DNA from: a virus | Taxonomy: Duplodnaviria; Caudoviricetes | IMG/VR virus record: IMGVR_UViG_3300043434_000734 | Location: 149,707-213,706 of that record | Length of the DNA stretch: 64,000 nucleotides | Strand: one strand, 5' to 3' | Shown: positions 1 through 64,000 of the stretch, piece after piece | Layout: every line of letters begins with the position of its first letter | Position numbering within the stretch: position 1 is the stretch's first letter | Program-made: the position numbers and the translations under genes | Notes under the pieces: generated by a model | The model's database searches: none | The model's input: only the letters and a program-made list of their open reading frames with translations | What the model was told of the DNA's origin: nothing

Positions 1-35
1 TCAGTAGGTCCCTGGTTCGAGCCCAGGCTGGTCCA
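1..35 (+). tRNA. 3' half of a tRNA, isotype not determinable
   Basis: Variable loop AGGTC, T-arm CCTGG-TTCGAGC-CCAGG, acceptor 3' strand CTGGTCC plus A73; anticodon lies outside the window. Confidence 0.85.
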
Positions 36-96
36 CAAAGAGATTAGGATATTCCTTACCCGTCGCCTCGGGATGACATCGTCAGTCTCTTTACAT

Positions 97-171
97 AGAA
101 GATTAGTTCAGTCGGTTCAGAGCATCTGTTTTACACACAGAAAGTCGGGGGTTCGAATCCCTCATCTTCTA
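97..171 (+). tRNA. tRNA-Val(TAC)
   Basis: Acceptor AGAAGAT/ATCTTCT, anticodon arm TCTGT-TTTACAC-ACAGA, T-loop TTCGAAT. Confidence 0.95.
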
Positions 172-240
172 CAAAAAAATTGGGATTGGGTTAATACTGA
201 TATGGAGGCAATTCCTGGTATTATCGCCGCCCAATTAAAT

Positions 241-316
241 GCGAAAGTAGCTCAGTCGGTAGAGCACAACCTTGCCAAGGTTGGGGTCGCGAGTTCGAAT
301 CTCGTCTTTCGCTCCA
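241..316 (+). tRNA. tRNA-Gly(GCC)
   Basis: GCGAAAG/CTTTCGC acceptor, CAACC-TTGCCAA-GGTTG, encoded CCA. Confidence 0.97.
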
Positions 317-319
317 TAT

Positions 320-392
320 GCGAATATAGCTCAATTGGTAGAGCACTAGTTTTCCAAACTGGGGGTTGCAGGATCGTTCCCTGTTATTCGCT
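320..392 (+). tRNA. tRNA-Gly(TCC), atypical T-loop
   Basis: GCGAATA/TATTCGC acceptor, CTAGT-TTTCCAA-ACTGG; T-loop reads ATCGTTC. Confidence 0.88.
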
Positions 393-486
393 CAACTCAA
401 GTACCCATACCGCTAACGATGGGCTAAGTAAGATACAAATTCGTACCACATTATTGTGGAGGCGGGAAGTAGAATGCTTGAGACAC

Positions 487-557
487 TGTCCTTTGGTGTA
501 ACGGTAACACAATCGTTTTTGGTGCGATTATTTTAGGTTCGAATCCTAAAGGGACAA
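487..557 (+). tRNA. tRNA-Gln(TTG)
   Basis: TGTCCTT/AGGGACA acceptor, ATCGT-TTTTGGT-GCGAT, T-loop TTCGAAT. Confidence 0.93.
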
Positions 558-572
558 CTTAAATTTTTAAGT

Positions 573-803
573 ATGAGTATTTTTGCAATTTACTACGTAA
601 TATGTATTGCGTATTGTTTCTATCAATTAAATAAAAAATATAGAAACAGAGGTGTTGATTATGGAACATCACCAGAGTTAGATTCCATAATGGTTTTGGT
701 TATGGCTTGGATTTTAGTGCCAATTGATGTGTCGATAACTTGGATACGAATGGTGAAAGAAGCAGAGGAGTCTAAAAGAAGACAAGAGAAACAAGTACTT
801 TAA
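573..803 (+). CDS. small membrane protein, hypothetical
   Basis: 76-aa ORF with two hydrophobic segments inside the tRNA cluster. Confidence 0.7.
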   Translation: MSIFAIYYVICIAYCFYQLNKKYRNRGVDYGTSPELDSIMVLVMAWILVPIDVSITWIRMVKEAEESKRRQEKQVL

Positions 804-864
804 CTAGTGGGCCACGGTGGTAGGCCAAAAGAAAAATAGATGTTTTTCATCCACCAAATTTTAT

Positions 865-950
865 AGAGAGTTACCCAAGTTGGTGAAGGGGCCTGTTTGC
901 TAAACAGGTAGGATGTTAAAGTCGCAAGGGTTCGAGCCCCTTACTCTCTA
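865..950 (+). tRNA. tRNA-Ser(GCT)
   Basis: AGAGAGT/ACTCTCT acceptor, CCTGT-TTGCTAA-ACAGG, long variable arm, TTCGAGC T-loop. Confidence 0.93.
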
Positions 951-955
951 CACAT

Positions 956-1105
956 TGTAGTGTGACGAAACTTGGCAGACGTGCCCTCCTGTCTCGGGGG
1001 TGTGGAACAAGAAATAGGTTAATAATATGGGGTAGACCACCAGCCGGCCGGCGAAGTGTTATTAACTGAATCTCCATTTAAGTGGTTCGAATCCCTTCAC
1101 TACAG
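956..1105 (+). tRNA. tRNA-like RNA with GTC anticodon and 80-nt variable region
   Basis: TGTAGTG/CACTACA acceptor, class-II-like 3-bp D-stem, CCCTC-CTGTCTC-GGGGG, extra region 1001-1080, T-loop TTCGAAT, G discriminator. Confidence 0.75.
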
Positions 1106-1142
1106 CACTAATAAACCAATAATTATAATAAATGAAAAAGTA

Positions 1143-1604
1143 ATGAAAAAATTCAGAACTCTCCACGGAACCCCAATTCCAGATGTAATCAATTACATTA
1201 GAGAGTATATTTCAACAAGAGAGGATGTGGAAATTCTCATAGGATCAGATTCACAATCATATTCAAACAGGAAAACTGTTTATGGTGTTGTTATTGCCCT
1301 TTATACAAAAGGTAAGGGTGCACACGTATTATGTACACGTGAGACATTACCTATGGAATATAATGTGGCATCGAGATTACTTGGTGAAGTTTGGAAATCA
1401 ATTGAGATTGCTGAATTTTTAAAAGAGAATGGTTTACCAAAACCTACTTGGATTGATATTGACTTAAATCCCGACCCAAAATACAAATCAAATAATGTTC
1501 TTAGACAAGCAGTTGGTATGGTTGAGGGTATGGGTTATAAAGTAAGGTACAAACACGTAGGTGCGTTAATGACATATGCCGCAAATCATTTAGTTAGGTT
1601 ATAA
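1143..1604 (+). CDS. RNase H-like YkuK/DUF458-family protein
   Basis: IGSDSQ, E(VWKS) and IDID motifs; start moved to ATG 1143 because the upstream frame overlaps the tRNA-like gene. Confidence 0.8.
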   Translation: MKKFRTLHGTPIPDVINYIREYISTREDVEILIGSDSQSYSNRKTVYGVVIALYTKGKGAHVLCTRETLPMEYNVASRLLGEVWKSIEIAEFLKENGLPKPTWIDIDLNPDPKYKSNNVLRQAVGMVEGMGYKVRYKHVGALMTYAANHLVRL

Positions 1605-1641
1605 TTTTGTTTTTTAAAATAATTCAATTACTTTTTATTAT

Positions 1642-1995
1642 ATGGTAAAACAACAAATTATAAATTTAACATATTCTTTAATGTTATTTTTACTCGGTTC
1701 GATAGGACATTGGTACATTATGTATTGGCAATTTAAAATGCCGAATTGGGTTAAGACCCCGTGGCCGTATTTGATATCAGTGGGTTGTACTTTTTTATGG
1801 ATTACAGCATCCCATTATGGTGTTAAAGCATTCAACGGTGAAATGTGGAGTAATAGGTTTTTGTTCTTTGTAACAGGTATCATTATTGCGGCAATGTTAT
1901 ATCCGTACCATTTCGGTCAACCATTTACAGTTAAAACGATGGTACAATTAATATTGGCATTTACCATAATATTAATTTCACTTTTTTGGAAATAG
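1642..1995 (+). CDS. 4-TM small membrane protein (SMR/DMT-like), paralog of 41275-41613
   Basis: Four hydrophobic helices; VKAFNGEMWSNR vs VKSFNGEIWPSR. Confidence 0.6.
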   Translation: MVKQQIINLTYSLMLFLLGSIGHWYIMYWQFKMPNWVKTPWPYLISVGCTFLWITASHYGVKAFNGEMWSNRFLFFVTGIIIAAMLYPYHFGQPFTVKTMVQLILAFTIILISLFWK

Positions 1996-2046
1996 ATTTT
2001 TTTATTTGATTTTTATTTCTTATATTTTAATTATAAAGACAACAAT

Positions 2047-2274
2047 ATGAAATGTATTAAGGCAATTAAAGAAACTAAATCCTATTCATTAGGTGAAATT
2101 CGTAGAACTGATGACGTTGATGCTGACCAAAAAGTGGCTAGTGGTGTATGGACGTTTATTCCTAAATCAGAATGGAAAGTAAGTAAGAAAGGTAAAAAAG
2201 AAGAAGTGGAAATTACTCACGATATGGGTGGTTCTATTGAAGTAAAAAAAGAAAAGAAAAAAAATAAAAAATAA
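2047..2274 (+). CDS. small basic hypothetical protein
   Basis: 75-aa Lys-rich ORF. Confidence 0.7.
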   Translation: MKCIKAIKETKSYSLGEIRRTDDVDADQKVASGVWTFIPKSEWKVSKKGKKEEVEITHDMGGSIEVKKEKKKNKK

Positions 2275-2286
2275 TTTAATTAATAT

Positions 2287-2345
2287 TTTGTTTTTATAAA
2301 AAGTATTCGTACATTTGTAAAACAATAAGAGAAAAAGTTCTTTGA
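2287..2345 (+). promoter_or_regulatory. Bacteroidota-type promoter plus boxA-like element
   Basis: TTTG 2287-2290, 19-nt spacer, TACATTTG 2310-2317, AGTTCTTTGA 2336-2345. Confidence 0.7.
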
Positions 2346-3160
2346 TTTAAAAATATTGGCCGCCTATGGTCGATTAAAATAAACCACGAAAGTGGGATAA
2401 AGTGACGAGTCCTTGGTTGGGACAAGTTGCGGTTTCAGTAATGGAACTTGAGTAGGCAAGTGGAGTATCGTTGAACCTTAAGTACTGAGGGTAACACTTT
2501 AGGGAAAGTGGTTTGATGACTGAGCAATCCGAGTTGTTTGGTTGAGGTGGGAACACCAATAAGAATAATCCATAGAGTTATTGTGAGAAATATGGTTATC
2601 CGACTATATGATTACGTGATTCAATATGATGGGAATCTTAAAACCGAAAGGTATGGTGAAGTACGAGTGGTGTCGTTATCATCCTTTATTAAACTCTACC
2701 AAGGGTTTAGTTTTGAAGGGGTCCAAAAATATGGTAGCAGGGATGTTACAGAGAGTAGTTTAGTATCGAGTCGCTCAAAAGGTGGCTTGGCTAGGTGACG
2801 AACCACTACTTTCCAAATTCGGATAACTAAATTTTGTTAATTTTGGTTTAACAACTTAAAATCATACAAGAAAAAGTGTTCGTCAGTCGTTGTAGACAGG
2901 TGGCTACATAGTCGTGAGGGGTTCACGGCCACAAAGGGTCTCAAGCCCAATGTGATTTTTAAAAAAGTTCTCTAAACCCGCAAGGTTGAATCAGGGAGGC
3001 ATCTTTGATGAGTAATGAGTATTAAAAGAGTATATAACGACTCAAGGATTGGTTAATCTAATTGACCGCCGCTGATTGGTACTACTCAAAAGGTAGTGGA
3101 TATGGGAAGAATCAAATAATGTCCCTAAGTCAATCAAAAAATGGTGTAATCTCAGCCCTT
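2346..3160 (+). ncRNA. large structured ncRNA, GOLLD-like (ends approximate)
   Basis: ~800 nt without a credible ORF, G-richer than the flanks, many hairpins (ACCAC-GAAA-GTGG, ACC-GAAA-GGT, two CTCAAAAG-loop hairpins), own promoter, near tRNAs; size and context fit GOLLD, family not verified. Confidence 0.65.
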
Positions 3161-3238
3161 TCTTTTTTCAATTTTGTGTAAAATTGAATGGTGGAATTAA
3201 GTACGATATTAAAAAACCGTGCGGCCCTCAACAAAATT

Positions 3239-3264
3239 AGTCAGGAGAAATTCTGACTTTTTTT
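3239..3264 (+). terminator. intrinsic terminator
   Basis: AGTCAG-GAGAAATT-CTGACT followed by a T-run. Confidence 0.75.
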
Positions 3265-3282
3265 ATGCTCTATTTATTATAT

Positions 3283-3918
3283 ATGTTTGAAGTTAAAAAA
3301 GTAAAATCCTTAGACAATCAGTGTGTTAGTAACATAACAAATTTTTTAGATTCTTATGAATGGGATTCTAATGTTTTTAGTGTTGCAAACAACGATACTG
3401 TTTATGTGAACAATAACAGAAAATCAGATGGTATAAACACCTTACGTGATTTATCAGAAACTGAAATAAATAAATTCGGTAATTCCGAATTATTAAACTG
3501 TTTAAGTGAAACGATTGAAATCATAAAAAATAATTTTAATCCTTCAATTATATGGTTAATGACATACCCACCTCACACTCGATTAAATTTTCACGTAGAT
3601 GATTCAAAAGAAAGACATATATTAACATTTAACGAAAATAATCGTTTTTTTAATTATGAATATGTACGTAAAATAATTAAAATAAATTCTTTAATTTATG
3701 TAAATGAAAGCTATCACGATAAAGAACAAGAATTTAATGATTTATTAAAAACTGAGAATTTAAATCTTGATTCTTTTAATGATTACTTTTCCAAATTGGA
3801 TAATACCCAAATAATCAATTTAGAAAAAAATTCAGTCTATTCGTTTGGTGATTCTTTACATAATTTCATAAATGGATCTAACAAATTAAGGATGATTTTA
3901 GTTTTTGAAAATCTATAG
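3283..3918 (+). CDS. 2OG-Fe(II) oxygenase-like protein (Asp/Asn beta-hydroxylase-like)
   Basis: LNFHVD (HxD) and distal LHNFINGSNKLRMILVF (H...R). Confidence 0.55.
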   Translation: MFEVKKVKSLDNQCVSNITNFLDSYEWDSNVFSVANNDTVYVNNNRKSDGINTLRDLSETEINKFGNSELLNCLSETIEIIKNNFNPSIIWLMTYPPHTRLNFHVDDSKERHILTFNENNRFFNYEYVRKIIKINSLIYVNESYHDKEQEFNDLLKTENLNLDSFNDYFSKLDNTQIINLEKNSVYSFGDSLHNFINGSNKLRMILVFENL

Positions 3919-3959
3919 TTTTATTTTGAATATTAAATTATAATTCGTATATTAGGGGT

Positions 3960-4712
3960 ATGAGAATAATTTGCATTTCCGACACACACAGTCTTCAAGA
4001 TTTAATGACTCACCCGATACCCAAAGGTGATGTGTTAATCCATTCTGGTGACATTTCAAATAAAGGTGGTGAAAAAGATGTTACCAATTTTGTACATTGG
4101 TTTCAAAATATTGAGGGTTTTAACTCTAAGATATTCATCGCTGGTAATCACGATTTTTGTTTTGAGAGAATTAATCAACCTTACCATAAAGGTGATTACG
4201 ATTGGTTAAATAATTTAATGTCACCAGAAAATTTATCACAATCAAACGTAACGTATTTGGAGGATAATGAATTAGTTATTGAATCACCCGAGTTTTCTAA
4301 ACCAATCAAGTTTTATGGTAGTCCTTGGCAACCTAATTTCTGGGATTGGGCGTTTAACTTACCAAGAATGGGTGATGAAATAAAAAGTAAATGGGATATG
4401 ATTCCTGACGATACTGACGTATTGATCACACACGGACCACCAAACGAAATTAGAGATTTTGTAAGTAATTGGAGACAAGGTGATACGAACGTTGGTTGTG
4501 AATTATTAAGACACCAATTAGAGAATAGACTAAAACCATCTTTACACGTATTTGGACATATTCACGGAGCGTATGGTGCCGCGTTAATTAAAGATACACT
4601 TTATGTTAATGCATCAATTTGTACTGAAAGATATGAACCATCAAATAAACCAATCATTGTTGACTTAGAAGAAGTCGAAGGTAAAATAATTGCAAGTTAT
4701 GTCGAAGAATAA
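3960..4712 (+). CDS. calcineurin-like metallophosphoesterase
   Basis: ISDTH, HSGDI, AGNHD, THGPP and FGHIH motifs. Confidence 0.9.
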   Translation: MRIICISDTHSLQDLMTHPIPKGDVLIHSGDISNKGGEKDVTNFVHWFQNIEGFNSKIFIAGNHDFCFERINQPYHKGDYDWLNNLMSPENLSQSNVTYLEDNELVIESPEFSKPIKFYGSPWQPNFWDWAFNLPRMGDEIKSKWDMIPDDTDVLITHGPPNEIRDFVSNWRQGDTNVGCELLRHQLENRLKPSLHVFGHIHGAYGAALIKDTLYVNASICTERYEPSNKPIIVDLEEVEGKIIASYVEE

Positions 4713-5379
4713 TGAAGTGGTTAGTGTTGTAATATCAACACGTAAAATAGACGAGACTTATGTTAGTCACGTTAAAAAAATGTTTTCACACCCAAAGACC
4801 CAAATTCTCATTTATGAGAACGACGGAGAGAAATCATTAACCCAAATGTATAATATTGGATTAAAAGAATCGGTAAATAATATTGTGGTGTTTATGCACG
4901 ATGATCTTATTTTGGAAACGACCAATATAACTCCAAAGATTACTAAGATGTTCGAAAAACATCCCGAATATGGTATTATCGGTATTGCTGGCACCGATAA
5001 ATTAACCAGCGGGATGTGGTGGCAAAATAGGGATAATATGTTTGGTGTTGTTGGTCATCTACATCAAGGTAAACGTCACATTAATCGGTATTCTAAGGGG
5101 GTTTTTAACGACGTTCTTAAAGATGTGGTAGTTGTGGACGGTTTATTCTTTATTGTTCATAAGAATCGAATTAAGAAGGAATTTAACGAAGAGTTTGAAG
5201 GATTTCATTTCTATGATATCTCATTCTGTGTTGAAAACCATTTAGAAGGGGTTAAAGTGGGTTTAACCACTAAATTTGAAGTAACTCACAAGTCAATTGG
5301 AGAAATCAATAAGAAGTGGGAAAAGAATAAATTATTCTTTGAGGCATTATATAGTAAATCCTTACCGTTAACCACTTGA
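4699..5379 (+). CDS. GT-A glycosyltransferase-like (StrF / Glyco_tranf_2_5-like)
   Basis: FMHDDL, VVDGLF and FHFYDISFC motifs. Confidence 0.75.
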   Translation: MSKNNEVVSVVISTRKIDETYVSHVKKMFSHPKTQILIYENDGEKSLTQMYNIGLKESVNNIVVFMHDDLILETTNITPKITKMFEKHPEYGIIGIAGTDKLTSGMWWQNRDNMFGVVGHLHQGKRHINRYSKGVFNDVLKDVVVVDGLFFIVHKNRIKKEFNEEFEGFHFYDISFCVENHLEGVKVGLTTKFEVTHKSIGEINKKWEKNKLFFEALYSKSLPLTT

Positions 5380-5428
5380 TAATTTACCAAATTTTGTATA
5401 TATTTATATTATATAAAAAAACTAATTT

Positions 5429-5641
5429 ATGAAAAAAATTATCGAACTTATTAAGAAACTTTTGGGTAAAGGTACTATGGCGGAAAAGTCAGTAGTATTG
5501 AATGAACTTCAGGTTGAGGTAAAACAAGACATTGAATTGATTCAAGAAGTTGTTAAGGAAGTTAAAGCTAAAAAGGCTAAAGCACCGAAAACATCGGCAG
5601 AACCAAAAGCACCAAAAGCTAAGAAAACAGTTAAGAAATAA
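5429..5641 (+). CDS. small protein with Lys/Ala/Pro-rich tail
   Basis: C-terminus KAKKAKAPKTSAEPKAPKAKKTVKK; TATTTATA at 5401. Confidence 0.7.
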   Translation: MKKIIELIKKLLGKGTMAEKSVVLNELQVEVKQDIELIQEVVKEVKAKKAKAPKTSAEPKAPKAKKTVKK

Positions 5642-5700
5642 TTTTTTTCTTTTGGTAACATAATTGAGGGTTAAAATTAGTTTTTTAACCCTTTTTTGTT

Positions 5701-5726
5701 TACCTTTGTTTTATAGTTCTTTAACA
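5701..5726 (+). promoter_or_regulatory. -7 element plus boxA before tmRNA
   Basis: TACCTTTG 5701-5708; AGTTCTTTAACA 5715-5726. Confidence 0.7.
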
Positions 5727-5729
5727 TAT

Positions 5730-6130
5730 GGGGATGTCTGGTATTGATTTCAGGTATCAGGGATAAATGGCACGTAGTCAGAATTCATCTATGACTTAAA
5801 TCCACGGTGAAACATTTTAGACGGCAACGTTTACAACAATATGGAAATTGCAGGTTTACTTGCAACTTCTAAAGTAGCGGCCTAACCAAGTTAGCACTAC
5901 ACTCGGGTCGATGTACATATAACCTAGGAACAGAAGTACTTAAGGTGTGATACCACCTAAGAGTGTCAAAGGTCTCGTTCAGAGGGCTACCTTAAAGTGA
6001 ACTCGACACAGTTATAGGGAACGATGTTAAAATAGGAACCTTTTATTTGTCTGTTGTGAACTAACAGAATAAACGTGTAGTCATTTATTGTTGAACAGGA
6101 AAGACACGGGTTCGACTCCCGTCATCTCCA
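5730..6130 (+). ncRNA. ssrA: tmRNA
   Basis: 5' GGGGATG pairs with 3' CATCTCC-A with a G3.U pair, T-arm ACGGG-TTCGACT-CCCGT, tag ORF 5823-5885 GNVYNNMEIAGLLATSKVAA*. Confidence 0.93.
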
Positions 6131-6133
6131 CAT

Positions 6134-6166
6134 AAAAAAACCCACCTAAATGGTGGGTTTTTTATT
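6134..6166. terminator. bidirectional terminator
   Basis: AAAAAAACCCACC-TAAAT-GGTGGGTTTTTT. Confidence 0.85.
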
Positions 6167-7897
6167 TTCTATTAAACTCATTAGGTGTTCGGCTAATTCC
6201 ATATGTCCCACTCTTCCAGTGTGACCGTCCATAACTCCACCATTGGTTTCATCTTTAATTAAACTATATTTCTTATAAGGTATCATATTGTCAAAACATT
6301 TCTTCTTGTGATTGACGGAACCAAAATGTTTAATATTAAATTCGTTGTGTGCGAACCTTTGTCTCTCAGGTGTTCCGTATTCAATGTTGACAATTGCAAT
6401 TTTTTTACCATTATCCGCCAATTTTTTCATCTCAACTAAATCAACGTCGGTTTTTAAATCAACAACATAATCACAATTATTGTTAATCACTTCTTTTAAT
6501 TTATCATCGGTATCTCTCCAATTTGGTACCATTAAAGAATGTTTTAAATCAATACTTTCTTGTGACCATATGTTATTTGATACCACAATTTCAGGATCAA
6601 CCCAAGTCCAATGGTATATTTTATTTTTGGGTAATAAATTTTTAATCACATCCATAAATTGACTTATTTCTGTCCACCAAATTGAATGAGTGTCTCTATT
6701 AATCGACAATTGTTGGGTACTCGATAAATCTACATCGTCGTTTTGTTTTGGATGTGGTGTGTTTGGTAAGATATCAACAAAGGAATTTACATTATTCGCT
6801 AATTTAAATCTATTGATTGCTGTCCAACCAAATACCAAAATATCATTTGGTTTTATGGATTTGTAATTGTCCATAAATTTATCAAATATAGTGTAGTTAG
6901 AACATCCACCTATACCGTAGTTATGTAATTCAATGTCATATTTTTTAGAAATTATTTCACTGTAAGTTTCAGGTATGTCACCTAAAAAATCAAAATAGTT
7001 TTTTGCCCAAACCGTACCAGCATCAAAGTGCGATTTAAATGTTTTTGTATGTGAATCACCAAACGCAAATAATCTCGGTTTTAATCTATCCTCAATCATT
7101 TTAATTATTTTTTCACCATACATCTTATTACCAAAATAACCGGGATGTTTATCATCGGTAATACCGGGTACCTCATCTTTAATTGTTTGACCGTTGAATG
7201 TGCAGAACTGATTAACACAATTATATTCACCAAATTTTAAATTTTTTTTTGGGTCCAACAAAGAATAAAACTCATCGTATGGATTTTTCATACTCTCATC
7301 GTCAAACCAATAAAAGAATTCAATATTATTTTTTTCTAAAAAACTAAACAACCCAACAAGTTCACCTCTGTATCTATCAACATAGGCAACCGGATTGTGA
7401 TATTTTGATAAATATTCTTTAGTTTCGTCGGTAATTCTACCCTCAAAAAATTCACGTGAATACTTTATTTTATCTTTAGTGATAACTTCTTGTATCTGTA
7501 TTCCTGATAAATTACCAATATTTCTGTCATCGTCATATCTCACATTTGTAATTGCATAATCACCAATTTCATTATAATATTGGTCGACCCTATGTACTGG
7601 ACTTGTAATCTCCAATAAGAATAAAGTTTTTCTTGCTTTCTCAATACCAATCTCTTCAATATGTTCATACGTTCTTCTAACTAGTCTTGGTGCTCCCGAA
7701 CCCGAAAAAGCATCGTGTATTAATGAAACACCAAAATGGTTGGCGATGTATTTTGGATATGTGACATCTTTTTCATTATCCCATTCTATATTATATAATC
7801 TCTTATACTCATTTTTAATCATCCCTTGGTCTAAACCACCACCCGCAGTTAGTGAAGAACCATTAACATATATTCTTGTAAAGTTGTAATATTTCAT
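6146..7897 (-). CDS. tandem SGNH/GDSL-like domain protein
   Basis: VNGSSLT...KHPGYFGN and AFGDSHT...DGHTGRVGH; paralog of 30711-32204. Confidence 0.6.
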   Translation of the reverse strand: MKYYNFTRIYVNGSSLTAGGGLDQGMIKNEYKRLYNIEWDNEKDVTYPKYIANHFGVSLIHDAFSGSGAPRLVRRTYEHIEEIGIEKARKTLFLLEITSPVHRVDQYYNEIGDYAITNVRYDDDRNIGNLSGIQIQEVITKDKIKYSREFFEGRITDETKEYLSKYHNPVAYVDRYRGELVGLFSFLEKNNIEFFYWFDDESMKNPYDEFYSLLDPKKNLKFGEYNCVNQFCTFNGQTIKDEVPGITDDKHPGYFGNKMYGEKIIKMIEDRLKPRLFAFGDSHTKTFKSHFDAGTVWAKNYFDFLGDIPETYSEIISKKYDIELHNYGIGGCSNYTIFDKFMDNYKSIKPNDILVFGWTAINRFKLANNVNSFVDILPNTPHPKQNDDVDLSSTQQLSINRDTHSIWWTEISQFMDVIKNLLPKNKIYHWTWVDPEIVVSNNIWSQESIDLKHSLMVPNWRDTDDKLKEVINNNCDYVVDLKTDVDLVEMKKLADNGKKIAIVNIEYGTPERQRFAHNEFNIKHFGSVNHKKKCFDNMIPYKKYSLIKDETNGGVMDGHTGRVGHMELAEHLMSLIENKKPTI

Positions 7898-7941
7898 AAT
7901 AGAAATATAAATAAATAAAATTAAAAAGGGAATGTATTTAA

Positions 7942-8044
7942 ACGAACAAAGAGGTCTTTAGGACCCCCTTGTCGAGATTAAGAACACCTCCTTTTCGTTT
8001 ATATAAGTTATCGTTTAATGGCGACCAAACCAATTAAACTCTCT
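7942..8044 (-). ncRNA. candidate small RNA or 3' UTR element carrying an extended SD sequence
   Basis: TATTTATA motif upstream, 5' hairpin, AAAAGGAGGTGTTC with no start codon after it, terminator hairpin GGGGTC-CTAAA-GACCTC-TTTG. Confidence 0.55.
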
Positions 8045-8056
8045 TATAAATATCGT

Positions 8057-8665
8057 TTATTTTTTAATTAATCGTTCTTTTAATATATTTTTTACAGTTT
8101 CTTTTACTATAGATTCTTGTAATTTAACGTAACCTTGTTCTTTACCCAATTTTAAAACTTCATTGTAAATATCCTCAGTTATTTTAGTGTCATTCGGAGC
8201 CAAATACCTTATGTTTCTTAATTTACTTAATAATTCTGGTCCATAAATTTTACCATATTCGTCACCAAACAAAATAGTGTTCATTAAACCTATTTTGTTG
8301 TTTTTACAACCATAATCCCAATCATAGACTTTTTCATCACAATCTTTATAATTAAACGGTTTTGTTGGATTTTGTGCGGCTGGGTATCTTACTTTATAGT
8401 CAATAGTTGTTACAGATTTTTGTGGTTCGGTACTATTCGCTGATTGTTGAGTTGTTGACGATAATGTATCAGTTGTTAGATTCTTTTCATATGTTACATA
8501 ATCACCCAAATCGATTTTATTATGAAACATATTCCAAAATTTCTTTCTACCCTCCGGACTTTGCATATTTGTTTTGAAATAATCATATGTAAACTGTTTT
8601 CTTTGGTCAGAAAATTTTTCACCTAACTTATCCCATATTTTTTTTAATTCTAATTCGTTTACCAT
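8057..8665 (-). CDS. hypothetical protein
   Basis: 202-aa ORF. Confidence 0.75.
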   Translation of the reverse strand: MVNELELKKIWDKLGEKFSDQRKQFTYDYFKTNMQSPEGRKKFWNMFHNKIDLGDYVTYEKNLTTDTLSSTTQQSANSTEPQKSVTTIDYKVRYPAAQNPTKPFNYKDCDEKVYDWDYGCKNNKIGLMNTILFGDEYGKIYGPELLSKLRNIRYLAPNDTKITEDIYNEVLKLGKEQGYVKLQESIVKETVKNILKERLIKK

Positions 8666-8673
8666 AATTTCAT

Positions 8674-9900
8674 TTATTGTTTAAATGGGTCGATAATTTG
8701 TTCTTTACCTGCACTATCTAATTGATTAGGTTTATTTGGTGATATTTTATTTTTTAATGTTTGAGTCAAACTATCAACTTTAGGTTGATATTCTTGGTTT
8801 AAAGAATCTAATTTAGGTGAGATTTTTTTTATTAAAGTGTCTGCTTTATTTTTGATATATTCTTTAGTCTTCTGTACATTAGTTTTATCATTTTTCTTAT
8901 TTTTAATAAAAATCGCATATCGAACAATACTGTCTAATGTTAATCCTATGTAAATAAAAAGAGCATATGGGTTAAGTGACACTATCACCTTTCCAATATA
9001 TTGTGCGGCCGCCTTAACCCCAAAAGTTGTGTAACCATCTGCACCCAATGGTCCCTTAAAAGGACCATCTTCACCAGATGCCCTTACAAGGTCCAACGCA
9101 CCACTAATAGTCGTTGACCCAATAATAACCATACTGGTGTATTTTGAATCTTTTATATTACGAAGAAAATCAACAATTCCATCATTTAATCTGTTAATTA
9201 TTTTTTGTGATAAATTTTTTTCTTCTCCTAATTTTTTCATATTATCCCTTACCTTGACTAACATTTCTTTCTGTTCTGTTGGTGATAGTCTGTCATATGA
9301 TTTTTTTAGATTATTTAGGTGAATTTCAAATTTAGGTGATATTTTTGCAATTTCTTTCTGTACTGCTGAACGTACTTCAAGAATAAATAATTTACGGTCA
9401 GTTGGTCGAAACTTTTTTAAAAGTCCAAAATTTTTCATTTCATCACCAAAAAACGACCATAATTCATCAATATTCTGTGTAAGTGGAGTGACTCTTGGAG
9501 TTTTCGGTATTTTTAAATTTACCACGTCGTTAGCAAATGCGTTTTTAATACCTAATCTATTTGCAATGTTGGCTTTAGCTTGTTTTATTCCCTGTGTGGT
9601 TGTTAAATCTGATACTCTTAATATTAACTCAATTTCCCTTTCTTTATTTGCAATTATTGATTTAGCAATAATCTGTCTATATTCCTTAAACTCGACCCTT
9701 AGTAACGCTTTTGATATTTCCTCGTCGGTGGCTCTAGTGAGTTGTCTAACTGACGGATTAATTTTTTGAACCGCACTTAAAAGTGCCCCGTTTGCCTCAC
9801 CAACACCCTTTCCCGCAGCTCTTAATGCAAATTCAAAGGCGGCTAAGGGACCTTTTATTGCTTCGTTTAACACCTCACTGTGAATTTCCTCTAATTTCAT
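8674..9900 (-). CDS. hypothetical protein, probable virion protein
   Basis: 408 aa, N-terminal VLNEA, two hydrophobic segments, TATTTATT upstream. Confidence 0.7.
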   Translation of the reverse strand: MKLEEIHSEVLNEAIKGPLAAFEFALRAAGKGVGEANGALLSAVQKINPSVRQLTRATDEEISKALLRVEFKEYRQIIAKSIIANKEREIELILRVSDLTTTQGIKQAKANIANRLGIKNAFANDVVNLKIPKTPRVTPLTQNIDELWSFFGDEMKNFGLLKKFRPTDRKLFILEVRSAVQKEIAKISPKFEIHLNNLKKSYDRLSPTEQKEMLVKVRDNMKKLGEEKNLSQKIINRLNDGIVDFLRNIKDSKYTSMVIIGSTTISGALDLVRASGEDGPFKGPLGADGYTTFGVKAAAQYIGKVIVSLNPYALFIYIGLTLDSIVRYAIFIKNKKNDKTNVQKTKEYIKNKADTLIKKISPKLDSLNQEYQPKVDSLTQTLKNKISPNKPNQLDSAGKEQIIDPFKQ

Positions 9901-9923
9901 AATAATAAATATTGTTTTAGTGA

Positions 9924-10922
9924 TTAATCTTCAAAATCCTCAGGTTTCGCAATTTTTTCGTTTGACCCTCTATTAATCATTTTATCTTCTTCTTTTTTTT
10001 CTTTATATTTAAGACCACCATACATCACAAAACCACTAGCCAGTATATCAAACCCAAATCTTTGTAAATTTAAATTTTTATAAAACGCGGCGGCAGATGC
10101 CTTAGGTAATTTACCACTTTTAAGTAAATTATTAATTTGAGTGGCAACTCTTAACGCTTCTTGTTTAGTTGCTACCTTACTCATTACAATCCCCTTAATT
10201 ATATTATTTAATGTATTGGGGTCTTGTTTTAATACTTGCTGTACAATATATTGTTCTTGTTTAGTTAATTTTGATATTGCAGATAAAACCTGTTCTTCAG
10301 TTTTTAATGGTGCCAAATACTTAGCCAACTTTTGCGCCGTTTCAACGGACACCGTTCCTATTTTTAATGACTTACCAATTAAAGGTATAAACGCTAAAAT
10401 TCCTGCAATACCCGCCCCGTAACTATCTTTTTTATTGAAGTACAAATCTGCTGAGGCTATAACGTCCAATCCGATTGAGATCCACAATCCTTGAGCACCG
10501 GGAATAAAACAAGCGGCCAAAATAGATCCTCCCATCAACGCCCATTGTCCCCAAGCGTCCCAATTTGTTTCTTTAGCAATCCAACTTACCAATTCTCTAT
10601 TTTCTCTATTAGATTTTTCCGCAGCTGCAGCGGTACCATATCTTCTATCAAATGCCAAATCATTTTGTTCTTTTAATGGATTACCTTTACCTCTTGTCAA
10701 TTTACTACCAACAACGTCGGACCATTTTGTGACACCGATTTGATTGCTGGATCCTCTAGTTACACCACTTTCCCATTTACCAACTTGTGGATAACCTTTA
10801 CCACCGGCCTGTGCACTTGACGTTCCCGTCTCAGGTTGTGATGAAACGGGTTCCGACTCAGATTGTTCTAATAATTTGAATATGATACCCTTGTATTGTT
10901 TTTCGGTTAAGATTAACTTCAT
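9924..10922 (-). CDS. hypothetical protein with TExQ leader and pre-toxin-TG-like hydrophobic region
   Basis: MKLILTEKQYK; YGAGIAGILAFIPLIGK. Confidence 0.7.
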   Translation of the reverse strand: MKLILTEKQYKGIIFKLLEQSESEPVSSQPETGTSSAQAGGKGYPQVGKWESGVTRGSSNQIGVTKWSDVVGSKLTRGKGNPLKEQNDLAFDRRYGTAAAAEKSNRENRELVSWIAKETNWDAWGQWALMGGSILAACFIPGAQGLWISIGLDVIASADLYFNKKDSYGAGIAGILAFIPLIGKSLKIGTVSVETAQKLAKYLAPLKTEEQVLSAISKLTKQEQYIVQQVLKQDPNTLNNIIKGIVMSKVATKQEALRVATQINNLLKSGKLPKASAAAFYKNLNLQRFGFDILASGFVMYGGLKYKEKKEEDKMINRGSNEKIAKPEDFED

Positions 10923-11007
10923 AACTTATAAATATCCAATAAAAACTTTGAAAACGATACGGATATAATGAAAAATACCCTTTTTTCGGTAAAATATAAA
11001 GTTTAAA

Positions 11008-11379
11008 CTATTCCCCGTAAATTGTCGGGTCTATTTTTGCGTACATTTTAATATATTGACCCGCCTTTGCGTTGGCCTCATCTTCTATTTCACCACCAAT
11101 GTCGGGTGGTTGCGGCCCATCTAAACGACCATCTTCAAACTGTTTGTGATGAACCATTTCGTGAGCGATACTTCTCATAACATCAACTAATGCACGTCCC
11201 TTAGAACATACCTTAATTATCTTATTTTCCTTAGTATAGTCGTAATTTGCGGTAGTCTTCAATCCATCCCTATTATTTTGGATTTTGATTGTAGGTACAG
11301 TCTTAATCTCTAACTGTTCTTTTACAAATTTTACGAAACTATCAAGTTTCTCCTTATTATCGTCATTTAAAAAACTCAT
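11008..11379 (-). CDS. zincin-like metallopeptidase
   Basis: AHEMVHHKQ with downstream EDEANA. Confidence 0.7.
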   Translation of the reverse strand: MSFLNDDNKEKLDSFVKFVKEQLEIKTVPTIKIQNNRDGLKTTANYDYTKENKIIKVCSKGRALVDVMRSIAHEMVHHKQFEDGRLDGPQPPDIGGEIEDEANAKAGQYIKMYAKIDPTIYGE

Positions 11380-11392
11380 ACTACTATAAATA

Positions 11393-11644
11393 CTACAAAG
11401 TTAACTCTTCGGGTAAATCGTTATTTAAAAGATATTGATTTATTAGATTAAGAACAAATTCTTCATCAATATTATCTAAATCATCTTCATAAATTATATC
11501 AGGAGAGTAGTACACGATATCTTCAAAATCAAGTTTTAAAACTCGATAGTAACTATCACCATCCCCTTCAGTAGAAAACTCGACGTACAACATCCCGTTG
11601 TCATCGTTGTAATAGAATTCAAGTATATTCATTGTAAACATCAA
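11393..11644 (-). CDS. acidic hypothetical protein
   Basis: 83-aa ORF; start may be 11632. Confidence 0.7.
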   Translation of the reverse strand: MMFTMNILEFYYNDDNGMLYVEFSTEGDGDSYYRVLKLDFEDIVYYSPDIIYEDDLDNIDEEFVLNLINQYLLNNDLPEELTL

Positions 11645-11728
11645 TAATTATTTGAATTTTTATCAAAATCAAAAATATTATCACTATACGATACAAAAAC
11701 GATATTTTTTTGTTATTATTATTAATAT

Positions 11729-12052
11729 ATGGATTGGTATGTTATTGAATATCTTTATCCGGAATCTTTTAAAAGATTTACGAATACGATGTTTCCAAAT
11801 GTGGGGGTAATAAGTCTTTCAACCTTAGGGTTGTATGATTCTAAAAAACTTTATCATTTTTTTGATAAAGAAGGGATATATTTAACAATTGAAATGTACA
11901 ACCCAAAACAATGGGTGTTTACAATATCGTTAAAAAATGGTATTGTATTTGGACCAACACAAGATTCGAGACCAACAAGGGAAGAGACCGAAACAGATGG
12001 TTTTTTAGAGTGTTTTAGGTTATTAGATAAAAAATTAAAAGAGAATGTTTAA
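11729..12052 (+). CDS. hypothetical protein
   Basis: 107-aa ORF. Confidence 0.75.
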   Translation: MDWYVIEYLYPESFKRFTNTMFPNVGVISLSTLGLYDSKKLYHFFDKEGIYLTIEMYNPKQWVFTISLKNGIVFGPTQDSRPTREETETDGFLECFRLLDKKLKENV

Positions 12053-12063
12053 TACTATTTATT

Positions 12064-12360
12064 ATGGATATGTCAGTTAGTTTTCTTTTACAGGCCACAC
12101 GGGTATTACACGTAGACAACTACGATGATGATGAACTAACTATGATTTATAATTTTATGATAAATCTTGACAATGAGATTTTAAATGATTATAATAATAC
12201 TTGTACCATCTTATCTTATGATAATGATTTAGAGTTATACATAGAAATCGTTGACTCACTTATTACAATTTTTGAGGATAAAGAGGAATACGAAAAATGT
12301 GAACTTTTATTATTTAAAAGAAAAGAATCGGTAGAAATAATAAACAGTAAAACAATTTAA
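12064..12360 (+). CDS. hypothetical protein with UVR-like C-terminal motif
   Basis: FEDKEEYEKCELL. Confidence 0.65.
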   Translation: MDMSVSFLLQATRVLHVDNYDDDELTMIYNFMINLDNEILNDYNNTCTILSYDNDLELYIEIVDSLITIFEDKEEYEKCELLLFKRKESVEIINSKTI

Positions 12361-12364
12361 TATT

Positions 12365-12502
12365 ATGGCGGTTTTTGGAATGTCAGATGCGGAAAGAAAA
12401 AAAATATCCGAACAACATAAAGAACTTGAAAAAAAGGTAAAAGAACAAAAAGATTTAATTAAGAAGGGTTTACAGAAACCTGAAAATAAAAAGACCTCAT
12501 AA
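12365..12502 (+). CDS. 45-aa charged protein not in the ORF track
   Basis: MAVFGMSDAERKKISEQHKELEKK...; stop codon inside a bidirectional hairpin. Confidence 0.6.
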   Translation: MAVFGMSDAERKKISEQHKELEKKVKEQKDLIKKGLQKPENKKTS

Positions 12503-13588
12503 TTAGAGGTCTTTTTTTATGTAATCCAATGCTGAAGATATCACTTGATGCATATCATAATATTTATATTCTGCCAACCTTCCACCAAAATGAATATTTT
12601 CTAACTTATCAACTTCCGATTTGTATTTTAAATATATATTATTATTAGTCTTATCGTTAACTGGATAATAAGGTTCCGTTTCGTTTACTTTATAATCTGT
12701 CGGGTATTCAAATGTTATCCAAGTATTTTCGGTAATCACATCTTTTTCGAAATGTTTATGTTCTATTATACGAGTGTACTGAGTTTCTGAATCGGTATAA
12801 TTCATAACTGCACAACCTTGATAGTTATCCGTGTCCTTTTTAAAGTGTTCAAATCGAGTTGTCTTATATTCCAATTCACCATATTTGTAGTTAAAAAACT
12901 TATCAATCGGACCAGTATATATTACTTTACTGTGTTTAGGTAATTCATCTTTAAAGTAATCCACACCTAACTTCACATCAATACCATTCAATAATTTTTC
13001 AAATATTTGTGTATAACCACCAATTGGTATCCCTTGGTATTTGTCATTAAAATAGTTATTATCATATGTTAACCTAAAAGGTAAACGAGTAATAATTTCT
13101 TTCGGTAGTTCTTTGGGGTCTTTCTTCCATTGTTTAGAGGTATAATGTTTAATTAATTTCTCATACACATCTTTACCCACTAATTTAATTGCCTGTTCTT
13201 CTAAATTGGTTATTTCAGTAATTTCTGAACTTTGTTCCTCAATTATTTTTTTAGCTTCATTAGGGTGAGTAACTCCCCACAATTTATTGAACGTCCACAT
13301 ATTAAATGGTAAAGCATAAATTTCACCTTTGTAATTGGCGACAATCCTTAAACTAAAATTATTAAATGTAACAAATTGATTTATCCATTCCCAAACTTCA
13401 TCGTTTGATGTATGAAATATATGTGGACCGTATGTGTGTATATTAATACCGTCTTTATTTTCGGTATGACAATTGCCACCAATGTGATTTCTATTTTCAA
13501 TTACACAAACCTTATAACCTTTCTTGGTCAACTCGTGTGCACATATTGAACCGTAAAGTCCCGCACCAACAATTAAATAATCGTACAT
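12503..13588 (-). CDS. glf: UDP-galactopyranose mutase
   Basis: LIVGAGLYG FAD motif, HIGGNC, YGPHIFHT, FGGRLAEYKYYDMHQVI. Confidence 0.96.
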   Translation of the reverse strand: MYDYLIVGAGLYGSICAHELTKKGYKVCVIENRNHIGGNCHTENKDGINIHTYGPHIFHTSNDEVWEWINQFVTFNNFSLRIVANYKGEIYALPFNMWTFNKLWGVTHPNEAKKIIEEQSSEITEITNLEEQAIKLVGKDVYEKLIKHYTSKQWKKDPKELPKEIITRLPFRLTYDNNYFNDKYQGIPIGGYTQIFEKLLNGIDVKLGVDYFKDELPKHSKVIYTGPIDKFFNYKYGELEYKTTRFEHFKKDTDNYQGCAVMNYTDSETQYTRIIEHKHFEKDVITENTWITFEYPTDYKVNETEPYYPVNDKTNNNIYLKYKSEVDKLENIHFGGRLAEYKYYDMHQVISSALDYIKKDL

Positions 13589-13589
13589 A

Positions 13590-14429
13590 TTAATTTTTTA
13601 AATGAATAAACCCATCTTTCCATATTGTAGGTATTTTAATCCAATCGTCACACCAAATATCTTTTGGGTCATCATTAACATCAGGACCAAACCAAGTTTC
13701 AGGTGAAACAACAACTTTTTTATCTGATCTTGATAGGTATGCTCCCCACCAAGAAAATGAAGAATTGGAAATAATAAAATGATCACATAACGACAATAAC
13801 CATAATGCGTCACAATCAACATAGTTTTCCACAAACACCAAGTTAGGAAACACTAAATTTTCTTTACACCAATTAATATCGTCACTTAGTACCATAATTT
13901 TATCACAATTTGGTAAATGATTATACGCTTCATTAATATAATCTACAGTTACGACAGGATGTCTTCTTGGTTGTGTTAAATAATCACCTCTACGCACATT
14001 TATTGCCCCAACAGTCGATTTATTTAAAAATGGAAAATCAATCAATGCCCTTTTAACAAATTCTTTAGTTGGTGAAAATAAATCTCTTATCACTTCACTA
14101 TAATTTTTAAAAAATTTATCACTTTGAAACCAGCCAGCATAGGCCGTTGGACAATCGTCATATGGCTTTACATTTTCATATGTGAAAGGGACCCAAACTG
14201 TTTTAGTATCTTCAGTTTGATTGGATAAGTTAATGTTAAAATCTAATTTTCTAAATAAGGTTTTTTCTAAATGACCACTAGATGATTCCGTTTTTGGTAC
14301 AACAAACTGCCGATTAAATTCAATGGATTTGGCATACGCGTGTGCAATTTGAAACATCATATTACCAGTTCTTCCTTGTAATCTACTTGTTATATAATTT
14401 GACTGTAACGTTGTACTATTTTTTATCAT
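13590..14429 (-). CDS. alpha-1,2-fucosyltransferase-like (GT11)
   Basis: GRTGNMMFQ, GWFQS, NVRRGDYL, ISNSSFSWWGAYL. Confidence 0.9.
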   Translation of the reverse strand: MIKNSTTLQSNYITSRLQGRTGNMMFQIAHAYAKSIEFNRQFVVPKTESSSGHLEKTLFRKLDFNINLSNQTEDTKTVWVPFTYENVKPYDDCPTAYAGWFQSDKFFKNYSEVIRDLFSPTKEFVKRALIDFPFLNKSTVGAINVRRGDYLTQPRRHPVVTVDYINEAYNHLPNCDKIMVLSDDINWCKENLVFPNLVFVENYVDCDALWLLSLCDHFIISNSSFSWWGAYLSRSDKKVVVSPETWFGPDVNDDPKDIWCDDWIKIPTIWKDGFIHLKN

Positions 14430-15093
14430 TAATTAAATTATTTTTTTTTACAACTTCATAACTACTTTTAAAAATTTGAACATCGACACTATTACCAGAT
14501 GCGTCTAAATCACTTTTTCCGGCTCGTTGTGGGACTGCAATAGGATAAATTAAATATTTTTTAATATCGTGACGTTGACCCAACCATCCATCGATGGCCG
14601 AATCTTGAAAAGGAACGTATTCGTCTAAAATTCGTTTTATCGCAGTTCTTCGATATCCGACTGCGTGAGTTGTTAAAACAGTTGGTGCTAACATCAGTGT
14701 GTTAGATACGATATCAACTTCTCTAATCGGATGTCCACCAAAATATATCATATCCCAATCGGGAAATTGACTCATTTCGTTTAACCCATTTTCACATAAT
14801 GTTATACCGGGTAATTGATTAGTGTCATTATAAAAATATGCGTCATCCTCAAATATAACAACATTATCTAAACCATCATCATATATTTTTTTAAATAATT
14901 TAAAATATGTTAAACCACAATAACCGTGTTTTTTTATTGGGTCTGGTTCGTTAATCGAATCTTCTGCGGAGACCCGCTCAAAAAATTCTTTTAAACCATA
15001 TTTTGACATTTCATTTTCAAACTCCTCACGTCTATCTGGTCGTCTATCTAAATTAATATAGTACCCCTTGGAAAAATATTTATCAATTCTCAT
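14416..15093 (-). CDS. GT25-family glycosyltransferase
   Basis: YINLDRRPDRR, VVIFEDDA. Confidence 0.85.
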   Translation of the reverse strand: MRIDKYFSKGYYINLDRRPDRREEFENEMSKYGLKEFFERVSAEDSINEPDPIKKHGYCGLTYFKLFKKIYDDGLDNVVIFEDDAYFYNDTNQLPGITLCENGLNEMSQFPDWDMIYFGGHPIREVDIVSNTLMLAPTVLTTHAVGYRRTAIKRILDEYVPFQDSAIDGWLGQRHDIKKYLIYPIAVPQRAGKSDLDASGNSVDVQIFKSSYEVVKKNNLINDKK

Positions 15094-15766
15094 TTAATAT
15101 TTTTTTACAATAATCAATAAAAACTTGTTGTTTATCCCAAACCCTTATTTGGAAATTATGAAATGTCCCACTTTCAAATTCGGTCCCATTACCGTAACCA
15201 AATGGTTTATAACCAAAGTCACCACCATATTGCCAAGTAATGTTGGTTAATGTTTTTGTGGGATATGATAATACAATTTTCCTACCTTGTTTTTCATTCT
15301 CTCTTATAAATTGTTCCGCAACATCAACCTCTGTCATATAACCATCGGGATTTGGGTAATGTGTAAATTTAAAATTTTTACAATTAGACTCCTCCCATAG
15401 TTTTCTGGTAAAACTTAGAAAACTTGGAGCTATAAATGGTGGTGTTTTATGTGGATTCACATCAAAAACGTTAGATGCTTGTGCATTACCATATAACGTA
15501 TTATTATCGGAAATGATTTGAATTGCCCTTGTAACACAATCGTGACTAATAGGTATACTATCGACATCAAAAAAAGTAATTGAATCCCAATCTTTTCTGT
15601 TTACTAAATATTCTTCAATTGCCTCAGCGTGCCTATCACTTCTCAGATTATCTTTAAATTGAATCTGTTCCAATTCAATTCCAAAAAAATCAAATACTTT
15701 TTTTTGTAAGTTGACAATTTCAAATGGTAAATCATTACCGTAAAAACTAACTACATTGTGTTTCAT
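15083..15766 (-). CDS. putative GT-A glycosyltransferase
   Basis: FFDVDSIP DxD motif; inside the glycosyltransferase operon. Confidence 0.5.
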   Translation of the reverse strand: MKHNVVSFYGNDLPFEIVNLQKKVFDFFGIELEQIQFKDNLRSDRHAEAIEEYLVNRKDWDSITFFDVDSIPISHDCVTRAIQIISDNNTLYGNAQASNVFDVNPHKTPPFIAPSFLSFTRKLWEESNCKNFKFTHYPNPDGYMTEVDVAEQFIRENEKQGRKIVLSYPTKTLTNITWQYGGDFGYKPFGYGNGTEFESGTFHNFQIRVWDKQQVFIDYCKKILNEN

Positions 15767-16948
15767 CTATAATTTACTTATTAAATCAACCCACATTTGG
15801 CCAATTTTATTAACATTAAAATTAGATATGATGTGATTCTTACCTCTATTTCTAATATCCTCTTTTATTTGTGGATTTGATTCCAAGAATTTTATCTTTT
15901 CAACTATATTGTCGGTTATAGTGAATTTCCCTTCTAAATCTTTTGTTAAAGGTTCATTTTGCATTTTTTCCACATCAACCCCTTCAGGGAAATCTAACCA
16001 CACACAATAGTTTTCAAAATTTTCAGGTAACGCACCTAACGGATAAGTTACAACAATTGCACCTAAAGCTATGGCTTCCGCAACAACACAAGAGAATGTG
16101 TCTTTATGTACATCTTGATATGGCGTATATAACGGGTAAATAAAATATTCACTTTCGGCGATATTTGTAAAAAGTGTCTTCTTATCTACACCATTGTGTA
16201 AATTAAAAAAACTATCTTGGTGATGATGAGTTGCCATTAAATAATCAAAAGCGTGAAACTCACTATCCTCAAAATTTAACTTCCTAACTGCTTCTATTGA
16301 AACATTACCACCTCTAGCCCAAGCTGCGTGAAAAACAAATTTGTGTGGTTTTCTTTTTGGTTTAGAATATAAAACTTCTTGAATCATTTCATCCATAACA
16401 GGATTAGGAATTAAAGAAATTTGTACATTTTTAATTGATGTTTCATTATTTTTTATTGAACTTGTTAAAGGACCGGTCATATTTTTTTCCCATTCGGAAA
16501 TATGCACAAACCCTAACGATAAATTGTTTTGTTTTACGTAATCCTTAATATGGTCAATGCCGTATATCCATTGCATATGTGACCAATATATTAAACCTTT
16601 AGTAACTTTGATTGGTAATTTATCATAATCCTGAAACCATAACATACTAATGAGGATATCAAACTCTTTATTTTCAATTCCGTCAAAGTTAATATTTGTG
16701 TACTTAACACCATAAAATTCTTCTCCGGGTGTGTAAACTCTACCCTTTTCTTTATATTCAATTTCAAGTTTTTCTTCCAATTTATCGGCAACAAATACAA
16801 CATCGTGCCCTTGCTTGGATAAGTATTCAGCGACTAATACTGAACTAGTGTCAGTCCCTGAACCGCCCCCATTTCCATATCTTAAATTGTACCCATTCAG
16901 GTAATTACTTCTTCTACTGTTACCAATTACTATTAATGCTATTCTCAT
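15767..16948 (-). CDS. GT-B (GT4-like) glycosyltransferase
   Basis: DTFSCVVAEAIALGAIVVTYPLGALPE. Confidence 0.8.
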   Translation of the reverse strand: MRIALIVIGNSRRSNYLNGYNLRYGNGGGSGTDTSSVLVAEYLSKQGHDVVFVADKLEEKLEIEYKEKGRVYTPGEEFYGVKYTNINFDGIENKEFDILISMLWFQDYDKLPIKVTKGLIYWSHMQWIYGIDHIKDYVKQNNLSLGFVHISEWEKNMTGPLTSSIKNNETSIKNVQISLIPNPVMDEMIQEVLYSKPKRKPHKFVFHAAWARGGNVSIEAVRKLNFEDSEFHAFDYLMATHHHQDSFFNLHNGVDKKTLFTNIAESEYFIYPLYTPYQDVHKDTFSCVVAEAIALGAIVVTYPLGALPENFENYCVWLDFPEGVDVEKMQNEPLTKDLEGKFTITDNIVEKIKFLESNPQIKEDIRNRGKNHIISNFNVNKIGQMWVDLISKL

Positions 16949-18201
16949 TAGATTGTTTTTTCGTATCTGTCACTCCATTGTTTATCCTCATCAAATAAAT
17001 ACATCACAATTTTATTCGGTTTTTCGATTGTTTCTAAAGTTAAAGTGGTTTTATTCATTTCTAAGTTAACATATTGTGGTTCCGATTCAATTGTAAAATC
17101 TTTACGATACAATTCAAGACCTGATAACGTATGAACAGCAAAAGTCATAAACTTAGGTTTTTTAAAGTCAAATCGTTTAAAAAATTCAACATCCCATTCT
17201 AATGATAATTCATATTTATTTTTAATAAATTGGTTTTCCCAATCCGAAGGGTTAGGTGGTTCGTTAACCTTTAATGTATAATCTTGGATTACACATTTTT
17301 TAAAATCAAAACCTCCATAAACTTCATAATCGTGTAATGTCCTAACCGTACCTAAACCATATTCACCCATATCAATTCCATATTCTTGGGTTCCGAATAG
17401 TTGTCTAGTTTTATTACGTGCAAAAACGTCACGTTCCCCACTCGTTTTTTTAGTTTCACTATTCACCCCGTGATCATCCCAATGTTTTACACGATAATTT
17501 CTAGTGTATTCGTGCCACATAATCATACGGTATGGACTATAAAAATCATAACCATTAGTGAATGCTCTAACACTTAATGTCGTTTCTTCGGTATACCCAC
17601 CAAAATAAATGTCAGGGTCGTACGGTACTTCTTTAATGAATTCACCTGAAGTAAAATAGAAGTGACCACTAATTGTTCTTGCCTTTATTACCCTATTTCT
17701 CGACTTGTAATCTTGTATATACCAAGGCATACTCATCAATAATCTATCACCACTAAATTCATATTGTGACATTAAACAAGGTGTAGGTATCCAAGTACTT
17801 TCTTCTGATTTGGGGTCAAATGGTGTACAATATGTTGAAATAACCGGTTTTTCCGATGTCCCCAATGCTTGGTTATAATCTTCTAAAACCATAACATCCC
17901 AATCTTGGACAAATCTATGGTGAGAGTCAATTTGTAACGTATACTCCTCATCATCGTACAATGTATTAGTGATATGACGTGCCCAACCAAGACCCTCACT
18001 TTCACTATAATGATGTTTACTTACCCTAAATTGTGGATTACCATCAAACATATCAATTGGTTCACTACTATCGTATTGCCAACAAATACCAAACACTAAA
18101 TTTTTAGGGTTTTTAGCTTTTTTTATCATATCCTCGATTGTGGGAACCAATTCAGGATCACGATATGAGGCTATTTGTACGAAAATTTTTTCTTTCTTCA
18201 T
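16948..18201 (-). CDS. GT60-like GlcNAc transferase (Skp1 Gnt1-like)
   Basis: IFVQIASYRDPEL, GLGWARH, YTLQIDSHHRF. Confidence 0.85.
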   Translation of the reverse strand: MKKEKIFVQIASYRDPELVPTIEDMIKKAKNPKNLVFGICWQYDSSEPIDMFDGNPQFRVSKHHYSESEGLGWARHITNTLYDDEEYTLQIDSHHRFVQDWDVMVLEDYNQALGTSEKPVISTYCTPFDPKSEESTWIPTPCLMSQYEFSGDRLLMSMPWYIQDYKSRNRVIKARTISGHFYFTSGEFIKEVPYDPDIYFGGYTEETTLSVRAFTNGYDFYSPYRMIMWHEYTRNYRVKHWDDHGVNSETKKTSGERDVFARNKTRQLFGTQEYGIDMGEYGLGTVRTLHDYEVYGGFDFKKCVIQDYTLKVNEPPNPSDWENQFIKNKYELSLEWDVEFFKRFDFKKPKFMTFAVHTLSGLELYRKDFTIESEPQYVNLEMNKTTLTLETIEKPNKIVMYLFDEDKQWSDRYEKTI

Positions 18202-18311
18202 TTTATAGTTATTTTTTAATAATATAGTTAAAAATGACCAAATAAAAAAGACTCGATTTCGTTTTATGGATTTTTTTTGGTATATTTTATAGTAGATAAT
18301 TGAGATACTTA

Positions 18312-18668
18312 ATGAGAAAAATTTACCAACCTATTGTCATCGAAAAGGCTAACGAAATTCTTTACGTGTTAGAAGAGACCAACTTCTTTAAAGATTATGA
18401 GATTGAAAATTTTGATTTTGCAATAACTTATATAAATGACAAATTAACTGAAAAGTTTATTGACGGAAAATTAGATGAAGATTCTGAAAATTTATTTACC
18501 GAAGATGAATTTGATGTGATATTACGTGAAATTGTTGCGGGGAGTATATTATATGAATTAAAAGAAAAAGGATATGTTAATTCTTATGAAGACGATCAAA
18601 CCGAAGAGACCTTTTTCTTAACTGAAATAGGTCGTAAAATGATAGACGAAAAAGGGACTCTTAGATAG
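18312..18668 (+). CDS. hypothetical protein
   Basis: ATG at 18312; C-terminal FFLTEIGR resembles a winged-helix wing. Confidence 0.7.
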   Translation: MRKIYQPIVIEKANEILYVLEETNFFKDYEIENFDFAITYINDKLTEKFIDGKLDEDSENLFTEDEFDVILREIVAGSILYELKEKGYVNSYEDDQTEETFFLTEIGRKMIDEKGTLR

Positions 18669-18672
18669 TCCC

Positions 18673-19005
18673 TTATTTTTTCTTTTCGTCAATTGGTTGT
18701 TGTGAATATAATGTACGTTTGTGTTGTTTGATTTTTTCTTTAAGTTGGGAAATCAACTTTTGTGAATTTGATAAATCGGAGAATATTGTTGAAATTCTAC
18801 CTCCCATCATTGTTTTTAATCCTGACGGCGTAGAATCTTGCAACTTTCTTAATTCCTTAATAGTCTCATTTAAGGAATTTTGTAATTCTTCAATTTTAAA
18901 TTGTACTCTACTGAATTCATATCTGGAAACCTTAGATGATTCCTCTATTAAAATCTTACCTATAACTTCCTTTATGTGATTTTCGTTTATTAATGGTTTT
19001 TCCAT
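18673..19005 (-). CDS. coiled-coil hypothetical protein with leader-like N-terminus
   Basis: MEKPLINENHIKEVIGKILIEE. Confidence 0.7.
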   Translation of the reverse strand: MEKPLINENHIKEVIGKILIEESSKVSRYEFSRVQFKIEELQNSLNETIKELRKLQDSTPSGLKTMMGGRISTIFSDLSNSQKLISQLKEKIKQHKRTLYSQQPIDEKKK

Positions 19006-19006
19006 A

Positions 19007-19252
19007 TTAGATACCAAATTCTTTTTCTTCTCTATCTGTTAATTCACCGTCTTTTTTCATACCTTCTTTAATATACGTTCTGATTAATTTAGAAACGGTC
19101 ATATCCTTATGATTTGCCACCTTTTCAATTTCTTTAAGGTATGCCGGAACAACTCTAAATGTTAACATTTTAATAAGTTGTTTATGTTTTGGTTGGTCAG
19201 AATGTGGCTTTTCACCAGATGCCTGCAATTCTTTATAAGCCTTTGATGCCAT
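19007..19252 (-). CDS. ribbon-helix-helix-like DNA-binding protein
   Basis: MLTFRV...IEKVANHKDMTVSKLIRTYI. Confidence 0.65.
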   Translation of the reverse strand: MASKAYKELQASGEKPHSDQPKHKQLIKMLTFRVVPAYLKEIEKVANHKDMTVSKLIRTYIKEGMKKDGELTDREEKEFGI

Positions 19253-19326
19253 TTTAAAATATATTTTTATATAAATATTTGGTTTATGGGTTATTTTTAT
19301 CTATATTTTAATAAATAGAATAAAAT

Positions 19327-19686
19327 ATGTCAGAAGATAGAGAACAAACAATCGACCCAATTAAAATGTGTGAGGAAAAGTATCCTGAGACAACTAAAGA
19401 ATTTAAAAAAATCCTTAAAGAACAGTATGAGGTTTTTTGTAGAAAACAAATGAATTACGGTCCCGATAATATATCTGTAGGAACACGTTTGGAGACCCCT
19501 GAAGAGGTTAAATTATCACAAACAGGGTTGTGGTTCAGAATGAATGATAAGATACAGAGATTGAAGCAATTAGTTTTATTGGGTAAACCCGATACGGTTG
19601 GAGAGGCAATCGAGGATACATATCAAGATTTATCCGTATATAACATCATCGCTCAAATTGTAATTCGAGGAAAGTGGGCTAAATAA
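19327..19686 (+). CDS. DUF1599 / nucleotide-modification-associated domain 1-like
   Basis: KQMNYG, RMNDKIQRL, EDTYQDLSVY. Confidence 0.75.
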   Translation: MSEDREQTIDPIKMCEEKYPETTKEFKKILKEQYEVFCRKQMNYGPDNISVGTRLETPEEVKLSQTGLWFRMNDKIQRLKQLVLLGKPDTVGEAIEDTYQDLSVYNIIAQIVIRGKWAK

Positions 19687-19788
19687 GTTGAAATTTAGTA
19701 ATAATATTAAGGGATGAAACTAATTATTTTATCCCTTTTTACATTTTATAATGATATTGACGACTATTTATTTTAAAGAAAAAAAACG

Positions 19789-20148
19789 ATGAAAGTAAAC
19801 ATAAACCACCCAACATTTGTGTCATTTTTAGATAATGTGACGACAAACATATTATCAAATGTCACGGTAGATAATTATTTCTCACTATCACAGGATAAGA
19901 AATTAGGTACCCAATATATGGTATATAAATTAATGAAAAATTCTGTAAAAGTTAGAGCAAAATTAACCGACGATGAATTAAGGAGTTTTGTTGACGTTTT
20001 ATGGAAAAAAAATGAAGAATTGGAAAACTACGAATTTGCAGCAGTCCTAAACGATATTTCTAATAATTTTGATGTGGTTAATGAGGTCACTAAACCCGTT
20101 AAAAGAACCACAAGAAGAATAAAAACAGATACTACCGAAAATGGCTAG
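19789..20148 (+). CDS. hypothetical protein with UVR-like motif
   Basis: EELENYEFAAVLND. Confidence 0.65.
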   Translation: MKVNINHPTFVSFLDNVTTNILSNVTVDNYFSLSQDKKLGTQYMVYKLMKNSVKVRAKLTDDELRSFVDVLWKKNEELENYEFAAVLNDISNNFDVVNEVTKPVKRTTRRIKTDTTENG

Positions 20149-20533
20149 AACTATAGACATAGAATCCAAAAAACGGTATGCCTTATTGACATTAAAGTGG
20201 TGTGAAGGGTATTTTGGACTATGTTATAGGAAAAAAAGAAAGTTACTTTTTAGATTTAGTGAAAGGAGTAGAAAAATGGACAAATTTAAAGTTTTCGGTA
20301 ACTATTGTTTTTATCGAAACGAAATTGTTATTTATTTACCAAATTGCGAGACAATTCACGATATTGTCTCAACAGTAATTCACGAATATACTCACTATTT
20401 ACAAGTTCGTAGAAAGTATAGGGAATATGAGTTATCTAGATACTATTCACAAAATCCAATGGAGCGACAGGCGAAAAGAAATGAAGATAAATACACCAAA
20501 TTATGTTTAAAAGAAATTAGGAAACTATTTTAG
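20141..20533 (+). CDS. zincin-like HExxH protein
   Basis: IHEYTHYLQ...MERQA. Confidence 0.7.
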   Translation: MARTIDIESKKRYALLTLKWCEGYFGLCYRKKRKLLFRFSERSRKMDKFKVFGNYCFYRNEIVIYLPNCETIHDIVSTVIHEYTHYLQVRRKYREYELSRYYSQNPMERQAKRNEDKYTKLCLKEIRKLF

Positions 20534-20717
20534 CTTCCCCAATTTCCCTCAAAAACAATAAAGTGCTATCATTTTGATTTCTACTTTTAATTACAATATC
20601 ACACATCCAAAAATCTTTTAAATTACTTACCGAATCTTCTTTTACTTGTGTTTGATTAACTTTACGATAAACCCAATAGAGTTTATCTTGATAATTTATA
20701 TACTCTCTGGGTAACAT
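20517..20717 (-). CDS. hypothetical protein
   Basis: 66-aa ORF coupled to the upstream gene. Confidence 0.65.
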   Translation of the reverse strand: MLPREYINYQDKLYWVYRKVNQTQVKEDSVSNLKDFWMCDIVIKSRNQNDSTLLFLREIGEAKIVS

Positions 20718-21352
20718 TATTTAAATTTAATTCCTGTTAATTTTTCAATATCGACCAAATCGACCTTATTGTTATTTATCCCATCAGGATTTGATAAATC
20801 GTTCTCAAATAAAAACGCCATCCACTCTTTAGTTTTTACTGTATAAACAACTTTCCAACATTGTTTTGGAACTGCGACCTTACCAATTCTTTTTAATTCT
20901 CCAAGATTACCGGCCCAAATATGAACAGAATCTTCTCTCGTTGATATTTCTCTAGTTAAAGTTTCCAAAGATTTCCAATCACCCGCATTTAATCTATGGT
21001 ATTGTGCCGCCATATTACTAAAATAAAAACATTCGTTTTGCACTTCAGGTGTTTGGCATTGATTCGATTTTGCGGGCATTAAATGTCCTCTATCGAACCC
21101 ACTTTTTACATAATCTTGATCTAAATCAGTTTCTTTTGGTAATAACGGATCAGGTTTAAAACGGTCAACTCTAGGTAGTGGTTTTTCACAAGCAACTTTC
21201 GCTTTAGTCTCCCACCACTCAACCATTATCGGGTATTTTTTTGATTTACTATAATGTGATGTGTAATTGGTGTGTTTTAAAATTACCACGTCTTGTGCAA
21301 TTGTTACAAAACTAATAATAAGTATTGTAATCAATAATAACCCTTTTTTCAT
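20717..21352 (-). CDS. DNA/RNA non-specific endonuclease with signal peptide
   Basis: FDRGHLMPA, FYFSNMAAQ; hydrophobic N-terminus ending IAQ. Confidence 0.92.
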   Translation of the reverse strand: MKKGLLLITILIISFVTIAQDVVILKHTNYTSHYSKSKKYPIMVEWWETKAKVACEKPLPRVDRFKPDPLLPKETDLDQDYVKSGFDRGHLMPAKSNQCQTPEVQNECFYFSNMAAQYHRLNAGDWKSLETLTREISTREDSVHIWAGNLGELKRIGKVAVPKQCWKVVYTVKTKEWMAFLFENDLSNPDGINNNKVDLVDIEKLTGIKFK

Positions 21353-21903
21353 ATTTGTTTTTCTTTTATATAGTTAAATATATCCAAAGGGGTGTTTTGA
21401 TTAACTTTAAACTCAATAAAATCTATGTTGTTATTTATCAATTTTTCTTTAATCTCCAAGTCAATTTGCTTCGATTCACTAAGGTTTTGAAATCTACCAT
21501 TCTGATCATAAGTTTCATCGTTACGGTTTAAAAAAATGTTCAGACTATTATACTTCTTAAATAAATCCAAAATAAACTTATCGTATGATTCACCATAAAA
21601 TGTTGCAGGATACTCAGGTTGGTCGTTGTACCGTTCTTTGTACACCAAACCCAATATAATTGGGGAATCGACTATAATATATTTCACCTTACCGTACAAA
21701 CGACTTATATTACGATGTTGATTCGCGGTGATATAAAATTGATCCTTTATGGCTGAAAAATTCTCCTCCCAAGCAACCACCTTAGGAAATTCATAAGTTA
21801 ACTCAACATCCATATGTTGTTTTTTCATTTCAGTAAATAAACCTGCCGATTGTGTTGATTTACCGATACCGGGCCCACCAAAAAAATTTATAATTAAAGT
21901 CAT
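21349..21903 (-). CDS. P-loop kinase/ATPase (NadR/Ttd14 AAA_28-like)
   Basis: GGPGIGKST, IIVDSP. Confidence 0.8.
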   Translation of the reverse strand: MTLIINFFGGPGIGKSTQSAGLFTEMKKQHMDVELTYEFPKVVAWEENFSAIKDQFYITANQHRNISRLYGKVKYIIVDSPIILGLVYKERYNDQPEYPATFYGESYDKFILDLFKKYNSLNIFLNRNDETYDQNGRFQNLSESKQIDLEIKEKLINNNIDFIEFKVNQNTPLDIFNYIKEKQI

Positions 21904-21904
21904 T

Positions 21905-22603
21905 TTATTGTATTTTTAAATTATTAACACTTATTTTTTGATTTATATATTCAGCAATGAACCGATTACCGTCTTCGTTCGGGTGCCCGTATTGGTCACA
22001 ACTAAACCCATTTTCAACCATAAAATTTAACAACCCATTAAATATAAAATTTTCACCTAAATTAAAATCTAAAAAAAAGTTAAAGTCAATTTTTTTATAT
22101 ATGTTTAAATCTTTGATTGAATAATCTAAACCAAAGTAATTAAAAAAATAATATTTTATGTTGTTATTTTTAAAGAATTCTTGTAACGAAAACATATAAT
22201 GTATTGTATGTTCACTCGCCATAGGTTCAAACTTAACCCCTAAGTCAACATTATCAAATAAATTAACGTAAACAACATTACCGTCAGGAGTACAATGTTG
22301 CCTTCTATTAGGACCCGACCATTGAATAAAAACATAATCAGGTTTTTTGTTTTCATTTATTAATAGGTTAACGTTTTCTAACGTTTTATGGAAAATATAA
22401 TCATTACCGGCACCACAAACCGAATCATTTATGAATATATCACTAACACCCACTAATAAATCTGATTTTAAACCGACGAACTCAGTCCCAAATTTTTTAT
22501 AATCACAACTTAGGTTATCCATTATAATATTTGACCAAACTAATTTCTTATCAGTTAAACAATGACCGTATGTGTGTGAACATCCTATTGAATAAATTAC
22601 CAT
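21905..22603 (-). CDS. SGNH-like domain protein
   Basis: IGCSHTYG, GAGND, GHPNEDGN. Confidence 0.6.
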   Translation of the reverse strand: MVIYSIGCSHTYGHCLTDKKLVWSNIIMDNLSCDYKKFGTEFVGLKSDLLVGVSDIFINDSVCGAGNDYIFHKTLENVNLLINENKKPDYVFIQWSGPNRRQHCTPDGNVVYVNLFDNVDLGVKFEPMASEHTIHYMFSLQEFFKNNNIKYYFFNYFGLDYSIKDLNIYKKIDFNFFLDFNLGENFIFNGLLNFMVENGFSCDQYGHPNEDGNRFIAEYINQKISVNNLKIQ

Positions 22604-22822
22604 AACTACGTTTAATATAGATAAAAAAAGGGAGAATATAAAATTCTTCCCTCGTTTTTAATAATGCCCCCAACATTAAAAATAAATAACAATTATGTTC
22701 GTAAAAACCCATATAATGTGACGACTATTTGTTTGTTTAAAATTAATTTCAGTTTATTATGTGGTAAACGTCATAAATTTTGATATTTTATTTTATATAT
22801 TAATATTTATAGAATTATTACT

Positions 22823-23455
22823 ATGGAACAACAGACAATTGAATTAATTGGCACGGTTTTGGTCGCAATGATCACAGCTTTACTCGGACCCGCAGCGGTG
22901 GAATACATTAAAATAAAAACATCTAAAAATGTTAAAGATGAATCGGATCCTGTTAAAAAAGAATTGGAACAATCTTGTGTAATAGTTGAGGAAATTGAAG
23001 ATATTAGACAACATTTAAATGCCGACCGAGTTTGGATAACGGTAATACATAATGGTGGACATTATTTACATTCCAATAAATCAATACAAAAATTTTCAGT
23101 GATGCACGAGGTTTCTAAACCTGGCGTTTCAAATATTGGGATGGTTTTTAAGAATATACCCATTTCGTTATTTAGTAAATCAGTACAAGAACAAATTGAA
23201 GGTAAAACAATCTACATACCTGATGTTGATAACCCTAAAGTTTGTACTTTTGGGTTAAAATCGGCTTTTGAGTCTGTTGGGACCAAGGCCGCAGTTTCAA
23301 AAGGTTTAGTTGACATTGTAACAGACTCTTTAATTGGAACGATTGGTGCCGATTTTTTACAACCACATAAATTAACTAACGAAGAGTTAGAATACTTTAA
23401 ACTAAAGGCAGATAGAATGTCTGGTTACATATCAACGTTCATAAAAGATTTTTAA
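22823..23455 (+). CDS. single-TM protein with GAF-like domain (possible holin)
   Basis: N-terminal TM; ADRVWITVIHNGG...KFSVMHE...IGTIGADF. Confidence 0.5.
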   Translation: MEQQTIELIGTVLVAMITALLGPAAVEYIKIKTSKNVKDESDPVKKELEQSCVIVEEIEDIRQHLNADRVWITVIHNGGHYLHSNKSIQKFSVMHEVSKPGVSNIGMVFKNIPISLFSKSVQEQIEGKTIYIPDVDNPKVCTFGLKSAFESVGTKAAVSKGLVDIVTDSLIGTIGADFLQPHKLTNEELEYFKLKADRMSGYISTFIKDF

Positions 23456-23469
23456 ACTATTTATACAAT

Positions 23470-23892
23470 ATGAAATATATATTTACGGAAAATCAGATTA
23501 AGAAAATCATTGATTCACAATTAAACGAACAAATCTCACCAAAAACGAAAGTTTCTGGAGCTATTAAAGACGCTGTAACAATACAAGGTAACATCGATAT
23601 AATAAAACGTTTAAAAACACAAAAAGTTAAATTAGTCGTTTTAGGTTTTCGTTCAGACGTTAACGATAGAAATTCTAAAACACCTACAGTCGTTGGTTCA
23701 ATTGCCGGTACTCCGATTGATAAAAATGCTAAGGGTAAGCAATTTGACAATAACACTGTCATTACATTAAATAGTGGTTCGACATTAGTATTTGGTGTTG
23801 TTGGAGCTGAACCTCATCTTGCAATGGCAAATGGTGGTTTAACCGTAAAAAATGACAATGGTAAATTGACATTAGACTTTGCTTGGGACTAA
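23470..23892 (+). CDS. hypothetical protein with TExQ leader
   Basis: MKYIFTENQIKKIIDSQLNEQ. Confidence 0.75.
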   Translation: MKYIFTENQIKKIIDSQLNEQISPKTKVSGAIKDAVTIQGNIDIIKRLKTQKVKLVVLGFRSDVNDRNSKTPTVVGSIAGTPIDKNAKGKQFDNNTVITLNSGSTLVFGVVGAEPHLAMANGGLTVKNDNGKLTLDFAWD

Positions 23893-24458
23893 CAATTTTT
23901 AGTTAAGTCATCAAAAATATTTAATATCTCATCCAAACACAAATAATCAAAACATTCGGAATAACCGGAAAAAGATTCTAAAATTGGTCTGTATTTTTTT
24001 ACAGACCTTTTTTTATTAAGTTTTTCTTTAATATCACTTTCTAATTTTTCGGCATTTGGAGTATCAATCCTTCTTAATATGGTTTCCACAATATAACCTT
24101 CATAACCGTATGCTTTACTAAAACGCCTCATTATAAATCGTTTAGAAGTTATACCCACTTTCACAAATGTTTTATTTGTTATTTCCTCTTTAATGAGTAC
24201 CAAATAGAGAGATTTAGGTAGTTCATCAATTTTTTTCTTTTTATCTTGTGATTTCTTAACTAATTTTAACCCAACATAATCCTTCGCCTTCTCTAAAGAC
24301 GGAAACTCTTTTAAATCTCTATAAGGGTTCATTATTGTTTTCTTAAACCTCCCAATGAAAATTGTTTTACCACTGTCTACAACATATTTCACCCCTCGAC
24401 TTGTTCTTTTTAAATAAATTGAGTAGTACCCAATTTTCATAAGTAATTCATCTGACAT
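23889..24458 (-). CDS. GIY-YIG-like (T5orf172-like) protein
   Basis: LYLV...FVKVGITS...R...EKLE...GYSECF. Confidence 0.7.
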   Translation of the reverse strand: MSDELLMKIGYYSIYLKRTSRGVKYVVDSGKTIFIGRFKKTIMNPYRDLKEFPSLEKAKDYVGLKLVKKSQDKKKKIDELPKSLYLVLIKEEITNKTFVKVGITSKRFIMRRFSKAYGYEGYIVETILRRIDTPNAEKLESDIKEKLNKKRSVKKYRPILESFSGYSECFDYLCLDEILNIFDDLTKNC

Positions 24459-24551
24459 ATAATATTAATTAAGTTATACACAAATATTTTTCACGATATT
24501 TGGAATATATTCATAATATACATACTTTTGTTCCATAAATAAATCGAAATT

Positions 24552-24902
24552 ATGATTGAAGAAAAAAACGAAAAGAAGTGTTCAGGGTGTAAGACACTCA
24601 AACCGATGAGTCAATTTTACAAAAATAAGTTAGTTCTTGACGGTCATAGTAACTATTGTACCTCTTGTACGAAAGAAAATTCTAAGAGATATTTCCAACG
24701 AAAAAAAGAAAAAATCGCCAAGATTGAGAGTGATAATTTAATTAAAATGACCTTTTTGTCTAGTGACACGATTAAAGACGGGTCCACAAATGCCGACAAT
24801 TTAATGAAAATCTTGATGATAGAAAGGATGATTAAATCTATTTCAGACGAATTAAATGACTTGAAAACGAACTTCATAAAGACCGAAAATATGATATCTT
24901 AA
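24552..24902 (+). CDS. Zn-binding hypothetical protein
   Basis: CSGC...F...DG...YCTSC motif typical of N-termini of phage HNH/endoVII-like proteins; no nuclease domain seen. Confidence 0.65.
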   Translation: MIEEKNEKKCSGCKTLKPMSQFYKNKLVLDGHSNYCTSCTKENSKRYFQRKKEKIAKIESDNLIKMTFLSSDTIKDGSTNADNLMKILMIERMIKSISDELNDLKTNFIKTENMIS

Positions 24903-24956
24903 GAAAATCCCACATTTTGGTATTTTCAAAAGGTATTTATTATATATTTATGTAGT

Positions 24957-26531
24957 ATGAGAATACAAGATTTGGTTTTTGACGTATTAGTTGAAGAAGT
25001 TAAGAATAAGAAACTTTTTAACTATCTATTAGAAAAATGGTATGGTAATAAACCAACCGACGAACAAATAAAACAGTGTGAAGAAATCATCGAGGATTTT
25101 AATAGATTAAAAGATGGTTTTTCAACTAAGAAGTCCCAAATACTCACATTTTTAACAATGTTTGATGGACTTCACGGGTCTGAAAAATTTGATGAGAATA
25201 ATTTAAAAGATATTACCAAATACTCGTTCACACAAATTTTAGCTCTATTAGACGAATATGATGAAGATGGGGCAAACGAAGAATCCGAAGATAGTATTTT
25301 TGCAGGGTCAGATAAAAAAGCAACACCTGAAAGAATTCAAGCGTCAAAGGACCTTTGGAATGGTGATGAATATAAAATAATTGACGAAGGAGATTTAAGA
25401 GTGTATGCCATACCTGACCAAAGAGTTTCAATGAATTTTGGTTATTATGAACAATATATTGCAAGAAAACAAGGTGGTGAACAGTGGTGTGTAACTGGTA
25501 GAAATTCAAGTGATTCACGCTCAAATTTGTGGGGGTCATATAGAAATAGAAGAACTTTCTATTTTGTTATTGATGACACCAAAGATGAAAATAACAAACA
25601 CCACGTAAGTGCACTTCAAAAAACCGAAGGAGACAGCCCAACTGGTTTTAGATTAACCAATGCTAGAAATGATGGTGACCACCCACTTACTTGGGAAGAT
25701 ATTGTTACCATTTATCCAAAATTATCCGAACACCGAGATTTAATCGTCACCGTTAAATACGATGAAGAATCTGAATTGGAAAATAAAGATCTTGTTAACC
25801 GAATCAACGAAAGAGAGGGGGATAAACTTGAATTTAGAAGAATGTCAAGGCCCTATAAAAAGGCATACATTGAAAGAGGTTCGGTCATTAGTAAAGCGCG
25901 TTCTTGGGAATCTATAGACAGAACGTTGAGAAATTTATATATATTAACCACAACTGATAGAAACGCATTAGATAGATTTCAAACTTTTGAATTGATGTCG
26001 GAAATCAAAAAAGTCGGTAGTGAATTTAATTTATTAAATAATAGATTAAAGCAAGTTGGTTTGAACGGAGTCTCGATAATTTATGACAATTTGATGAAAA
26101 CCGAATTTGATGTTGCTAGAACTAGTATCGACAACAGGGCAATCAAAATGTATAAAAGTAGAAGAACCCATAAAATGGGTTTATATAATGGTCAACAAGC
26201 CTCTTGGGTAAATTCAAACGGTGTAACATTTGAACCACATTATTCTGAAAGTGACACGTCACTTTATGTTGATGACGCTGGAAATATGTACGTTGTTGAG
26301 ACATTTACAACGGGAGGACAACCAGATAACACAAGTTTCTATTGTGTATACCCAATTGTTGAAACTAATGAATTAGCTAGCGGTCATTTCATAGATGCTC
26401 AAATGTTCGAACAGTTAAAAACCAAATTACACCCAAAAGATGAAGGTCAAGAAGATGATGACGTTGTAAGAATATCGGATTTTAATCCCGAAACGGATGT
26501 TAATATTAAAGAAATGAAAAAGGGACTATAA
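24957..26531 (+). CDS. large hypothetical protein, probable virion protein
   Basis: 524 aa; VLVEE leader; QWCVT...YFVID motif. Confidence 0.75.
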   Translation: MRIQDLVFDVLVEEVKNKKLFNYLLEKWYGNKPTDEQIKQCEEIIEDFNRLKDGFSTKKSQILTFLTMFDGLHGSEKFDENNLKDITKYSFTQILALLDEYDEDGANEESEDSIFAGSDKKATPERIQASKDLWNGDEYKIIDEGDLRVYAIPDQRVSMNFGYYEQYIARKQGGEQWCVTGRNSSDSRSNLWGSYRNRRTFYFVIDDTKDENNKHHVSALQKTEGDSPTGFRLTNARNDGDHPLTWEDIVTIYPKLSEHRDLIVTVKYDEESELENKDLVNRINEREGDKLEFRRMSRPYKKAYIERGSVISKARSWESIDRTLRNLYILTTTDRNALDRFQTFELMSEIKKVGSEFNLLNNRLKQVGLNGVSIIYDNLMKTEFDVARTSIDNRAIKMYKSRRTHKMGLYNGQQASWVNSNGVTFEPHYSESDTSLYVDDAGNMYVVETFTTGGQPDNTSFYCVYPIVETNELASGHFIDAQMFEQLKTKLHPKDEGQEDDDVVRISDFNPETDVNIKEMKKGL

Positions 26532-26541
26532 GTCCCTTTTT

Positions 26542-27381
26542 TTATGATAGTAATGAATAATATTCTTTAAAGTGTTTAATTCGGTCCGCTAACCCTATCG
26601 TCCCACCATTAACTCTTTTTGTAATTTTGGTAACTACTGTGTCGGTAGCACCCTCATCCGCCATTTTATGTAATCCATTTTTACTAAAAAACCAAGCTGC
26701 GGATAATAATGCGTAATCTGAAGCAACTTTATCAGGATTTGATAAAATATCTTCGTTTATTGACTTTCCGAATGCCGTGTAATTTTCTTTACCAGTTAAT
26801 TGAATATAACCACGTCCACAGAATTTAGCACCTTCCCCTGACGATTCAGGACCATTACCCATTCTATTTCCGTAAACTCTGTTTGCAATTTTTATTGGTT
26901 GTCTTTCATATGGTTTTGCGGCAGCCTCAGTTGGAAAGTACTTCTTAAATGTACCGGTTAATCCTTTAGCCGAATAATTGAGATTTTCCTTTGTTAGTCT
27001 AAAACCACCCGATTCGTGACCACATTGTGCTAAAAAATGTGCTAACCTTAACGGTGTATTAATTTGAAATTTTGCAGCAGTATCGGGAATTTGTCTTATA
27101 ACAGCATCGGGAATGTGACCTTTTAATTTTTCCAATTTTAACCCACCGAGTGATGACACAGGTGCCGGTTCAGTGATTAATGACGATGATTCAGTTACAA
27201 CTGAAAACATTTTATTCCACGTCCCATCACCAACGATTCCGTCAGGTGTTAACCCATTTGCGGATTGCCAAGATTTAACTGCGACATCCGTTTTAGGGCC
27301 AAATTTACCAATTGGGTCCACACCTAATTTAACTTGAAGTTTTTTAACATCTTCACCTTCTGATCCTAATTTAAGTAACAT
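26542..27381 (-). CDS. endolysin: PG-binding domain plus GH19
   Basis: LKLGSEGEDVKKLQ...DGIVGDGTW; HFLAQCGHESG, GRGYIQLTG, RVNGG. Confidence 0.92.
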   Translation of the reverse strand: MLLKLGSEGEDVKKLQVKLGVDPIGKFGPKTDVAVKSWQSANGLTPDGIVGDGTWNKMFSVVTESSSLITEPAPVSSLGGLKLEKLKGHIPDAVIRQIPDTAAKFQINTPLRLAHFLAQCGHESGGFRLTKENLNYSAKGLTGTFKKYFPTEAAAKPYERQPIKIANRVYGNRMGNGPESSGEGAKFCGRGYIQLTGKENYTAFGKSINEDILSNPDKVASDYALLSAAWFFSKNGLHKMADEGATDTVVTKITKRVNGGTIGLADRIKHFKEYYSLLS

Positions 27382-27451
27382 ACTTTCTTTCTGTTTAATA
27401 GTTTATATATTAATAAATACAACTTATCTTTTTAAAGTATTTATATTAGAT

Positions 27452-28504
27452 ATGAAGAAATTAATATTAACGGAAGAACAACTTAAAAGAGTTATTGATA
27501 ATATTGTTACAGAACAAACGTTATCAAAAAACGGTGAAGAAACGACTCAAAATAAATGGAATTTATGTGGTTATAAGGTAATCGAAGAAGAAGGTCGTTA
27601 TTTTGTTGAGGACAGGTCTGGAAGAGTAGAGATTCCGTTTTTAGACCAATTACAAGGCGTAATTAGAGGTAGAGGAAATAACGCAACGTTGGAGTTAGAT
27701 GAATTAACCGAGAATGCCGTTAATGTTGGTAAACGTATGAAAGAAGGGGGTATGTGTGATAATAACCGTCCGATGCAATATAGAAATGCTGACGGTTGGA
27801 TTTGTTGTGTTAATCGAAATAATAAATCATTAAGGAAAAACCCTCAAACCGGAAAAGACGAATTAATTGACGTTGGTCCATACCCTATTTATACATCATA
27901 TTCATATAGGGGTCGATTGGGTATTGAAAGGTATCCCGATGAAAGTGTGTCACCCGCAAAAACGGTAAAACAAAAAGAGGGTTCTATCGTTCAATATAGA
28001 AAAACAAGAACTGAAAATTTTGTTTTTGAGGTGTCTCCCGAAATAATACCGAATGCGGTGTTTATTGAAACACAACCAACGCCCTTACCACCGACTAAAA
28101 ACCCAACCGTTTTTCAATTAAATATTGAAAAACCTTTTGAATTCGATAAACTAACGTTAACTTCAGAAGCTGAAGAACAATTTAGTGAATTTATTCAAAA
28201 AATGAAAAATGAATATCAGGGGGTAACGGGAAATGTTGAGGTAATATGTTCAGCATCTATCGATGCTGACCCCTCGAAAAAGGCCGATTACAACAAAAAA
28301 TTATCTGAAAATCGTGCATTAACGATAGTTAACAGATTAAAAAACGAAACGGGTATCACCACAATGAATTATATACCTAAAGGTATTGGGCAAACGGACC
28401 AATTTGCTCCCGGATTAAAATGGCCCGAAGTCACCGATGAAAATAAAACGGCCCCCAATAGACGACTTATTATTAATTTACCGAAAATAATAAAAAAACA
28501 ATAA
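27452..28504 (+). CDS. TExQ-leader protein with C-terminal OmpA-like domain
   Basis: FEFDK..., YNKKLSENRA, KGIGQT, NRR. Confidence 0.8.
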   Translation: MKKLILTEEQLKRVIDNIVTEQTLSKNGEETTQNKWNLCGYKVIEEEGRYFVEDRSGRVEIPFLDQLQGVIRGRGNNATLELDELTENAVNVGKRMKEGGMCDNNRPMQYRNADGWICCVNRNNKSLRKNPQTGKDELIDVGPYPIYTSYSYRGRLGIERYPDESVSPAKTVKQKEGSIVQYRKTRTENFVFEVSPEIIPNAVFIETQPTPLPPTKNPTVFQLNIEKPFEFDKLTLTSEAEEQFSEFIQKMKNEYQGVTGNVEVICSASIDADPSKKADYNKKLSENRALTIVNRLKNETGITTMNYIPKGIGQTDQFAPGLKWPEVTDENKTAPNRRLIINLPKIIKKQ

Positions 28505-28523
28505 CATACTATTAATTGGGTTT

Positions 28524-28934
28524 TTAATATATAACAAATAGTGTTATATCGTCGACATTTTTACCTGATGAGTGATATAACACTACTTTACGTTTATCCC
28601 CAACGATTGGACCGCTGAAATTTTGATAAACCTCTTTATTTAATTTACCTCCCGAATTGGAATAATAAACATACTGATATTTTTGTGTCGATAGGTATTT
28701 TGAATCCATATACCGAATTATATCTTTTTTCTCAACTCTATCACATTTTGATAAGTCAATTTTTGAAACTGACAATACAGAATCTAATAAGATTTTACCA
28801 TTAGTTGTTAACACATTATTAAAGTTTTGTTCTGAATTGTTCCAATAATAAAGTTTCATTTTTATTGCTTCATTTTGGGAAAAACCCCAAAAACTAATGA
28901 GTGATAGTAATATAGTGACAATTATTCTTTTCAT
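28524..28934 (-). CDS. secreted hypothetical protein
   Basis: Signal-like MKRIIVTILLSLISFWGFSQ. Confidence 0.7.
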   Translation of the reverse strand: MKRIIVTILLSLISFWGFSQNEAIKMKLYYWNNSEQNFNNVLTTNGKILLDSVLSVSKIDLSKCDRVEKKDIIRYMDSKYLSTQKYQYVYYSNSGGKLNKEVYQNFSGPIVGDKRKVVLYHSSGKNVDDITLFVIY

Positions 28935-29119
28935 AATGTTTTTTATTGTGATACAAATATCACAACTATTTTTATAATATCCAAATTAATCTTTACATTT
29001 TTTTAAATTTTTAATATACTTATAAAAGACCTTGTGGTTGAAGTCGAAGTGTCCTTGAGACATTTGAGTTGGAATTGATACCAACGAATTCGGGTTCAAA
29101 TACAAAAAAATATAAGGAA

Positions 29120-29920
29120 ATGAACAGAAGAATTTCAGTTACCACTGGTTCAGCCGTACCACAATCTTTCGTTACCAAAGGTAAACAAAGATTAAAACAG
29201 CACATTGACGCCGTATATCTTAATAACGGTGATGAGTTCGAAATCGAACTTTTTAATCCAACACACAATAAAGTTTTAGCCAAAATCGAGATGAATGGTA
29301 ATTCCATCGGTACGGGTATTATACTTCGTCCTGGTGAACGTGTATTCCTTGAAAGGTACCTTGATGAGGCAAAGAAGTTTTTGTTTGAAACGTACACCGT
29401 AAATGGAAATAACGAGGAAGTTCAACAAGCCATCGCAAACAATGGAGATGTGACCGTTAAATTCTACGATGAAGTTATTTTACCCACACGTACAATTTAT
29501 AATGGAAATAATACCACATTAACCGTCAATAACCCATTTACATACACAACACATAATACTGGTACATATGTCCCAACAAGTTTTACTACAACAGGAACAA
29601 ATGCGACTTATTTTTCCAATTCATCATTAACAAGTGGTACGTTTAGTACTTCAAATACTATCTTAAAAACTAGTTCGACAAGTCCAAAAAGACAGGTTGA
29701 GACGGGTAGAGTTGAAAGGGGTTCCAATTCTGACCAATCTTTTACATATGATAATTCATCATTCAGAAGTTATCCATCAGTAACAAATTGGTGGAAGATT
29801 AAACCTCAATCAACAAAACCTTTGGTAAGAGAAGATTTAGTGACTTACTGTACAGAGTGTGGTTCTAAAAAGAAAAAAGACACACATAAGTTCTGTCCAC
29901 ATTGTGGAACAAAATTTTAA
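29120..29920 (+). CDS. hypothetical protein with Thr/Ser-rich linker and C-terminal zinc ribbon
   Basis: CTECG...FCPHCG; start moved to ATG 29120. Confidence 0.75.
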   Translation: MNRRISVTTGSAVPQSFVTKGKQRLKQHIDAVYLNNGDEFEIELFNPTHNKVLAKIEMNGNSIGTGIILRPGERVFLERYLDEAKKFLFETYTVNGNNEEVQQAIANNGDVTVKFYDEVILPTRTIYNGNNTTLTVNNPFTYTTHNTGTYVPTSFTTTGTNATYFSNSSLTSGTFSTSNTILKTSSTSPKRQVETGRVERGSNSDQSFTYDNSSFRSYPSVTNWWKIKPQSTKPLVREDLVTYCTECGSKKKKDTHKFCPHCGTKF

Positions 29921-29970
29921 TAATAAACTAATCACAAGGTCATAAAAGGGAAACAATTAGTTTCCCTTTT

Positions 29971-30183
29971 TTAATAATATCTTTTTTTTATTGATTTACT
30001 GAAAAATACCGAAAAATCCCCCACCATTTTTTCTTTAACCTCGTGTATATGTTCGTAACATTTATCACATAATAAAACTTTAAATGAATATAAGTTAAAG
30101 TCGTTATCTAAAACCTTATAGATTTCTTTCTTTTCAAATGGGTTATTACATCCCCGAGAGTCACATATCTTTGTCATAAGCAT
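29971..30183 (-). CDS. small Cys-containing hypothetical protein
   Basis: CDSRGC...CDKC. Confidence 0.6.
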   Translation of the reverse strand: MLMTKICDSRGCNNPFEKKEIYKVLDNDFNLYSFKVLLCDKCYEHIHEVKEKMVGDFSVFFSKSIKKRYY

Positions 30184-30218
30184 AAAAAAACCTCGATAGT
30201 ACGAGGTTTAAAAAATTA

Positions 30219-30665
30219 TTAATTATGTTTCCCACACCAAGGACAAATTGGTAAAGACTTCTTTTTCTTGTGCGTTGTCTGAGTGTATAATTTTTTACAA
30301 GCTTTACACTTCAAGAATTTGGCGTCTTTATTTAAGTCATCGATGCTTTTAACTTGTTTATCTGTAAGTGAACCTAATCTAATTTCATCATTTTCTTCTA
30401 ATCTATCCGTTACTTTAAATCTAAGTGGATTTGACAATCTTTCAGGTTTACTAAATAATCTTTTTTTTCGTGTAAATGCAAAACTCCGACTTCTTTCATC
30501 TATTTCTTCCTCTTTATTGACGTGTCCACATTTGTGACAAGTAAAAGAGTCGTCACCCCCGTCCGACAAGTCCCACCCCCAACCGCATTTTTCACATTGA
30601 ATCTTTTCAGATTTAATTGATTTTTTTAGAATGCCCAATTGACTCTCTGTCAAGATTATTTTCAT
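30219..30665 (-). CDS. TExQ-leader protein with two zinc ribbons
   Basis: MKIILTESQL; CEKC/CHKC and CKAC/CPWC. Confidence 0.75.
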   Translation of the reverse strand: MKIILTESQLGILKKSIKSEKIQCEKCGWGWDLSDGGDDSFTCHKCGHVNKEEEIDERSRSFAFTRKKRLFSKPERLSNPLRFKVTDRLEENDEIRLGSLTDKQVKSIDDLNKDAKFLKCKACKKLYTQTTHKKKKSLPICPWCGKHN

Positions 30666-30710
30666 ACGGATTTCTTGTTTATTATAAATATTTCAGTTAT
30701 ATTTAAAATT

Positions 30711-32204
30711 ATGAGTTGGAGAAAATTCGATACTATATACGTAAATGGTTGTTCCCATACCGCGGGTGGTGGTCTATATGACGTCGGCACCAAAGATTTA
30801 TATAAAGAACTTTATAATTTGGAATGGGAGACTGAAAGAGAGATCAATTATCCACGATTATTATCTAACCACTTCAACTGTAGTTTAGTTGATGATTCAA
30901 GATGTGGTTCGGGAGCGCCGAGATTGGTGAGGAAAACATTCGAATATATCTTTAAAGTTGGGTTAGAAAGGGCAAAAAAAACTTTATTTATTTTTCAAAT
31001 CAACACACCAGTACATAGGTTGGAGTATTATTGTTCGGAAATTAATGACTATCTGATTGTTAACGTACAATATGAAAATGACGGATCATTCAAATATGTT
31101 ACCGCAGTTGACAGCCACTCACCAAATGAACAAATTAATAATCCTAAATTTTATGAGGGTAAAATAACTGAGAATATTAAAGAACAATTAAAGAATTATC
31201 ACAATCCATTTACGTACTTAGATAAAATACATAACGAAGTTGTTGGTCTTTTTTCTTATCTTGAATTACACGGAATTGAATATTTTTTTGGGTTCGACAC
31301 TGGAAACATTATGAAGCCGGTTAATGAGGATAGAAGGATTAACATCGAGGGGGACCAAAGTATCATTGAATATTGTACTAGAAAAAAATTAAGAATTTGT
31401 GAAGAAACGAACAATCGAAATATAGACGGTCATCCAGGGTATTTTGGTAATAAAGAATATTCTGAAAAATTAATTACGTTTTTGGAACAAAAACTTAAAC
31501 CAACCATTTGGGTATTTGGGGATTCATATTCATCACCGTCTAAACCACCTTACGATGAAACACATCATCTTTATTCAAATGATTTTAGGGTTAAGTATTC
31601 GAAAATTAAAGGTTATTACCCAAAACATTATCCTGAAATTTTATCTGAAAATTTAAATTGTGATTTAATTAATTTAGCTGTACCATCCACCTCTAATGAT
31701 CAAATATTTCACAGTTACGTTGAAAACATCGACAAAATTAAACCTAACGATATTTTGATTTTTGGATGGACGTATGTGTCTAGGTATAATTTAGCAAATA
31801 GGGACAACGAATTAGAGAATATTAATATTAATAGAGAAGGTTTAAACACGATTGACGATTTCACAAGTAATCAATCTATTAATGAAATTTTATTAAATAG
31901 GGGGTCACATACCATATTTTATAAATGGGTCATTAACTACATAAAAAGTGTTAATAAAACATTTGAAAAAAATATAGTTTTACATTTTGATTTTTTTCCT
32001 CACGGTAACATAGATAATTACGTCCAAGAATATTTGAGTTTGCTAACTCCTCGTAAAAAAACATATCAAACAATATCGGATGATATTGGTAGAGGAACTG
32101 ATATTCATTATTCAGAAGCTGGTCATCTTAATTTTGCTGACGACATTACTAAAGTCATTTTGGGTAAGTTAGAGACCGGTAAGAAAAGTCAAAACATTAT
32201 TTAA
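30711..32204 (+). CDS. tandem SGNH/GDSL-like domain protein
   Basis: VNGCSHT...GHPGYFGN and VFGDSYS...HYSEAGH; start moved to ATG 30711. Confidence 0.6.
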   Translation: MSWRKFDTIYVNGCSHTAGGGLYDVGTKDLYKELYNLEWETEREINYPRLLSNHFNCSLVDDSRCGSGAPRLVRKTFEYIFKVGLERAKKTLFIFQINTPVHRLEYYCSEINDYLIVNVQYENDGSFKYVTAVDSHSPNEQINNPKFYEGKITENIKEQLKNYHNPFTYLDKIHNEVVGLFSYLELHGIEYFFGFDTGNIMKPVNEDRRINIEGDQSIIEYCTRKKLRICEETNNRNIDGHPGYFGNKEYSEKLITFLEQKLKPTIWVFGDSYSSPSKPPYDETHHLYSNDFRVKYSKIKGYYPKHYPEILSENLNCDLINLAVPSTSNDQIFHSYVENIDKIKPNDILIFGWTYVSRYNLANRDNELENININREGLNTIDDFTSNQSINEILLNRGSHTIFYKWVINYIKSVNKTFEKNIVLHFDFFPHGNIDNYVQEYLSLLTPRKKTYQTISDDIGRGTDIHYSEAGHLNFADDITKVILGKLETGKKSQNII

Positions 32205-33503
32205 ATTTTTTGTGTGGTTGGTTTCATCGTATTTTAAAAATAAATCTTGATTATGTAGACATATGTCTTTAACATTTTCTAAAAATAAGATTTTTTCGCT
32301 TTTTGTTTTTTTACTGAATTTTTCTATTTCAGTTTCTATCATTTTAATTCGTTTAATGTCATTTAACTCATTGTCGTACGATTCATCAATATACGGGTGA
32401 AACGTTTTAAAACCATAACTTTCTTTGATGTGTTTTAATGATTGTGACGGACCTGCCAATATAAACGGTTGACAATGGCCAACAGGTTTCCAAATTTTTT
32501 CTGATAAAAATCCCGTATGAAAATCACTATCCTCTTGAAAAAAAATGGATTCAGTTACTAAACTCATATATGTGTTCAAATACATCTCCTTATCCTCAAA
32601 CCCAATCCCCGATACATTAACTAAATCTTCAACATCGATATATTTTGATGTGTTAATAAGTAAATCGATAAACTCCTCATTATTATCGTGTTCTTTTAAG
32701 TCCTCAATAAATGTGTGATTGTAATAACTTTTTTCCCAAGAGACCATATTATTATCTAACCCCAATCTGTGTAATTTATTCAATAAAAAAATACGATGTT
32801 TTTTCCAATGTCTAGTCAATAACAAAAAATCTTTTTTTTCTGACCCGAGTCTATTGATGAATTCATCTTTTGTTACAATTGTGGAATTATTGTCATTTTT
32901 TAAGATTGTTTTGTTAAATTCGTGTGATTTATAACGTAGGTAAAAATTATAGTCCATAACATTATAATTGACACCCATTTTTTTTAAATTATCTTTTAAT
33001 TTAAAATCAGAAAAAATTAAATAAACTTTCTCATCAGGTATATCATTTTGACGAGTAAAGTTGATTAAGGTATTAAAATTTTCGGTGTTTATACCCAACC
33101 CTCCATCTATTACGTAATTAATTAATAATTTACCGTTAAAATTTACAATTTCATTTATAGCACTTTCGGATATAAAATTCATAATAAATTTATTGTGAAT
33201 CGGGTGTTTACCAAAAAATAAGTCAAAACCTGAATGTGGTTCAATAATATAAAACCAATCGTAATTTATGTTTTTTTCCCTATCTTTTATTATCTCATAT
33301 ATTGATTTATTAATTGATATGTTTCCATATTCACGACTATTAAACACCGCATAATCAACCCCCCATTCTTTTGTGAAGTCTTGACCACATTTTGAATAGT
33401 TAAATTTTGACGATTCGTACAATGAAGGTAAAAATTTTGGGTCTAAACAATTCGGTATGACCCCGTTTGCAGTGACAATATCGTAACCAAAAATTATTTT
33501 CAT
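32169..33503 (-). CDS. putative GT-B glycosyltransferase-like protein
   Basis: SLVTES...LSEKIWKP...PFILAG...GFKTF, loosely GT10-like. Confidence 0.45.
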   Translation of the reverse strand: MKIIFGYDIVTANGVIPNCLDPKFLPSLYESSKFNYSKCGQDFTKEWGVDYAVFNSREYGNISINKSIYEIIKDREKNINYDWFYIIEPHSGFDLFFGKHPIHNKFIMNFISESAINEIVNFNGKLLINYVIDGGLGINTENFNTLINFTRQNDIPDEKVYLIFSDFKLKDNLKKMGVNYNVMDYNFYLRYKSHEFNKTILKNDNNSTIVTKDEFINRLGSEKKDFLLLTRHWKKHRIFLLNKLHRLGLDNNMVSWEKSYYNHTFIEDLKEHDNNEEFIDLLINTSKYIDVEDLVNVSGIGFEDKEMYLNTYMSLVTESIFFQEDSDFHTGFLSEKIWKPVGHCQPFILAGPSQSLKHIKESYGFKTFHPYIDESYDNELNDIKRIKMIETEIEKFSKKTKSEKILFLENVKDICLHNQDLFLKYDETNHTKNLNNVLTFLTGL

Positions 33504-33563
33504 ATCTAAGTAAAAGTAAGTATAAACTATTTCTTTTTAAAGATTTAAATTCTATATTTTAAT

Positions 33564-34355
33564 ATGAAAATAACTGTAATTGGAGAATTATGTACTGACA
33601 TTTTCGTTTATGGTGAAACTAAACGATTAAGTCCTGAGGCACCCGTACCCGTGTTCAATCCATTATTTACCGAAGAAAATCCAGGTATGGCAGGTAATGT
33701 GGTTGAAAATCTAAAACCGATGGGTTTGGATGTTCAAATCAATTTCATTCACCAAACTAAAAACATAACTAAAACTCGTTATGTTGACTATAAGTCAAAT
33801 CATATGTTTATCAGGGTTGATGATGGGGAAGATTCTATTGATGAATTAATTTTAACAGACGAAATCATTCGACAGATAAAAGATTCTGATGCCGTAATTG
33901 TGAGTGATTATAATAAAGGGTTTTTAACTGAGAAAACACTAAGATTGATTACGGACAATTCTAAGTTTTCCATAATGGACACTAAGAAGAAAATAACCAC
34001 CGATATATTAGAGTATTTTGATTTTGTCAAATTAAACGAATCGGAATTTAATAAACACGATTTTAACCGACATTGGTTAAATCGTATAATTGTAACATTA
34101 GGTTCTAAAGGGGCAAAATATATTGATGAGATTTTCCCTTCGCCCGACCCTAAAGAAACAATTGATGTTAGTGGTGCCGGTGATACATTTACAGCATCAT
34201 TCACATTAAAATACTTAGAAACTAAAGACATAAAACAATCAATAATTTATGCTAATAAAATGGCATCTATTGTTGTATCAAAAAGAGGAGTAACAACACC
34301 GTGGAAAAAGCAATTATCACTGGAACAAAGGGATTTGTTGCCAAAAATTTATTAA
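33564..34355 (+). CDS. hldE: heptose-7-phosphate kinase (HldE/RfaE kinase domain, PfkB family)
   Basis: RLSPEAPVPV, AGNV, SDYNKG, DVSGAGDT. Confidence 0.88.
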   Translation: MKITVIGELCTDIFVYGETKRLSPEAPVPVFNPLFTEENPGMAGNVVENLKPMGLDVQINFIHQTKNITKTRYVDYKSNHMFIRVDDGEDSIDELILTDEIIRQIKDSDAVIVSDYNKGFLTEKTLRLITDNSKFSIMDTKKKITTDILEYFDFVKLNESEFNKHDFNRHWLNRIIVTLGSKGAKYIDEIFPSPDPKETIDVSGAGDTFTASFTLKYLETKDIKQSIIYANKMASIVVSKRGVTTPWKKQLSLEQRDLLPKIY

Positions 34356-35116
34356 ACGAAATAAAAGATAAATTCGAAGTTTTAGAAATTAACGAAGATA
34401 TTTTTGATAATCCGAAATGGTACGATGAAATTTTATTCATACTAAATGAGTTTCTACCGGATGTGATATTTCACGTCGGGGCTTGTTCTGATACGTTAGA
34501 AACCGACGTTAACTATATGATGACGAGGAATTACGAATTTACTCGTTGTTTGTCCGAGTGGTCGAATTCACTTAATAAAAAATTAATTTACTCATCATCA
34601 GCCGCCAACTACGGTATCAACGGTGTTTATCCATCTAATCTTTATGGATGGAGTAAATATGTTGCGGAACAATTGGTTATTAAAAATGGCGGAATCGGAT
34701 TAAGATACTTCAATGTGTACGGTCCATTAGAGGACCATAAAGGTAGAATGGCCTCGGTTGCGTATCAAATGTTAGAAAAACAAAAAAAAGGTCAGGAAAT
34801 CAAACTATACCCCCTTAAACCACACCGCGATTTTGTTTACGTGAAAGATGTTGTCGATGCTAATCTTTTTGCTTATGAATTCTACAACCAACATTCAGGT
34901 GATTGGTATGAAGTGGGTAGTGGGGAATCAAGAACATTTGAGGATGTTTTGGATATTTTAAAAATTGATTACACCTACTTTGATGAAAAAGACATCCCTA
35001 AAGGTTATCAGTTTAACACTAAAAGCAAGTCAATGCATTGGATGTTGGAGTGGGAGCCGAAATGGAATTTAGAAAATGGGTTGAGGGATTATATGGATTT
35101 TCTACGAACCAAATAA
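34301..35116 (+). CDS. hldD: ADP-L-glycero-D-manno-heptose 6-epimerase
   Basis: GACSDT, YSSSAANYG, LYGWSK, LRYFNVYGP, HKGRMAS, RDFVYVKD; GTG start. Confidence 0.88.
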   Translation: MEKAIITGTKGFVAKNLLNEIKDKFEVLEINEDIFDNPKWYDEILFILNEFLPDVIFHVGACSDTLETDVNYMMTRNYEFTRCLSEWSNSLNKKLIYSSSAANYGINGVYPSNLYGWSKYVAEQLVIKNGGIGLRYFNVYGPLEDHKGRMASVAYQMLEKQKKGQEIKLYPLKPHRDFVYVKDVVDANLFAYEFYNQHSGDWYEVGSGESRTFEDVLDILKIDYTYFDEKDIPKGYQFNTKSKSMHWMLEWEPKWNLENGLRDYMDFLRTK

Positions 35117-35719
35117 ATTAAGTTCGTCGGATCTTCTTTTAACTAACCCTTGTGAAATACCACTACCGTCCATTCTAAATTCAGACCAATTTCTTCTTAA
35201 TGATTTAAGATTACCCGAATTTATATCTTCTAAAAGTTTTGAATTAATAAATCGTTTTCTACCAATGTTGTATATTAACGACACTAATGCATCAAATTCA
35301 TTTTGAGTTAGTGGTACTTTGACATATTCGTTTATTGCACTTACGGCAATTTTATTTATATCGTTTTTTAATATTTGTAAAGCGGTTGGTTCACTCACTC
35401 GTTTGTTCTCTAATTCGGGGTGAAAATCAATTCTAGTGCCATAACCAATTGTTTTCTTACCACTTGGACATATATATGTGGTTGGGCTAAACTTCTCAAA
35501 TTTCTTAATCATATCAACGGCTCTTTGACTAAACGTCTTAGCACTTCTAATTGGGTTTTTATCCAACTGTAAACCTTGTCTTGCACGTTGATTTCTTTCG
35601 AATTCACCACCTTTACCTAAATAATCACTTTTGGGTACATTATCCACTGGTGGGACATACTTAAACTGCTGCTCCTTTATTATTTTTTTTAATTGATTTT
35701 CCGTGATTATGATATTCAT
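35102..35719 (-). CDS. GH24 lysozyme with TExQ leader
   Basis: KKFE...Y...TIGYG, LTQNEFDALVSLIYNIG, GLVKRR. Confidence 0.9.
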   Translation of the reverse strand: MNIIITENQLKKIIKEQQFKYVPPVDNVPKSDYLGKGGEFERNQRARQGLQLDKNPIRSAKTFSQRAVDMIKKFEKFSPTTYICPSGKKTIGYGTRIDFHPELENKRVSEPTALQILKNDINKIAVSAINEYVKVPLTQNEFDALVSLIYNIGRKRFINSKLLEDINSGNLKSLRRNWSEFRMDGSGISQGLVKRRSDELNLFGS

Positions 35720-35738
35720 ACCTTAATAAATACCAATA

Positions 35739-35987
35739 TTATTCAAATGGGACGTAAAGGTTTTTGATTTTTTGGAAAAAGACCAATTCATAACCATCAG
35801 GATTATCCGATTTCATTTTAAATTGCAATTGTCCGTTTTCGTTTTTGTACATTCCGATAAACCCTAAACCATCGCAAGCAATGTCTGATGTGTCACCAGG
35901 TCTCATATTATGTGAAACCTCTTTAATTTCAAACGACGGTTCAACGTCGGAACCTGTCCACTCTTTGTATTCTAATGAAAATGCCAT
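35739..35987 (-). CDS. hypothetical protein, tandem paralog B
   Basis: SLEYKEWTG...CDGLGF...GQL.FKMKS. Confidence 0.8.
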   Translation of the reverse strand: MAFSLEYKEWTGSDVEPSFEIKEVSHNMRPGDTSDIACDGLGFIGMYKNENGQLQFKMKSDNPDGYELVFFQKIKNLYVPFE

Positions 35988-36058
35988 AATGTGTTTTTTT
36001 AAAACATAAACAAAAAACCCCTCATTGTGGAGGGGTTTTTAAAATTAGTATGTTTTTT

Positions 36059-36325
36059 TTATTCAGTAGGAGGTGTAACGCTGTGTACGTTGTACTTCGA
36101 TAAAATATCAAAATAGGATACAATTTCACTTGGCTCACCGTTAATAGATTTCATTTTAGCTTTTAATTGACCATCTGAGTCCTTCAACAATGCAACGAAA
36201 CCGATTCCGTCACAAGTAAATTCTTTTTCCATATCAGGTCCTAAATTTGAAGAAACTTCAGTAATTGAAAATTCAACATCGACATTCTCTCCTGTCCATT
36301 CTTTGTATTCTAATGAGTATCCCAT
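36059..36325 (-). CDS. hypothetical protein, tandem paralog A
   Basis: SLEYKEWTG...CDGIGF...GQLKAKMKS. Confidence 0.8.
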   Translation of the reverse strand: MGYSLEYKEWTGENVDVEFSITEVSSNLGPDMEKEFTCDGIGFVALLKDSDGQLKAKMKSINGEPSEIVSYFDILSKYNVHSVTPPTE

Positions 36326-36366
36326 AGTATTTTGTTTTTATATAAATATCAAGATAATGTGGAAAA

Positions 36367-37590
36367 TTAATATTTTAAACTTTTCTTTTGGGTGACAGCA
36401 TCATCAAAATTATAAAACAAGTCCCACCAATTGTTAATTTTAGTTGACCCATCAACAATATCATTATTAAAACCTGGTACCGACTGCCACCAAAAAATAA
36501 ACCATTTAGTTTGTGAATCTGTTGAATAATCCACATTACCGGTTAATCCGGCACTTGGGGATATCATACTAATTTTAGTCTCAAATTGGTATTTTTTATT
36601 TAACCACGTATCTACATTTACGTCGACATAGGTCCCACCCGAAGGTTTCCAAGTCATAATATCCGACTTCGCGGGTATTTTATTTGAATAGTCGTAATCT
36701 TTTGTTGAATTAGGACACCAATGTGTATTGCCACCCCTACCTACTTTTGCAAATTGATTACTCCAAGTTGAGTTATCGAAAAACATCATTTGTCTCTCCA
36801 ATTGATGACCTCTATTATGTAAATCGGTATCGACCCCTCTCCAACCATTATCACCATACACCACATACGTTTTATTGTATCTTGGTAAATCGGTCATTTC
36901 ACCACCACCGTTTGACACGTCGTAATAACTTGCCCCTTTTTTTGGTGACATATTGGATTCAGGTACATTGTAACTAAGGTACCCGTGTTCTCTTGGAAAT
37001 GATGTGAACCACACTTCTTTTACCCCTAAAGAGTCAACGTATTTTTCTAAACCGACTCTCCCCATCAATTCATTAAAATCGATATTCCACCAATCTCTTT
37101 TATAATTCGGACTAATTCCAATATAGTTATATTTGACGTCATATACGTTAATGTACGCTACCACATCAATTGTTACATATTGTTTTACGGTGTTCGTGGC
37201 ATAATCTCTAAATTTAGTCCCCTCCTCGATTGCGTTTTTCTCAATTATTTTATCTTTGAGTATTTTTTCTTTTGCTCTTTCTAATGTGTAATAAGGACCC
37301 GTCATATTTTGACCAACAGAGTCTTGTGTCCTATTTCTATCTAATTCGATACCGTCTTTAGTTGGTAAATAATTTATAATAACAATCGGTACCACTATTT
37401 TACCAACATCTAATGATGCCTTTAATCTTGAATCAATCGGAACAATTTCAACACCGGTCGGTATCTTAGGCACTATCGGATTTGAACTTACCGTATCAAT
37501 TTTCCCAACAACCACAGGTTGTGGTTCAATAACCTCCTTAGTACAACCGAATAATAGTATAGATAATACGAGACACTTAAAATTTGTCAT
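36367..37590 (-). CDS. lipoprotein, possible metallopeptidase-like
   Basis: Lipobox LFG-C; HNRGHQLE. Confidence 0.65.
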   Translation of the reverse strand: MTNFKCLVLSILLFGCTKEVIEPQPVVVGKIDTVSSNPIVPKIPTGVEIVPIDSRLKASLDVGKIVVPIVIINYLPTKDGIELDRNRTQDSVGQNMTGPYYTLERAKEKILKDKIIEKNAIEEGTKFRDYATNTVKQYVTIDVVAYINVYDVKYNYIGISPNYKRDWWNIDFNELMGRVGLEKYVDSLGVKEVWFTSFPREHGYLSYNVPESNMSPKKGASYYDVSNGGGEMTDLPRYNKTYVVYGDNGWRGVDTDLHNRGHQLERQMMFFDNSTWSNQFAKVGRGGNTHWCPNSTKDYDYSNKIPAKSDIMTWKPSGGTYVDVNVDTWLNKKYQFETKISMISPSAGLTGNVDYSTDSQTKWFIFWWQSVPGFNNDIVDGSTKINNWWDLFYNFDDAVTQKKSLKY

Positions 37591-37692
37591 AATTTTTTAT
37601 TTATAGGACAAAGATATATGTATATTTAGAATATACCAAAAATATTTTAGTATTTTTTTTATAAATTTTAAAATATATTGAAAATCAGTAAG

Positions 37693-39249
37693 TTACATTC
37701 TAATGTCCCCTAAATAATCATTAAGGATTTCATTAAAATAATCTTCGTTTACGTCAGGTGTCCACCTATCATCAACTCGGAAATTGGGCTTACCGTAATA
37801 ATCACCCATTAATTCATCAAATACACATTCGTAACTATCGTCGCACCTCTCGAAGTAATCATCTAAATCATCTAAATCATCCTCACTAACTCCGTGACCA
37901 TCAATTATTGTCTGTAAATTAATTTTAATGGTTACACCTTCGTCATTTAATTGAGTTACTTCACCATATTCTTCAAGTGCATTTCTTAGTGAATTTTTAT
38001 AGTATACATAATATGAATCATTTTCAGCTGAGGATAATGCATTACCTAAGGCGCTTCTTATTTCATAATTATTATCAAATTCCTGAATTAGTTCATTTAA
38101 AGATTTACCCTCAATCTCATCTGGATTTGTAAACCCCTTTATTAAATCCCAAATAATTTGAATATTCTCATCGTCGGCGTAATATTCTAAAGCCAAACTC
38201 CATTCACCATTACCCTCAAACAAATCAAAATAATCACCACTTAATAACGTTTCAAACATTCCTGTAGATCGTTGATTACCACGACTATCTTTCCATTTTC
38301 TTACCGTCCAATCACCATCAACATAACGTGAAATATATGACGGCTCAATATGTAAATCAAAATACATTTCTTCTTTAGATCTATTGGCAACTAAACCAAT
38401 CTTTTGTAGTGCACGTCTACCTTTTCTACCTTCAAATAAATCAGGTTTCTCTTCGTATATTTCTTTAATCTTTTCCTCGGGTAAATCAGTTAATTGAAAA
38501 TCTTCTTCGGACGCATATTCTGAACCAAACTTCTCAACAATATCACTCATTATAAATGGAATGATATAAGGGTGAGTTTCCGATGTTGGTTTCTTATTAC
38601 GTGGACCCTTCATTTGTAAAAGTACACCGTCATCATTAACTGATGCAGTAACAAAACTTCTATTCTTAGTGAATTTGGTATTTTCTATAGGTGAGGTAAA
38701 CCTCAATGAATAAAGATTACCCGAACTTCTACCACAATGACCCATTCTTTTGGATTCTTCATCACAATCTCTAGTTTCAAGATCCACCCAATAATAACCA
38801 AATCCTTTATCGTTTCTAAAATCAACAACAACAGGATGTTCTTCTTTGTAATCTATTGTAGAATCCCCCACACCTAATTCATCGTGCCATTTTTTAGATT
38901 CGGCAACTAGTTGGTCAAATGTTAAATTTTGATATGGTTTAACATTACCATTTAATCCTACACGAATCCAATCCATAACAGATGTAATGTGTTGTCTTGA
39001 TGTTTGTAATGTATAACCTTGATTTAAATAATTGATTGTATCTTGTCTACTTGTTTCCAACCCTTCTCTTTGTTTTGAGAATTGTATGTGTACAATGTCA
39101 ATTAATTTATTTGCCATAAAAACGGAAAGAGGTCCACATAACGATGTTAAAAAGTCGGCATTCTTCTCACTTAATCCCAACTTTTCAATTAGAACATCTT
39201 TTTTACTGGCTTCAACAATTAAATTATATAGTATGTTGTTAAATTTCAT
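37693..39249 (-). CDS. large protein with PcfJ-like domain
   Basis: ESKRMGHC...YSLR...QMKGPRNKKP; LIVEA leader. Confidence 0.6.
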   Translation of the reverse strand: MKFNNILYNLIVEASKKDVLIEKLGLSEKNADFLTSLCGPLSVFMANKLIDIVHIQFSKQREGLETSRQDTINYLNQGYTLQTSRQHITSVMDWIRVGLNGNVKPYQNLTFDQLVAESKKWHDELGVGDSTIDYKEEHPVVVDFRNDKGFGYYWVDLETRDCDEESKRMGHCGRSSGNLYSLRFTSPIENTKFTKNRSFVTASVNDDGVLLQMKGPRNKKPTSETHPYIIPFIMSDIVEKFGSEYASEEDFQLTDLPEEKIKEIYEEKPDLFEGRKGRRALQKIGLVANRSKEEMYFDLHIEPSYISRYVDGDWTVRKWKDSRGNQRSTGMFETLLSGDYFDLFEGNGEWSLALEYYADDENIQIIWDLIKGFTNPDEIEGKSLNELIQEFDNNYEIRSALGNALSSAENDSYYVYYKNSLRNALEEYGEVTQLNDEGVTIKINLQTIIDGHGVSEDDLDDLDDYFERCDDSYECVFDELMGDYYGKPNFRVDDRWTPDVNEDYFNEILNDYLGDIRM

Positions 39250-39354
39250 ATTCTATAAATATCAAAAAAAAGGATATGAGTAGCGAATTCATATCCTCAA
39301 ACGGGAAAAGTAACTAGTCCCGGTCCTAAGCAGGGTCTTCAAACCCTGGGTATC

Positions 39355-39687
39355 TTATAAAAATCTATTAAATTCAGATTTTATTTTATTAACTGATTCA
39401 TTGATTTCGTATTCAACACTTTCATCAAATTCAACATCAACGGACTCATTGTCGTTTGAAACTTCCTCACCGTTGGTTGATAATTTATTTGAAAGGTCAA
39501 CCATTAACTTATCGATTAACTCTTGATTGTCACCAACCAATTCTTTGAATTGACTAACGAAACTATCTGTCATTCTTTCGGCCTCACTAGCAACATCCAT
39601 TGGTTCAACACCGTCGGCTTGTTCATTAAGATTTTTAGTCATAATTCTTTTTAATTGTTCTTCGGTGATTTTAAGTTTCTTTGACAT
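39355..39687 (-). CDS. acidic TExQ-leader protein
   Basis: MSKKLKITEEQLKRIMTKNLNEQ. Confidence 0.75.
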   Translation of the reverse strand: MSKKLKITEEQLKRIMTKNLNEQADGVEPMDVASEAERMTDSFVSQFKELVGDNQELIDKLMVDLSNKLSTNGEEVSNDNESVDVEFDESVEYEINESVNKIKSEFNRFL

Positions 39688-39761
39688 TTTTGTGTATTTG
39701 TATATAAATATCGGTTATTTATTTAAAACGTTTTATTTACCGTTAATTAGTTATATTCTCA

Positions 39762-39875
39762 TTACTTCTTCAATAACTTTTTTAAGATTGCAAGATTACT
39801 TTTATATAATTCCATTTTCTTTCTTCCTGAACGTACACTTCTCATTGCACGTGGTTTTTTTAATTTTGTCCCCAT
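39762..39875 (-). CDS. 37-aa basic peptide not in the ORF track
   Basis: MGTKLKKPRAMRSVRSGRKKMELYKSNLAILKKLLKK; TATTTATA at 39891-39898. Confidence 0.6.
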   Translation of the reverse strand: MGTKLKKPRAMRSVRSGRKKMELYKSNLAILKKLLKK

Positions 39876-39975
39876 AATAAATGTCTTTTATATAAATACA
39901 TAAAATCCCACAAATTTCAACGGGGGTTCCGGCGTGCGAAAACAAAACCGTGAAAGGGGCTTCCGGTCATCAAAA

Positions 39976-40209
39976 TTATACGGGAAGAACACATAAACGT
40001 TCAAACTCATCATTTCTTAACGCAAATGTTTGTTCGTGATTACCACCATCCGATTTAAGATGAACCAAATATAGACCCAAGTTTGTTTTCTCCACGTCGA
40101 TTTTTTGTCCGGGTATAAATCCCATATCCATCAACCTTAATCTTAGACAAGGTTTACAGTTATAACAGGGATTATTCTCAATGACGTCCGATATTTCGTA
40201 GTGTTTCAT
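39976..40209 (-). CDS. FeoA-like SH3 domain protein
   Basis: LRLMDMGFIPGQKI...ALRNDE. Confidence 0.75.
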   Translation of the reverse strand: MKHYEISDVIENNPCYNCKPCLRLRLMDMGFIPGQKIDVEKTNLGLYLVHLKSDGGNHEQTFALRNDEFERLCVLPV

Positions 40210-40210
40210 A

Positions 40211-40942
40211 CTAAGGTTGTTTATCGTACCACTTCTTTAACGACTCAATATAACTGGCGGTCATATGGTCCTTAATTGTCTTTCCCGTCACCACAGATTT
40301 AATATAATTCCAGACACGTTCCCAATCAATCATATACTTCTTAATATTACCCTCGTAGTCGATTCGTAACATATGGTTAACGTGATAGTATCCAATGTTC
40401 GGAGAACGTGTCACCAGGTCGTTATTATGGACGATTCTGAGGGTTTTAATGTTCATCTTATCATAGTTATCCTTAAAGGTCTTATTACCAACTCTGGGAC
40501 TCCCTATGGTACAACATTCAATAGGTGTATTTGTAAACACGTGTGAAAGATTATATGCACACAAGGTAGCAACCGCAGCACCAAGACTATGACCACACAC
40601 AACAATCTTATCATACCCACTCATCTTAGTGATATCTTTAAGAACGATGTTCTTAACGGCATCCCAAGAAGATAGGAAACCAATATGTACTTTATCACCA
40701 GGATTTATGAATGGAACCTTATCGATTGATGCATCGTTCTGAGCATCCTTCTTGGATGACGTTCCTCTGAAGACCACATAGAGTGACTTCCCTTTCATTG
40801 CAACAAATCCCTGTGTATCGGTTTTCTTATCATCAACCCATTTAACAGACGTTAGTCCGTATTCACCGAAGTCAATGTCTTTTTGGTCTTTGTATACAAC
40901 GTCACATAAGTGGACATTGTAGAGTATGTCGTCTTTTGTCAT
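40211..40942 (-). CDS. class 3 lipase
   Basis: VVFRGT, VHIGF, GHSLG, TIGSPRVGN, DLV; start moved to ATG 40942. Confidence 0.92.
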   Translation of the reverse strand: MTKDDILYNVHLCDVVYKDQKDIDFGEYGLTSVKWVDDKKTDTQGFVAMKGKSLYVVFRGTSSKKDAQNDASIDKVPFINPGDKVHIGFLSSWDAVKNIVLKDITKMSGYDKIVVCGHSLGAAVATLCAYNLSHVFTNTPIECCTIGSPRVGNKTFKDNYDKMNIKTLRIVHNNDLVTRSPNIGYYHVNHMLRIDYEGNIKKYMIDWERVWNYIKSVVTGKTIKDHMTASYIESLKKWYDKQP

Positions 40943-40946
40943 ATGT

Positions 40947-41258
40947 TTAAATCGGTCTATTACCACGGAACGCACGTTCCACGTCGTGTTTGGTGCAACC
41001 AAACCATTTGGCAATGTCCCTCATCATTGGGTACAATGCCTTATCGGATAGATGTGTTGGTCTACATTGGTCCTTAACATAGTCAGGAGGACACAGTTTA
41101 ATCCCATCAGTTGATTCCGTATAGTAACAACCCATATGTTTCATTGACCACGCAATAAGTTTCTTAACCTCCTTACTTGAGTGTTTGTCTTCGTTGAGGG
41201 TTTCAGTAGTGTTAGATATTAAAGTCCTTAATTGTTCTTCTGTTATAAGAATGTTCAT
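40947..41258 (-). CDS. TExQ-leader protein with possible HicA-like domain
   Basis: MNILITEEQL; SKEVKKLI...GC...KL.PP...H. Confidence 0.45.
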   Translation of the reverse strand: MNILITEEQLRTLISNTTETLNEDKHSSKEVKKLIAWSMKHMGCYYTESTDGIKLCPPDYVKDQCRPTHLSDKALYPMMRDIAKWFGCTKHDVERAFRGNRPI

Positions 41259-41274
41259 AACATATAAATATATT

Positions 41275-41613
41275 CTAACGCCAAAGAATTTGAATTCCGA
41301 GAATCACCATACCGAGTATAAGACACACAACGGTTTTTAATGTTAACGGTTCTTTGAAGATATAATAACTCATTAGACCAAAGACAATAATACCTATGGA
41401 GAACCCTATTAGACGACTTGGCCATATCTCACCGTTAAAGGATTTAACAAGATATTCTACCGATTTGAGAAACATATAACTAAGTGGTATTGATGACAAT
41501 AATGTTAGTATTGGGTATTTTTGTAAAAATCCCCATTTAACATTCCCCTGTAGTTGAAGAAAGGTTAATATTTGTGCTGCAATTCCATATAGTATTCCGA
41601 TTATTAAGTCCAT
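41275..41613 (-). CDS. 4-TM small membrane protein, paralog of 1642-1995
   Basis: FNGEIWPSR, PLTLKTVVCLIL. Confidence 0.65.
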   Translation of the reverse strand: MDLIIGILYGIAAQILTFLQLQGNVKWGFLQKYPILTLLSSIPLSYMFLKSVEYLVKSFNGEIWPSRLIGFSIGIIVFGLMSYYIFKEPLTLKTVVCLILGMVILGIQILWR

Positions 41614-41677
41614 AGAATAGAATATACGAAATATAGTTGAAATAAAAAACCCTCCATTAGGAGGGTTTTTGTATTAT

Positions 41678-42631
41678 TTAGTTTAATCTCTCGTTGTAAA
41701 ATTGGAAGAATTCCTGAAGATGTTTCTCTGACATTATACTTTTACCTTTTGGGATATTTTCACCTCTCATAAACGCATCAAAACAATATAGAGCTGTAGT
41801 ACATATAACATTCTTTGCTATATTATAACAATCCGCTTTTGACCATATCTCTGAATATCTACCATATAATGTGGTATACACATAACTAACCCCATCAATT
41901 ACCTTATCGTTATTTATTTGAGTTATACCATTTTTAAAATTTTGGTACATTAAATCAAAACGTTTGTGGTTTACCCCATATTTTTTACCCACCATTAATA
42001 AACAACCAAACATAACGGGACTATATCTCGTATCGGGATTTTGTTTTTTTGTGTTTTGGATACCCATTTTATCAATATGTGTGATAACATCCCAATAGTA
42101 TGGTAATTGTATATCCTCAAAACTTGAAGTCTGTAGGTAATTTCCTTTGTCGTCGTTACCATATCTACACGCAATTTCAACTGCTCTCTTGTATTTTCCA
42201 TCCTTTATAACCGGACTTTGTGGAACGTAGTCTTTATATCTGTGAATTCCTGTAATCTTTTCATTTGACTTTTCAACTGAATTATGACTATCAATACTGT
42301 AGTATATCGACTTCATATCCTCTAAACTATCCACATCATAAATTATAACTAAGAAGGGTGTATCAGGAATAAGTTCGGGTTTAGATTCGTAAACATAAAA
42401 ACGAGTATTACCGTCGAATCGGAAATAATCCCCTACTTTATATTTACCAAATGCTTTAACAACTTTACCCACAATAATCAATGAGTGTGTCGGTAGATAT
42501 TTTTTAGCAAGTAACTTAGAGACCTTTTTTAAACGAGGTTCGGTGTCTCGATTAATCTTTACCGGTTTAAGTTTTGAAAGTTTTGAATAGGACCACATTT
42601 CAGCTCGGGCGTTGTAATTTTTAGTTTTCAT
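41678..42631 (-). CDS. ParB-N-like domain protein
   Basis: FRFDGNTR motif. Confidence 0.5.
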   Translation of the reverse strand: MKTKNYNARAEMWSYSKLSKLKPVKINRDTEPRLKKVSKLLAKKYLPTHSLIIVGKVVKAFGKYKVGDYFRFDGNTRFYVYESKPELIPDTPFLVIIYDVDSLEDMKSIYYSIDSHNSVEKSNEKITGIHRYKDYVPQSPVIKDGKYKRAVEIACRYGNDDKGNYLQTSSFEDIQLPYYWDVITHIDKMGIQNTKKQNPDTRYSPVMFGCLLMVGKKYGVNHKRFDLMYQNFKNGITQINNDKVIDGVSYVYTTLYGRYSEIWSKADCYNIAKNVICTTALYCFDAFMRGENIPKGKSIMSEKHLQEFFQFYNERLN

Positions 42632-42632
42632 T

Positions 42633-43217
42633 TTATTTTTTGTTTTTTAATGTTTTTAAAAATGTTAAAAGATGTGTGTAAGAAGTTCCCTTAAGAAGGT
42701 TATGTTTTTTAAAGAAATAATTAACGTCATATGAAATAATACTTATTCGTTTAGCCACGTAAGTGTTATGTAAATTAATTTCTTTAGAATCGTTCATCGC
42801 ACTTAATTTCAGTTGCGGGTTATTGGTGACAGCCTCTTTTGGTACACAAAAGAAAGAGGCTATGAAATTAATGTCTATAAAACATAGTATAAAATAATCA
42901 AAGTCCTGCCAATCTCTAATGTTTGTGATTGAGTTTTTTCCGTATTTATCGACAATAGATGTTTTTACTTCAAAAAATGTTTCTCTATTGATGTGTAAAT
43001 CACCTCTATCAGATAATAAATCTCTATCTGTACTTCTCAAAAACGGTCTTAAATCGTATATAATTTTTTTCGGTAATAATTTTCCGTAAGTACACGGAGC
43101 ACAGACATTATGAATTTTAAGAATAAAATCCGACATCTTTAATTGGTAGTCCGAATCGGTAATATTATTACGTTTATTTTGTTTACTTCTTGCCTCAATC
43201 AATAGGTCTTTGTCCAT
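42633..43217 (-). CDS. PD-(D/E)xK restriction-endonuclease-like protein
   Basis: RGDL...FEVKTS, DFDYFILCF. Confidence 0.6.
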   Translation of the reverse strand: MDKDLLIEARSKQNKRNNITDSDYQLKMSDFILKIHNVCAPCTYGKLLPKKIIYDLRPFLRSTDRDLLSDRGDLHINRETFFEVKTSIVDKYGKNSITNIRDWQDFDYFILCFIDINFIASFFCVPKEAVTNNPQLKLSAMNDSKEINLHNTYVAKRISIISYDVNYFFKKHNLLKGTSYTHLLTFLKTLKNKK

Positions 43218-43254
43218 TTTGTTTAGATTAGTTATGCAATATTAATAAGGATAT

Positions 43255-43450
43255 TCTAATTTTCCAAAAAATTTTCTGGAATTTTTTTTTCGATTTCCAC
43301 ATAAAAAGTCAATTTTTGGGATTTTTTCTGGAAAAATTTCTGTCGAGGCATTGACCCCCCTTTTAGACCCCCCCAAAATACCCTATATAAGGGGGGATAC
43401 GGGAGGGGGGTCCCCCCACAGGGGTACGGGGGGAGGTGGATACCCCTATA
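43255..43450. other. A-tract region followed by G/C homopolymer runs
   Basis: Repeated TTTTCTGGA and A/T tracts, C-runs 43344-43369, G-runs of 6,3,6,4,6 at 43391-43433. Confidence 0.8.
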
Positions 43451-43614
43451 CCTGCCACACAAATAATCCAATGGTCCACCTGATCACACATCTTGTTATT
43501 TAGACTGATAATAAATTAAAAAAAAGTATCATATAAATTTGTTATATAATAAAACATATGTTATATTTGTATACACAATCAGAACGGGGACAGGTCTACT
43601 GAACACCACACACT

Positions 43615-43878
43615 ATGAGTACTTTATTTGTAACAATGTCAAATTTGAGAAACGAGTTAATGAAGAAGTATGGTAACAATCGTATCTTCTTAAAAGAAAT
43701 TATGAACTCGGATGAGGTAATGGTCATTTGTTTTAATGTCGGAGGTAACTACGATTCAATTGTTGGGGAGGTTGTATTAACTGATGAGGGTTGGACACTT
43801 GGGGAGTTTAACCACGAAGTCTTTGAGATGTTATTAGACCACCAAAAATCGTTTACTGAAATTGGAGTTTTGAATTAG
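43615..43878 (+). CDS. hypothetical early protein
   Basis: Own promoter and terminator. Confidence 0.8.
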   Translation: MSTLFVTMSNLRNELMKKYGNNRIFLKEIMNSDEVMVICFNVGGNYDSIVGEVVLTDEGWTLGEFNHEVFEMLLDHQKSFTEIGVLN

Positions 43879-44245
43879 ATTTGTTGTTCATCCAAAGTCA
43901 TCCCTCACTGAGAAATCGGTGGGGGATTTTTGGTTTATGGGGTAAATAGTTGACGGTAGTCAGGAAGGGGTGAAATGTTGTGTGGCAGTCTCACCTGTAA
44001 CGTCCCCTGATCTTATTGTGTGGCAAGTGATGTAAAATGTGGATAACTTTATTTGGTATAATCAAAATAGTTGTATATCTTTGTGGTTTGGTTTGTGTGC
44101 CACACAAGTTATGGGTACGTCCTCCGTCCCACCCCAAAAGTTAAGGGTATGTTAAATAAAAAATAATTTAATTTTTTTTATATAATAATTTGGATGGTAA
44201 ATTAGAATTGACTACCTTTACATAACACAAAAAAACACACACATT

Positions 44246-44812
44246 ATGACAACCCAAGTAAAAACCCAAATCGTAGTTAATGACCAAGAAATGGAATTGG
44301 TATTTCGTGAAGTTGAAAACCAAGTTCCCGTTCCATTTATTTCAGTTACTTTAAAAACCGAGTTTAAGGGTATGTTAAAGAAATGTAAGGAAGATGGAGA
44401 AATCAATCCTTACTACAAATCTTTACAAAAGGTTTCGACCAAAACTTTTCTTTTAGTAACTGACTATGTAAAAAGAGTCAAGGGAAATCGTACGAAAGAA
44501 GGTAAAGACCCCGAATCTTTTGTAGTTGAATCCCCAAGTGGTAAAGTTCATATTTCTAAATGTCTTTTAACTGACACCGAAACACACACCAAACGTTATG
44601 TAATGTTAGAGTGGTTTCCCGAAACAAAAGGTTCTACTGAATATTTTCAAGGTAACGACCGAATCGGTAAAGAGTTATTCTCAAAGTGGATGACCAATTA
44701 TGACACCTCAAATGAGAAACAAGGTTTGGAGAGAGAGGTTAAACCAATTACCCCACTATTCGAAAGTATCGTTTCCTTTCGAGTGAATGGAATGGAATAC
44801 ATTAGAGGTTAG
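44246..44812 (+). CDS. hypothetical early protein
   Basis: 188 aa; own promoter and terminator. Confidence 0.85.
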   Translation: MTTQVKTQIVVNDQEMELVFREVENQVPVPFISVTLKTEFKGMLKKCKEDGEINPYYKSLQKVSTKTFLLVTDYVKRVKGNRTKEGKDPESFVVESPSGKVHISKCLLTDTETHTKRYVMLEWFPETKGSTEYFQGNDRIGKELFSKWMTNYDTSNEKQGLEREVKPITPLFESIVSFRVNGMEYIRG

Positions 44813-45082
44813 TTCCCCTACTAACCGAAAAGACCACCCCGAAAGGAGTGGTTTTTTTTTGTCCAAAAAAAATTCTGAGGTTCGGAAAAAATTGTGTGGC
44901 AATTGTCATACATTAACACCATTTTAACAATTTAAATTTGGTGGGACGAAGACAAGAAAAAATTATTGTGTGGCAAATGCCAAATAAAAATTCGGTCGAG
45001 AAAAACCTTAACAAAGTGTTAACAAATAAAATCGTTGGATAATGATTATTGTTGTATATTTGTCATACAAACAAACCACGTT

Positions 45083-45277
45083 ATGACATCAACATTTTTA
45101 CCCATTGAGGAAATCCCAATGAAGTGTTTTAGAATCAAATTTCCCAACAACACCTACGATGTGTTCATCCCCGATACTACTGACAAGAGTAGTTGTGTGA
45201 ACATTACCGATGAAAATGGTGACCAAATCCCATTCAAGGATTGGGATAACGTTCTACAATTTTTACCAAACATTTAA
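45083..45277 (+). CDS. hypothetical early protein
   Basis: ATG 45083 after promoter at 45055. Confidence 0.7.
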   Translation: MTSTFLPIEEIPMKCFRIKFPNNTYDVFIPDTTDKSSCVNITDENGDQIPFKDWDNVLQFLPNI

Positions 45278-45529
45278 CAAATTAACCCCTTACGAAAGTG
45301 AGGGGTTTTTTTATGTGTAACCTTACACGTCCCTGAGAAATTTGTGTGGCGCCGATGTGGATAACTTTATTTTGTATAATAAAAATAGTTGTATACCTTT
45401 GTGGTCGGTTTTAATTTTGCCATACAAAATCCTCCACGGGTTCAGGACGTCCTAAAAAAATTAATAAAATGTTTGGTCTATAATAAATTATCTTGTATAT
45501 TTGTATCAACAAACAAACACAAATACATT

Positions 45530-45871
45530 ATGGAAACATTAGTAACTACCATTGTTAGAGATGAAAAAATTGAAAGTCTAAGAAAAGAATTGAATCAATT
45601 AGCACTTGAAAAATTCATAGATGAATTGTCATTCGAGGATATTAGAATAACAAGTTGTATCCATACAATTACGGGTATCAATTATTTGAAAATGTATGTT
45701 CATCTTCCCGAGTATCGTTCAAACACAAAGGACAAAGTGATTAATAAAAAACAAACAGCACATTTAGGTAAGTCGTCCAAAGTTTTCCCTTTAATGGTTA
45801 ATGAGAATTTTCGTAACTATATGGTAATAAAAATGAAAGATACACTTACACGAAAATTTTTAAACAAATAG
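45530..45871 (+). CDS. hypothetical early protein
   Basis: ATG 45530 after promoter at 45496. Confidence 0.8.
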   Translation: METLVTTIVRDEKIESLRKELNQLALEKFIDELSFEDIRITSCIHTITGINYLKMYVHLPEYRSNTKDKVINKKQTAHLGKSSKVFPLMVNENFRNYMVIKMKDTLTRKFLNK

Positions 45872-45875
45872 AGAT

Positions 45876-46082
45876 ATGAAAAAGACAACATTTTGGTTTT
45901 CAACTATTACGTTAATGTTTATGGGTACGTTATTATTCTTTGTAGGTTTAGAGAACTACCAAGATGAAATGTTACCAAAAGGAGTTAGAGAAAGTTTTTT
46001 GGTTGTGAGTGGTTTTGGTTTATTGGTTAGTATGTTTGGTTGTGTGTGTGGGGTGTTTAGTGATAAACGCCATTTGATTTAG
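45876..46082 (+). CDS. 2-TM small membrane protein
   Basis: Two hydrophobic helices. Confidence 0.75.
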   Translation: MKKTTFWFSTITLMFMGTLLFFVGLENYQDEMLPKGVRESFLVVSGFGLLVSMFGCVCGVFSDKRHLI

Positions 46083-46373
46083 TTCGTTTTTTTTGTTGTT
46101 CACATTAGAATCCCTCGGAGTTTTACTTCGGGGGATTTTTGTTTACCACAGATTTTCCGTCCTGATCCGCATCTTATATTGTGTGGCAACCATCTCACCG
46201 TGATTGTGATCAGACGGGATTTATTTGTGTGGCATTTGCCAGATGAATTGATCACCCGGATCAAACGGTCCCCTTATTTAGAATGAAAATAAATTAAAAA
46301 AAAGTATATAATTTATTTGGTGTATAATAAATTATGTATTATATTTGTGTATACAAAAAAACACAAACACACG

Positions 46374-47186
46374 ATGAAAATTACAAACGACTCAATCTGT
46401 TCGATGATAGTTTCAAAGGACTTCAAAGACCACCAAAGTAAATTCACATTAAACGTTCTTGAAACTAAAGGTTTAAACGATAACCAAAGTAGAATGTTAG
46501 GTGAGAAATTGAATTTCTACGAACAATCAGGTTTCCGTATGTTAGTATTCTCTAAAAAGTCAAAAGAGAACTTGGAAAACTATCTTATCCCTAAAGATAT
46601 CCGTTTAGATGTGTTGAGAAATTTACCTAATAGAAAAGATGTTATTCAAATTGATGAGAACAATTGTATCAAATATATGAAGGATGATGATACATTATGT
46701 TTTGCTACCCATTATAGAAAGTCGTCTGACTTCGGTACTAAACCTACTTGGGATAATATGATTCACACACATTTCTTTTATGTGGATTTAAAGACTGGTC
46801 ATATGGGATTTGATGAGTCAAACACATACACTAAAGAAGATGTTAAAGATGTCAAGACATTCATTGAGAAATTCTATTCACGTTTCTTAGTTGTAGTTAC
46901 TTACTTGGAATTAACCGATGTGACTTTGGATATTGTTGAGGGTGTGTTAGGTAAGAATAAAAATAAGAAGTCTAATTTGACTATTAGTAATAGTTCACGT
47001 TTCAATGTCATACACGTTAATACGAATTGGAACACAATGGTTATCAACGTTAGTACGTTTGGAGTACGTGGACATTGGAGATTACAACAATGTGGTGTGG
47101 GTAGAAGTCATTACAAGTATGTGTGGGTTAAACCTTATGAGAAAGGTCTCACTCGTAGACTACCTCAAAAAGAATTAGTTGGTTAA
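46374..47186 (+). CDS. phage hypothetical protein with VRGHWR motif
   Basis: C-terminal VRGHWRLQQCGVGRSHYKYVWVKPYEKG. Confidence 0.8.
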   Translation: MKITNDSICSMIVSKDFKDHQSKFTLNVLETKGLNDNQSRMLGEKLNFYEQSGFRMLVFSKKSKENLENYLIPKDIRLDVLRNLPNRKDVIQIDENNCIKYMKDDDTLCFATHYRKSSDFGTKPTWDNMIHTHFFYVDLKTGHMGFDESNTYTKEDVKDVKTFIEKFYSRFLVVVTYLELTDVTLDIVEGVLGKNKNKKSNLTISNSSRFNVIHVNTNWNTMVINVSTFGVRGHWRLQQCGVGRSHYKYVWVKPYEKGLTRRLPQKELVG

Positions 47187-47447
47187 TTGATTGTGTGTGT
47201 GGAACCCCCGATGAGAGTCGGGGGTTTTTTTGTGTCTGAAGGGTTCCGTCTCCTGAGCCATATCATATTTTGTGTGGCAGGTTCACCGTCAGGGCCGGCT
47301 GTGATCATCTTGTGTGGCAATTGTCATACATAGTATCCTTGCCAATCAATGTTGTGATTGACTTCAGGGTAGACCAAAAAAATAAATTAAATAATATTTG
47401 GTGTATAATAAATTATGTATTATATTTGTGTATTAAATGATAATAAA

Positions 47448-48059
47448 ATGAGAAAGAAAAAAATCGATTTAAGTTTAGTCACAATCCATACGAGTTCACT
47501 TGTTAGTGTTGACCCAAGAAATGATTTAGACGGCACTAATATCTATAACACAGAATTCATTCAGTTTATTACTGGTGAAATAAAAATGTACAATTTGGAT
47601 TCAGATAATGATGACGTTATCATTTTGGGTAATTTTAAATTGATGTTATTGTGGGGTACGGAAGAAATGATTTATGAATCGTTAGATAGTCACAGCAGAA
47701 ATACTGTAACATATGGTGACGAATTGTTCGATGAGGATATGAATGTGAAGGATGAATATTATGATTTGATGTGTGAAATATATGAGAATCGATTTTTAAT
47801 TGTTGAGGAGATTAATATAAATGAAGAATACCGAGGTCAGGGAGTGGTAAAAAAACTAATCGACACTATTAATTTAACATATCGTTGTCCAATGGTTTTA
47901 ATACCTTTTCCACTACAATATCAACCAACTCACGATAATGAAGAAGAATTAAAACTACTTCCCCCAATTAATGGTCCGATGAGAAAGGTTGTTAATTCCT
48001 ATAAGAGATGTGGGTTTAAGAAACCTAAACCGAGTTCACTCCTAATGGTTAAATGGTAA
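47448..48059 (+). CDS. GNAT-like acetyltransferase
   Basis: ININEEYRGQGVVKKLI and SYKRCGF. Confidence 0.65.
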   Translation: MRKKKIDLSLVTIHTSSLVSVDPRNDLDGTNIYNTEFIQFITGEIKMYNLDSDNDDVIILGNFKLMLLWGTEEMIYESLDSHSRNTVTYGDELFDEDMNVKDEYYDLMCEIYENRFLIVEEININEEYRGQGVVKKLIDTINLTYRCPMVLIPFPLQYQPTHDNEEELKLLPPINGPMRKVVNSYKRCGFKKPKPSSLLMVKW

Positions 48060-48359
48060 TCATAGTCCCACTCCAATCGAGTGGGATTTTTGTTTACCAC
48101 AGATTTTCCGTCCTGATCCGCATCTTATATTGTGTGGCAAAGAAACCTCCACCGTGATCTGTGCCGATCAGGTGCAATATGTTGTTTGGCAATTGCCACT
48201 CAATGTTCGGTGCTGTCACCGTCGCCTAATTCGTGTGGATAATGTGTGGAAAAAAAATAAAAAAAAAGTTTAAATATTTTTGGATATAATAAAAAAGGTT
48301 GTATCTTTGACATATCAAACAACCAAAGCGGTGGACAGCGTTACTGAACAAAATTTACT

Positions 48360-49094
48360 ATGTCATATTCAGGCAAAAAAATTAATGAAATTTACTCTAC
48401 TAAGGAGTACGCGAAATTCAAGTTAATCAAAGGTAATCGCGTTATCAAAAATCCTAAGATTAAAAAACTTGTTAAGTCGATGACTGAAAACGGGTGGTTA
48501 CCTGGCTCTTATGTAATCGTTAATAGCAAATGGGAAATCATCGATGGCCAACATAGAATCTTGGCAGGTATGCAATGTAATCTACCTATTGTTTATACAA
48601 TGGAGAAGAAAGCTGATGAGAAAGTAATGCGTGGTTTGAATACCGCAGGAGATAATTGGCAATTGAACGACCACTTACACGGATTTGTGGAAGATGGAAA
48701 TGAGCACTACATTAAGTTAGATAACTTGATGAAGGCTTTTCCCGAGTTAAAAATTACGGAGGCGATGATGTTATGTAAAAACGCTTATGTTGGTATTCCT
48801 CGTGGAACATTCGAGAGTGGTGAATTCACAACTAAGAATATGACCATAGCACATCAGTGGGGTGAGTACATTATGCGATTGAAACCTTTCGCTAAATTCT
48901 TTAACACGGGTATCTTTGTTAGAGCGTTAGTATGTTGTCTTACAAAGGAAGGTTTTAACTTCGAGGACTTTATGAGAAAGATTGAACTTCGACCAACTTC
49001 GTTAGTTAAGTGTGGAACGAGAGAACAATACATCGAATTATTTGAGAGTATCTACAACTATCGTAGAAGCGATAAATTGAACTTACGATACTAA
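48360..49094 (+). CDS. ParB-N-like domain protein
   Basis: GNR...LVKSM...VIVN...IIDGQHRI. Confidence 0.8.
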   Translation: MSYSGKKINEIYSTKEYAKFKLIKGNRVIKNPKIKKLVKSMTENGWLPGSYVIVNSKWEIIDGQHRILAGMQCNLPIVYTMEKKADEKVMRGLNTAGDNWQLNDHLHGFVEDGNEHYIKLDNLMKAFPELKITEAMMLCKNAYVGIPRGTFESGEFTTKNMTIAHQWGEYIMRLKPFAKFFNTGIFVRALVCCLTKEGFNFEDFMRKIELRPTSLVKCGTREQYIELFESIYNYRRSDKLNLRY

Positions 49095-49337
49095 GAGTTT
49101 GGTTGTGGTTAGAAAATTGGGGTGTTCGAAAGGACATCCCTTTTTTTATGCGTATGACACAACGCAGCTTGAGTCGCCGGCGTCAGGGAATGTTGTTTGG
49201 CAATTATACGTATTACATATGTTGCCACAAGAATTTGTGGCCAGGTCCCTGACGTAAAACTTTTAACAAAACATTCACAATAAAACTTGTAATATAATCG
49301 TTTAGTATGTATATTTGTATCACTAAACCCACTAACA

Positions 49338-49550
49338 ATGATTAACCACTCTTTCACAAAAGAACAACTAATTGGTCGTCGTATCGTATTACATAAGATG
49401 AACGATGACCCAAAGACAAACCCAATTCAACCCAATACAATGGGAACGATAATATCCGTAGATGATATGGACTATTATCAAGTGAAGTGGGACAATGGTA
49501 GAACTTTAAATCTACTACCCGATGAAGATGAATTTGAATTTATTAACTAA
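49338..49550 (+). CDS. DUF4314-like protein
   Basis: GRRIVLHKMNDDP...GTIISVDD...VKWDNGRTLNL. Confidence 0.8.
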   Translation: MINHSFTKEQLIGRRIVLHKMNDDPKTNPIQPNTMGTIISVDDMDYYQVKWDNGRTLNLLPDEDEFEFIN

Positions 49551-49561
49551 CACACAATACA

Positions 49562-49705
49562 ATGAAAGAAATGTTTACCACTCTTAGAGATGTCTACAAG
49601 GAAGACCCTAAGGATTTTATCATCACATTATTATTTGGAATCTTTATCTTTACGATGACTTGGTTCCTATTATGGTTTCACGGAACATTTATGTACGATA
49701 TGTGA
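49562..49705 (+). CDS. 47-aa single-TM protein not in the ORF track
   Basis: MKEMFTTLRDVYKEDPKDFIITLLFGIFIFTMTWFLLWF... Confidence 0.65.
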   Translation: MKEMFTTLRDVYKEDPKDFIITLLFGIFIFTMTWFLLWFHGTFMYDM

Positions 49706-49915
49706 ATGTTTCCCGTTTAAACTTTCTAACCCTCGACTTGTTCGGGGGTTTTTTGTTTCTGTGAACCTCATCAAAAATCTGAGTCTGTAAAAAATTGTGT
49801 GGCAACTGCCAATCAAAAAGTTATCAGAACCTTCTGATAAAAAAATAATTAATGAATTGTTTGGTATATAATATATTTTGTTGTATATTTGAGTACACAT
49901 TTAAACACAAATATT

Positions 49916-50116
49916 ATGGAAGGAATTCAATTTGACCGAAACCGACACGGAGGACTCTATGACAGAGGTAGTGCTGACAAATACTATGGTAGATGTAAAT
50001 CACCACATTGGTACCCCAAGGGTACGGGTCGTGGTAAACCTATTACTGACCTTACCGAAGAGGAAATCAAGGAGTACAATTTAGGTTACGATGAAGAAAC
50101 CGAAACCAAATTTTAA
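49916..50116 (+). CDS. hypothetical early protein
   Basis: HGGLYDRGSADKYYGR; own promoter and terminator. Confidence 0.8.
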   Translation: MEGIQFDRNRHGGLYDRGSADKYYGRCKSPHWYPKGTGRGKPITDLTEEEIKEYNLGYDEETETKF

Positions 50117-50362
50117 TGAAAGGGGAACGAAAGTTCCCTTTTTTTATTTCACCTGAAGTTACTGTGCGACGGGGGAAAGTTGTTTGGCAAGTTCACCTTC
50201 ACTGATCAGCACTGATCTATTTGTTTGGCAATTGCCACAAGATATTGTACAGTGGATCACAGGTGAATTTTCTTTCACAAAATTTTAACAAAAAAAGATT
50301 AAATAAATTTGGATGTATAAATAAAATAGTTGTATATTTGTGTACACAAAACAAACAACGTT

Positions 50363-51133
50363 ATGACTATTAAACTAAACACAAACTTATTCCCTATCAT
50401 TTCAGTGGCTATGTATGGAACTTACTTAGACCCTGATTCTATGTTTGATTCGTATATGATTGAATCCGATAAAGAGGAAGGTTATATACATTTTGATTTA
50501 GATTATTTTTGGAGTAATTTTCAATACGATAAATATCGATTGGCAATTCAGGATAGAGCACATTCATTCATCAACGGAAAACATTCCGAAAATAATGTGT
50601 GGGTATTAATTAAGGCTGGTGAAATCTATTCCCCTAAGTATTATAACTTTAGTAACGATGAAATTGATTTGGATGTAACCTTTAGTAAGTCCAAAGTTTT
50701 GAATGAGGTTAATAAAAACATTACTAAGTTTAATGAGTTCCTTAAAGAACGTTATAGTAGTTGTGATGGATTCAATTCATTCACCGCTAATAACTACATT
50801 GAGTGGTTGGAAGATTATAATGAGGATAAGGACACCGCAGTTGGTGCTGTTCTAACTTACTTATTCCAAGAAACGATTGAGGAAAATCGTGAGGGTTTTA
50901 TTCAACACGTTTGTGATGACTATATGGATTATCGTGAGTTCGTGGACTTCGAGGAACACGATGAGGAGGTGGTTGTATTACGTAACTACGTGTATGAAAA
51001 TTATAACACTATTGATGTGGATTCAATTGATGAGGAAACATTTAAATTTAAAGTATTTGGATTAGAGGATATAAAAAAATTATTAAAGGAGTTCGTATTA
51101 CAGATAGATAATAAGACCCTTTCACTTTTTTAG
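50363..51133 (+). CDS. hypothetical early protein
   Basis: YSPKYYNFSND motif; own promoter and terminator. Confidence 0.85.
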   Translation: MTIKLNTNLFPIISVAMYGTYLDPDSMFDSYMIESDKEEGYIHFDLDYFWSNFQYDKYRLAIQDRAHSFINGKHSENNVWVLIKAGEIYSPKYYNFSNDEIDLDVTFSKSKVLNEVNKNITKFNEFLKERYSSCDGFNSFTANNYIEWLEDYNEDKDTAVGAVLTYLFQETIEENREGFIQHVCDDYMDYREFVDFEEHDEEVVVLRNYVYENYNTIDVDSIDEETFKFKVFGLEDIKKLLKEFVLQIDNKTLSLF

Positions 51134-51336
51134 TTTGTTTGTATGTGTGTGTGAAACCCCTGATGAGAGTCGGGGGTTTTTTTGTTGTCATACAACTCCA
51201 CTTGAGTCTGAAGACAAAATATATTGTGTGGCAAGTATTACATCTTAACAAAAATTTAACAAAAAAAATAATTAATATATTTTGTTTCTAATAAAAATGT
51301 ATTATCTTTATATCACTAAACAAACACATCTACACA

Positions 51337-51537
51337 ATGGAACAAACAAACATTATCCGCAAAAAGGTTACCTTCGGTAACGACAACGAAATTAAAGGTT
51401 GGATTAAAACAACTGATGGTACAAAAACTAACTTCCTTATTAATGAGGGTGAAATCAAACAATGGGGAAATGCAACATCAACTGACACTAATCCATTCTT
51501 ATTAGGTTTACTTGAAATGTTGTATAGTCAAGAATAG
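51337..51537 (+). CDS. hypothetical early protein
   Basis: Own promoter and terminator. Confidence 0.75.
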   Translation: MEQTNIIRKKVTFGNDNEIKGWIKTTDGTKTNFLINEGEIKQWGNATSTDTNPFLLGLLEMLYSQE

Positions 51538-51779
51538 GTTGAATAAATTTTAGAACTCGAATTGGGAAACCCTACGACTTTTAGTTGTGGGGTTTTTTGT
51601 TGCTGTGCACTGTACCCGCACAGATCAGGGATAGATGTTGTTTGGCAATTGCCACACAATATGGATCCTGTAGATCACGCCGGCAAATTCTTTAACAAAA
51701 AATTATGAAAAATAAATTAAATAATTTTTTTTATAATAAAAATAGTTGTATATTTGTATGAACAAAAACAAACAAACAA

Positions 51780-52127
51780 ATGAAAAAAGAAATGAATTGC
51801 GACAAAAAAAGTTTCCCAAAGGGTTACTGGTCAAAGAAAGGTCAACCAACACAAAATGCATTGAATATGTTTTTCGTGTACTTAACAAATTGTCCAAGTG
51901 ATTGGAATGAAAAGAAAGGTAGACACAAAGAAGCTCTACAAAAGACCAGAGAGTATTTTGATGTTGACTATGGTATTGAATGTATGTTAACTTGGGGTAT
52001 CAACTTCGGCTGTAAAGATTCAGAAACTTCAAGTGAGAGACACCACGCAATGTCTTTATCTTATCACGACGCAAAAGGAATGATTGGTAAAGGTTATAGA
52101 TTTTGTGAATTAAAGATAGCAGCTTAG
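51780..52127 (+). CDS. hypothetical early protein
   Basis: Own promoter and terminator. Confidence 0.8.
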   Translation: MKKEMNCDKKSFPKGYWSKKGQPTQNALNMFFVYLTNCPSDWNEKKGRHKEALQKTREYFDVDYGIECMLTWGINFGCKDSETSSERHHAMSLSYHDAKGMIGKGYRFCELKIAA

Positions 52128-52233
52128 ATTTATTCCCTCACAGAAATGTGGGGGATTTTTTAAAAAAATTAAATAATAAATTTGGTGAATGATATAATTT
52201 TTGTATCTTTACATCATCAAACAAATAACACAT

Positions 52234-53151
52234 ATGGAAACACAAGAAAAAAATCCAATCATTACAGACTTATTAGATAAGTGTAACTTGAATTGGTCGG
52301 TGAGACAAGAAGGTATTGTAACTACAAGTGGTTTAGAAATACCTGATAGAATGGCTGTGGTTCGTGAAGACATCAACTACGCTTTCCCTGAGATTCGTTC
52401 AGGTGGTTATCATCCGTTTCAGAATTATGACTTTATGGATTTACTCTATAAGGTATCGGGAATGAAACCTGAAATCCAAGTTCATACTGGTGGTTCGTTT
52501 AAGAAAGGTGCACGTGTGTATATCCAATTAAAATCTGATGACCTAATGATTCAGAATGCGAATGGTGTTCACGATAAGATTGAGGGTTACTTGACGGGAG
52601 TTAATTCCTTCGATGGCTCAACTTCTCTGGCATTCGGGCCGAGTAATATCACTATTAGCTGTCAGAACACTTTCTTTGCAGCCTTCCGTGAGTTGGACAC
52701 AAAGATTAGACACACAAGTAATATGGTTGTTCGTGTAGACCAAATTTGTAGAGACTTAGAAAAGACAATTCAATTAGAGAAAGAGTTGTTCGATGATATT
52801 AAGTTGTTATCCAATACAAGCTTCGATGAAGCAATGAAGATTAAAGTAACGAAAGCTTTATTTAAGTTATCACCCGAAGTGGACATCTACGATTTAGATT
52901 CTATCCCTGGTAAGACACGTAACAATATGAGCCGTTTCTTTATTGACTTGAATGGTGAGTTACAACAAAAAGGAGATTCAATGTGGGGATTGTTTAGTGG
53001 AGTAACGAAGTACACCACACACAGCCACGGAAAAGATAACGCCGATAACACCGAAGTTAAAATGTTCGATGAGATTGGTAAACGTGAGAAGAACATCTTT
53101 AAGTCTTTGGTCGAAGAAGGTAATAGAAAGAAGTTATATGCTTTTGCGTAA
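52234..53151 (+). CDS. DUF932-family protein
   Basis: LNWSV, YHPFQN, GARVYIQ, NSFDGSTS, ISCQNT, IRHT. Confidence 0.88.
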   Translation: METQEKNPIITDLLDKCNLNWSVRQEGIVTTSGLEIPDRMAVVREDINYAFPEIRSGGYHPFQNYDFMDLLYKVSGMKPEIQVHTGGSFKKGARVYIQLKSDDLMIQNANGVHDKIEGYLTGVNSFDGSTSLAFGPSNITISCQNTFFAAFRELDTKIRHTSNMVVRVDQICRDLEKTIQLEKELFDDIKLLSNTSFDEAMKIKVTKALFKLSPEVDIYDLDSIPGKTRNNMSRFFIDLNGELQQKGDSMWGLFSGVTKYTTHSHGKDNADNTEVKMFDEIGKREKNIFKSLVEEGNRKKLYAFA

Positions 53152-53417
53152 TACATTATAGGGTTAATCGTTAAATAGAAATCCTCTCGGTTCTGCTGAG
53201 GGGATTTTTTGTGCGCACGTATTACAGCGCAAACTAAATAGCAACCGTGCGCTGCAACAGCTGATCATATTGTCTGGCAAGTTAAACGTATTAGATCTGC
53301 CACACAACATCCCGAATGGAGATCACAGGTGAATCATCTTAACAAAAAATTAACTAAATAATTTGTTTGGTAATAAAAATACTTGTATATTTGTGTACAC
53401 AACAAAACAAATACATT

Positions 53418-53756
53418 ATGACTAACAAAAGAATTACCGAAGTTTGTTTCCCTCTTTTAGAAAGAGAGTTCGACTTAAAAGAAACGATGAAAGTATTAAG
53501 TTACAATCCCACAATATTTTGGAGTTGGGGAGTAAGTACAAGATTAAACATCAACGACAAAGGTCTACTATTAGAAGTTAATGGACATCATCACAAGGGT
53601 AGTGTGTTAATCACATTAGGTTGGAACGACACTTATTGTGTGTACATCATCAACAATAGAGGTAGAATCTTAAATGAATATAAAGAAGTTTATTTCGACG
53701 TGTTAACTGAATTGATTGACAATCGAATTGAAAGAATTAAAGAATATAGTTTGTAG
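53418..53756 (+). CDS. hypothetical early protein
   Basis: WSWG...VNGHHHKGSVLITLGWNDTY. Confidence 0.8.
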   Translation: MTNKRITEVCFPLLEREFDLKETMKVLSYNPTIFWSWGVSTRLNINDKGLLLEVNGHHHKGSVLITLGWNDTYCVYIINNRGRILNEYKEVYFDVLTELIDNRIERIKEYSL

Positions 53757-54011
53757 TTTTTTTTGTTTTAAATACACTTTGAAATCCCTCGGTCTTTTAG
53801 GTCGGGGGATTTTTGTTTCCACCTGAAGTTACAGTTGGGTCTGGTGGAATTTGTTTGGCAAGTGCCACACAATAATTTACAGACTCAGAACCCAAAAAAA
53901 AATTGTCACAGATAAAAAAAATAAATTAAATAATTTATTGTATAATCAGAATTAATAACTATCTTTGATAACACAATCAAAACGGGGACAGGTTTCTGAA
54001 CAACAAAGAAT

Positions 54012-54302
54012 ATGTTAGAATTCGAATTTCAAATGGACGACATTAGTAATGACATTTATGTTGAGGGTGAGTTTACCGACAACATCACGGAAGAACACGT
54101 GTTAAACATTCTTCACTTTGTTAGAAACCAAGAGTGGTTTAGTGAGGGGAATAAAACGGAAGGTATCATCACCTTAACCGAAGAGAGTACCGAAGTAATG
54201 TGGAATAAAGTCTTTATGGTCATCACAGATGATGGGGATGTCTTGGATGAAGTTGATGGACCGATAACCCACGTAATTAATAAACAATTTTACAAATTGT
54301 AA
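54012..54302 (+). CDS. acidic hypothetical early protein
   Basis: Own promoter and terminator. Confidence 0.8.
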   Translation: MLEFEFQMDDISNDIYVEGEFTDNITEEHVLNILHFVRNQEWFSEGNKTEGIITLTEESTEVMWNKVFMVITDDGDVLDEVDGPITHVINKQFYKL

Positions 54303-54505
54303 AATGAACCCCCACCGAAAGGTGGGGGTTTTTTATTGTCCACAGATTTCCCGTCCTGATCAGCTCGGAATGTTGTTTGGCAATTGCCACACAATATCCA
54401 TTGATCAACCGGTCGACGAAAAATTCCTTTAACAAAAAATTAACTAAATAAATTTGTGAATAATAAAAATTGTTGTATATTTGTATTGTACTAAACAAAC
54501 AACCA

Positions 54506-54703
54506 ATGACAAATTACCAAGTATTATCCCCTGATGGTTTTACGATTGAATTCGATAGACCATACTACACTTCAAGAGAAAAAGCTTTAGAAGCATTTCA
54601 CGATTGGAAAGAACGTTATAGAAAACAAGGTTACTATTCCTCGAACAACGGAAGAATCCCTTTGGATGAATTAGAAAATCATTGTACAATTCAATTAGTA
54701 TAA
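54506..54703 (+). CDS. hypothetical early protein
   Basis: ATG 54506 after promoter at 54476. Confidence 0.75.
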   Translation: MTNYQVLSPDGFTIEFDRPYYTSREKALEAFHDWKERYRKQGYYSSNNGRIPLDELENHCTIQLV

Positions 54704-54705
54704 CT

Positions 54706-54924
54706 ATGATAAAGTCAGTAGAAGAAATGGACACCAAGATTGAAATTAATCTACTTGGACCGGACGGAAATGTATTCAACCTTATATCGGTGGGTGGGAG
54801 ATTGTGTAAACAACTCGGTAAGAATTCGGAGATGTTTACTCGCCGTATGATGAGTGGAGACTACGAAAATGCTGTTAACACATTCGAAGAATACTTCGGA
54901 GATTTTGTAACCCTTTATAGATAA
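54706..54924 (+). CDS. phage hypothetical protein
   Basis: INLLGPDGNVF...MMSGDYE...FG. Confidence 0.8.
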   Translation: MIKSVEEMDTKIEINLLGPDGNVFNLISVGGRLCKQLGKNSEMFTRRMMSGDYENAVNTFEEYFGDFVTLYR

Positions 54925-54925
54925 T

Positions 54926-55123
54926 ATGGATAATTTTTTAAAACCTTATATGTTGGGGGAAACTCCACAAGTAACCGAAACTAAAATTAATAATCTGTCT
55001 ATGATAGATGTTAAGTGGCATTATGATTTTATCGGAGGTAAATCCGAAAGATTAAAAGTAATTAACCATTTGAAAAAGGTTGGTTATGTGTATCAAAATA
55101 GTTTTTACATTAAAATTTTGTAA
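54926..55123 (+). CDS. hypothetical protein
   Basis: Closely spaced ORF in operon. Confidence 0.65.
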   Translation: MDNFLKPYMLGETPQVTETKINNLSMIDVKWHYDFIGGKSERLKVINHLKKVGYVYQNSFYIKIL

Positions 55124-55141
55124 CCCTTTATAGATAATGAA

Positions 55142-55333
55142 ATGATAATCCCAATTAATTCAGTGGCAAGTGTATTAGACACCGACACCAAAATCGTTTA
55201 TGCTAAATTTCAAAAAGGTGGGTATGACATCACGAGTGGTGTACACATAGACAACCTTTCTAAAAAGTTCGTGGATGATATTAGTGAAGAAGATATAATT
55301 TTAATTAATCAATTTGTTGGTATAATAAAATAA
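55142..55333 (+). CDS. hypothetical protein
   Basis: 63-aa ORF in operon. Confidence 0.65.
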   Translation: MIIPINSVASVLDTDTKIVYAKFQKGGYDITSGVHIDNLSKKFVDDISEEDIILINQFVGIIK

Positions 55334-55369
55334 ATTGTATATCTTTACATCACACAAAAAAAACAAGTT

Positions 55370-55573
55370 ATGGAAAAGTACAAAGTAGTTAGTGGTGGTT
55401 CCCCAAACGAACTATCAAACAAGGTAAACGAATTACTCGAAACGGGTGAATGGTTTATCAATGGTGGACATCAGGTTGTAATACTTCGACAACAAAATCG
55501 TTATCGTGGAGACCAACATATTGATACCTTAAACGAACTTGAATATACTCAAACCCTTATAAAGAAAAACTAA
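55370..55573 (+). CDS. DUF1737-like small protein
   Basis: YKVVSG...LSNKVNELL..GEW.I.GG. Confidence 0.55.
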   Translation: MEKYKVVSGGSPNELSNKVNELLETGEWFINGGHQVVILRQQNRYRGDQHIDTLNELEYTQTLIKKN

Positions 55574-55574
55574 T

Positions 55575-55841
55575 ATGGAAACATTTGATTTTTATTTAGA
55601 CCAAAAACATACCATTTGGTATCGTAATACATTCACTATCGAAGCTGAGACTTTGGAAGAGGCTAAGGCTAAGGTTATTGAAATTTGTAATAACCCTACG
55701 GAAGATTTACCGAGTGATGAATGGGAAACCTTATTCGACACGGTGGAAGGATTAACAGTGGGAGATAACGGAGGTCAGGCGACTGAGGAAGTCTATACAC
55801 ATTCGGGAGAAATGATTTGGGATAACATTAAAACTAATTAA
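55575..55841 (+). CDS. acidic hypothetical protein
   Basis: FTIEAETLEEAKAK motif. Confidence 0.75.
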   Translation: METFDFYLDQKHTIWYRNTFTIEAETLEEAKAKVIEICNNPTEDLPSDEWETLFDTVEGLTVGDNGGQATEEVYTHSGEMIWDNIKTN

Positions 55842-55842
55842 G

Positions 55843-56190
55843 ATGTCAGAGTTCACAAGAAAATACATAGAATTAAAAATAGAAAGTTTAGAGTATATTA
55901 GAGAATTCTTTAAGAAGAATAATATAACTCGTTATGAATTCGTATCACTTGAAGAAATTGAGTCGGACGACTTCTCGGATAATCACTGGCAATATCCACA
56001 AGCAACAGTTGTTGGTAGACACGACCATACATACTATTATACTATTACAAGTATTACATTAGAAGATGGTAACCTATGGTTCAATGGTGTAAGTGTTGGA
56101 GAAGATAGTGATGACTACAACTTCGGAGAGCTTGAGGTAGATGTGGCTTGTTTATGTGATTCAGCAGATTTATTAACTTTAAATAACTAA
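55843..56190 (+). CDS. acidic hypothetical protein
   Basis: 115-aa ORF in operon. Confidence 0.75.
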   Translation: MSEFTRKYIELKIESLEYIREFFKKNNITRYEFVSLEEIESDDFSDNHWQYPQATVVGRHDHTYYYTITSITLEDGNLWFNGVSVGEDSDDYNFGELEVDVACLCDSADLLTLNN

Positions 56191-56194
56191 TAAA

Positions 56195-56515
56195 ATGAAC
56201 AGAGAAATAGTAGATACGAAAAACATTCTTGACCTATCGAACATAGATTCGTGGGACTTAATTAAGGAATTAAAATCTCGTGGGTATTACACTCAATTGA
56301 ATTATAGTCCGAGTGATGTTGATATGATGTTAGAAAGTATTAATAGTGATAGAGATGAGAAAGAAGGGAACATCATTATGTTATGTCAAGAAGATAAGGA
56401 AGCAATTCTCGAAGATTGTTTTAACACCGACTGGTATTGTGAGAGAATGAATGATGATTTGGTGGAACATATCTTGGACAACTACGATGACGAAACGTAT
56501 TACAATAAAAGTTAA
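56195..56515 (+). CDS. acidic hypothetical protein
   Basis: 106-aa ORF in operon. Confidence 0.75.
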   Translation: MNREIVDTKNILDLSNIDSWDLIKELKSRGYYTQLNYSPSDVDMMLESINSDRDEKEGNIIMLCQEDKEAILEDCFNTDWYCERMNDDLVEHILDNYDDETYYNKS

Positions 56516-56591
56516 ACATATTAAAAAAAAGTTTGGCTGTTAAAAAAAAGTGTATTACATTTGCACTATCAATTAATAAAATCCGTATATA

Positions 56592-56771
56592 ATGACAACG
56601 AAAATTATTTTATCAAACGACAAGAAATGCTACGATTTGTGGTATAGTGTTGATGGTCTTAATTACAAGTTACATAAGAGTGGTTTTAAAAGTATAGACT
56701 CGGCAATAAAAGAATCAACAATAATATCTGGCACACAAAAATTATTAAGAGACATCTTATTAAGAAAATAA
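56592..56771 (+). CDS. 59-aa protein not in the ORF track
   Basis: [22 protein letters not shown]...; promoter at 56556, terminator near 56804. Confidence 0.65.
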
Positions 56772-57076
56772 AGGTTAGGTTAGTAAGTTTAGTAGTTAGT
56801 AGTCCCTCATCAGAAATGGTGGGGGATTTTTTTATGTCTGAAGTCTCACCTGCGGATCTTCCAGGAAGATATTGTGCGGCAAATATTTCACACTAGTTTA
56901 CCCAGTAATCTGTACTGGTCCTTCCAGGAAAAGTTGTGTGGCAGTTGCCAAACAATATTCCCCTGTGGCCCGTGATCAGATCAGTAACTTCACAAAACTT
57001 TAACAAAAAAAGATTAAAATAAATTTGGTGTATACAAGTATATGACTTATCTTTGTGTACACAAGAACAAAATACT

Positions 57077-57697
57077 ATGGCTAACTATTGTCAAAACACG
57101 ATTACTATTAAGGGAGACAAACTCACCCTTAAGAATATCATCAACATACTCGATAAAGAATCTGAAGAAGGATTATTCGAGAGATTGATTGGTACCAAAG
57201 CTGGAGTTAGTAAACAAGAGTACGAATCTAACTCATATAACTTCAACCTTGAGTATTGGGGATGTAGAAGTGATGTGGATATTGATGGTGAATTCAGATA
57301 CGAGGTGATGAGTGATACTGAGTTGGTCCTATATCCTGACACACCATATTCTCCACCAATCCCATTCTGTCAAACTCTATGTATAAACTATGGTGTAGAT
57401 ATCCATATGTTTTATTATGGGATGGAGGACAACTTCTGTGGTGTGACCACTCTTACTAAAGAAGGTTTCATTAATGAGGAGGATTATCTTTATCTTGATG
57501 GTTTATACATATTCAACGAAATGGATTTATTTTGGTCTGAAGTTGAGTCACGTATGGAAAGTCATATTGAATATTGTGAGAACTATGACGTGGAAGAATT
57601 CATAGAGAACAATGTTGAAGGGGTACCAACCGAAGTCAAAGACGAAATCAGAGAGATGTTTTCACAAATATTACAAGATTATCAAATTATAAATTAA
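57077..57697 (+). CDS. YubB / DUF1281-like ferredoxin-fold protein
   Basis: MANYCQNTITI, NLEYWG, DTPYSPP, NFCG. Confidence 0.75.
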   Translation: MANYCQNTITIKGDKLTLKNIINILDKESEEGLFERLIGTKAGVSKQEYESNSYNFNLEYWGCRSDVDIDGEFRYEVMSDTELVLYPDTPYSPPIPFCQTLCINYGVDIHMFYYGMEDNFCGVTTLTKEGFINEEDYLYLDGLYIFNEMDLFWSEVESRMESHIEYCENYDVEEFIENNVEGVPTEVKDEIREMFSQILQDYQIIN

Positions 57698-57702
57698 ATC
57701 AT

Positions 57703-57957
57703 ATGTTAATGGCAAGTAAAATTAAACCTGAAAAGTATTCTATCGAAGAATTCAACGAGTGGACCAAGTATATTGGTTTCGGAACAAGATTCGATTATAC
57801 CAACTTTGAGAACCGAGAGTTGGTAAGAAGAATCGAGGAAGCTAAATTTGCTCAGGACAATCCAGTGGTAAAGGTTCCGAGTGATAAACTTGAGAGTCTG
57901 AAGACGGACCAGGGAAATATATTCTCTGGCATCAAATCAATTTTAAATTTCTTTTAA
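57703..57957 (+). CDS. hypothetical protein
   Basis: 84-aa ORF. Confidence 0.7.
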   Translation: MLMASKIKPEKYSIEEFNEWTKYIGFGTRFDYTNFENRELVRRIEEAKFAQDNPVVKVPSDKLESLKTDQGNIFSGIKSILNFF

Positions 57958-57971
57958 AACAAATAAATAAA

Positions 57972-58487
57972 ATGGGTAGAGTAAACAAAAGCACCGAGGG
58001 TGTGTTCGTCAACATTGTAGGGTCGAACTCGGAGATTAGTAAGTACAAACAGTTCCTTCACAGATCAGCGTCGACGATGTCGTCTGGCAAGTTCAGTTCT
58101 AAGTACGACGGTCTGTCAACAGCATATAACAATAAGTGTACTGTCATTAAGATGGACCTTGAACAATTGGCACAGTTGGAAGTAATAATGATGCAAATCC
58201 GTTCAGTGGATGAGATTGAAGGTAACATCGTATGGTTCCAAATGAGAAACAAGTACGTGTATGCAAGATGTCCTTTCTATAGAACAGACCAATCCATTAA
58301 TGAGATGAGATGTCTTATCGATAATCTTGAGTTTTATTTCACAGACGTTCAGGATACAGATCTGTCAATATTGTCTGGCAATCCTGAATTCGTGGAGAAG
58401 ACCAAGGAGAAACTTATTGCCAAGATGGAAGATGAAATTGGTGAGAACGTTCGTAACTACGAGAAAGTATACGGAAAAATATCCTAA
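57972..58487 (+). CDS. hypothetical protein
   Basis: 171-aa ORF. Confidence 0.75.
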   Translation: MGRVNKSTEGVFVNIVGSNSEISKYKQFLHRSASTMSSGKFSSKYDGLSTAYNNKCTVIKMDLEQLAQLEVIMMQIRSVDEIEGNIVWFQMRNKYVYARCPFYRTDQSINEMRCLIDNLEFYFTDVQDTDLSILSGNPEFVEKTKEKLIAKMEDEIGENVRNYEKVYGKIS

Positions 58488-58528
58488 AAAAAATTTGTAT
58501 ATTCTAACTTAATCATTATCTTTACTGT

Positions 58529-58861
58529 ATGACAAACCAACAACTACTACAACGTCGTGACAACCTCCACCGTGAGATTGTGGTGTCTACTATGAAGTTA
58601 AATCAGCTCAACGATGAGTTTGATTTAATCTTGAAGGAACCGTTCGAATTCGAACACGCGTATTACAGACCATATAGTAGTGAGGGTGGTCGAGAACTAC
58701 TGAAGGTTACGGGTGTTGACGGAACCACGGGTGAACTCCTGTGTGAGAATGAGGACCGTCAATTAAGATTCGTCTACTATCACGAGCTAACACTCGAAGA
58801 ACTGACTCGTCTACACCGTAGTGTATTACAGGGAGAATATGTATTACAAATCCTAATATAA
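58529..58861 (+). CDS. hypothetical protein
   Basis: Promoter at 58517. Confidence 0.75.
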   Translation: MTNQQLLQRRDNLHREIVVSTMKLNQLNDEFDLILKEPFEFEHAYYRPYSSEGGRELLKVTGVDGTTGELLCENEDRQLRFVYYHELTLEELTRLHRSVLQGEYVLQILI

Positions 58862-58868
58862 CAACCAA

Positions 58869-59504
58869 ATGAAAACAATCACACTTTCTAATGAAGTAAT
58901 GGTATCGGACCCTTGTTACACTGTCGGTACCTGGTGTCAACACAAGTTGACCAATGTATTACCTGGTGAGTATCAAACCAAGGTAATGAAGTTTCAGGAC
59001 CCTATGTGGGGTAACCGATGTTCATTCATCATTGCTGTCCACAAGGATTATAACACAGATGAGAAGCTCAATTGGAGAAAGGTGGTGGCGGATATTGGTG
59101 TGGACTCAGGTCAGGCTGGTTTCTTCAGTATGGATAGTTACCGAAAGGATGAGGTGTTCGTAACAGGTATATCTGAACATTCCAAGAGATATGGTCAATA
59201 CTCCAAGAAAGAACAAGAAGGTGAGGAATGGTATGGTCACATATGTGATTTAACTGATAACTCCGAACGTTGGGGTACCTATTCAAATGGTATTGTTTCT
59301 TCTTCAGGTATCGGGGACGGATCATACGAACTTCGTGTGGCAAAACACAAGGGTAAGATTGTGGGTATACTACTTGACTTCTTTATGGAGAAGTTGACAG
59401 GACCTGTGATTGAGTCTATGAGAACCTCTGAGATGTTGGGGGACGTATGTGGAATCTGTGGGGAAGATAATGTAGATGGTGTATCTTGTAACTGTAAAAA
59501 CTAA
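58869..59504 (+). CDS. DUF4241-like protein
   Basis: VSDPCY, GVDSGQAGFF, SSGIGDGSY. Confidence 0.7.
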   Translation: MKTITLSNEVMVSDPCYTVGTWCQHKLTNVLPGEYQTKVMKFQDPMWGNRCSFIIAVHKDYNTDEKLNWRKVVADIGVDSGQAGFFSMDSYRKDEVFVTGISEHSKRYGQYSKKEQEGEEWYGHICDLTDNSERWGTYSNGIVSSSGIGDGSYELRVAKHKGKIVGILLDFFMEKLTGPVIESMRTSEMLGDVCGICGEDNVDGVSCNCKN

Positions 59505-59509
59505 CTATA

Positions 59510-59644
59510 ATGAAAAAAATTCTAACGGACCTTGAGTGGTTCATCGACTTCTACCTGATGATCCTGTTGTATAATCCAAACAAGGTACATCGGTACGATG
59601 CTTGGATGACCAAGAAGTGGGGGACAAGATACACAGGAAAATAA
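59510..59644 (+). CDS. 44-aa protein not in the ORF track
   Basis: MKKILTDLEWFIDFYLMILLYNPNK... Confidence 0.55.
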   Translation: MKKILTDLEWFIDFYLMILLYNPNKVHRYDAWMTKKWGTRYTGK

Positions 59645-59768
59645 CTACGATCCACAGAGGATCAGCTCTTTGATATCGTCTGGCAACGACACGTAAAAAA
59701 TATTGGGTATAATTTTTTATTACGAATATTGTTTGTTATATTTTAAATGTAACTTAAATAAATTCATT

Positions 59769-59948
59769 ATGAAAAAAACTACCAACACAGGAACAAGATC
59801 AACTTATACTCCTGTATCCAACAATGTTTACCACGATGGTTATTCTTATCGTGTACGTGTATCAATCAATGGTGAGAAGATCAGCAAGAACTTTTCTAAC
59901 AAGAGAAAGGCAATTGTATATCGTAACTCTTTATTGAAGTCAGCATAG
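59769..59948 (+). CDS. small AP2/Arm-like DNA-binding protein
   Basis: YRVRVSINGEKISKNF...KAIVYRN. Confidence 0.55.
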   Translation: MKKTTNTGTRSTYTPVSNNVYHDGYSYRVRVSINGEKISKNFSNKRKAIVYRNSLLKSA

Positions 59949-60119
59949 GACAATATTCTATTTGGACACTTGAGACCCTCACAGTGTGAGGGTTTTTTGT
60001 TTCCCACCTGAAGTACTCAGATGATCTGATCAGGATCAGGACTCCAATATTGTCTGGCAAGATATCACCACCCGACGGGATCACACTGTAACATATTGTG
60101 TAGCATAATATTTATTACT

Positions 60120-61019
60120 ATGAAGATATTGAAAGTACTTAAGGAACAGGAAGAGACTAACCCAAACCTACAGACCATCGACGGTGGAACCTTTGGGTTT
60201 ATGAAGGAGTCATTGGATAAGATTCAAAAGGAGTTAGATGAGACCAAATCGAGGATTTCCTACGAGCTGTTCGACTCACCTGACGGAACCTACAGATGTC
60301 ACACTCAATTCAATGTTACGAGATCATCTGAGACGGAGCTGAAGTTGTCTGGCAAGATATACCTAATCTTAAAAGAACCAACCATTCCGTTGGACTTCCT
60401 ATCAGTATCAGCCAAGTGGTTGTTAAATAAAATAAATGAATTATGTCCTGACGTATTTAATACGGTAAAGGATGGTAGATATCAAGAAGGATCTATTACC
60501 TTTAACTTCCACGACGTCTTCATATCATATAACGATTCCTTCTTAGGTCTATACGATTATATGGAACGTGCGTATTACAATACTAACGTGGTTAACCTAA
60601 TCCCAATAGAAGAGTTAATGAATGACAGATCCATTGATTTCAACTATCAACTCGAACCATCTCAGGTCCCAACCTTCAGTGACGATTATTCTCTGGCAAT
60701 AGAAAGAATAATAAAGAAAGTCAAATCAGTATATAAGGGATTCCGTAAGGGAACATTCAAGGGACACGAATATGAGTATAAAGAAAACCCTCCAAGAATA
60801 TCTATCCATCCTAGAGACGATGACTACAACCCACAAACCAAAGTAATACATCCGAAGTTCAGAGTTCAGATTAATGGTGGTTATGTATGGTTAGACGGTA
60901 AACCCACCAGTGAGTTTGGTGCTTTACCCGAAAATAGATTCACGGACACCCTCGTCATTAAACAGTTCGACGAATATATTAAAGCCCGTTTCGAACAGTT
61001 CGGTATTAAGATTCTATAA
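60120..61019 (+). CDS. hypothetical protein
   Basis: ATG 60120; N-terminal VLKEQEE. Confidence 0.75.
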   Translation: MKILKVLKEQEETNPNLQTIDGGTFGFMKESLDKIQKELDETKSRISYELFDSPDGTYRCHTQFNVTRSSETELKLSGKIYLILKEPTIPLDFLSVSAKWLLNKINELCPDVFNTVKDGRYQEGSITFNFHDVFISYNDSFLGLYDYMERAYYNTNVVNLIPIEELMNDRSIDFNYQLEPSQVPTFSDDYSLAIERIIKKVKSVYKGFRKGTFKGHEYEYKENPPRISIHPRDDDYNPQTKVIHPKFRVQINGGYVWLDGKPTSEFGALPENRFTDTLVIKQFDEYIKARFEQFGIKIL

Positions 61020-61960
61020 TAGATGTTGTAACAACTAAATATTGTCTGGCAAGTGTATTACGGGGGACCTTCGGTCCCCCTTCATCCCGTACTAATTGTA
61101 CTATACTAAGAACCCTTCGGAAAATCCCTAAGGGTTTTTTTAATTTCCGTTGTACTATTCTAAGATGTATGACACCTGAAGGTCCTCCCGACAGGGAGGA
61201 CCGTAAGAATGTATTACGTTCATATGTGGATAACTTGTGAACCTATAACGTACTTTATGTTAAATAGATATGACAGGATGACAATCGGGTTTCTTGCCAG
61301 ACGACTTGTATGACGTTTGTTTAAGGTTTTTAGTAAAAGGTTAAACAGACCCTTGCCAGACAATATTGTATTACACGGGAAACTTTAACGGGTGTAATTA
61401 GTTTCCTGCGGGGGACCTTACTCCCTCCCTTCGGTCGGTCGGTCTCCGACAGGTCCCCCTTCAGGTTCCACGTGGAACAAATGTACCGAAGGTCAGGAGG
61501 AACGACTGTATGACATATAGTATATCGTATAATAGTGGGTCGAGTATACTGAAGGGACGACCGAAGTGAAACGCAGGGAGTCCCGTATAAGGGTATTATA
61601 TGTATACATTTTTCAAATTTTCCAGATAGTGGGTCTTAATTCACGCAAGGGTCAATCCCCCGGTACTTCCAACGTATATAAGAAAATATATAAATGTTCC
61701 GATATTATATATCCAGTGGGAAAAAGTGGGTAAAAATTACCCATTATATAGTGGATTATTGATCACGATAAAAGTTACCGAAAAAATACACGTTTTTAAG
61801 GGTAAAAACAGGAAAAAATACGGTGTTTTTTTAGGGGGAATTTAATGGGGATATTGTACCTTGTAGATAGGTTTTATTCGGGGGTAAGTAGTCGGTGTCG
61901 AAGACCCGATGGAACAAAGTGTAGTCGGTCGGGAGACGATGTCTCCCTCCCTTCAGGGAA
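61020..61960. other. long non-coding region rich in hairpins and repeats
   Basis: GGGGGAC-CTTCG-GTCCCCC, GGTCCTCCC-GACA-GGGAGGACC, GGGAGAC-GAT-GTCTCCC, DnaA box at 61225, box copies, A-tracts. Confidence 0.8.
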
Positions 61961-61977
61961 TGTGCAGGATAATATAC

Positions 61978-62184
61978 CTATGGATATCTCTCCCTTAGTT
62001 CATTCCATTGTGGGTGATCCGTACTAATGGTAATCCTAAACACATCACCATCATCATATCCAAATGTGATATCTCTGTATGGTTCAAAACTTTCGGGACT
62101 AAACATAAGGGGATATACATTTTCTATCTCCATTCCTGCAAAGAGTGGGGGAGTATTATCCCTTAGGAACTTAAAGTCTTTCAT
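61978..62184 (-). CDS. hypothetical protein
   Basis: 68-aa ORF coupled to the upstream gene. Confidence 0.55.
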   Translation of the reverse strand: MKDFKFLRDNTPPLFAGMEIENVYPLMFSPESFEPYRDITFGYDDGDVFRITISTDHPQWNELRERYP

Positions 62185-62185
62185 C

Positions 62186-63292
62186 TTATAATCTATCCAT
62201 TATAAATTTCTCAATCATATTCTCTTTAACTGTATACGGTATTCTTATTAGATGATATCCTTTATCCTTACAGTACTTGTTTTTTATCTTATCATTCCTC
62301 TGTATCCTATCGAATGATTCCCTACCAAAATGTTTAACCATTTCATAATGTTGTATACCATCATATTCTATTAGGGTATTGTGATTTGGTAAATAGAAAT
62401 CGAATTTAAGTTTAAGTCTTGTTCCTCTACAATCATCAAATGACTTTTGTGGTATATATTCAATTTCATTAGATTGTAGTATATTTGATATTAAATCCTC
62501 GTTCTTTGAAAAACTACATATAGGACATCCACTCTTCTTTGATGTATGGTTATTGGGAATAACATTAAAATCTCCGTGTTTTAGACAAGTAATTATCACG
62601 TAGGTTTGATTATTGATATATTCTACTTTATCGTATATATATCTATCTCCGTGGATTTTCCTTGCTTTATCTACGAATATATCTTTATGGGAAAAATGTT
62701 CCCTCATCTTATCATTACTACATTTTATACATCCTTGACCACATAAGTGTTCTCTACTTACTTTTTCATATTCCCCGTGAATTGGACATATGATAGTTAC
62801 CTTGGTGTCTGAATTGATATATACTACTTTACTGTAATCGTATTTGTTATTGAATATAAGGTTGGACCTTCTTATAAACTCATCATTGGTCATTCTGGCC
62901 TTATTACCCCATTCAATATCTGTACACTTCCTACAATTATCTCCATTTAAATGTTGGTATGGTCTTTGTCGATATTCCCCGTGAATTGGACATATGAACG
63001 TAACCTTGGTTGATTGATTGGTGAATACAACCTTATCATAGTTATATCTGTCTTTGTGGACCTCCCTTGCTCGTCGAATAAATTCCTCTTGGGTCATTCC
63101 ATTCTTTATACCTATTTGTATTTTAGAACATTCCTTACATCCGTGACCCTTCTTATGATTAGAATATGATTGATTAAACTCCCCGTGGATTCGACACCTA
63201 ATCCTTAACTTCGTTTTGCTATTGATGTATATCGTATCAGTATAGTCATATCTATCCCCGTGAACTTGTTTTAAATATTCGACCCTATCCAT
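62186..63292 (-). CDS. homing-endonuclease-like protein: four Cys/His repeats plus C-terminal PD-(D/E)xK (Vsr-like) domain
   Basis: 4x Y.Y.KV.Y.N..TKV.I.CP.HG...H..G..C..C; FDFYLP...IEYDGIQH...D..K...LIRIPY. Confidence 0.82.
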   Translation of the reverse strand: MDRVEYLKQVHGDRYDYTDTIYINSKTKLRIRCRIHGEFNQSYSNHKKGHGCKECSKIQIGIKNGMTQEEFIRRAREVHKDRYNYDKVVFTNQSTKVTFICPIHGEYRQRPYQHLNGDNCRKCTDIEWGNKARMTNDEFIRRSNLIFNNKYDYSKVVYINSDTKVTIICPIHGEYEKVSREHLCGQGCIKCSNDKMREHFSHKDIFVDKARKIHGDRYIYDKVEYINNQTYVIITCLKHGDFNVIPNNHTSKKSGCPICSFSKNEDLISNILQSNEIEYIPQKSFDDCRGTRLKLKFDFYLPNHNTLIEYDGIQHYEMVKHFGRESFDRIQRNDKIKNKYCKDKGYHLIRIPYTVKENMIEKFIMDRL

Positions 63293-63413
63293 ATTTTATT
63301 CCTTAATAATAAAATATAAATAATATACCCGATAATAACAAATCACATATTGATTATTCCCCCGAAAATAGACCTCGGGCACCGGTATCGGAATCGTTTT
63401 CCCCGCCGCCCCA

Positions 63414-63752
63414 TTAGGATAGATTCTTTATAATAATGGGTTCATCACAGTGGGGACAATCCTTTAAAACGAGGAGATTATTCATATGGAAACTCCATCT
63501 ACTTACCATAGGGATTTCATTTATATGTAGTTTTCTGTAACCATCCAAACATTCTACTTCACCATATACATCATAGAACTTTCCTTTGTATCTGGTTATG
63601 ATATGGTCATTTGTTCCATTGATATATGGGGTACAACCTTTATACATCTTGGATAATAGGATATGAAACTTATAACATCCTCCTTTGGTATAGATGTGAT
63701 GTATGTACATATCCGTATTCCTTAATTCCTCTATGAACTCTTTGATATTCAT
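63414..63752 (-). CDS. hypothetical protein
   Basis: YTKGGCYKF...HIIT...FYDVYG. Confidence 0.75.
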   Translation of the reverse strand: MNIKEFIEELRNTDMYIHHIYTKGGCYKFHILLSKMYKGCTPYINGTNDHIITRYKGKFYDVYGEVECLDGYRKLHINEIPMVSRWSFHMNNLLVLKDCPHCDEPIIIKNLS

Positions 63753-63759
63753 ATCTTAT

Positions 63760-63999
63760 TCATCGGTTTATATAATCTTCCCTGTTACTCCAACCCGTCA
63801 TCCAATGTTCACGTTCTATTGTTCTAATATCATATGGACATTGACCTGGTGGATGATTATTCATATGTGCTTCCCAACCTTCATATTCTTCATTTGCAAT
63901 AGAAACATAAACCATCTCCACAGGAATATGTTCAATACTTCTTGCAATCATTTGAACCTCTATAGATACCGTCTCTATATTCACTTCAGGTAATGTGCC
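63760..63999 (-). CDS. hypothetical protein, possibly 5'-truncated
   Basis: Frame stays open to the window edge. Confidence 0.6.
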   Translation of the reverse strand, partial: GTLPEVNIETVSIEVQMIARSIEHIPVEMVYVSIANEEYEGWEAHMNNHPPGQCPYDIRTIEREHWMTGWSNREDYINR

Positions 64000-64000
64000 T

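Follow-up and report, generated by a model that had tools for sequence, protein, structure and literature searches.

Phage tRNA islands hold puzzling RNAs, such as the T4 species 1 and 2 RNAs, GOLLD, and ROOL, and to our knowledge the T4 pair has gone unexplained for 50 years. A similar puzzle is posed by the window, that is, the whole 64,000-nt stretch of viral DNA analyzed here, in which a run of ordinary tRNA genes is followed by 150 nt (956–1105, + strand) that have the frame of a tRNA-Asp and carry a large folded arm in the variable region. The question is whether this element is a tRNA that reads codons, a precursor from which the arm is cut out, or an RNA that has the shape of a tRNA and another role. 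We consider it, at a probability of about one half, to be a dimerizing, non-decoding mimic of tRNA-Asp, which probably engages tRNA-handling enzymes as a self-pairing look-alike and not as a reader of codons.

Structure, relatives, and genomic setting of the element

The element as a whole is matched by a covariance model (R1), and all its parts lie on the + strand. The acceptor stem has 7 bp, its 5′ strand UGUAGUG (956–962; U1, G2, and U3 nearly invariant) pairing with 1098–1104, and the 3′ strand ends with the discriminator G73 (1098–1105, G73 at 1105), after which CCA is not encoded and the trailer begins with C. U8, G9, and a class-II-like D arm occupy 963–983, with a stem of 3 bp (965–967/980–982) and a loop that carries A14, A15, G18, G19, C20, and A21. 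The anticodon-like arm (984–1000) consists of a 5-bp stem (984–988/996–1000) and the loop CUGUCUC (989–995), and U47–U48 and the T arm (1078–1097) of a stem of 1080–1082 plus 1084–1085 with 1093–1097, in which U1083 is bulged, and the T loop UUCGAAU (1086–1092). Between these two arms lies a branched variable arm of 76 nt (1002–1077), as drawn from RNAalifold and pair counts. An earlier, sequence-only reading of this DNA had described a complete 150-nt tRNA frame with a 3-bp class-II-type D stem and the loop CTGTCTC, and every feature in that description is present here.

Genes like 956–1105 are missed by standard tRNA annotation. Neither ARAGORN at its default settings nor RF00005, the tRNA model of Rfam, makes a call at this position, Rfam 15 yields no family, ribozyme, or intron there at the gathering threshold or at E values up to 10, and none of the relatives described below reaches the gathering threshold of RF00005. 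A run of ARAGORN had been proposed as a check on the sequence-only reading; with the arm deleted in silico (1003–1076 removed), the default program calls a 76-nt tRNA-Asp(gtc). With relaxed scores and introns allowed, the same program models a tRNA-Arg(ccg) with a 57-nt “intron” between the same ends, which we rejected as spurious given its poor anticodon stem. The folding energy of 956–1105 taken as a single sequence is unremarkable and uninformative (z = −0.19).

The relatives of the element are much more telling. Forty-three related loci were gathered through a downstream RNaseH_like ORF, most of which proved to carry the element when searched by BLAST and by motif; one alignment (A1) holds 19 distinct copies found without the degenerate arm pattern, and a scan of IMG/VR with that pattern matched at least 118 viral contigs. 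A covariance-model search for homologs, also suggested beforehand, gave 87 full-length copies with R1 among the matches listed (118–182 bits; 70 distinct; 147–176 nt), most of which came from the pattern that requires hairpin A of the arm and part of the 3′ strand, so that conservation in those parts is partly a matter of ascertainment. The window copy scores 168.6 bits (E ~8e-42), and the next-best matches are ordinary tRNAs, mostly of class II, at no more than 35 bits. Two near-complete relative genomes (324 and 289 kb) carry exactly one copy each, and among the GenBank phage records, searched by blastn in distant mode, there was no homologue, every match being to a tRNA or to the flank of GOLLD.

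Covariation supports the fold throughout. In the hand-drawn structure, 96.6% of cells pair, compared with 41–52% in slid controls, and double-sided changes occur in 29 of 46 pairs, compared with 7–10 in the controls; none of 500 shuffles matched the observed pairing values, and in the alignment of 19 copies RNAalifold marked 25 of 41 pairs as carrying compensatory changes. All cells of the acceptor stem pair, with double changes in five of its seven pairs and nine distinct covarying versions; the anticodon-like stem shows double changes in 5/5 pairs, and the D stem also covaries. The insert itself, whose absence or lack of structure in homologs would have spoken against the sequence-only reading, is present and covarying in them, and the pattern seen in the single copy, a tRNA scaffold with Asp identity nucleotides and an added structured domain, is kept across the 70 distinct homologues. 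The element is thus confirmed as a real and widespread phage RNA gene, and its tRNA-Asp ancestry and shape are well supported.

As for its source, the window is low in G+C (0.30–0.37), and since it is found in freshwater and lake metagenomes of several studies and its related loci lie on IMG/VR contigs as long as 334 kb, it comes from a giant freshwater phage. In GTDB genomes the true matches to the element are two short contigs only, binned in Bacteroidia and Cytophagales MAGs, and the remaining matches of the pattern scan are mostly chance; the two contigs are weak hints at the hosts, which are presumed to be Bacteroidota. The tRNA array of the window (Val, Gly, Gly, Gln, and Ser; 97–951, ARAGORN and Rfam) ends with tRNA-Ser(GCT) (865–951, + strand, called by both), the last canonical tRNA, which stops 4–5 nt before the element. 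A GOLLD RNA (2751–3158; 314 bits, Rfam) lies 1.6 kb downstream, and a tmRNA (ARAGORN/Rfam) is found at 5730–6133. Elsewhere, tRNA arrays accompany the element in 67/87 loci, tRNA-Ser stands 5–16 nt upstream in about 33 of the 87, GOLLD occurs once per genome in both near-complete relatives, and GOLLD and tmRNA are both present in 4 of 10 long loci, as in the window. Its constant company is RNA genes, and it has no obligate link with a protein gene: no neighboring protein family was found in more than 20 of the 70 distinct loci. The downstream RNaseH_like gene (PF04308), considered as an obligate partner, was ruled out, being adjacent in only 30/87 loci and missing from 37 loci with at least 2.5 kb of downstream sequence. 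The remaining large ORFs of the window, among which no translation factor was found, are mostly glycosyltransferases and sugar enzymes.

Contigs assembled from RNA libraries bear on whether the arm is part of the mature molecule. In metatranscriptomes from at least two studies, one contig (from run X17) covers 973–1095, a second (run X18) 973–1074, and a third (run X15) 974–1042 before passing into the sequence of a relative; in all three the sequence continues unbroken from the anticodon arm through the variable arm, and that from X17 extends into the T arm. Beyond the arm they extend by 29 and 18 nt only, short of the 31-letter bridging rule, and RNA libraries can contain DNA as well, so we take these contigs as supporting evidence, and not as proof, that the arm belongs to an accumulated RNA. 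The assembled data contain no cover of the flanking coding stretches (e.g., 1101–1210) and, among the matches listed, no joint that skips 1001–1080, neither of which is probative. Several of the contigs start at 973/974, which may reflect divergence in the D loop or adapter-like sequence.

A spliced precursor, one of three options offered by the sequence-only reading, would treat the insert of 76–80 nt as an intron whose removal leaves a tRNA of about 75 nt, and the tRNA-Asp frame that ARAGORN accepts once 1003–1076 is taken out agrees with it. However, the insert is the most sequence-conserved part of the RNA and covaries as a folded domain, the RNA-library contigs, short as their flanks are, retain it attached to the body, no ribozyme or intron model of Rfam matches it, and splicing would leave U37 in place. 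The tRNA introns of bacteria and phages that we know of are, moreover, group I introns located in the anticodon loop. Contig continuity and the conservation of the arm together make an intron unlikely, and it is the least probable of the readings weighed here.

Identity nucleotides and the anticodon-like loop

The tertiary core of the tRNA is intact across the family. None of the 70 distinct copies departs from U8, G9, A14, A15, G18, G19, or C20, and 69 of them have A21; U48, G53, U54, U55, C56, A58, and C61 are likewise invariant (70/70), and an L-shaped tRNA fold is therefore to be expected. The T-arm bulge represented by U1083 in the window occurs in 19/70 copies.

The nucleotides by which bacterial AspRS recognizes its tRNA are G73, G10, G34, U35, C36, and C38, G2-C71 being a minor determinant and G1-C72 a conserved pair (PMC9976931). 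In the family, G34, U35, C36, G73, and G2-C71 are present in 70/70 copies and C38 in 68/70, while U3-A70 is fixed or nearly so, and acceptor pairs 4–7 vary freely. Positions 10, 26, 32, and 33 also vary freely beside this fixed set: G10 is found in only 30 of the 70 copies, the window copy having A, and the first pair is U-A in 69/70, the window included (A72, 69/70). The set G34, U35, C36, C38, G73, and G2-C71 had been recognized in the window copy by the sequence-only reading, and rightly so, although it overlooked that this copy has neither G10 (A) nor G1-C72 (U1-A72). By comparison with the bacterial determinants, the family appears to keep most of the nucleotides that AspRS reads, with G10 and pair 1–72 as the exceptions. 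The conservation of these synthetase-facing nucleotides is well supported.

The features that serve the ribosome have fared differently. U33 and a purine at position 37 are nearly universal requirements of decoding tRNAs. Across the 70 copies, position 37 holds a pyrimidine throughout (U in 63, C in 7), and position 33 carries U in 50 copies, C in 13, and A in 7; the family keeps neither a purine at 37 nor a fixed U33, and the loss of these decoder features is well supported. The short variable loop of class I tRNAs (4–5 nt) is absent as well, its place being taken in 70/70 copies by a branched arm of 76 nt. On these grounds the element is not a member of the canonical family of bacterial and phage tRNA-Asp(GUC). 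It shares with that family the 7-bp acceptor stem, G73, G2-C71, GUC, C38, the T loop, the G18/G19 elbow, a location within a tRNA array, and a trailer that does not encode CCA, and it departs from it in the structured arm, the 3-bp class-II-like D stem, the pyrimidine 37, the variable position 33, U1-A72, the unconserved G10, and its invisibility to RF00005 and default ARAGORN.

The two kinds of gene also coexist, for an ordinary tRNA-Asp of 72–77 nt with the loop CUGUCAC resides in 20/87 of the loci, which argues that the element is not the working tRNA-Asp of the phage. The trailer begins with C in 86/87 copies, as it does in the canonical tRNA-Asp genes of these phages, and CCA is encoded in only 6/87; this likeness of the trailers fits shared processing, as far as the gene ends can tell.

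It could nonetheless be proposed that the element is an elongator that decodes GAC and GAU and whose arm serves as a handle for regulation, localization, or protection. A complete tRNA core, invariant GUC and G73 with C38 in 68/70, the tRNA-Asp call obtained after removal of the arm, and the position, spacing, and trailer of a tRNA within an array all agree with this proposal, and engineered tRNAs with aptamers in the variable region can still work in translation. Nevertheless, we regard an elongator as unlikely, given the pyrimidine at position 37 in all copies, the replacement of U33 by C or A in 20/70, the canonical tRNA-Asp with loop CUGUCAC in the 20 loci mentioned, the first pair U1-A72, and the variable G10. 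From pyrimidine 37, variable 33, and the canonical gene in the same loci, the option of the sequence-only reading that fits best is a decoy or a non-ribosomal Asp-tRNA-like molecule.

The invariance of GUC could, however, serve a reader other than AspRS. An RNA of this kind might offer a tRNA-Asp-like loop to a host nuclease or toxin that targets tRNAs, as an anti-defense decoy or sponge whose avidity would be raised by dimerization. That GUC is fixed while positions 32, 33, and 37 differ from canonical tRNA-Asp is in line with this idea, and phage tRNAs are proposed to evade anticodon nucleases through changes in the anticodon loop (PMC10264068). In addition, a gene of the 2H phosphoesterase family (PF13563, with a weak match to Acb1) lies directly downstream of the element in 8/70 loci. 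A decoy would leave unexplained both the invariant acceptor end (G73, G2-C71, and U1-A72) and the elaborate, conserved arm, and we know of no tRNA-Asp-specific nuclease in the presumed Bacteroidota hosts; as a full account of the element it seems improbable.

The variable arm and its palindromic tip

The arm rises from the tRNA body in a base helix of 4 bp (1002–1005/1074–1077), followed by a 4-nt bulge and a second helix of 3 bp (1010–1012/1071–1073). Next comes an internal loop with AAUA (1013–1016) opposite GAA (1068–1070), whose bases are conserved in 66–70 of 70 copies. The consensus of loop E and the sarcin-ricin loop is AGUA/GAA, from which this internal loop is one base away, and it may accordingly be called loop-E-like on the basis of its letters. 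A long stem of 12 bp counting G-U (1017–1028/1056–1067) then leads to a three-way junction with two small hairpins, A and B. The 10-bp stem that the sequence-only reading saw in the insert, together with the hairpins that it encloses, is indeed present, but it lies inside this 12-bp stem.

Hairpin A (GGGGUAGACCACC, 1029–1041, + strand) is almost invariant, with the form GGGGU(A/U)GACCACC and, at its second loop base, A in 56 copies and U in 14. It shows no covariation across the 70 copies, and its pairing is predicted; in the 19 copies found without the pattern, its GGGG, GAC, and CAC positions are still near-invariant. Such near-invariance without covariation suggests a putative tertiary or protein contact. 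Pairing between the GUC(U) of the anticodon-like loop and the (A/U)GAC of hairpin A was considered and rejected, as no compensatory change was seen. The loop UCGUCUC accompanies U at the hairpin-A loop position in 10/10 cases, which looks like the signature of a clade.

Hairpin B (GCCGGCCGGC, 1043–1052, + strand) forms the tip of the arm and is a perfect palindrome in the window copy, a feature that is new here and had escaped the sequence-only reading. A perfect palindrome of 10–12 nt is present in 67/70 copies, in 12 versions with UGCA, GGCC, AGCU, or CCGG as the central tetranucleotide, and three copies are not palindromic. By parsimony, on a tree that was built without the palindrome columns of hairpin B and rests on a short alignment, the center has undergone about 16 changes, nearly all of which replace one palindrome by another. 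The two innermost “pairs” are impossible within a single hairpin, so their covariation points to pairing between molecules, the same argument that Kretsch et al. used for the symmetric kissing loops L21a of GOLLD and L9.3 of OLE (PMC12286853). A palindromic loop whose innermost positions covary from palindrome to palindrome, the hallmark of a symmetric kissing loop, is what the element has. For the window copy, RNAcofold gives an intermolecular helix of 10 bp and a dimer that is 18.9 kcal/mol more stable than two monomers. A homodimer joined through the arm tips, by a symmetric kissing loop or intermolecular duplex, is thus predicted by modeling, and a structured arm with a dimerization signature is well supported. 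A site acting at the DNA level, or mutations biased toward the insertion of palindromes, could in principle also account for perfect palindromes.

Of the 70 relatives, 44 have the D loop enlarged by an additional hairpin, which is absent from the window copy. One class of these inserts has a 7-nt loop, CUC(A/U)GUU, and another has palindromic tips centered on AAUU, CUAG, UUAA, GUAC, AGCU, or CGCG; wherever both sites of one RNA are palindromic, the center in the D loop differs from that of hairpin B. Judging from these centers, a palindromic D-loop hairpin would give a second, orthogonal self-pairing site.

A link with the GOLLD RNA, as its assembly partner or cargo, or a role as building block of an RNA-only multimer in which the tRNA body is a structural or processing handle, has to be weighed at this point. 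The short distance to GOLLD in the window and its recurrence in both near-complete relatives and in 4/10 long loci speak for such a link, and a role for GOLLD cages as containers of phage tRNAs has been proposed (PMC12286853). In the subset of relatives with the second palindrome in the D loop, two self-pairing sites would also allow chains or rings. On the other hand, in none of the 5 loci tested does the cognate GOLLD region contain the core of the hairpin-B palindrome, the window copy has one palindromic site only, and the conserved Asp identity nucleotides would be left unexplained, which together make this account very unlikely.

A possible mechanism and its relation to known RNAs

The conservation pattern is easy to read, in that features used by the synthetase and by tRNA processing are kept and those needed by the ribosome are dropped. 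For a dimerizing mimic of tRNA-Asp, we envisage that the element is transcribed together with the tRNA array, would be freed by RNase P and by trimming of its 3′ end, would receive CCA in the manner of its neighbors, and would fold into a normal L-shaped tRNA core. It would then present G34, U35, C36, C38, G73, and G2-C71, the nucleotides read by AspRS, and the host enzyme would most likely bind it and might aspartylate it, without ordinary service as an elongator. The 76-nt arm would act as a rigid rod, with the loop-E-like internal loop and the three-way junction, and two copies would join tip to tip into a dimer of two-fold symmetry that presents two tRNA-Asp bodies. The least certain step is the purpose: the dimer might be a bivalent ligand, decoy, or substrate of the homodimeric AspRS of the host during infection, or else it might address another factor that recognizes tRNA-Asp. 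No AspRS-type synthetase (PF00152) was found in the two near-complete relatives searched, so any synthetase partner would be that of the host.

The strength of these steps is uneven. The loss of purine 37 and of a fixed U33 argues for an RNA that does not decode, whereas AspRS engagement, charging, and biological purpose are what we infer from conserved letters. Two facts count against AspRS as the partner, namely the G10 found in only 30/70 copies and the U1-A72 that stands in place of the bacterial G1-C72. Class II synthetases, moreover, approach the tRNA from the side of the variable arm, so that an arm of 76 nt could hinder AspRS and not help it. A bolder version, in which the tip-joined dimer can be aminoacylated twice and either occupies, clamp-like, the two active sites of the dimeric host AspRS or donates Asp outside the ribosome, and in which relatives with a D-loop palindrome form chains or rings, is doubtful; if it were true, the element would represent a tRNA mimic of a new class, one with quaternary structure, through which giant phages take over an aminoacylation step.

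Several known systems resemble parts of the element. In setting, the closest are the T4 species 1 and 2 RNAs (rnaC and rnaD), which are stable, tRNA-framed RNAs of 119–139 nt that likewise stand last in a phage tRNA cluster, rnaC having a canonical T arm with a long hairpin just before it. Nevertheless, in the T4 locus model R1 picks out the tRNA-Ser alone and neither rnaC nor rnaD, both of which lack a GUC anticodon-like arm and a palindromic tip, and the likeness is one of genomic setting only. For the tip, the closest analogs are the homo-oligomeric ornate RNAs GOLLD, ROOL, and OLE with their symmetric kissing loops, and the element shares with them a tip loop that switches between palindromes and covaries at its innermost positions, as well as a phage-borne location near tRNA islands. 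Unlike those RNAs, the element is only 150 nt long and tRNA-shaped, with no sequence or model match to GOLLD, and its assembly is a prediction, the single palindromic site of the window copy predicting a dimer in contrast to the GOLLD cages.

In logic, the nearest parallels are the anticodon mimics that bind synthetases. In the yeast AspRS mRNA, which is a precedent for an anticodon mimic bound by AspRS itself, in the E. coli thrS operator, and in the tRNA-like structures of plant viruses, identity nucleotides engage a synthetase outside decoding (PMC9976931). These mimics sit in mRNAs and viral genomes, whereas the element is free-standing and joins an entire tRNA body to an additional domain, and its binding is presumed from the identity nucleotides. 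Class II tRNAs (Leu, Ser, bacterial Tyr, and Sec) and allo-tRNAs share with it the 3-bp D stem and a paired variable arm, but its arm is about 4–5 times longer, branched, and conserved in sequence, and its anticodon is that of a class I family.

The family is that of a small RNA, widespread in giant phages of freshwater and present in metatranscriptome libraries. Should the predicted homodimer be borne out, the range of RNA-only quaternary structure would reach from ornate RNAs of 600–800 nt down to a tRNA mimic of 150 nt, and the element would become a tractable model for the ways in which phages manipulate aminoacyl-tRNA synthetases or tRNA-directed defenses. Finally, a 2023 catalogue of viral candidate RNAs includes a motif, DNAVirus_1850, that once overlapped a tRNA-Asp call and may or may not be the same RNA.

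D-loop inserts and further tRNA-framed sequences in relatives

An extra hairpin in the D-loop, inserted at the point that corresponds to the junction of window positions 970 and 971, is carried by 44 of the 70 distinct members of the element family, as exemplified by the copies at the loci L013 (2803-2972), L028 (2653-2812) and L104 (4455-4613). One class of these inserts has the 7-nt loop CUC(A/U)GUU and repeats, across its stem and loop, the UGUCUC of the anticodon-like loop, while the tips of another class are perfect palindromes. The covariance model of the element (model R1) also matched, weakly (24-35 bits), further tRNA-framed sequences of oversized length (106-148 nt) in relatives, namely at L073 (7683-7830, 6478-6616 and 5130-5276), at L079 (5866-5973) and in the related sequence G002 (25501-25627 and 727-839). 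Several non-standard tRNA-like RNAs seem to be present in these phages.

Adapter-like sequence and RNA contig starts

The D-loop/stem sequence at window 973-985, CAGACGTG, corresponds to part of the Illumina adapter. A loose end at 973 in the RNA library run X18 looks like an adapter chimera, which may account for the starts of several RNA contigs at 973/974.

Neighboring RNA and protein genes

The window has a full GOLLD RNA at 2350-3176 (Rfam core 2751-3158, 314 bits), covered by many RNA-library contigs, among them one of 774 nt that spans 2403-3176. A phage-encoded tmRNA lies at 5730-6133 (83 bits), its tag peptide ending in AA, and four relatives (L064, L066, L077 and L096) have tmRNA, GOLLD and the element together.

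Past the element by 38 nt starts an RNaseH_like ORF (PF04308, DUF458/YkuK; window 1143-1601), whose upstream extension through the element's T arm in the ORF list (1056-1604) is an artefact. Immediately 3' of the element in 8/70 distinct loci is an ORF of the 2H phosphoesterase/2'-5' RNA ligase superfamily, such as that at L039 (1922-2449; PF13563, 32 bits), whose match to the anti-CBASS protein Acb1 was below threshold (25 bits against a cut-off of 27). Farther along the window, a sugar-modifying gene cluster (12503-18201 and 33564-35116), uncommon ballast in a phage, comprises UDP-galactopyranose mutase, glycosyltransferases of several families, a PfkB kinase and an epimerase.

Follow-up and report, generated by a model that had tools for sequence, protein, structure and literature searches.

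In Bacteroidia, the 3' tail of 16S rRNA is normally buried under the ribosomal proteins bS21, bS18, and bS6 (PMC13000457, PMC9976891). In Flavobacterium johnsoniae, only an extended Shine-Dalgarno (SD) sequence can engage the buried anti-SD (ASD) (PMC13000457, PMC9976891), and extended SDs are favoured by bS21-free ribosomes (PMC9976891). The mRNA of rpsU, the gene for bS21, is the only one known to use such a helix; the SD-ASD helix on rpsU is 13 bp long and excludes bound bS21, and 65% of the wild-type initiation complexes on rpsU mRNA have the helix formed and bS21 absent (PMC13000457). Bacteroidia keep a perfect ASD yet hide it, and the host rpsU mRNA is its sole natural ligand known so far.

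Phages of freshwater Bacteroidetes with genomes of 293-331 kb and 31-34% G+C also encode bS21, and their bS21 gene is expressed late, together with the structural genes (Chen et al., PMC9723584). Phage-encoded bS21 was also reported by Mizuno et al. 2019, as cited in PMC9976891. According to a speculation by McNutt et al., products of bS21 phages may assist in the exchange of bS21, and the autoregulation of rpsU would be a counter-measure of the host. It is puzzling that bS21 is carried by many aquatic phages.

Non-coding RNAs can occupy a reader by imitating its recognition site. CsrB and RsmZ mimic SD-like GGA sites and sequester CsrA, and 6S RNA mimics an open promoter. The locus described here is read as the single-copy gene of a predicted ~106-nt non-coding RNA carried by ~330-kb, bS21-encoding jumbo phages of freshwater Bacteroidota (Flavobacterium and relatives). 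With a probability of roughly one half, this RNA would be an orphan mimic of an rpsU-like initiation site that pairs with the ASD tail and serves as a decoy for bS21-free ribosomes, in the eviction of bS21, or in both. A non-coding RNA resembling the rpsU site would link the hidden ASD and the phage-encoded bS21 in a testable way.

The Locus and the Parts of the Unit

The element lies in a gap of 159 nt between two minus-strand ORFs (8057-8665 and 6146-7897) of the window, by which the whole 64-kb stretch of DNA analysed is meant. The plus strand at 7982-7994 reads GAACACCTCCTTT. This 13-mer, pointed out by the first-pass annotation, is exact and occurs once in the window, where the next-best sites have two mismatches. 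The minus-strand order given in that annotation was reproduced as well: a motif (8052-8045), a hairpin (8039-8013), a purine tract (7995-7982), and a terminator hairpin (7974-7940). Its proposal of a candidate small RNA agrees with what is found, a conserved, self-contained, non-coding unit of the minus strand with a promoter-like motif, a hairpin, and a terminator.

All parts are on the minus strand. The promoter-like, start-associated motif ATATTTAT (8046..8053) is directly upstream of the RNA; extended by one A it spans 8053-8045, and it had been read as TATTTATA over 8052-8045. The predicted RNA body of ~106 nt (7940..8045), with an inferred 5' end, is ORF-free. It contains the 5' hairpin P2 (8013..8039), composed of 9 bp and one bulged U, and the alignment of copies shows after it a conserved GAUAA and a variable linker (8001..8012). 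The extended SD-like tract (7982..8000) consists of AAACGA and AAAAGGAGGUGUUC and contains the complement of the 16S tail at 7982-7994; the purines at 7995-7982 read AAAAGGAGGTGTTC. An invariant AUCUC (7974..7978), 6-9 nt after GGAGG, is an internal partial ASD and not a start codon; with the next nucleotide it reads AUCUCG (7978-7973), 3' of the SD-like tract. The intrinsic terminator (7940..7974) is a G+C-rich hairpin (stem 7974-7943), and both its 3' arm and its tail are rich in U. Overall, the RNA looks like an initiation region without its message, in which a 5' hairpin, an A-rich linker, and an extended SD tract are followed directly by a terminator.

Both neighbouring ORFs are outside the element and on the minus strand. 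The upstream ORF (8057..8665; 202 aa) has no assigned function and is not the neighbour of the element in most other loci, and the downstream ORF (6146..7897; 583 aa) has GDSL-like matches in some of its homologues. Searches of Pfam and PHROGs gave nothing informative for the neighbour genes or for the motif-bearing genes. The window has a phage-like character, and an RNA-gene island is present near the element (97-951, 2751-3158, and 5730-6133 of the window). Besides five tRNAs (Val, two Gly, Gln, and Ser), the first 6.2 kb contain a GOLLD RNA of full length (314 bits) and a phage tmRNA, whose tag peptide is GNVYNNMEIAGLLATSKVAA. Sugar-metabolism genes are found at 12503-13588 and 16948-18201 (both minus strand), namely a UDP-galactopyranose mutase homologue with ~58% identity to annotated glf of Streptococcus phage records and a glycosyltransferase (phrog_24687).

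Conservation, Distribution, and Carriers

Related loci were initially found via homologues of the 583-aa neighbour ORF, with 89-59% protein identity, and in these loci conservation is much higher in the intergenic element than in the flanking genes. Pattern scans with the loop and the SD revealed 51 contigs in IMG/VR and at least 120 contigs in metagenomes. Further copies were obtained with a 5' anchor without any SD and with an SD anchor without the loop. The matches listed include 139 distinct copies of the element, from freshwater phage and metagenome contigs, and the conservation in related phages on which the candidate RNA depended was thereby found. Because the tract is conserved in these 139 distinct homologous copies, it is more than a chance occurrence. 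The flanks are completely different between loci, while the unit itself is conserved.

A covariance model built from 24 diverse copies recognizes the window at 7932-8053 (minus strand) with 134.9 bits (E 7.5e-29). It finds exactly one copy in each of five IMG/VR records of ~230-335 kb, and one in the window. No family of Rfam 15 matches at the gathering threshold or at E<=10, and the best sub-threshold match is Yfr11, with 21.7 bits against a threshold of 44. There was no match in GenBank phages by megablast of 4 kb or by blastn of the element, and no description of the element was found in the papers searched. It appears to represent a real, undescribed, and widespread small-RNA family of lake jumbo phages.

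Among 185,579 bacterial and archaeal species, represented by one genome each, the sole true match is a contig binned in a Flavobacterium MAG (locus L005). This contig is probably phage DNA, because it shares with the phage loci both a 583-aa ORF homologue and the neighbouring genes. Several other matches were set aside. L001 has a 47% homologue of the 583-aa gene and lacks the element, and its synteny differs; L002, L181, and L183 are unrelated chance matches. The prophage matches to CTGCTTAAAAG... and several true SD+ATG sites among the pattern matches are also unrelated to the element.

The bS21 protein (PF01165, 36-44 bits) is encoded in six of seven related IMG/VR records searched for rpsU, as the first-pass annotation had suggested, and the exception is only 39% complete. 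The completeness estimates of the carrier records imply genomes of ~330 kb. In all five records searched with the covariance model (G001-G005, which are the IMG/VR records behind L032, L028, L056, L040, and L189), a distance of 36-38 kb separates the RNA gene from bS21, the two being on opposite strands, and this constant spacing means that this part of the genome is strongly syntenic. No bS21 gene was found inside the 64-kb window, which the spacing of ~37 kb in the related records would explain. The carriers match the bS21 phages described in PMC9723584. They seem to be one phage lineage, and so the co-occurrence of the RNA with bS21 is not independent evidence.

Structure and Strand

P2 shows compensatory double changes at six of its nine pairs, 95% of the cells are paired, and its covariation score was reached by 0 of 500 shuffles. 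The 8-nt loop UUUGGUCG (8022-8029, minus strand) keeps the core UGGUC even in copies from the SD-anchored pattern. The terminator hairpin is kept in all 138 copies with a median energy of -15.9 kcal/mol, and 93.5% of the cells in its lower stem are paired. From copy to copy, the entire apical stem and loop are exchanged with the pairing kept, as in GGGGGUCC/UAAA, GGGUC/UUCG, and GAGGC/GCAA.

G-U pairs are frequent in both helices (9/24, 6/24, and 9/24 at three pairs). The RNA strand is the minus strand of the window because these pairs would be A-C on the other strand. For the same reason, the suggestion of the first-pass annotation that a plus-strand transcript could mimic the 16S tail is disfavoured. 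With a z-score of -3.7, versus -1.7 on the plus strand, the fold of the minus strand is the significant one.

In RNAfold predictions, the terminated RNA may adopt a three-way arrangement. AAACGA is predicted to pair with a 3' UCGUUU, and in all members inspected GAGGU is predicted to form a weak stem of 5 bp with the invariant AUCUC. This would leave the SD core about half accessible (mean unpaired probability 0.46). The tract had been described earlier as unpaired; its conservation holds, while its single-strandedness would be reduced by this stem. Both sides of the AAACGA/UCGUUU and GAGGU/AUCUC pairings are invariant, hence they show no covariation. An outer helix P1 between the linker and the 5' end is weakly supported, native linkers being ~1.1 kcal/mol better than swapped ones. 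A pairing of the SD with CAUUCCCUUUUU was rejected, since it reaches past the terminator and L005, L006, and L009 do not retain it.

The RNA starts with AGAGUUU(GAU), like 16S nt 8-17, in L054, L019, and similar copies, and in the window at 8043-8034. When the 5' end AGAGUUUGAU was considered as a copy of the 16S 5' end, its alignment to Flavobacterium 16S was no better than that of shuffles, and the same was true of pairing between the P2 loop and 16S. The anti-SD model leaves the invariant P2 loop and GAUAA unaccounted for, and both suggest a second partner.

Complementarity to the 16S rRNA Tail

The window at 7982-7994 (plus strand) is identical to the Flavobacterium 16S 3' tail GAACACCUCCUUU, and the minus-strand RNA is a perfect 13-nt complement of 16S nt 1530-1542 (13/13 versus Flavobacterium). 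This genus was sampled since it is that of the MAG reached via the homologous locus, and all four complete 16S genes (4/4) end with ...GGCTGGAACACCTCCTTTct. The Bacteroidota 16S tail that the first-pass annotation gave is borne out by these four genes, and its statements from the literature on the sequestered ASD, rpsU, and phage bS21 are correct as well (PMC7797042, PMC9976891, PMC13000457, PMC9723584). Across the RNA family, variants differ in the length of their complementarity to the 16S tail, which is 9-13 bp. The tract AAAGGAGGURUUY would pair with nt 1530-1542 of the 16S 3' tail, and the chance that the RNA does so is put at about even.

The variation was analysed position by position in copies aligned on GGRGG (n=138). 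The four core Gs, which face C1535, C1536, C1538, and C1539, are G in 138/138 copies, and the middle core A, facing U1537, is A in 135 and G in three. The first position after the core faces A1534 and is U in 137/138. Position +7, facing A1532, is always U (138/138), and +8, facing A1531, is U in 133/138; +9 faces G1530 and is C in 95 and U in 41. With few exceptions, the substitutions in the purine tract thus leave Watson-Crick or wobble pairs with the 16S tail intact. All search patterns but the SD-anchored one left the positions after GGAGGU free, and these positions sit in a predicted loop.

The split position, +6, faces 16S nt 1533 and is G in 61 copies and A in 77. A scan of 401 Bacteroidota genomes clarified that nt 1533 is itself polymorphic: C in 33 of 60 genomes (ends ...GGAACACC) versus U in 27 (ends ...GGAATACC). 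The U1533 form is present within Flavobacteriales, too. In over half of the copies, an A faces nt 1533, a mismatch to the Flavobacterium-type C1533. In the tract variants with three As instead of four, CG is aligned with U1544 and C1543, exactly the register of rpsU. Beyond the RNA gene itself, no perfect ASD-like 12-mer is present in the five phage genomes; the seed has no phage-internal target, and its partner must be a host RNA. Position by position, the single-stranded tract with the highest conservation is a putative ligand for the Bacteroidota ASD tail.

Comparison with Known Systems

The SD-like tract resembles the host rpsU initiation region AACGAGAGGAGGUGU, whose extended SD in Flavobacterium has been described (PMC9976891, PMC13000457). 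In five Flavobacterium genomes, the host rpsU reads ..TTAACGAGAGGAGGTGTCTATATTATG, with one GGGGG variant, and the phage tract AAACGAAAAGGAGGTGTTC has the AACGA prefix, the purine run, and GGAGGUGU in common with these leaders. A GGGGG variant is observed in both. As in the Flavobacteriales rpsU region (PMC9976891, PMC13000457, PMC13000453), an uninterrupted complement of 9-13 nt to the 16S tail stands among genes without SD. Among the 73 ORFs of the window, a mere 4-mer SD core at -20..-4 is present in only 1, versus a background of 7%, consistent with the first-pass annotation. A start codon ~7-10 nt downstream, which belongs to an rpsU-type initiation region, is absent. Unlike the rpsU region, the phage RNA contains no start codon, ORF, or bS21, and a terminator directly follows. 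Its helix register is shifted by 2 nt toward the 16S body (nt 1530-1542 for the phage RNA versus 1532-1544 for rpsU). Unlike rpsU, it is encoded by the phage and has an extra structured 5' hairpin.

The phage bS21 genes (PMC9723584) are found in the same genomes and share the upstream ATATTTAT motif with the RNA gene; the one product is a protein and the other an RNA. Both point at the host bS21/ASD pocket, which would link them functionally. The similarity to CsrB/RsmZ and 6S RNA is in the proposed principle, a non-coding RNA imitating a recognition site to occupy its reader. Unlike them, the phage RNA has a single site and is phage-encoded, and its proposed target is an rRNA tail instead of a protein. 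Like the cis leaders that sequester an SD (riboswitch platforms and RNA thermometers), the RNA has its SD partly paired downstream (GAGGU/AUCUC). Unlike these leaders, it has no regulated ORF; it has its own terminator and variable neighbours, often a convergent tRNA. Similar to GOLLD (RF02032), of which a copy is 5 kb away in the window, it is a conserved structured non-coding RNA of lake phages with no assigned function. It is unrelated to GOLLD in sequence and structure and much smaller, and a specific target can be proposed for it.

Coding Capacity and Genomic Context

No ATG, GTG, or TTG is found at SD spacing after the tract, as had been noted before, and the sole GTG overlaps GGAGG. The loop-to-SD distance modulo 3 is spread over all frames (64, 46, and 28 copies), and a hidden micro-ORF, which had been raised as another explanation of the SD, is not supported by any conserved frame. 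Among the longest sense ORFs, each of the three frames is used across the purine tract, and close relatives differ by 2-nt indels after the SD. A 31-aa ORF starting with TTG (7938-8033) is broken by indels and by the spread of frames. A micro-ORF from AUC was also rejected, because its peptide is not conserved and the sequence and length after AUC vary between copies. Thus, the frame conserved across homologues that would be expected of a small protein or leader peptide is lacking.

A convergent tRNA or tmRNA is within 400 nt downstream in 27/73 distinct contexts, often past a second terminator, which argues that the element is not a leader. A gene is within 150 nt downstream in the window and in 21/73 contexts. 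The downstream genes vary between loci, and the element has no fixed position upstream of a same-strand gene. As in a stand-alone sRNA gene, the unit is conserved, the flanks are variable, the structure covaries, and a promoter-like element and a terminator of its own are present.

Alternative Explanations

A 5' hairpin, a single-stranded seed, and a terminator constitute the architecture of many trans-acting sRNAs. The RNA could be an ordinary base-pairing sRNA whose purine-rich seed AAAGGAGGU acts on a CU-rich site of a host mRNA or another RNA, the 16S match being incidental. The target is not phage-encoded, and a host target is needed under either model. This reading is rather unlikely, because 13-14 nt are conserved in the exact register of the 16S tail, including the RUUY beyond the core, the split position mirrors the 16S polymorphism, and no candidate mRNA target was identified. 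Furthermore, no other RNA with the tail's sequence comes near it in abundance in a host cell. A protein-binding RNA would account for what the ASD pairing leaves unexplained, the invariant unpaired blocks UUUGGUCG, GAUAA, AAACGA, and AUCUC, as well as for a P2 loop without a special complement in 16S. The P2 loop, GAUAA, and the GGA tract would be read by a phage or host protein, and the RNA would act without rRNA pairing, as a decoy in the way CsrB sequesters CsrA, or as an RNP scaffold. The pattern of substitutions (A/G opposite U, C/U opposite G, and none opposite C or A) fits base pairing instead. There is only one GGA motif, versus the multiple sites of the CsrB type, and no candidate protein, so that such a role is clearly unlikely.

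A translated or cis-acting element is very improbable. It would be either a micro-ORF starting from the invariant AUC or a leader or attenuator of downstream read-through. AUCUCG is invariant and at ideal SD spacing, inspection shows the 3' arm of the terminator as a possible alternative partner of the SD tract, and the nearby genes mentioned above would be candidates for control. AUC is not a normal start codon, however, and the frame after AUC UCG RCA varies in length and sequence through terminator stem swaps and indels. No frame is conserved, and what follows the element differs between loci, with a convergent tRNA or tmRNA next in over a third of the contexts. Hardly credible is a signal at the DNA level (an origin, a packaging site, or a protein-binding site) or a plus-strand RNA copying the 16S tail. 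The single copy per genome would suit such a signal, and the plus strand literally contains the 16S tail sequence. Against it, the frequent G-U pairs would turn into A-C in an RNA of the opposite strand and have no relevance in DNA, the orientation of both the U-tract and the promoter-like motif fits the minus strand, and the plus-strand fold is weak.

Proposed Function

Under the preferred reading, an orphan mimic of the rpsU initiation site, it may be inferred that the RNA is transcribed, binds ribosomes, and has a consequence for bS21. It would occupy ribosomes that lack bS21 and out-compete the host rpsU mRNA, and the replenishment of host bS21 would be blocked. It might also prise the 16S tail from its pocket and displace host bS21. 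Either effect would favour the take-over of ribosomes by the phage's own bS21, whose gene has no SD. An abundant, untranslatable imitation of the rpsU site would fit the gap in the proposal of McNutt et al. As a decoy, the RNA must be abundant relative to its target.

A full bS21 exchange is a more tentative extension, which is possible and rather doubtful. In this scenario, the 13-bp helix would free the ASD, oust host bS21, and silence its SD-dependent resynthesis, and phage bS21 would re-equip the ribosomes, possibly in the service of late, SD-less, and perhaps leaderless phage messages. In five Flavobacteriales genomes with U1533 (L235-L239; 16S ...GGAATACCUCC), rpsU has no strong SD. For this reason, the version in which the RNA competes with rpsU cannot hold for all hosts, and the autoregulation of bS21 may differ within Flavobacteriales.

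If the proposal is true, the RNA would be a new class of viral take-over factor, reprogramming the composition or specificity of the ribosome. It may let the phage tamper with the choice of messages by the host ribosome, and it would offer a natural template for orthogonal control of translation. Suitable reagents exist for F. johnsoniae, such as bS21-depleted ribosomes, ASD-ablated ribosomes, and rpsU'-gfp reporters. Should the mechanism prove wrong, the element would still represent a well-defined and widespread RNA family of lake jumbo phages that had not been described before.

Promoter-Like Motif and Expression

A ATATTTAT-like motif is found <=30 nt upstream of the ATG of 19/73 ORFs in the window, while the background is 1.1%. 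It is often only 4-5 nt from the ATG, as for the motifs starting at 10936, 9912, 39263, 24944, and 41271. The phage bS21 gene, which has no SD, carries the motif 5 nt upstream of its ATG in L218 (about 1465-1485) and in L219. The motif was forced by the pattern in one of the three scans for the RNA and is invariant in the copies from the other patterns, too. These observations, together with the late expression of phage bS21, support, and do not prove, a role of ATATTTAT as a promoter and a late timing of the RNA. As a promoter, it would predict a 5' end of the RNA near AGAG. The spacing of the motif and the absence of SDs suggest that late phage mRNAs are leaderless or nearly so.

No RNA library is listed for the 3-kb stretch around the element. 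Parts of relatives are present in a few RNA-library contigs, which are assembled and carry no ends, strand, or level, and one of them continues into the upstream DNA. In L018, L130, L141, and L156, an ASD-like AACACCTCCGTTC is located ~20 nt upstream of the ATATTTAT motif. The homologous positions in other loci differ, such as CATCTACATTC, and AACACCTCCGTTC upstream of the RNA gene is probably due to chance or represents the end of a gene.

Follow-up and report, generated by a model that had tools for sequence, protein, structure and literature searches.

The window analysed here, a single stretch of 64,000 nt to which all coordinates refer, raises the question of why a sequence complementary to the 3' tail of Bacteroidota 16S rRNA should stand between two genes of a virus whose own genes are devoid of Shine-Dalgarno (SD) sequences. 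The window is phage-like, has 31% G+C, and encodes a GOLLD RNA and a tmRNA along with five tRNAs. The lack of SDs in its genes, part of the original prediction, was borne out, as only one of the 75 ORFs had GGAG, GAGG or AGGA at -20 to -4, and none of the 75 reached -7 kcal/mol with the 16S tail. That prediction had also placed a 13-nt complement of the tail at 7982-7994. The complement is there, and the tail itself, GGAACACCUCCUUUCU, was verified in Pseudozobellia thermophila (Flavobacteriaceae), whose 16S gene ends with it. The exact 13-mer occurred once in the window against 0.01 occurrences expected (100 shuffles), and no other site on the two strands of the 64 kb was predicted to bind the 16S tail as strongly (-22.6 kcal/mol).

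Read along the minus strand, the stop codon of the upstream gene is followed by a promoter-like box, hairpin 1, GAUAA, the SD block, AUCUC, hairpin 3 and UUU (Table 1). The features described beforehand were rightly located, with TATTTATA at 8052-8045, the hairpin at 8039-8013, AAAAGGAGGUGUUC at 7995-7982, and then the terminator hairpin, G+C-rich and spanning 7974-7943, with its UUU. Searches of the neighbouring genes against PHROGs and Pfam gave little yield, and no relatives of the upstream 202-aa protein were found in IMG/VR.

Table 1. Features of the intergenic region and its surroundings, with positions in the window.
Feature	Position	Strand	Remarks
Intergenic gap with the element	7898-8056		159 nt, between two minus-strand genes
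Upstream gene	8057-8665	-	202 aa; stop codon 8057-8059
Downstream gene	6146-7897	-	583 aa, SGNH/GDSL-like hydrolase
Promoter-like box GATATTTATA	8045..8054	-	Begins 3 nt past the stop codon of the upstream gene
Predicted small RNA, ~105 nt	7938..8041	-	Ends approximate, start predicted from the box and end from the terminator
Hairpin 1, GUUUAAUUGGU-UUGGUC-GCCAUUAAAC	8013..8039	-	Variable stem closing on invariant GGU[UUGGUC]RCC
GAUAA	8008..8012	-	Conserved, single-stranded, immediately 3' of hairpin 1
SD block AAACGAAAAGGAGGUGUUC	7982..8000	-	Includes AAAAGGAGGUGUUC at 7995-7982
13-mer AAAGGAGGTGTTC	7982-7994	-	Exact complement of the Bacteroidota 16S 3' tail
AUCUC	7974..7978	-	Invariant; predicted partner of GAGGU (hairpin 2)
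Hairpin 3, CGACAAGGGGGUC / CUAAA / GACCUCUUUGUUCG	7940..7974	-	G+C-rich, intrinsic-terminator-like, then UUU
Box of the SGNH/GDSL gene, TATTTATA	7913-7906	-	Outside the RNA; ATG of the gene at 7897-7895

The box, with consensus (G)ATATTTAT(A), appeared to be in general use in this phage. Its TATTTAT core was found within 45 nt upstream of 20 of the 75 window ORFs, usually 4-18 nt before the ATG, which represents an approximately 18-fold enrichment upstream of ORFs over a background of 1.45%. The endolysin gene is also preceded by the box, and in relatives the exact box precedes three of the five phage bS21 genes examined, with degenerate versions at the other two. It stands at the start of every homologue of the element, and was invariant in 41 of them collected with a search pattern that did not contain it. 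A second class of genes, lying at 43-58 kb, had the Bacteroidota TTG / TAnnTTTG promoter type instead (early-type genes). The box probably acts as a phage promoter, and the one basis for calling the predicted RNA 'late' is that its box is common to the endolysin gene and the phage bS21 genes. A promoter-like box without any ORF behind it, closed by a terminator-like hairpin, is the layout of the element, and from the sequence we infer that the region is transcribed, where the RNA starts and ends, and when it is made.

The element was conserved well beyond the window. In a metagenomic relative with a flanking protein 90% identical, the intergenic region was kept at ~95%, above the neighbouring coding DNA, and a 2-nt deletion in one side of a helix was matched by an AA-to-GG change in the opposite side. 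The element was present beside all homologues of the SGNH protein followed down to 59% identity, and absent from a relative with 47% identity (L001), which had a different, divergent neighbour. A scan of IMG/VR with the SD block recovered some 45 viral contigs, all low in GC and the longest reaching 335 kb, with differing gene neighbourhoods. When the scan was repeated with a pattern made up only of the box and the hairpin-1 loop, blind to the SD, at least 118 contigs were matched, the great majority with the whole module; among the newly matched contigs that were inspected, those lacking it were chance matches to a short pattern. Contigs with the element had 28-42% GC and one copy each; the genes upstream of it fell into at least five clusters without BLAST links, and the module itself (box, hairpin 1, GAUAA, SD block, AUCUC and hairpin 3) was constant across contexts. 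When a covariance model built from 41 sequences was run on 100 loci, every locus gave exactly one copy and the strand never differed (67-139 bits); the model also detected one copy per genome in those records that were searchable whole. In the window, covariance model R1 matched 7932-8056 of the minus strand with 130.7 bits.

Nothing was found at the site when the whole window was searched against Rfam 15 at the gathering threshold, and a permissive search of 7850-8100 gave Yfr11 as best match, with 21.7 bits (gathering threshold 44) and E = 0.24, and otherwise noise. No match was obtained among GenBank phages by the flanking DNA (near and distant modes), by the SGNH protein or by the RNA itself, and the searches turned up no cultured phage of this clade. 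The scan of 185,579 species genomes yielded only two true copies, on small Flavobacterium / Bacteroidetes MAG contigs. Both contigs look like binned phage fragments, and a bacterial origin of the element was rejected; the RNA was not found on bacterial chromosomes in that scan. No description of the RNA was found in the literature. The RNA family is undescribed, widespread, structured and phage-borne.

The alignments supported the proposed structure. Among 80 distinct sequences, 97.5% of the modelled cells were paired, compared with 42-63% when the partners were slid, and 92 cells were changed on both sides versus 22 in shuffles. Hairpin 1 showed both-side changes in seven of its 10 modelled pairs, with 96% of cells paired; U-A was replaced by C-G in L007, for example, and the closing pair alternated between U-G and U-A. 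In hairpin 3, both-side changes were seen in two of nine modelled pairs and many pairs alternated between G-C and G-U, the stem being kept while the apical sequence and loop varied by lineage (CUAAA, UUCG, CAA, UUUAAC, UAAUUG). The ATAA of the GAUAA motif was invariant and its first base nearly so (alignments A4 and A5). Hairpin 2 (GAGGU:AUCUC), of 5 bp and with an imperfect ASD-like strand, was predicted in all members, and was almost invariant, so it offered no covariation.

The minus strand is predicted to be the transcribed one, as the frequent G-U pairs fix the strand, and its fold z-score was -3.7 versus -1.7 for the plus strand. The discrete minus-strand small-RNA gene that had been proposed was upheld by the G-U pairs, by covariance-model hits on that strand only, and by the presence of box and terminator. 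The other option that had been put forward, a plus-strand RNA mimicking the 16S tail, is ruled against by the same G-U pairs, the weaker plus-strand fold and the one-strand hits. It could still be argued that there is no RNA function at all, and that we are dealing with a chance anti-SD match in a terminator or promoter region, or with a site acting at the DNA level, given that this is one window among many scanned, so a 13-mer match can arise somewhere, and that the A-rich or U-rich bases of terminators are often SD-like. More than 100 contigs keep the whole module, its helices show compensatory changes, its G-U pairs are specific to one strand, and the intergenic region is better conserved than the flanking coding sequence, all of which makes that explanation scarcely credible. 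We conclude that the locus is very probably an independent conserved small-RNA gene.

As had been described beforehand, no ATG, GTG or TTG stood at SD spacing in the window, and the same was true of 76 of the 80 distinct homologues. The start-codon position was occupied by AUC, 6-9 nt after GGRGG and most often 8 nt, and the frame opening at this codon ranged from 1 to 83 codons across homologues and was not conserved. The element thus bears an SD block with rpsU-type pairing but without a conserved ORF 5-10 nt downstream, and does not amount to a translation initiation region. A 31-aa ORF starting with TTG at 7938-8033 was discarded, its frame being broken by a 2-nt indel in L002, and the mini-ORF from the AUC was rejected as coding on account of its unconserved length, so no conserved micro-ORF accounts for the SD.

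The AUC could nevertheless open an SD-driven mini-ORF whose translation melts the terminator and allows read-through into the following gene, making the element a leader or attenuator that acts in cis, or else the RNA could be the messenger of a hexapeptide. The AUC lies at the appropriate distance from GGRGG, the gene that follows in the window shares the strand of the element, and the frame of the window type (AUC-UCG-ACA-AGG-GGG-UCC-UAA) ends in the terminator loop. Against this, the frame varies so widely that no peptide is conserved, AUC is a very poor start codon, and the downstream SGNH/GDSL gene has its own box at 7913 and is missing from most contexts; in at least 25 loci without the SGNH gene, what follows the element is another terminator and then a tmRNA gene in convergent orientation. 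We regard action in cis or as a message as very unlikely.

All 60 distinct SD blocks paired with the verified 16S tail, with predicted energies of -13.6 to -25.7 kcal/mol, and that of the window, with 13 consecutive pairs, reaches the pairing strength of the rpsU type (9 or more pairs in a row, or an energy of -13 kcal/mol or stronger). The expectation that the 13-mer would be conserved among relatives held only in part: in a sample unbiased for the SD, the complementarity to the anti-SD was kept together with a core, (G)AAAGGRGG, of 8 to 10 nt, and the 13-mer itself was not invariant. The SD block had furthermore been described as unpaired, which held only in part, as predicted folds put GAGGU with AUCUC in the 5-bp hairpin. 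Opening the block had a computed cost of about +5 kcal/mol versus about -20 kcal/mol gained.

The loop of hairpin 2 following GGAGG differed by lineage (UGUUC, UUGUUCC, AUGUUCC, UAUUCC, UAUCC, GGUUC), and its contribution to pairing with the Bacteroidota-specific GGAAC segment of the tail was -6.6 kcal/mol, compared with -2.1 kcal/mol in composition-matched shuffles. This applied to 30 of 30 variants sampled without SD-block bias, the P value being inflated by the relatedness of the sequences. Because GGAGG and AUCUC were fixed and never covaried while helices 1 and 3 covaried freely, the comparison points to a constraint on the SD and AUCUC sequences themselves. Folding or a protein site could account for part of the conservation of the SD block, since every part of it has a possible partner inside the RNA. 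The block can also pair with CAUUCCCUUUUU in the read-through context of the window, and UAAACGA with UCGUUUA beyond hairpin 3, both according to predicted folds. The long hairpin formed by the SD and CAUUCCCUUUUU was rejected as a feature of the family, because it belongs to the SGNH context, loses strength in L007 and L010, and does not occur in other contexts.

These internal partners would also suit an ordinary regulatory RNA that pairs with, or binds a protein as, some other target, such as CU-rich sites in host or phage mRNAs in the case of pairing, or one in which the UUGGUC loop or GAUAA is the active part, the SD likeness following from the target or from folding; indeed, neither the invariant UUGGUC hexaloop nor GAUAA is explained by pairing with the anti-SD. 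However, in a cell with mRNAs that are poor in SD motifs and in anti-SD-like ones, no complement is nearly as abundant as the 16S tail. The energies of pairing are those known from rpsU, the phylum-specific GGAAC is followed by the extensions, and the comparisons pointed to no other target. With the phage tmRNA or GOLLD RNA, complementarity did not exceed that of shuffled controls. Another target seems to us improbable, and the balance of the comparisons inclines slightly towards an RNA that acts through pairing with the 16S tail. In related complete genomes, AAAGGAGGT showed no enrichment versus a reversed control.

What such pairing could mean is suggested by the ribosome biology of the phylum. 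In Bacteroidia ribosomes, the anti-SD is sequestered by bS21, bS18 and bS6 (PMC7797042). The only gene with a strong SD is rpsU, which is translated by bS21-free ribosomes (PMC9976891, PMC13000453), and McNutt et al. reported -14 to -21 kcal/mol for its extended SD (PMC9976891). Cryo-EM revealed a clash between bS21 and the SD-ASD helix of 13 bp on rpsU mRNA, and 65% of replete ribosomes lose bS21 (PMC13000457). The RNA resembles the rpsU initiation region of Flavobacteriales (PMC9976891, PMC13000453, PMC13000457) in having an extended SD of 9-13 or more nt that reaches the GGAAC part, in its energy range, and in a spacer of 6-10 nt to the P-site codon. In some variants of the RNA, 13 nt in a row are the same as in a real rpsU region. 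The rpsU start of Pseudozobellia reads GAAAGGAGGUUGU-N6-AUG and that of a Flavobacterium MAG GAGAGGAGGUGUC-N6-AUG, the counterparts in the small RNA being GAAAGGAGGUUGUUCC-AC-AUC in L097 and GAAAAGGAGGUGUUC-UUA-AUC in the window. In contrast to the rpsU region, the RNA is phage-encoded, has AUC for AUG and lacks an ORF. Its pseudo-start is directly followed by a stable hairpin, a conserved hairpin lies on its 5' side, it ends in a terminator of its own, and it is proposed to be a competitor in trans instead of a message. The general ribosome sponge of the original prediction fits less well than an RNA that specifically imitates the initiation region of host rpsU, and the original interpretation is to that extent sharpened.

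The host phylum is relevant here. The SD-less genes, the TAnnTTTG promoters and the two copies on Flavobacterium/Bacteroidetes MAG fragments are evidence for Bacteroidota as the probable hosts. Two Cytophagales MAGs had rpsU without an SD, and the decoy logic would not apply to hosts of that type, if they are hosts.

That freshwater phages may encode bS21 was already part of the original prediction, and the phage clade bearing the RNA was found to do so in 10 of 10 informative records. Seven of seven records covering both expected positions encode bS21 above the Pfam cut-off, gene and RNA being on opposite strands and 36-40 kb apart, and three further contigs have both features, as judged by names common to both match lists. 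The synteny was fixed, and in the six records with one feature only, the contig stops short of where the other would be expected. When the ORFs of the window were screened by composition for small and very basic ones, none stood out as bS21, which is what would be expected because synteny places the gene about 30 kb before the first base of the window. The phage bS21 genes are without SD. Since the informative records all carry both features, the co-occurrence may reflect common descent in one phage clade.

These phages appear to be the bS21 phages of freshwater Bacteroidetes described previously (PMC9723584, PMC6375957), which they resemble in size (up to ~335 kb), low GC, origin in freshwater metagenomes and predicted Bacteroidota hosts. 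In contrast to the present work, Chen et al. (2022) dealt with the bS21 protein only and described no small or non-coding RNA, intergenic element or tmRNA, the Shine-Dalgarno sequence appearing there only as background to bS21 (PMC9723584). McNutt et al. speculated that bS21 phages encode a factor aiding bS21 exchange, and that host rpsU autoregulation is a counter-defence (PMC9976891).

The co-occurrence with phage bS21 would also suit an RNA that binds the bS21 protein and not rRNA, hairpin 2 mimicking the SD-ASD helix and the RNA either sequestering host bS21 or chaperoning or storing that of the phage. Its SD-like and ASD-like strands are predicted to pair and are both nearly invariant, and there is a precedent in P6 of OLE RNA, an SD/ASD mimic bound by bS21 (PMC12054373). 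OLE RNA is likewise a non-coding RNA with a link to bS21, and has an SD-like:ASD-like helix of the kind predicted for the phage RNA, but it is a 600-nt RNA of Bacillota without sequence or structure homology to the phage RNA. The helix of the latter is only 5 bp long, and its imperfect ASD-like strand is AUCUC and not CCUCC; the evidence favours the real 16S tail as the partner. Binding of bS21 would moreover give no role to the complementarity between the loop and GGAAC or to the GAAAG pairing upstream of the helix. We consider it decidedly improbable that bS21 is the direct ligand.

The reading that agrees best with the sequence comparisons, to which we would assign a probability of roughly 0.45, is that the RNA acts in trans as an extended SD, engaging anti-SD tails that are free and disturbing the homeostasis of bS21 in the host. 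The RNA would be transcribed from the minus strand, from the phage-type box to its own terminator hairpin, and its core would be a copy, with 9 to 15 pairing positions, of the signal that Flavobacteriales ribosomes reserve for rpsU. No protein would be made, because AUC replaces AUG and a stable hairpin follows directly. The RNA would instead act in trans, by pairing with the anti-SD tail on the 30S subunits of the host. Since a 13-bp SD-ASD helix is incompatible with bound bS21, the RNA could then either compete with rpsU mRNA for bS21-free subunits, blocking the replenishment of host bS21, or hold or push host bS21 off the ribosomes, and both effects could occur together. Either would favour the phage's own SD-less bS21, which would escape the rpsU circuit.

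A specific role of the RNA as an rpsU decoy or in bS21 exchange is a more tentative proposal, possible on the sequence evidence yet doubtful. Its most complete form would be a two-part kit for ribosome takeover, in which a phage of SD-blind Bacteroidia supplies an SD-independent bS21 together with a small RNA serving as a free-standing extended SD that pulls the 16S tail from its platform pocket, displaces host bS21 and starves the rpsU loop; this RNA would be the first natural small RNA targeting the anti-SD, and we think it unlikely, if attractive, that the whole scheme is correct. The eviction of bS21 should also impair SD-less mRNAs, those of the phage included, unless phage bS21 rebinds quickly (PMC9976891). 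Stoichiometry is a further concern for a decoy, as RNA levels must be comparable to those of bS21-free subunits.

Decoy and mimic RNAs are well known: 6S RNA imitates open promoter DNA, CsrB and RsmZ sponge CsrA, and fragments derived from tRNAs or mRNAs bind small ribosomal subunits. To our knowledge, no natural small RNA has been shown to work by pairing with the 16S anti-SD. Like 6S and CsrB/RsmZ, the phage RNA would be a small RNA that imitates a natural ligand to titrate or reprogram a core machine; its phage origin, the anti-SD as target and the link to bS21 are all new by comparison. The kind of RNA, a phage small RNA or molecular-mimic decoy, is accordingly known, and the proposed target is new. 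In Flavobacteriales, the anti-SD is hidden and has one known purpose, namely the sensing of bS21 shortage via rpsU. Many aquatic phages encode bS21, and the RNA is a concrete candidate for how phage bS21 could replace that of the host, and for the factor predicted by the F. johnsoniae group. If the reading is right, it would represent a new mode of small-RNA action, in which direct pairing with the rRNA tail changes ribosome composition, and a new layer of translation control by phages. Even with a different mechanism, an undescribed and widespread family of structured phage RNAs would stand. Finally, the UUGGUC loop and GAUAA may make contact with another partner or with another part of the ribosome.

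The bS21 genes of related phages (L160, at 1440-1490, L161, L264, L266 and L267) were entirely without a Shine-Dalgarno (SD) sequence, in contrast to host rpsU, the gene for the same ribosomal protein. A TATTTAT-type box, the promoter-like motif of these phages, was found upstream of these genes, in many cases with a TAnnTTTG motif of the host type ahead of it, suggesting from sequence that phage bS21 genes may be transcribed from dual promoters. On the host side, the rpsU SD was present in both Flavobacteriales examined, whereas none was found at rpsU in two Cytophagales MAGs, Ekhidna and Cyclobacteriaceae (L348 and L350; about -3 kcal/mol), which matters if such bacteria host some of these phages.

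In the predicted small RNA carrying an SD block, the apical GGU[UUGGUC]RCC of the 5' stem-loop (hairpin 1, window 8013-8039, minus strand) and the GAUAA that follows it were as conserved as the SD block in all homologues, and are accounted for by none of the models considered.

At least 25 related contigs have the small RNA and a phage-encoded tmRNA gene in convergent orientation, with just 23-81 nt separating them. The window differs from those contigs in that an SGNH hydrolase gene is inserted between the two. The operon ending at the small RNA includes glycan-related auxiliary genes (12503-18201, minus strand), listed with the other features in the table.

Features of the window
Feature	Position	Strand	Remarks
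tRNA genes (Val-TAC, Gly-GCC, Gly-TCC, Gln-TTG, Ser-GCT)	97-951	+	five, clustered
GOLLD RNA, full-length	2751-3158	+	Rfam RF02032, 314 bits, model positions 1-416
tmRNA gene, phage-encoded	5730-6133	+	Rfam 83 bits; ARAGORN-predicted tag GNVYNNMEIAGLLATSKVAA
SGNH/GDSL hydrolase gene	6146-7897	-	immediately downstream of small RNA
UDP-galactopyranose mutase gene	12503-13588	-	operon ending at small RNA
GT11 fucosyltransferase-like gene	13590-14429	-	operon ending at small RNA
GlcNAc-transferase gene	16948-18201	-	operon ending at small RNA
Recurring motif acggggacaggt.t.ctgaaca	about 43580-43614, 48325-48359, 53977-54011	+	before ORFs starting 43615, 48360, 54012

At 43200-58000 (plus strand), a block of small genes carries promoters of the host type (TTG ... 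TATATTTG), together with long leaders rich in A and C, for example caaacaaacaaa. In this the block is unlike the TATTTAT-box genes, which suggests early and late promoter classes, as judged from the motifs. The block also contains two ORF-poor gaps of approximately 1.27 kb each (49095-50362 and 54303-55574), and the motif recurring in three copies upstream of ORFs possibly acts as a regulatory site, or else represents an RNA element. Finally, the GOLLD RNA was flanked by the tRNA cluster on one side and by protein-coding genes on the other.

Follow-up and report, generated by a model that had tools for sequence, protein, structure and literature searches.

A short N-terminal leader on unrelated proteins of an uncultured giant T4-like phage as a possible capsid-loading tag

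The window, i.e. the whole stretch of 64,000 nucleotides analysed here, stems from an uncultured freshwater giant T4-like phage and contains seven ORFs that open with the same short pattern, M-x(1-4)-h-h-T-E-x-Q-h (h, hydrophobic), which we refer to as the type 1 leader. In the following lines a slash marks a putative cleavage position, and "box" denotes an upstream TATTTAT element.

9924..10922, minus strand: 332 aa, basic (pI 9.4); MKLILTE/KQYK..LLE/Q, leader codons at about 10857-10922; box 10928-10934
23470..23892, plus strand: 140 aa, basic; MKYIFTE/NQIK..LNE/Q, leader 23470-23535; box 23458-23464
27452..28504, plus strand: 350 aa, C-terminal OmpA-type peptidoglycan-binding domain, without signal peptide; MKKLILTE/EQLK..VTE/Q, leader 27452-27520; box 27438-27444
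30219..30665, minus strand: 148 aa, CxxC Zn-ribbon-like motifs; leader 30600-30665; box 30684-30690
35102..35719, minus strand: 205 aa, lysozyme; leader 35654-35719; box 35726-35732
39355..39687, minus strand: 110 aa, acidic (pI 4.3); leader 39619-39687; box 39704-39710
40947..41258, minus strand: 103 aa; leader 41193-41258; box 41264-41270

The bodies behind the leader are mutually unrelated and comprise a T4-type lysozyme, an OmpA-like protein, a Zn-ribbon-like protein and others without an assigned family. The domain search bears out the lysozyme (PF00959, 1.6e-29) and the OmpA-like body (PF00691, 29.5 bits, just over the cut-off) that the initial annotation had proposed; for the Zn ribbons the CxxC motifs are present but all domain matches stay below threshold, and support for a HicA-like body was not found among the tagged ORFs. 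Six of the seven proteins are basic (p = 0.02), a bias that is not seen in the wider leader set described below. The tagged lysozyme, which is distinct from the leaderless endolysin at 26542-27381, consists of the leader, about 40 disordered residues and the T4-type lysozyme domain (residues 61-205); in its AF2 model, residues 1-6 are extended and residues 7-17 form a helix, followed by a low-confidence linker (18-60) and the enzyme. The acidic 110-aa protein ends in a helix (..KIKSEFNRFL) similar to the C-termini of the scaffold and the protease, and its orthologue in L086 has kept the leader and the C-terminus while the middle is missing. In the relative G002, the orthologue of the Zn-ribbon-like protein retains the leader as MRKLHITEAQL.

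A search of the six-frame translation of the window with the regular expression [ILVFMK][ILVFM]TE.Q[ILVYFM] returned seven matches, compared with a mean of 0.23 in 30 shuffled sequences; all seven lie 2-6 residues past the first Met of their ORF and correspond to ORFs that had been named earlier from the sequence. An HMM built from the seven leaders, a scan that the initial annotation had asked for, separates the members (28-37 bits) from the best non-member (7 bits) in 101.5 kb of the genome. In all seven, a second h-x-E follows 8-16 residues downstream of the first motif, with its Glu at residues 16-23; in 46 of the 110 leader proteins among the matches listed for IMG/VR this Glu is residue 15 or 16, as compared with 1-3 proteins per position elsewhere. 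No entry for the motif was found in Pfam, and none in the searchable literature.

In Sec and lipoprotein signal peptides, a hydrophobic core at least about ten residues long leads up to an AxA site or a lipobox. On inspection, the leader has only three hydrophobic residues before T-E and resembles neither these signals nor a SAR anchor; the mean hydrophobicity of its helix is negative, and the leader is visibly different from the genuine signal peptides at 20717-21352 and 28524-28934 and from the lipobox at 36367-37590 in the window. From our point of view, the leader would consist of two or three extended hydrophobic residues, then a capped amphipathic helix in which T is the N-cap and Q the N3 residue with a hydrophobic staple, and then the second h-x-E. 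Since the invariant T-E-x-Q can also be taken for a helix N-cap plus hydrophobic staple, the motif goes beyond a mere protease site; a gp21-type site would need neither the T nor the Q, and these residues speak for a function in structure or binding, which is not necessarily tied to the capsid.

A TATTTAT box within 45 nt upstream is found for 7 of 7 leader genes as compared with 23 of 143 others (Fisher p = 7e-6), and the same element stands in front of the genes for portal, protease, scaffold, terminase and endolysin. Judged by this promoter-like element, which they have in common with head genes, the leader genes may belong to the late class. Since the box ends 4-7 nt ahead of the ATG in most of them, transcription may begin on the start codon or right beside it, and one could speculate, also in view of the A/U-rich first codons, that the conserved start is a feature at the level of mRNA or translation, belonging to leaderless or nearly leaderless late messages, rather than a protein signal. 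However, the synonymous codons of the leader Thr vary freely (ACC, ACG and ACA in the window; ACA 60, ACT 26, ACC 29 and ACG 8 in relatives), so that it is the peptide, rather than the DNA, that is under selection. With G-ending codons used at E and Q, portal and terminase genes that share the box spacing but lack the leader, and copies of the peptide that lie internally or in tandem within proteins, we consider this explanation very improbable.

Outside the window, at least 123 distinct leader ORFs with bodies in at least 66 unrelated clusters were counted in IMG/VR, both numbers being lower bounds among the matches listed. On viral contigs 118 of 144 matches are leader-like, as compared with 6 of 120 in cellular genomes, which supports a phage-specific leader that is nearly absent from the latter; 121 of 127 matching viral ORFs of at least 50 aa have their start no more than 30 codons after the upstream stop. 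An exhaustive profile search of 1.84 billion proteins yielded 86 protein clusters at E <= 0.001, nearly all of which align from residue 1. Many of the bodies act on the cell wall (M23, PG_binding_1, LysM, Hydrolase_2, GH19, glucosaminidase, lysozyme); others are a CCA-adding enzyme, methyltransferases and an InPase. One family has a domain in common with the N4-like virion RNA polymerase, and the InPase domain is of the polyvalent type that is typical of predicted capsid-packaged proteins and was predicted to be virion-packaged by Iyer et al. (PMC5512222). No cultured phage with the leader was found among the relatives examined, and the leader is spread through an entire clade of uncultured phages of 200-320 kb.

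That the tag is portable, as had been suggested, is confirmed by these unrelated bodies, by lysozyme and L5-gp82-like bodies that occur leaderless in other phages, and by the L086 gene syntenic with 40947..41258, which has only the first 21 residues in common with it. One could instead regard the tagged proteins as diverged paralogues that merely kept their N-terminus, and the largest leader group is indeed a true paralogue family (MKYLITESQ[IL]D..IFKYLDNQDF) that forms arrays of 5-7 genes and whose members resemble each other past the leader as well. As an account of the whole set, this has hardly any likelihood in our view, as the bodies fall into different Pfam families (lysozyme, OmpA, M23, PolyA_pol, InPase, methyltransferase) and their homologues elsewhere begin leaderless.

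About 35 kb upstream lies a T4-type head module with portal, S77 prohead protease (PF03420), scaffold and gp23-like capsid protein. PF03420, PF07068 and PF07230 were found in L113 and also in the relatives G002, G013 and G016, whose head proteins are 58-69% identical. The N-terminus of the capsid protein is invariant in four genomes (ENQAS[YH]LINE/[AS]) and contains a predicted maturation site, LINE/A or LINE/S, of the same h-h-x-E shape as the I-I-T-E of the leader; the cultured relative immuto has IVSE/A at this place. Leaders of G002 (MKILINE/N..IINE/A) copy the LINE of the capsid-protein site exactly. The protease has a conserved GILIE/Y, and T4 gp21 carries LIE-9 (PMC9026906). At the level of sequence, I/L-T-E at residues 5-7 of the leader fits the prohead-protease motif type (L/I-x-E in T4). 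Points against a cleaved capsid tag are that (i) the residue after ITE is S, N, E or K, whereas it is A or S at the capsid-protein site; and (ii) the leader genes are not adjacent to the head module. Moreover, since the S77 protease is also present in T4-like phages without the leader, such as immuto, the co-occurrence of leader and protease is not specific.

The leader might instead be an uncleaved docking peptide, a strand plus a capped helix, for the tail, baseplate, neck or a late assembly outside the virion. The strictly conserved T-E-x-Q with its flanking hydrophobics, a textbook N-cap and staple, suggests such a binding module, the genes may be expressed late, and wall-active bodies would equally suit a tail tip. 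Cytoplasmic enzymes such as the CCA-adding enzyme, methyltransferases and InPase would, however, make poor external virion parts, and both the copying of the capsid-protein cut site and the enrichment of the second h-x-E speak against docking, which we consider unlikely. It is also conceivable that another phage machine recognizes the leader, either an AAA+ unfoldase or degron reader or a modifying enzyme. A candidate two-ring ClpB/ClpC-like AAA+ protein with Hsp20 adjoins the head module (L112:5322-7340). It is conserved, with 57-75% identity, in all contigs that bear the leader and span the head region, and it is missing from the leaderless immuto; as the gene adjoins head genes, this association may result from nothing more than the choice of contigs that happen to include the region. 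The 484-kb phage LR756508, however, has the AAA+ protein without the strict leader, in G017 a leader-like ORF and the S77 protease are present but the AAA+ protein is missing, and an enzyme whose occurrence parallels that of the leader gene for gene was not found, which makes recognition by such a machine quite improbable. Glycosyltransferases and 2OG oxygenases are the modifying-enzyme candidates encoded in the window.

Besides the seven type 1 ORFs, a looser member and a second type of leader had been pointed out in the window:

18673..19005, minus strand: looser variant, 110 aa, basic; MEKPLINE/NHIK, with the same LINE as the capsid-protein site
8674..9900, minus strand: type 2 candidate, 408 aa, basic; ..EVLNE/A; box 9905-9911
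24957..26531, plus strand: type 2 candidate, 524 aa; ..DVLVE/E; boxes 24934-24940 and 24945-24951
37693..39249, minus strand: type 2 leader protein, 518 aa, PcfJ-like lead; box 39255-39261
60120..61019, plus strand: weak type 2 candidate, 299 aa; MKILKVLKE/Q; box 60109-60115

The looser member, which has no TATTTAT box of its own and follows the boxed gene 19007-19252, fits a variant, MKILINE/NQL, that occurs three times in G002. The type 2 leaders are confirmed in part only: all four ORFs have [VL][LIV]xE with the Glu at residue 9-13, but conservation among orthologues was found only in the 518-aa family, where MKFNNILYNLIVE/AS is kept in seven orthologues (pattern LI[VL]E/AS); a paralogue of this family in G002 has an ITESQ-type leader in its place. 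Over the whole genome, h-h-x-E is enriched only 2-2.8-fold within the first 22 residues relative to the interiors of proteins, which counts against the capsid reading.

Short portable peptides that guide unrelated enzymes into a shell are known from encapsulins, whose cargo-loading peptides direct them into an HK97-fold compartment. Unlike the leader, these are usually C-terminal, stay uncleaved, bind the shell protein directly and are not viral. For T4, a capsid targeting sequence (CTS) of the internal proteins was reportedly described by Mullaney and Black in 1996. What it has in common with the leader is presumably no more than an initial M-K and a terminal h-x-E, and we do not claim homology. 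The T4 CTS resides on the internal proteins IPI-III and Alt and is cut off by the prohead protease gp21 (PMC9026906, PMC3012670). As in T4, a short peptide right after the Met that ends in hydrophobic-x-Glu precedes unrelated, fast-evolving proteins, homologues of gp20, gp21, gp22 and gp23 are encoded, the genes may be of the late class and the cargo plausibly acts on reaching the next host. The leader differs in that its conservation spans the first Glu and beyond (T-E-x-Q-h, a capped helix), in that it has two nested putative cut motifs, and in that it occurs on at least 66 body families across a clade with many enzymes as cargo. Comparable in layout are SPN3US gp53 and gp54, which have a common N-terminal stretch of 15 residues with tandem x-E cut motifs (PMC5694885), and the head-protein propeptides of phiKZ and 201phi2-1 that are cut by gp21-like proteases (PMC5694885, PMC9026906). 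These jumbo phages likewise combine a gp21-type protease, many ejected head proteins and conserved N-termini with two tandem x-E motifs on diverged proteins; their propeptides, however, mostly exceed 100 residues, use A/S-x-E and reside on paralogues instead of unrelated enzymes, and their cleavage is proven by mass spectrometry. The polyvalent and MuF/DarB-type capsid-packaged effectors (Iyer et al. 2017; PMC5512222), which are assumed to reach the host cell together with the DNA, have the same repertoire (polyvalent-type InPase, lysozyme, peptidases) but are fused in one giant carrier (portal, MuF or DarB-like), whereas the effectors behind the leader are separate small genes.

Taken together, the capsid-loading and cleavage reading of the initial annotation is partly supported, because the leader is portable and phage-specific, coexists with a T4-type head and an S77 protease, resembles the capsid-protein site, has its box in common with head genes and precedes, in some cases, bodies of a kind for which packaging and injection are known or predicted. 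Our preferred reading, to which we give an even chance, is that the leader is a CTS-like prohead-targeting propeptide that the S77 protease cleaves off. At a late stage of infection, the tag would bind one of the constituents of the scaffold core, whereby proteins with nothing else in common would be incorporated into the prohead; the S77 (gp21-type) protease would then cut behind the Glu of ITE/, behind that of the downstream h-x-E/ or behind both, and free the cargo within the head, from where it could leave along with the DNA when the next cell is infected. Wall-active cargo such as the lysozyme and the OmpA-like protein might act in the periplasm, the CCA-adding enzyme or the InPase in the cytoplasm. 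By analogy to T4, core binding, cleavage, packaging and ejection of the tagged proteins are what we infer.

The broader proposal, to which we give somewhat less than even weight, is that the ITE-x-Q capped-helix leader and its type 2 cousins constitute a clade-wide capsid-loading code that can be read from sequence. Should the capsid reading fail, the leader would still be a very widespread, phage-specific N-terminal module. If the proposal is true, the injected proteome of many uncultured Bacteroidota jumbo phages could be read directly from sequence and would comprise wall hydrolases, an OmpA-like anchor, a CCA-adding enzyme, InPase, methyltransferases and dozens of unassigned proteins, with cargo genes swapped behind a constant tag as between the source phage and L086. 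The few internal proteins of T4 would here be expanded into a large, quickly exchanged library of separate small genes, and the leader would be a candidate protein-delivery tag for Bacteroidota phages. One short motif would as such mark the proteins that enter the cell ahead of gene expression, and with them the initial stage at which the phage takes over the host and counters its defences, a stage that is now invisible without virion proteomics.

The initial annotation had recognised a common N-terminal leader on unrelated proteins (type 1, M-x(1-4)-h-h-T-E-x-Q-h), and this was borne out: the pattern [ILVFMK][ILVFM]TE.Q[ILVYFM] matches seven times in the six frames of the window versus 0.23 times in shuffled sequence, and each match begins two to six residues after the initiator Met of an ORF listed there, namely

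9924-10922, minus strand, leader ORF
23470-23892, plus strand, leader ORF
27452-28504, plus strand, leader ORF, OmpA-like body
30219-30665, minus strand, leader ORF, Zn-ribbon-like body
35102-35719, minus strand, leader ORF, lysozyme body
39355-39687, minus strand, leader ORF, acidic protein
40947-41258, minus strand, leader ORF

A leader profile, scanned over 101.5 kb of the genome, agrees with this set: the seven score 28-37 bits and the next match 7 bits. As about 112 kb of genome lies beyond the scan, the count is at least seven. The Thr codon varies among the seven leaders, and relatives use all four Thr codons, so that conservation lies in the peptide; the reading as a DNA repeat was dropped because of this variation. 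Behind each leader follows a low-complexity or Pro-rich stretch, and six of the seven proteins are basic (p = 0.02), a bias absent from the wider set.

As for the bodies that had been proposed, the lysozyme is indeed T4-type (PF00959) and the OmpA-like C-terminal domain (PF00691) holds, barely over the cut-off, while no support was found for a HicA-like body. One small leader protein is CxxC-rich and four bodies belong to no family. With residues 1-40 of the OmpA-like protein as query, a word-index homologue search retrieved that protein alone, and a related-locus search with this protein gave no relative. In the AlphaFold2 model of the leader lysozyme, residues 1-6 are extended and 7-17 form a helix (pLDDT about 80), after which comes a linker of low order, and the enzyme starts at residue 61; ordinary relatives (142-150 aa) begin at the enzyme domain. 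No export signal was found on the OmpA-like leader protein, whose domain acts in the periplasm, or on the second-lysozyme leader protein of the window, and neighbouring genes do carry true signal peptides and a lipobox. The leader did not show the features of a signal peptide, and the export reading was dropped. The leader gene 40947-41258 is followed directly by a class-3 lipase gene (PF01764; 40211-40942, minus strand) and, after it, a FeoA-like small ORF, both without leader.

Beyond the window, a degenerate DNA pattern for MK-x-h-h-T-E-x-Q-h matched more than 120 IMG/VR stretches. Among the 144 matches listed, 127 begin an ORF of 50 aa or more, 118 show the extended consensus and 63 have TATTTAY within 25 nt. 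The same pattern gave 120 matches in 185,579 cellular genomes, of which only six are leader-like and none carries the box. A profile search run exhaustively over 1.84 billion representative proteins gave 86 clusters with E <= 0.001; in nearly all of them the match starts at residue 1, and a few have tandem or internal copies. Two copies, in tandem or N-terminal plus internal (around residues 113-151), occur in the library proteins P0012, P0031, P0049, P0013 and P0024; these may be what is expected from two cargo genes fusing around a cut module, or from gene-calling across a frameshift. The complete genomes G016 and G013 hold 14 and 11 leader ORFs, respectively, most of 100-180 aa and some forming arrays of one paralogue family.

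Could the leader then reflect plain paralogy? The Pfam diversity of the bodies speaks against this. Among the matches listed, at least 123 distinct viral leader ORFs fall into at least 66 unrelated body clusters, whose representatives include wall-type domains (two Peptidase_M23, two PG_binding_1, LysM, Hydrolase_2, GH19, glucosaminidase and lysozyme) as well as PolyA_pol/CCA-adding enzyme, HD, methyltransferases and cREC_REC. The proposal of a portable tag is upheld by three cases in which bodies move independently of the leader: an L5-gp82-like body occurs leader-free in Bacillus and Mycobacterium phages; the syntenic gene of a 76%-identical relative (L086) has only the first 21 residues in common with 40947-41258; and a 518-aa family, described below, exchanges its leader type. 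Two further bodies resemble known or predicted cargo. A nine-member leader family contains a domain common to N4-like virion RNA polymerase genes of Vibrio phages, and the N4 polymerase is packaged in the capsid and injected (PMC5512222). An 836-aa protein has a polyvalent-type InPase domain directly behind its leader; PHROGs places this domain within DarB-like, minor-head and virion proteins, and Iyer et al. predict that it is packaged and injected (PMC5512222).

The source of the window is an uncultured freshwater giant phage (G+C 31-37%, with tRNAs and a tmRNA), and genes identical to those of the window are carried by a 209-kb JGI contig and another of about 214 kb. Walking upstream along the JGI contig led to the head module and brought the genome assembled to 101.5 kb in all:

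about 30-37 kb before the first base of the window, head module, in the order large terminase, T4-type portal, 239-aa protein, bS21, 141-aa protein, S77 (gp21-type) prohead protease, acidic 405-aa scaffold and gp23-type capsid protein

The protease gene occupies 16506-17189 of the head-module stretch L113. The bS21 gene (15748-15939 of L113, minus strand) lies between two genes in core position, those of the 239-aa and 141-aa proteins; in Microcystis phage Mel-JY01, rpsU lies about 2.5 kb upstream of the capsid gene. The head genes are common to three large records of IMG/VR, G002 (270 kb) and the complete genomes G013 (322 kb) and G016 (294 kb), at 58-69% identity, and judged from sequence our phage and these three form one clade. 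Among cultured phages the nearest, Flavobacterium phage immuto, is distant (capsid protein 38%), and a megablast of 12 kb against phages gave zero matches. The strict leader is missing from the more distant T4-like phages immuto, which has a single weak internal IITESQ, Mel-JY01, RM378 and two huge phages. No cultured leader carrier was found, neither the Zn-ribbon protein nor the small paralogue family had a cultured-phage match, and a literature search for the leader peptide strings gave nothing relevant. Within the 101.5 kb, tblastn (E 1e-5) failed to match 109 of 150 proteins to G002, G013, G016 or immuto, even though the head genes of the first three are 58-69% identical to those of this phage. 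The leader genes (window 8000-43000) sit in an accessory region of very fast turnover.

The head module also provides a counterpart for the cut motif that had been proposed. In T4, the cut falls behind the Glu of a hydrophobic-x-Glu motif (PMC9026906, PMC5694885). Four genomes have an invariant ENQAS[YH]LINE, then A or S, at the N-terminus of the capsid protein, and as a putative site LINE↓A/S (the arrow marks the predicted cut) it fits this rule; immuto has IVSE↓A at the corresponding place. The h-h-T-E of the leader has the same shape, three G002 leaders (MKILINE↓NQL..IINE↓A) repeat LINE exactly, and the looser window member 18673-19005 likewise has PLINE↓N. The protease bears a conserved GILIE↓Y close to its start, resembling LIE-9 of T4 gp21 (PMC9026906), and the 239-aa protein behind the portal begins MLTKLTE↓SY (LMLE↓SY in the G013 orthologue). 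A second h-x-E follows in the leader, with Glu at residues 16-23 in the seven of the window; among the matches listed, it falls at residue 15 or 16 in 46 of 110 IMG/VR leader proteins versus 1-3 per position elsewhere. This parallels SPN3US gp53/gp54, whose short shared N-terminus holds tandem cut motifs (PMC5694885). In addition to containing the cut motif, I-T-E-x-Q-h can be read as an N-capping box with a hydrophobic staple, which would account for the invariance of T and Q and suggests that the recognised part is a defined helix start. When the leader (40 aa, with an alignment of 50 rows) was modelled in complex with the N- and C-terminal domains of the scaffold and with the protease, the score was 0.00, which carries no weight either way.

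The second leader type is borne out in part. Its four N-termini (8674-9900, 24957-26531, 37693-39249 and 60120-61019) end in [VL][LIV]xE, and all four genes have a TATTTAT box, but only one family has orthologue support, their mutual similarity is weak, and h-h-x-E is enriched at N-termini in general only 2-2.8 fold. Ends such as ..NLIVE↓AS match the T4-like capsid-targeting sequence (CTS) more literally than the type-1 leader does. In the 518-aa family (37693-39249, minus strand; motif RMGHC; a PcfJ-like lead from a protein atlas, 0.92), LI[VL]E↓AS is present in seven orthologues. The family is duplicated in G002 (139391-140737 and 160560-162116) with different leaders, one paralogue having an ITESQ-type leader instead, and the two Glu sites align. 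A helix, ..KIKSEFNRFL, that resembles the C-termini of scaffold and protease closes the acidic leader protein 39355-39687; the L086 protein at 3559-4059 begins MKHTLNE↓QITRIKFMM.., the same helix type at the N-terminus.

Of 150 genes, 30 (about 20%) have a TATTTAT box at most 45 nt upstream, and every one of the seven leader genes is in this group (Fisher p = 7e-6). Examples are:

10928-10934, TATTTAT box
27438-27444, TATTTAT box
35726-35732, TATTTAT box
L113, TATTTAT boxes before portal, protease, scaffold and terL

The box also precedes an endolysin gene that lacks the N-terminal leader, and it looks like the late promoter of the clade. The distance from box to ATG is mostly 4-7 nt (up to 36 nt). 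This implies that the late mRNAs of this Bacteroidota phage, which has a bS21 gene as well, carry little or no 5' leader. One could imagine the N-terminal leader as a translation feature of such mRNAs; codon variation and the leader-free head genes with the same box speak against this.

The leader could also be a tag read by a conserved two-ring ClpA/B/C-like (ClpB-like) AAA+ protein (672 aa; 5322-7340, plus strand, of L112, a further stretch of this phage). It adjoins the head genes and is found in all leader contigs spanning that region. Its identity is 57-75% within the clade and 44% to the counterpart of a 484-kb huge phage, and immuto lacks it. However, one phage that lacks the strict leader does have the protein, and the record G017, with a leader-like ORF, does not. 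An Hsp20 gene (L112:4808-5164, minus strand) likewise lies beside the head module.

Overall, the capsid-loading and cleavage interpretation is partly supported: the cut motif of the same shape, the portability and the box in common with head genes speak for it, but the S77 protease is not specific to leader-bearing phages and also occurs in leader-free ones. Alternatively, the leader may be a docking peptide that stays uncleaved and serves another late assembly. From our point of view, a tag similar to the T4 CTS is the most economical explanation, held with an even measure of confidence and doubt, and we infer each of its functional steps: the leader would bind the scaffold core, the tagged protein would become enclosed in the head, the S77 protease would clip the leader after Glu, and the cargo would exit with the DNA.
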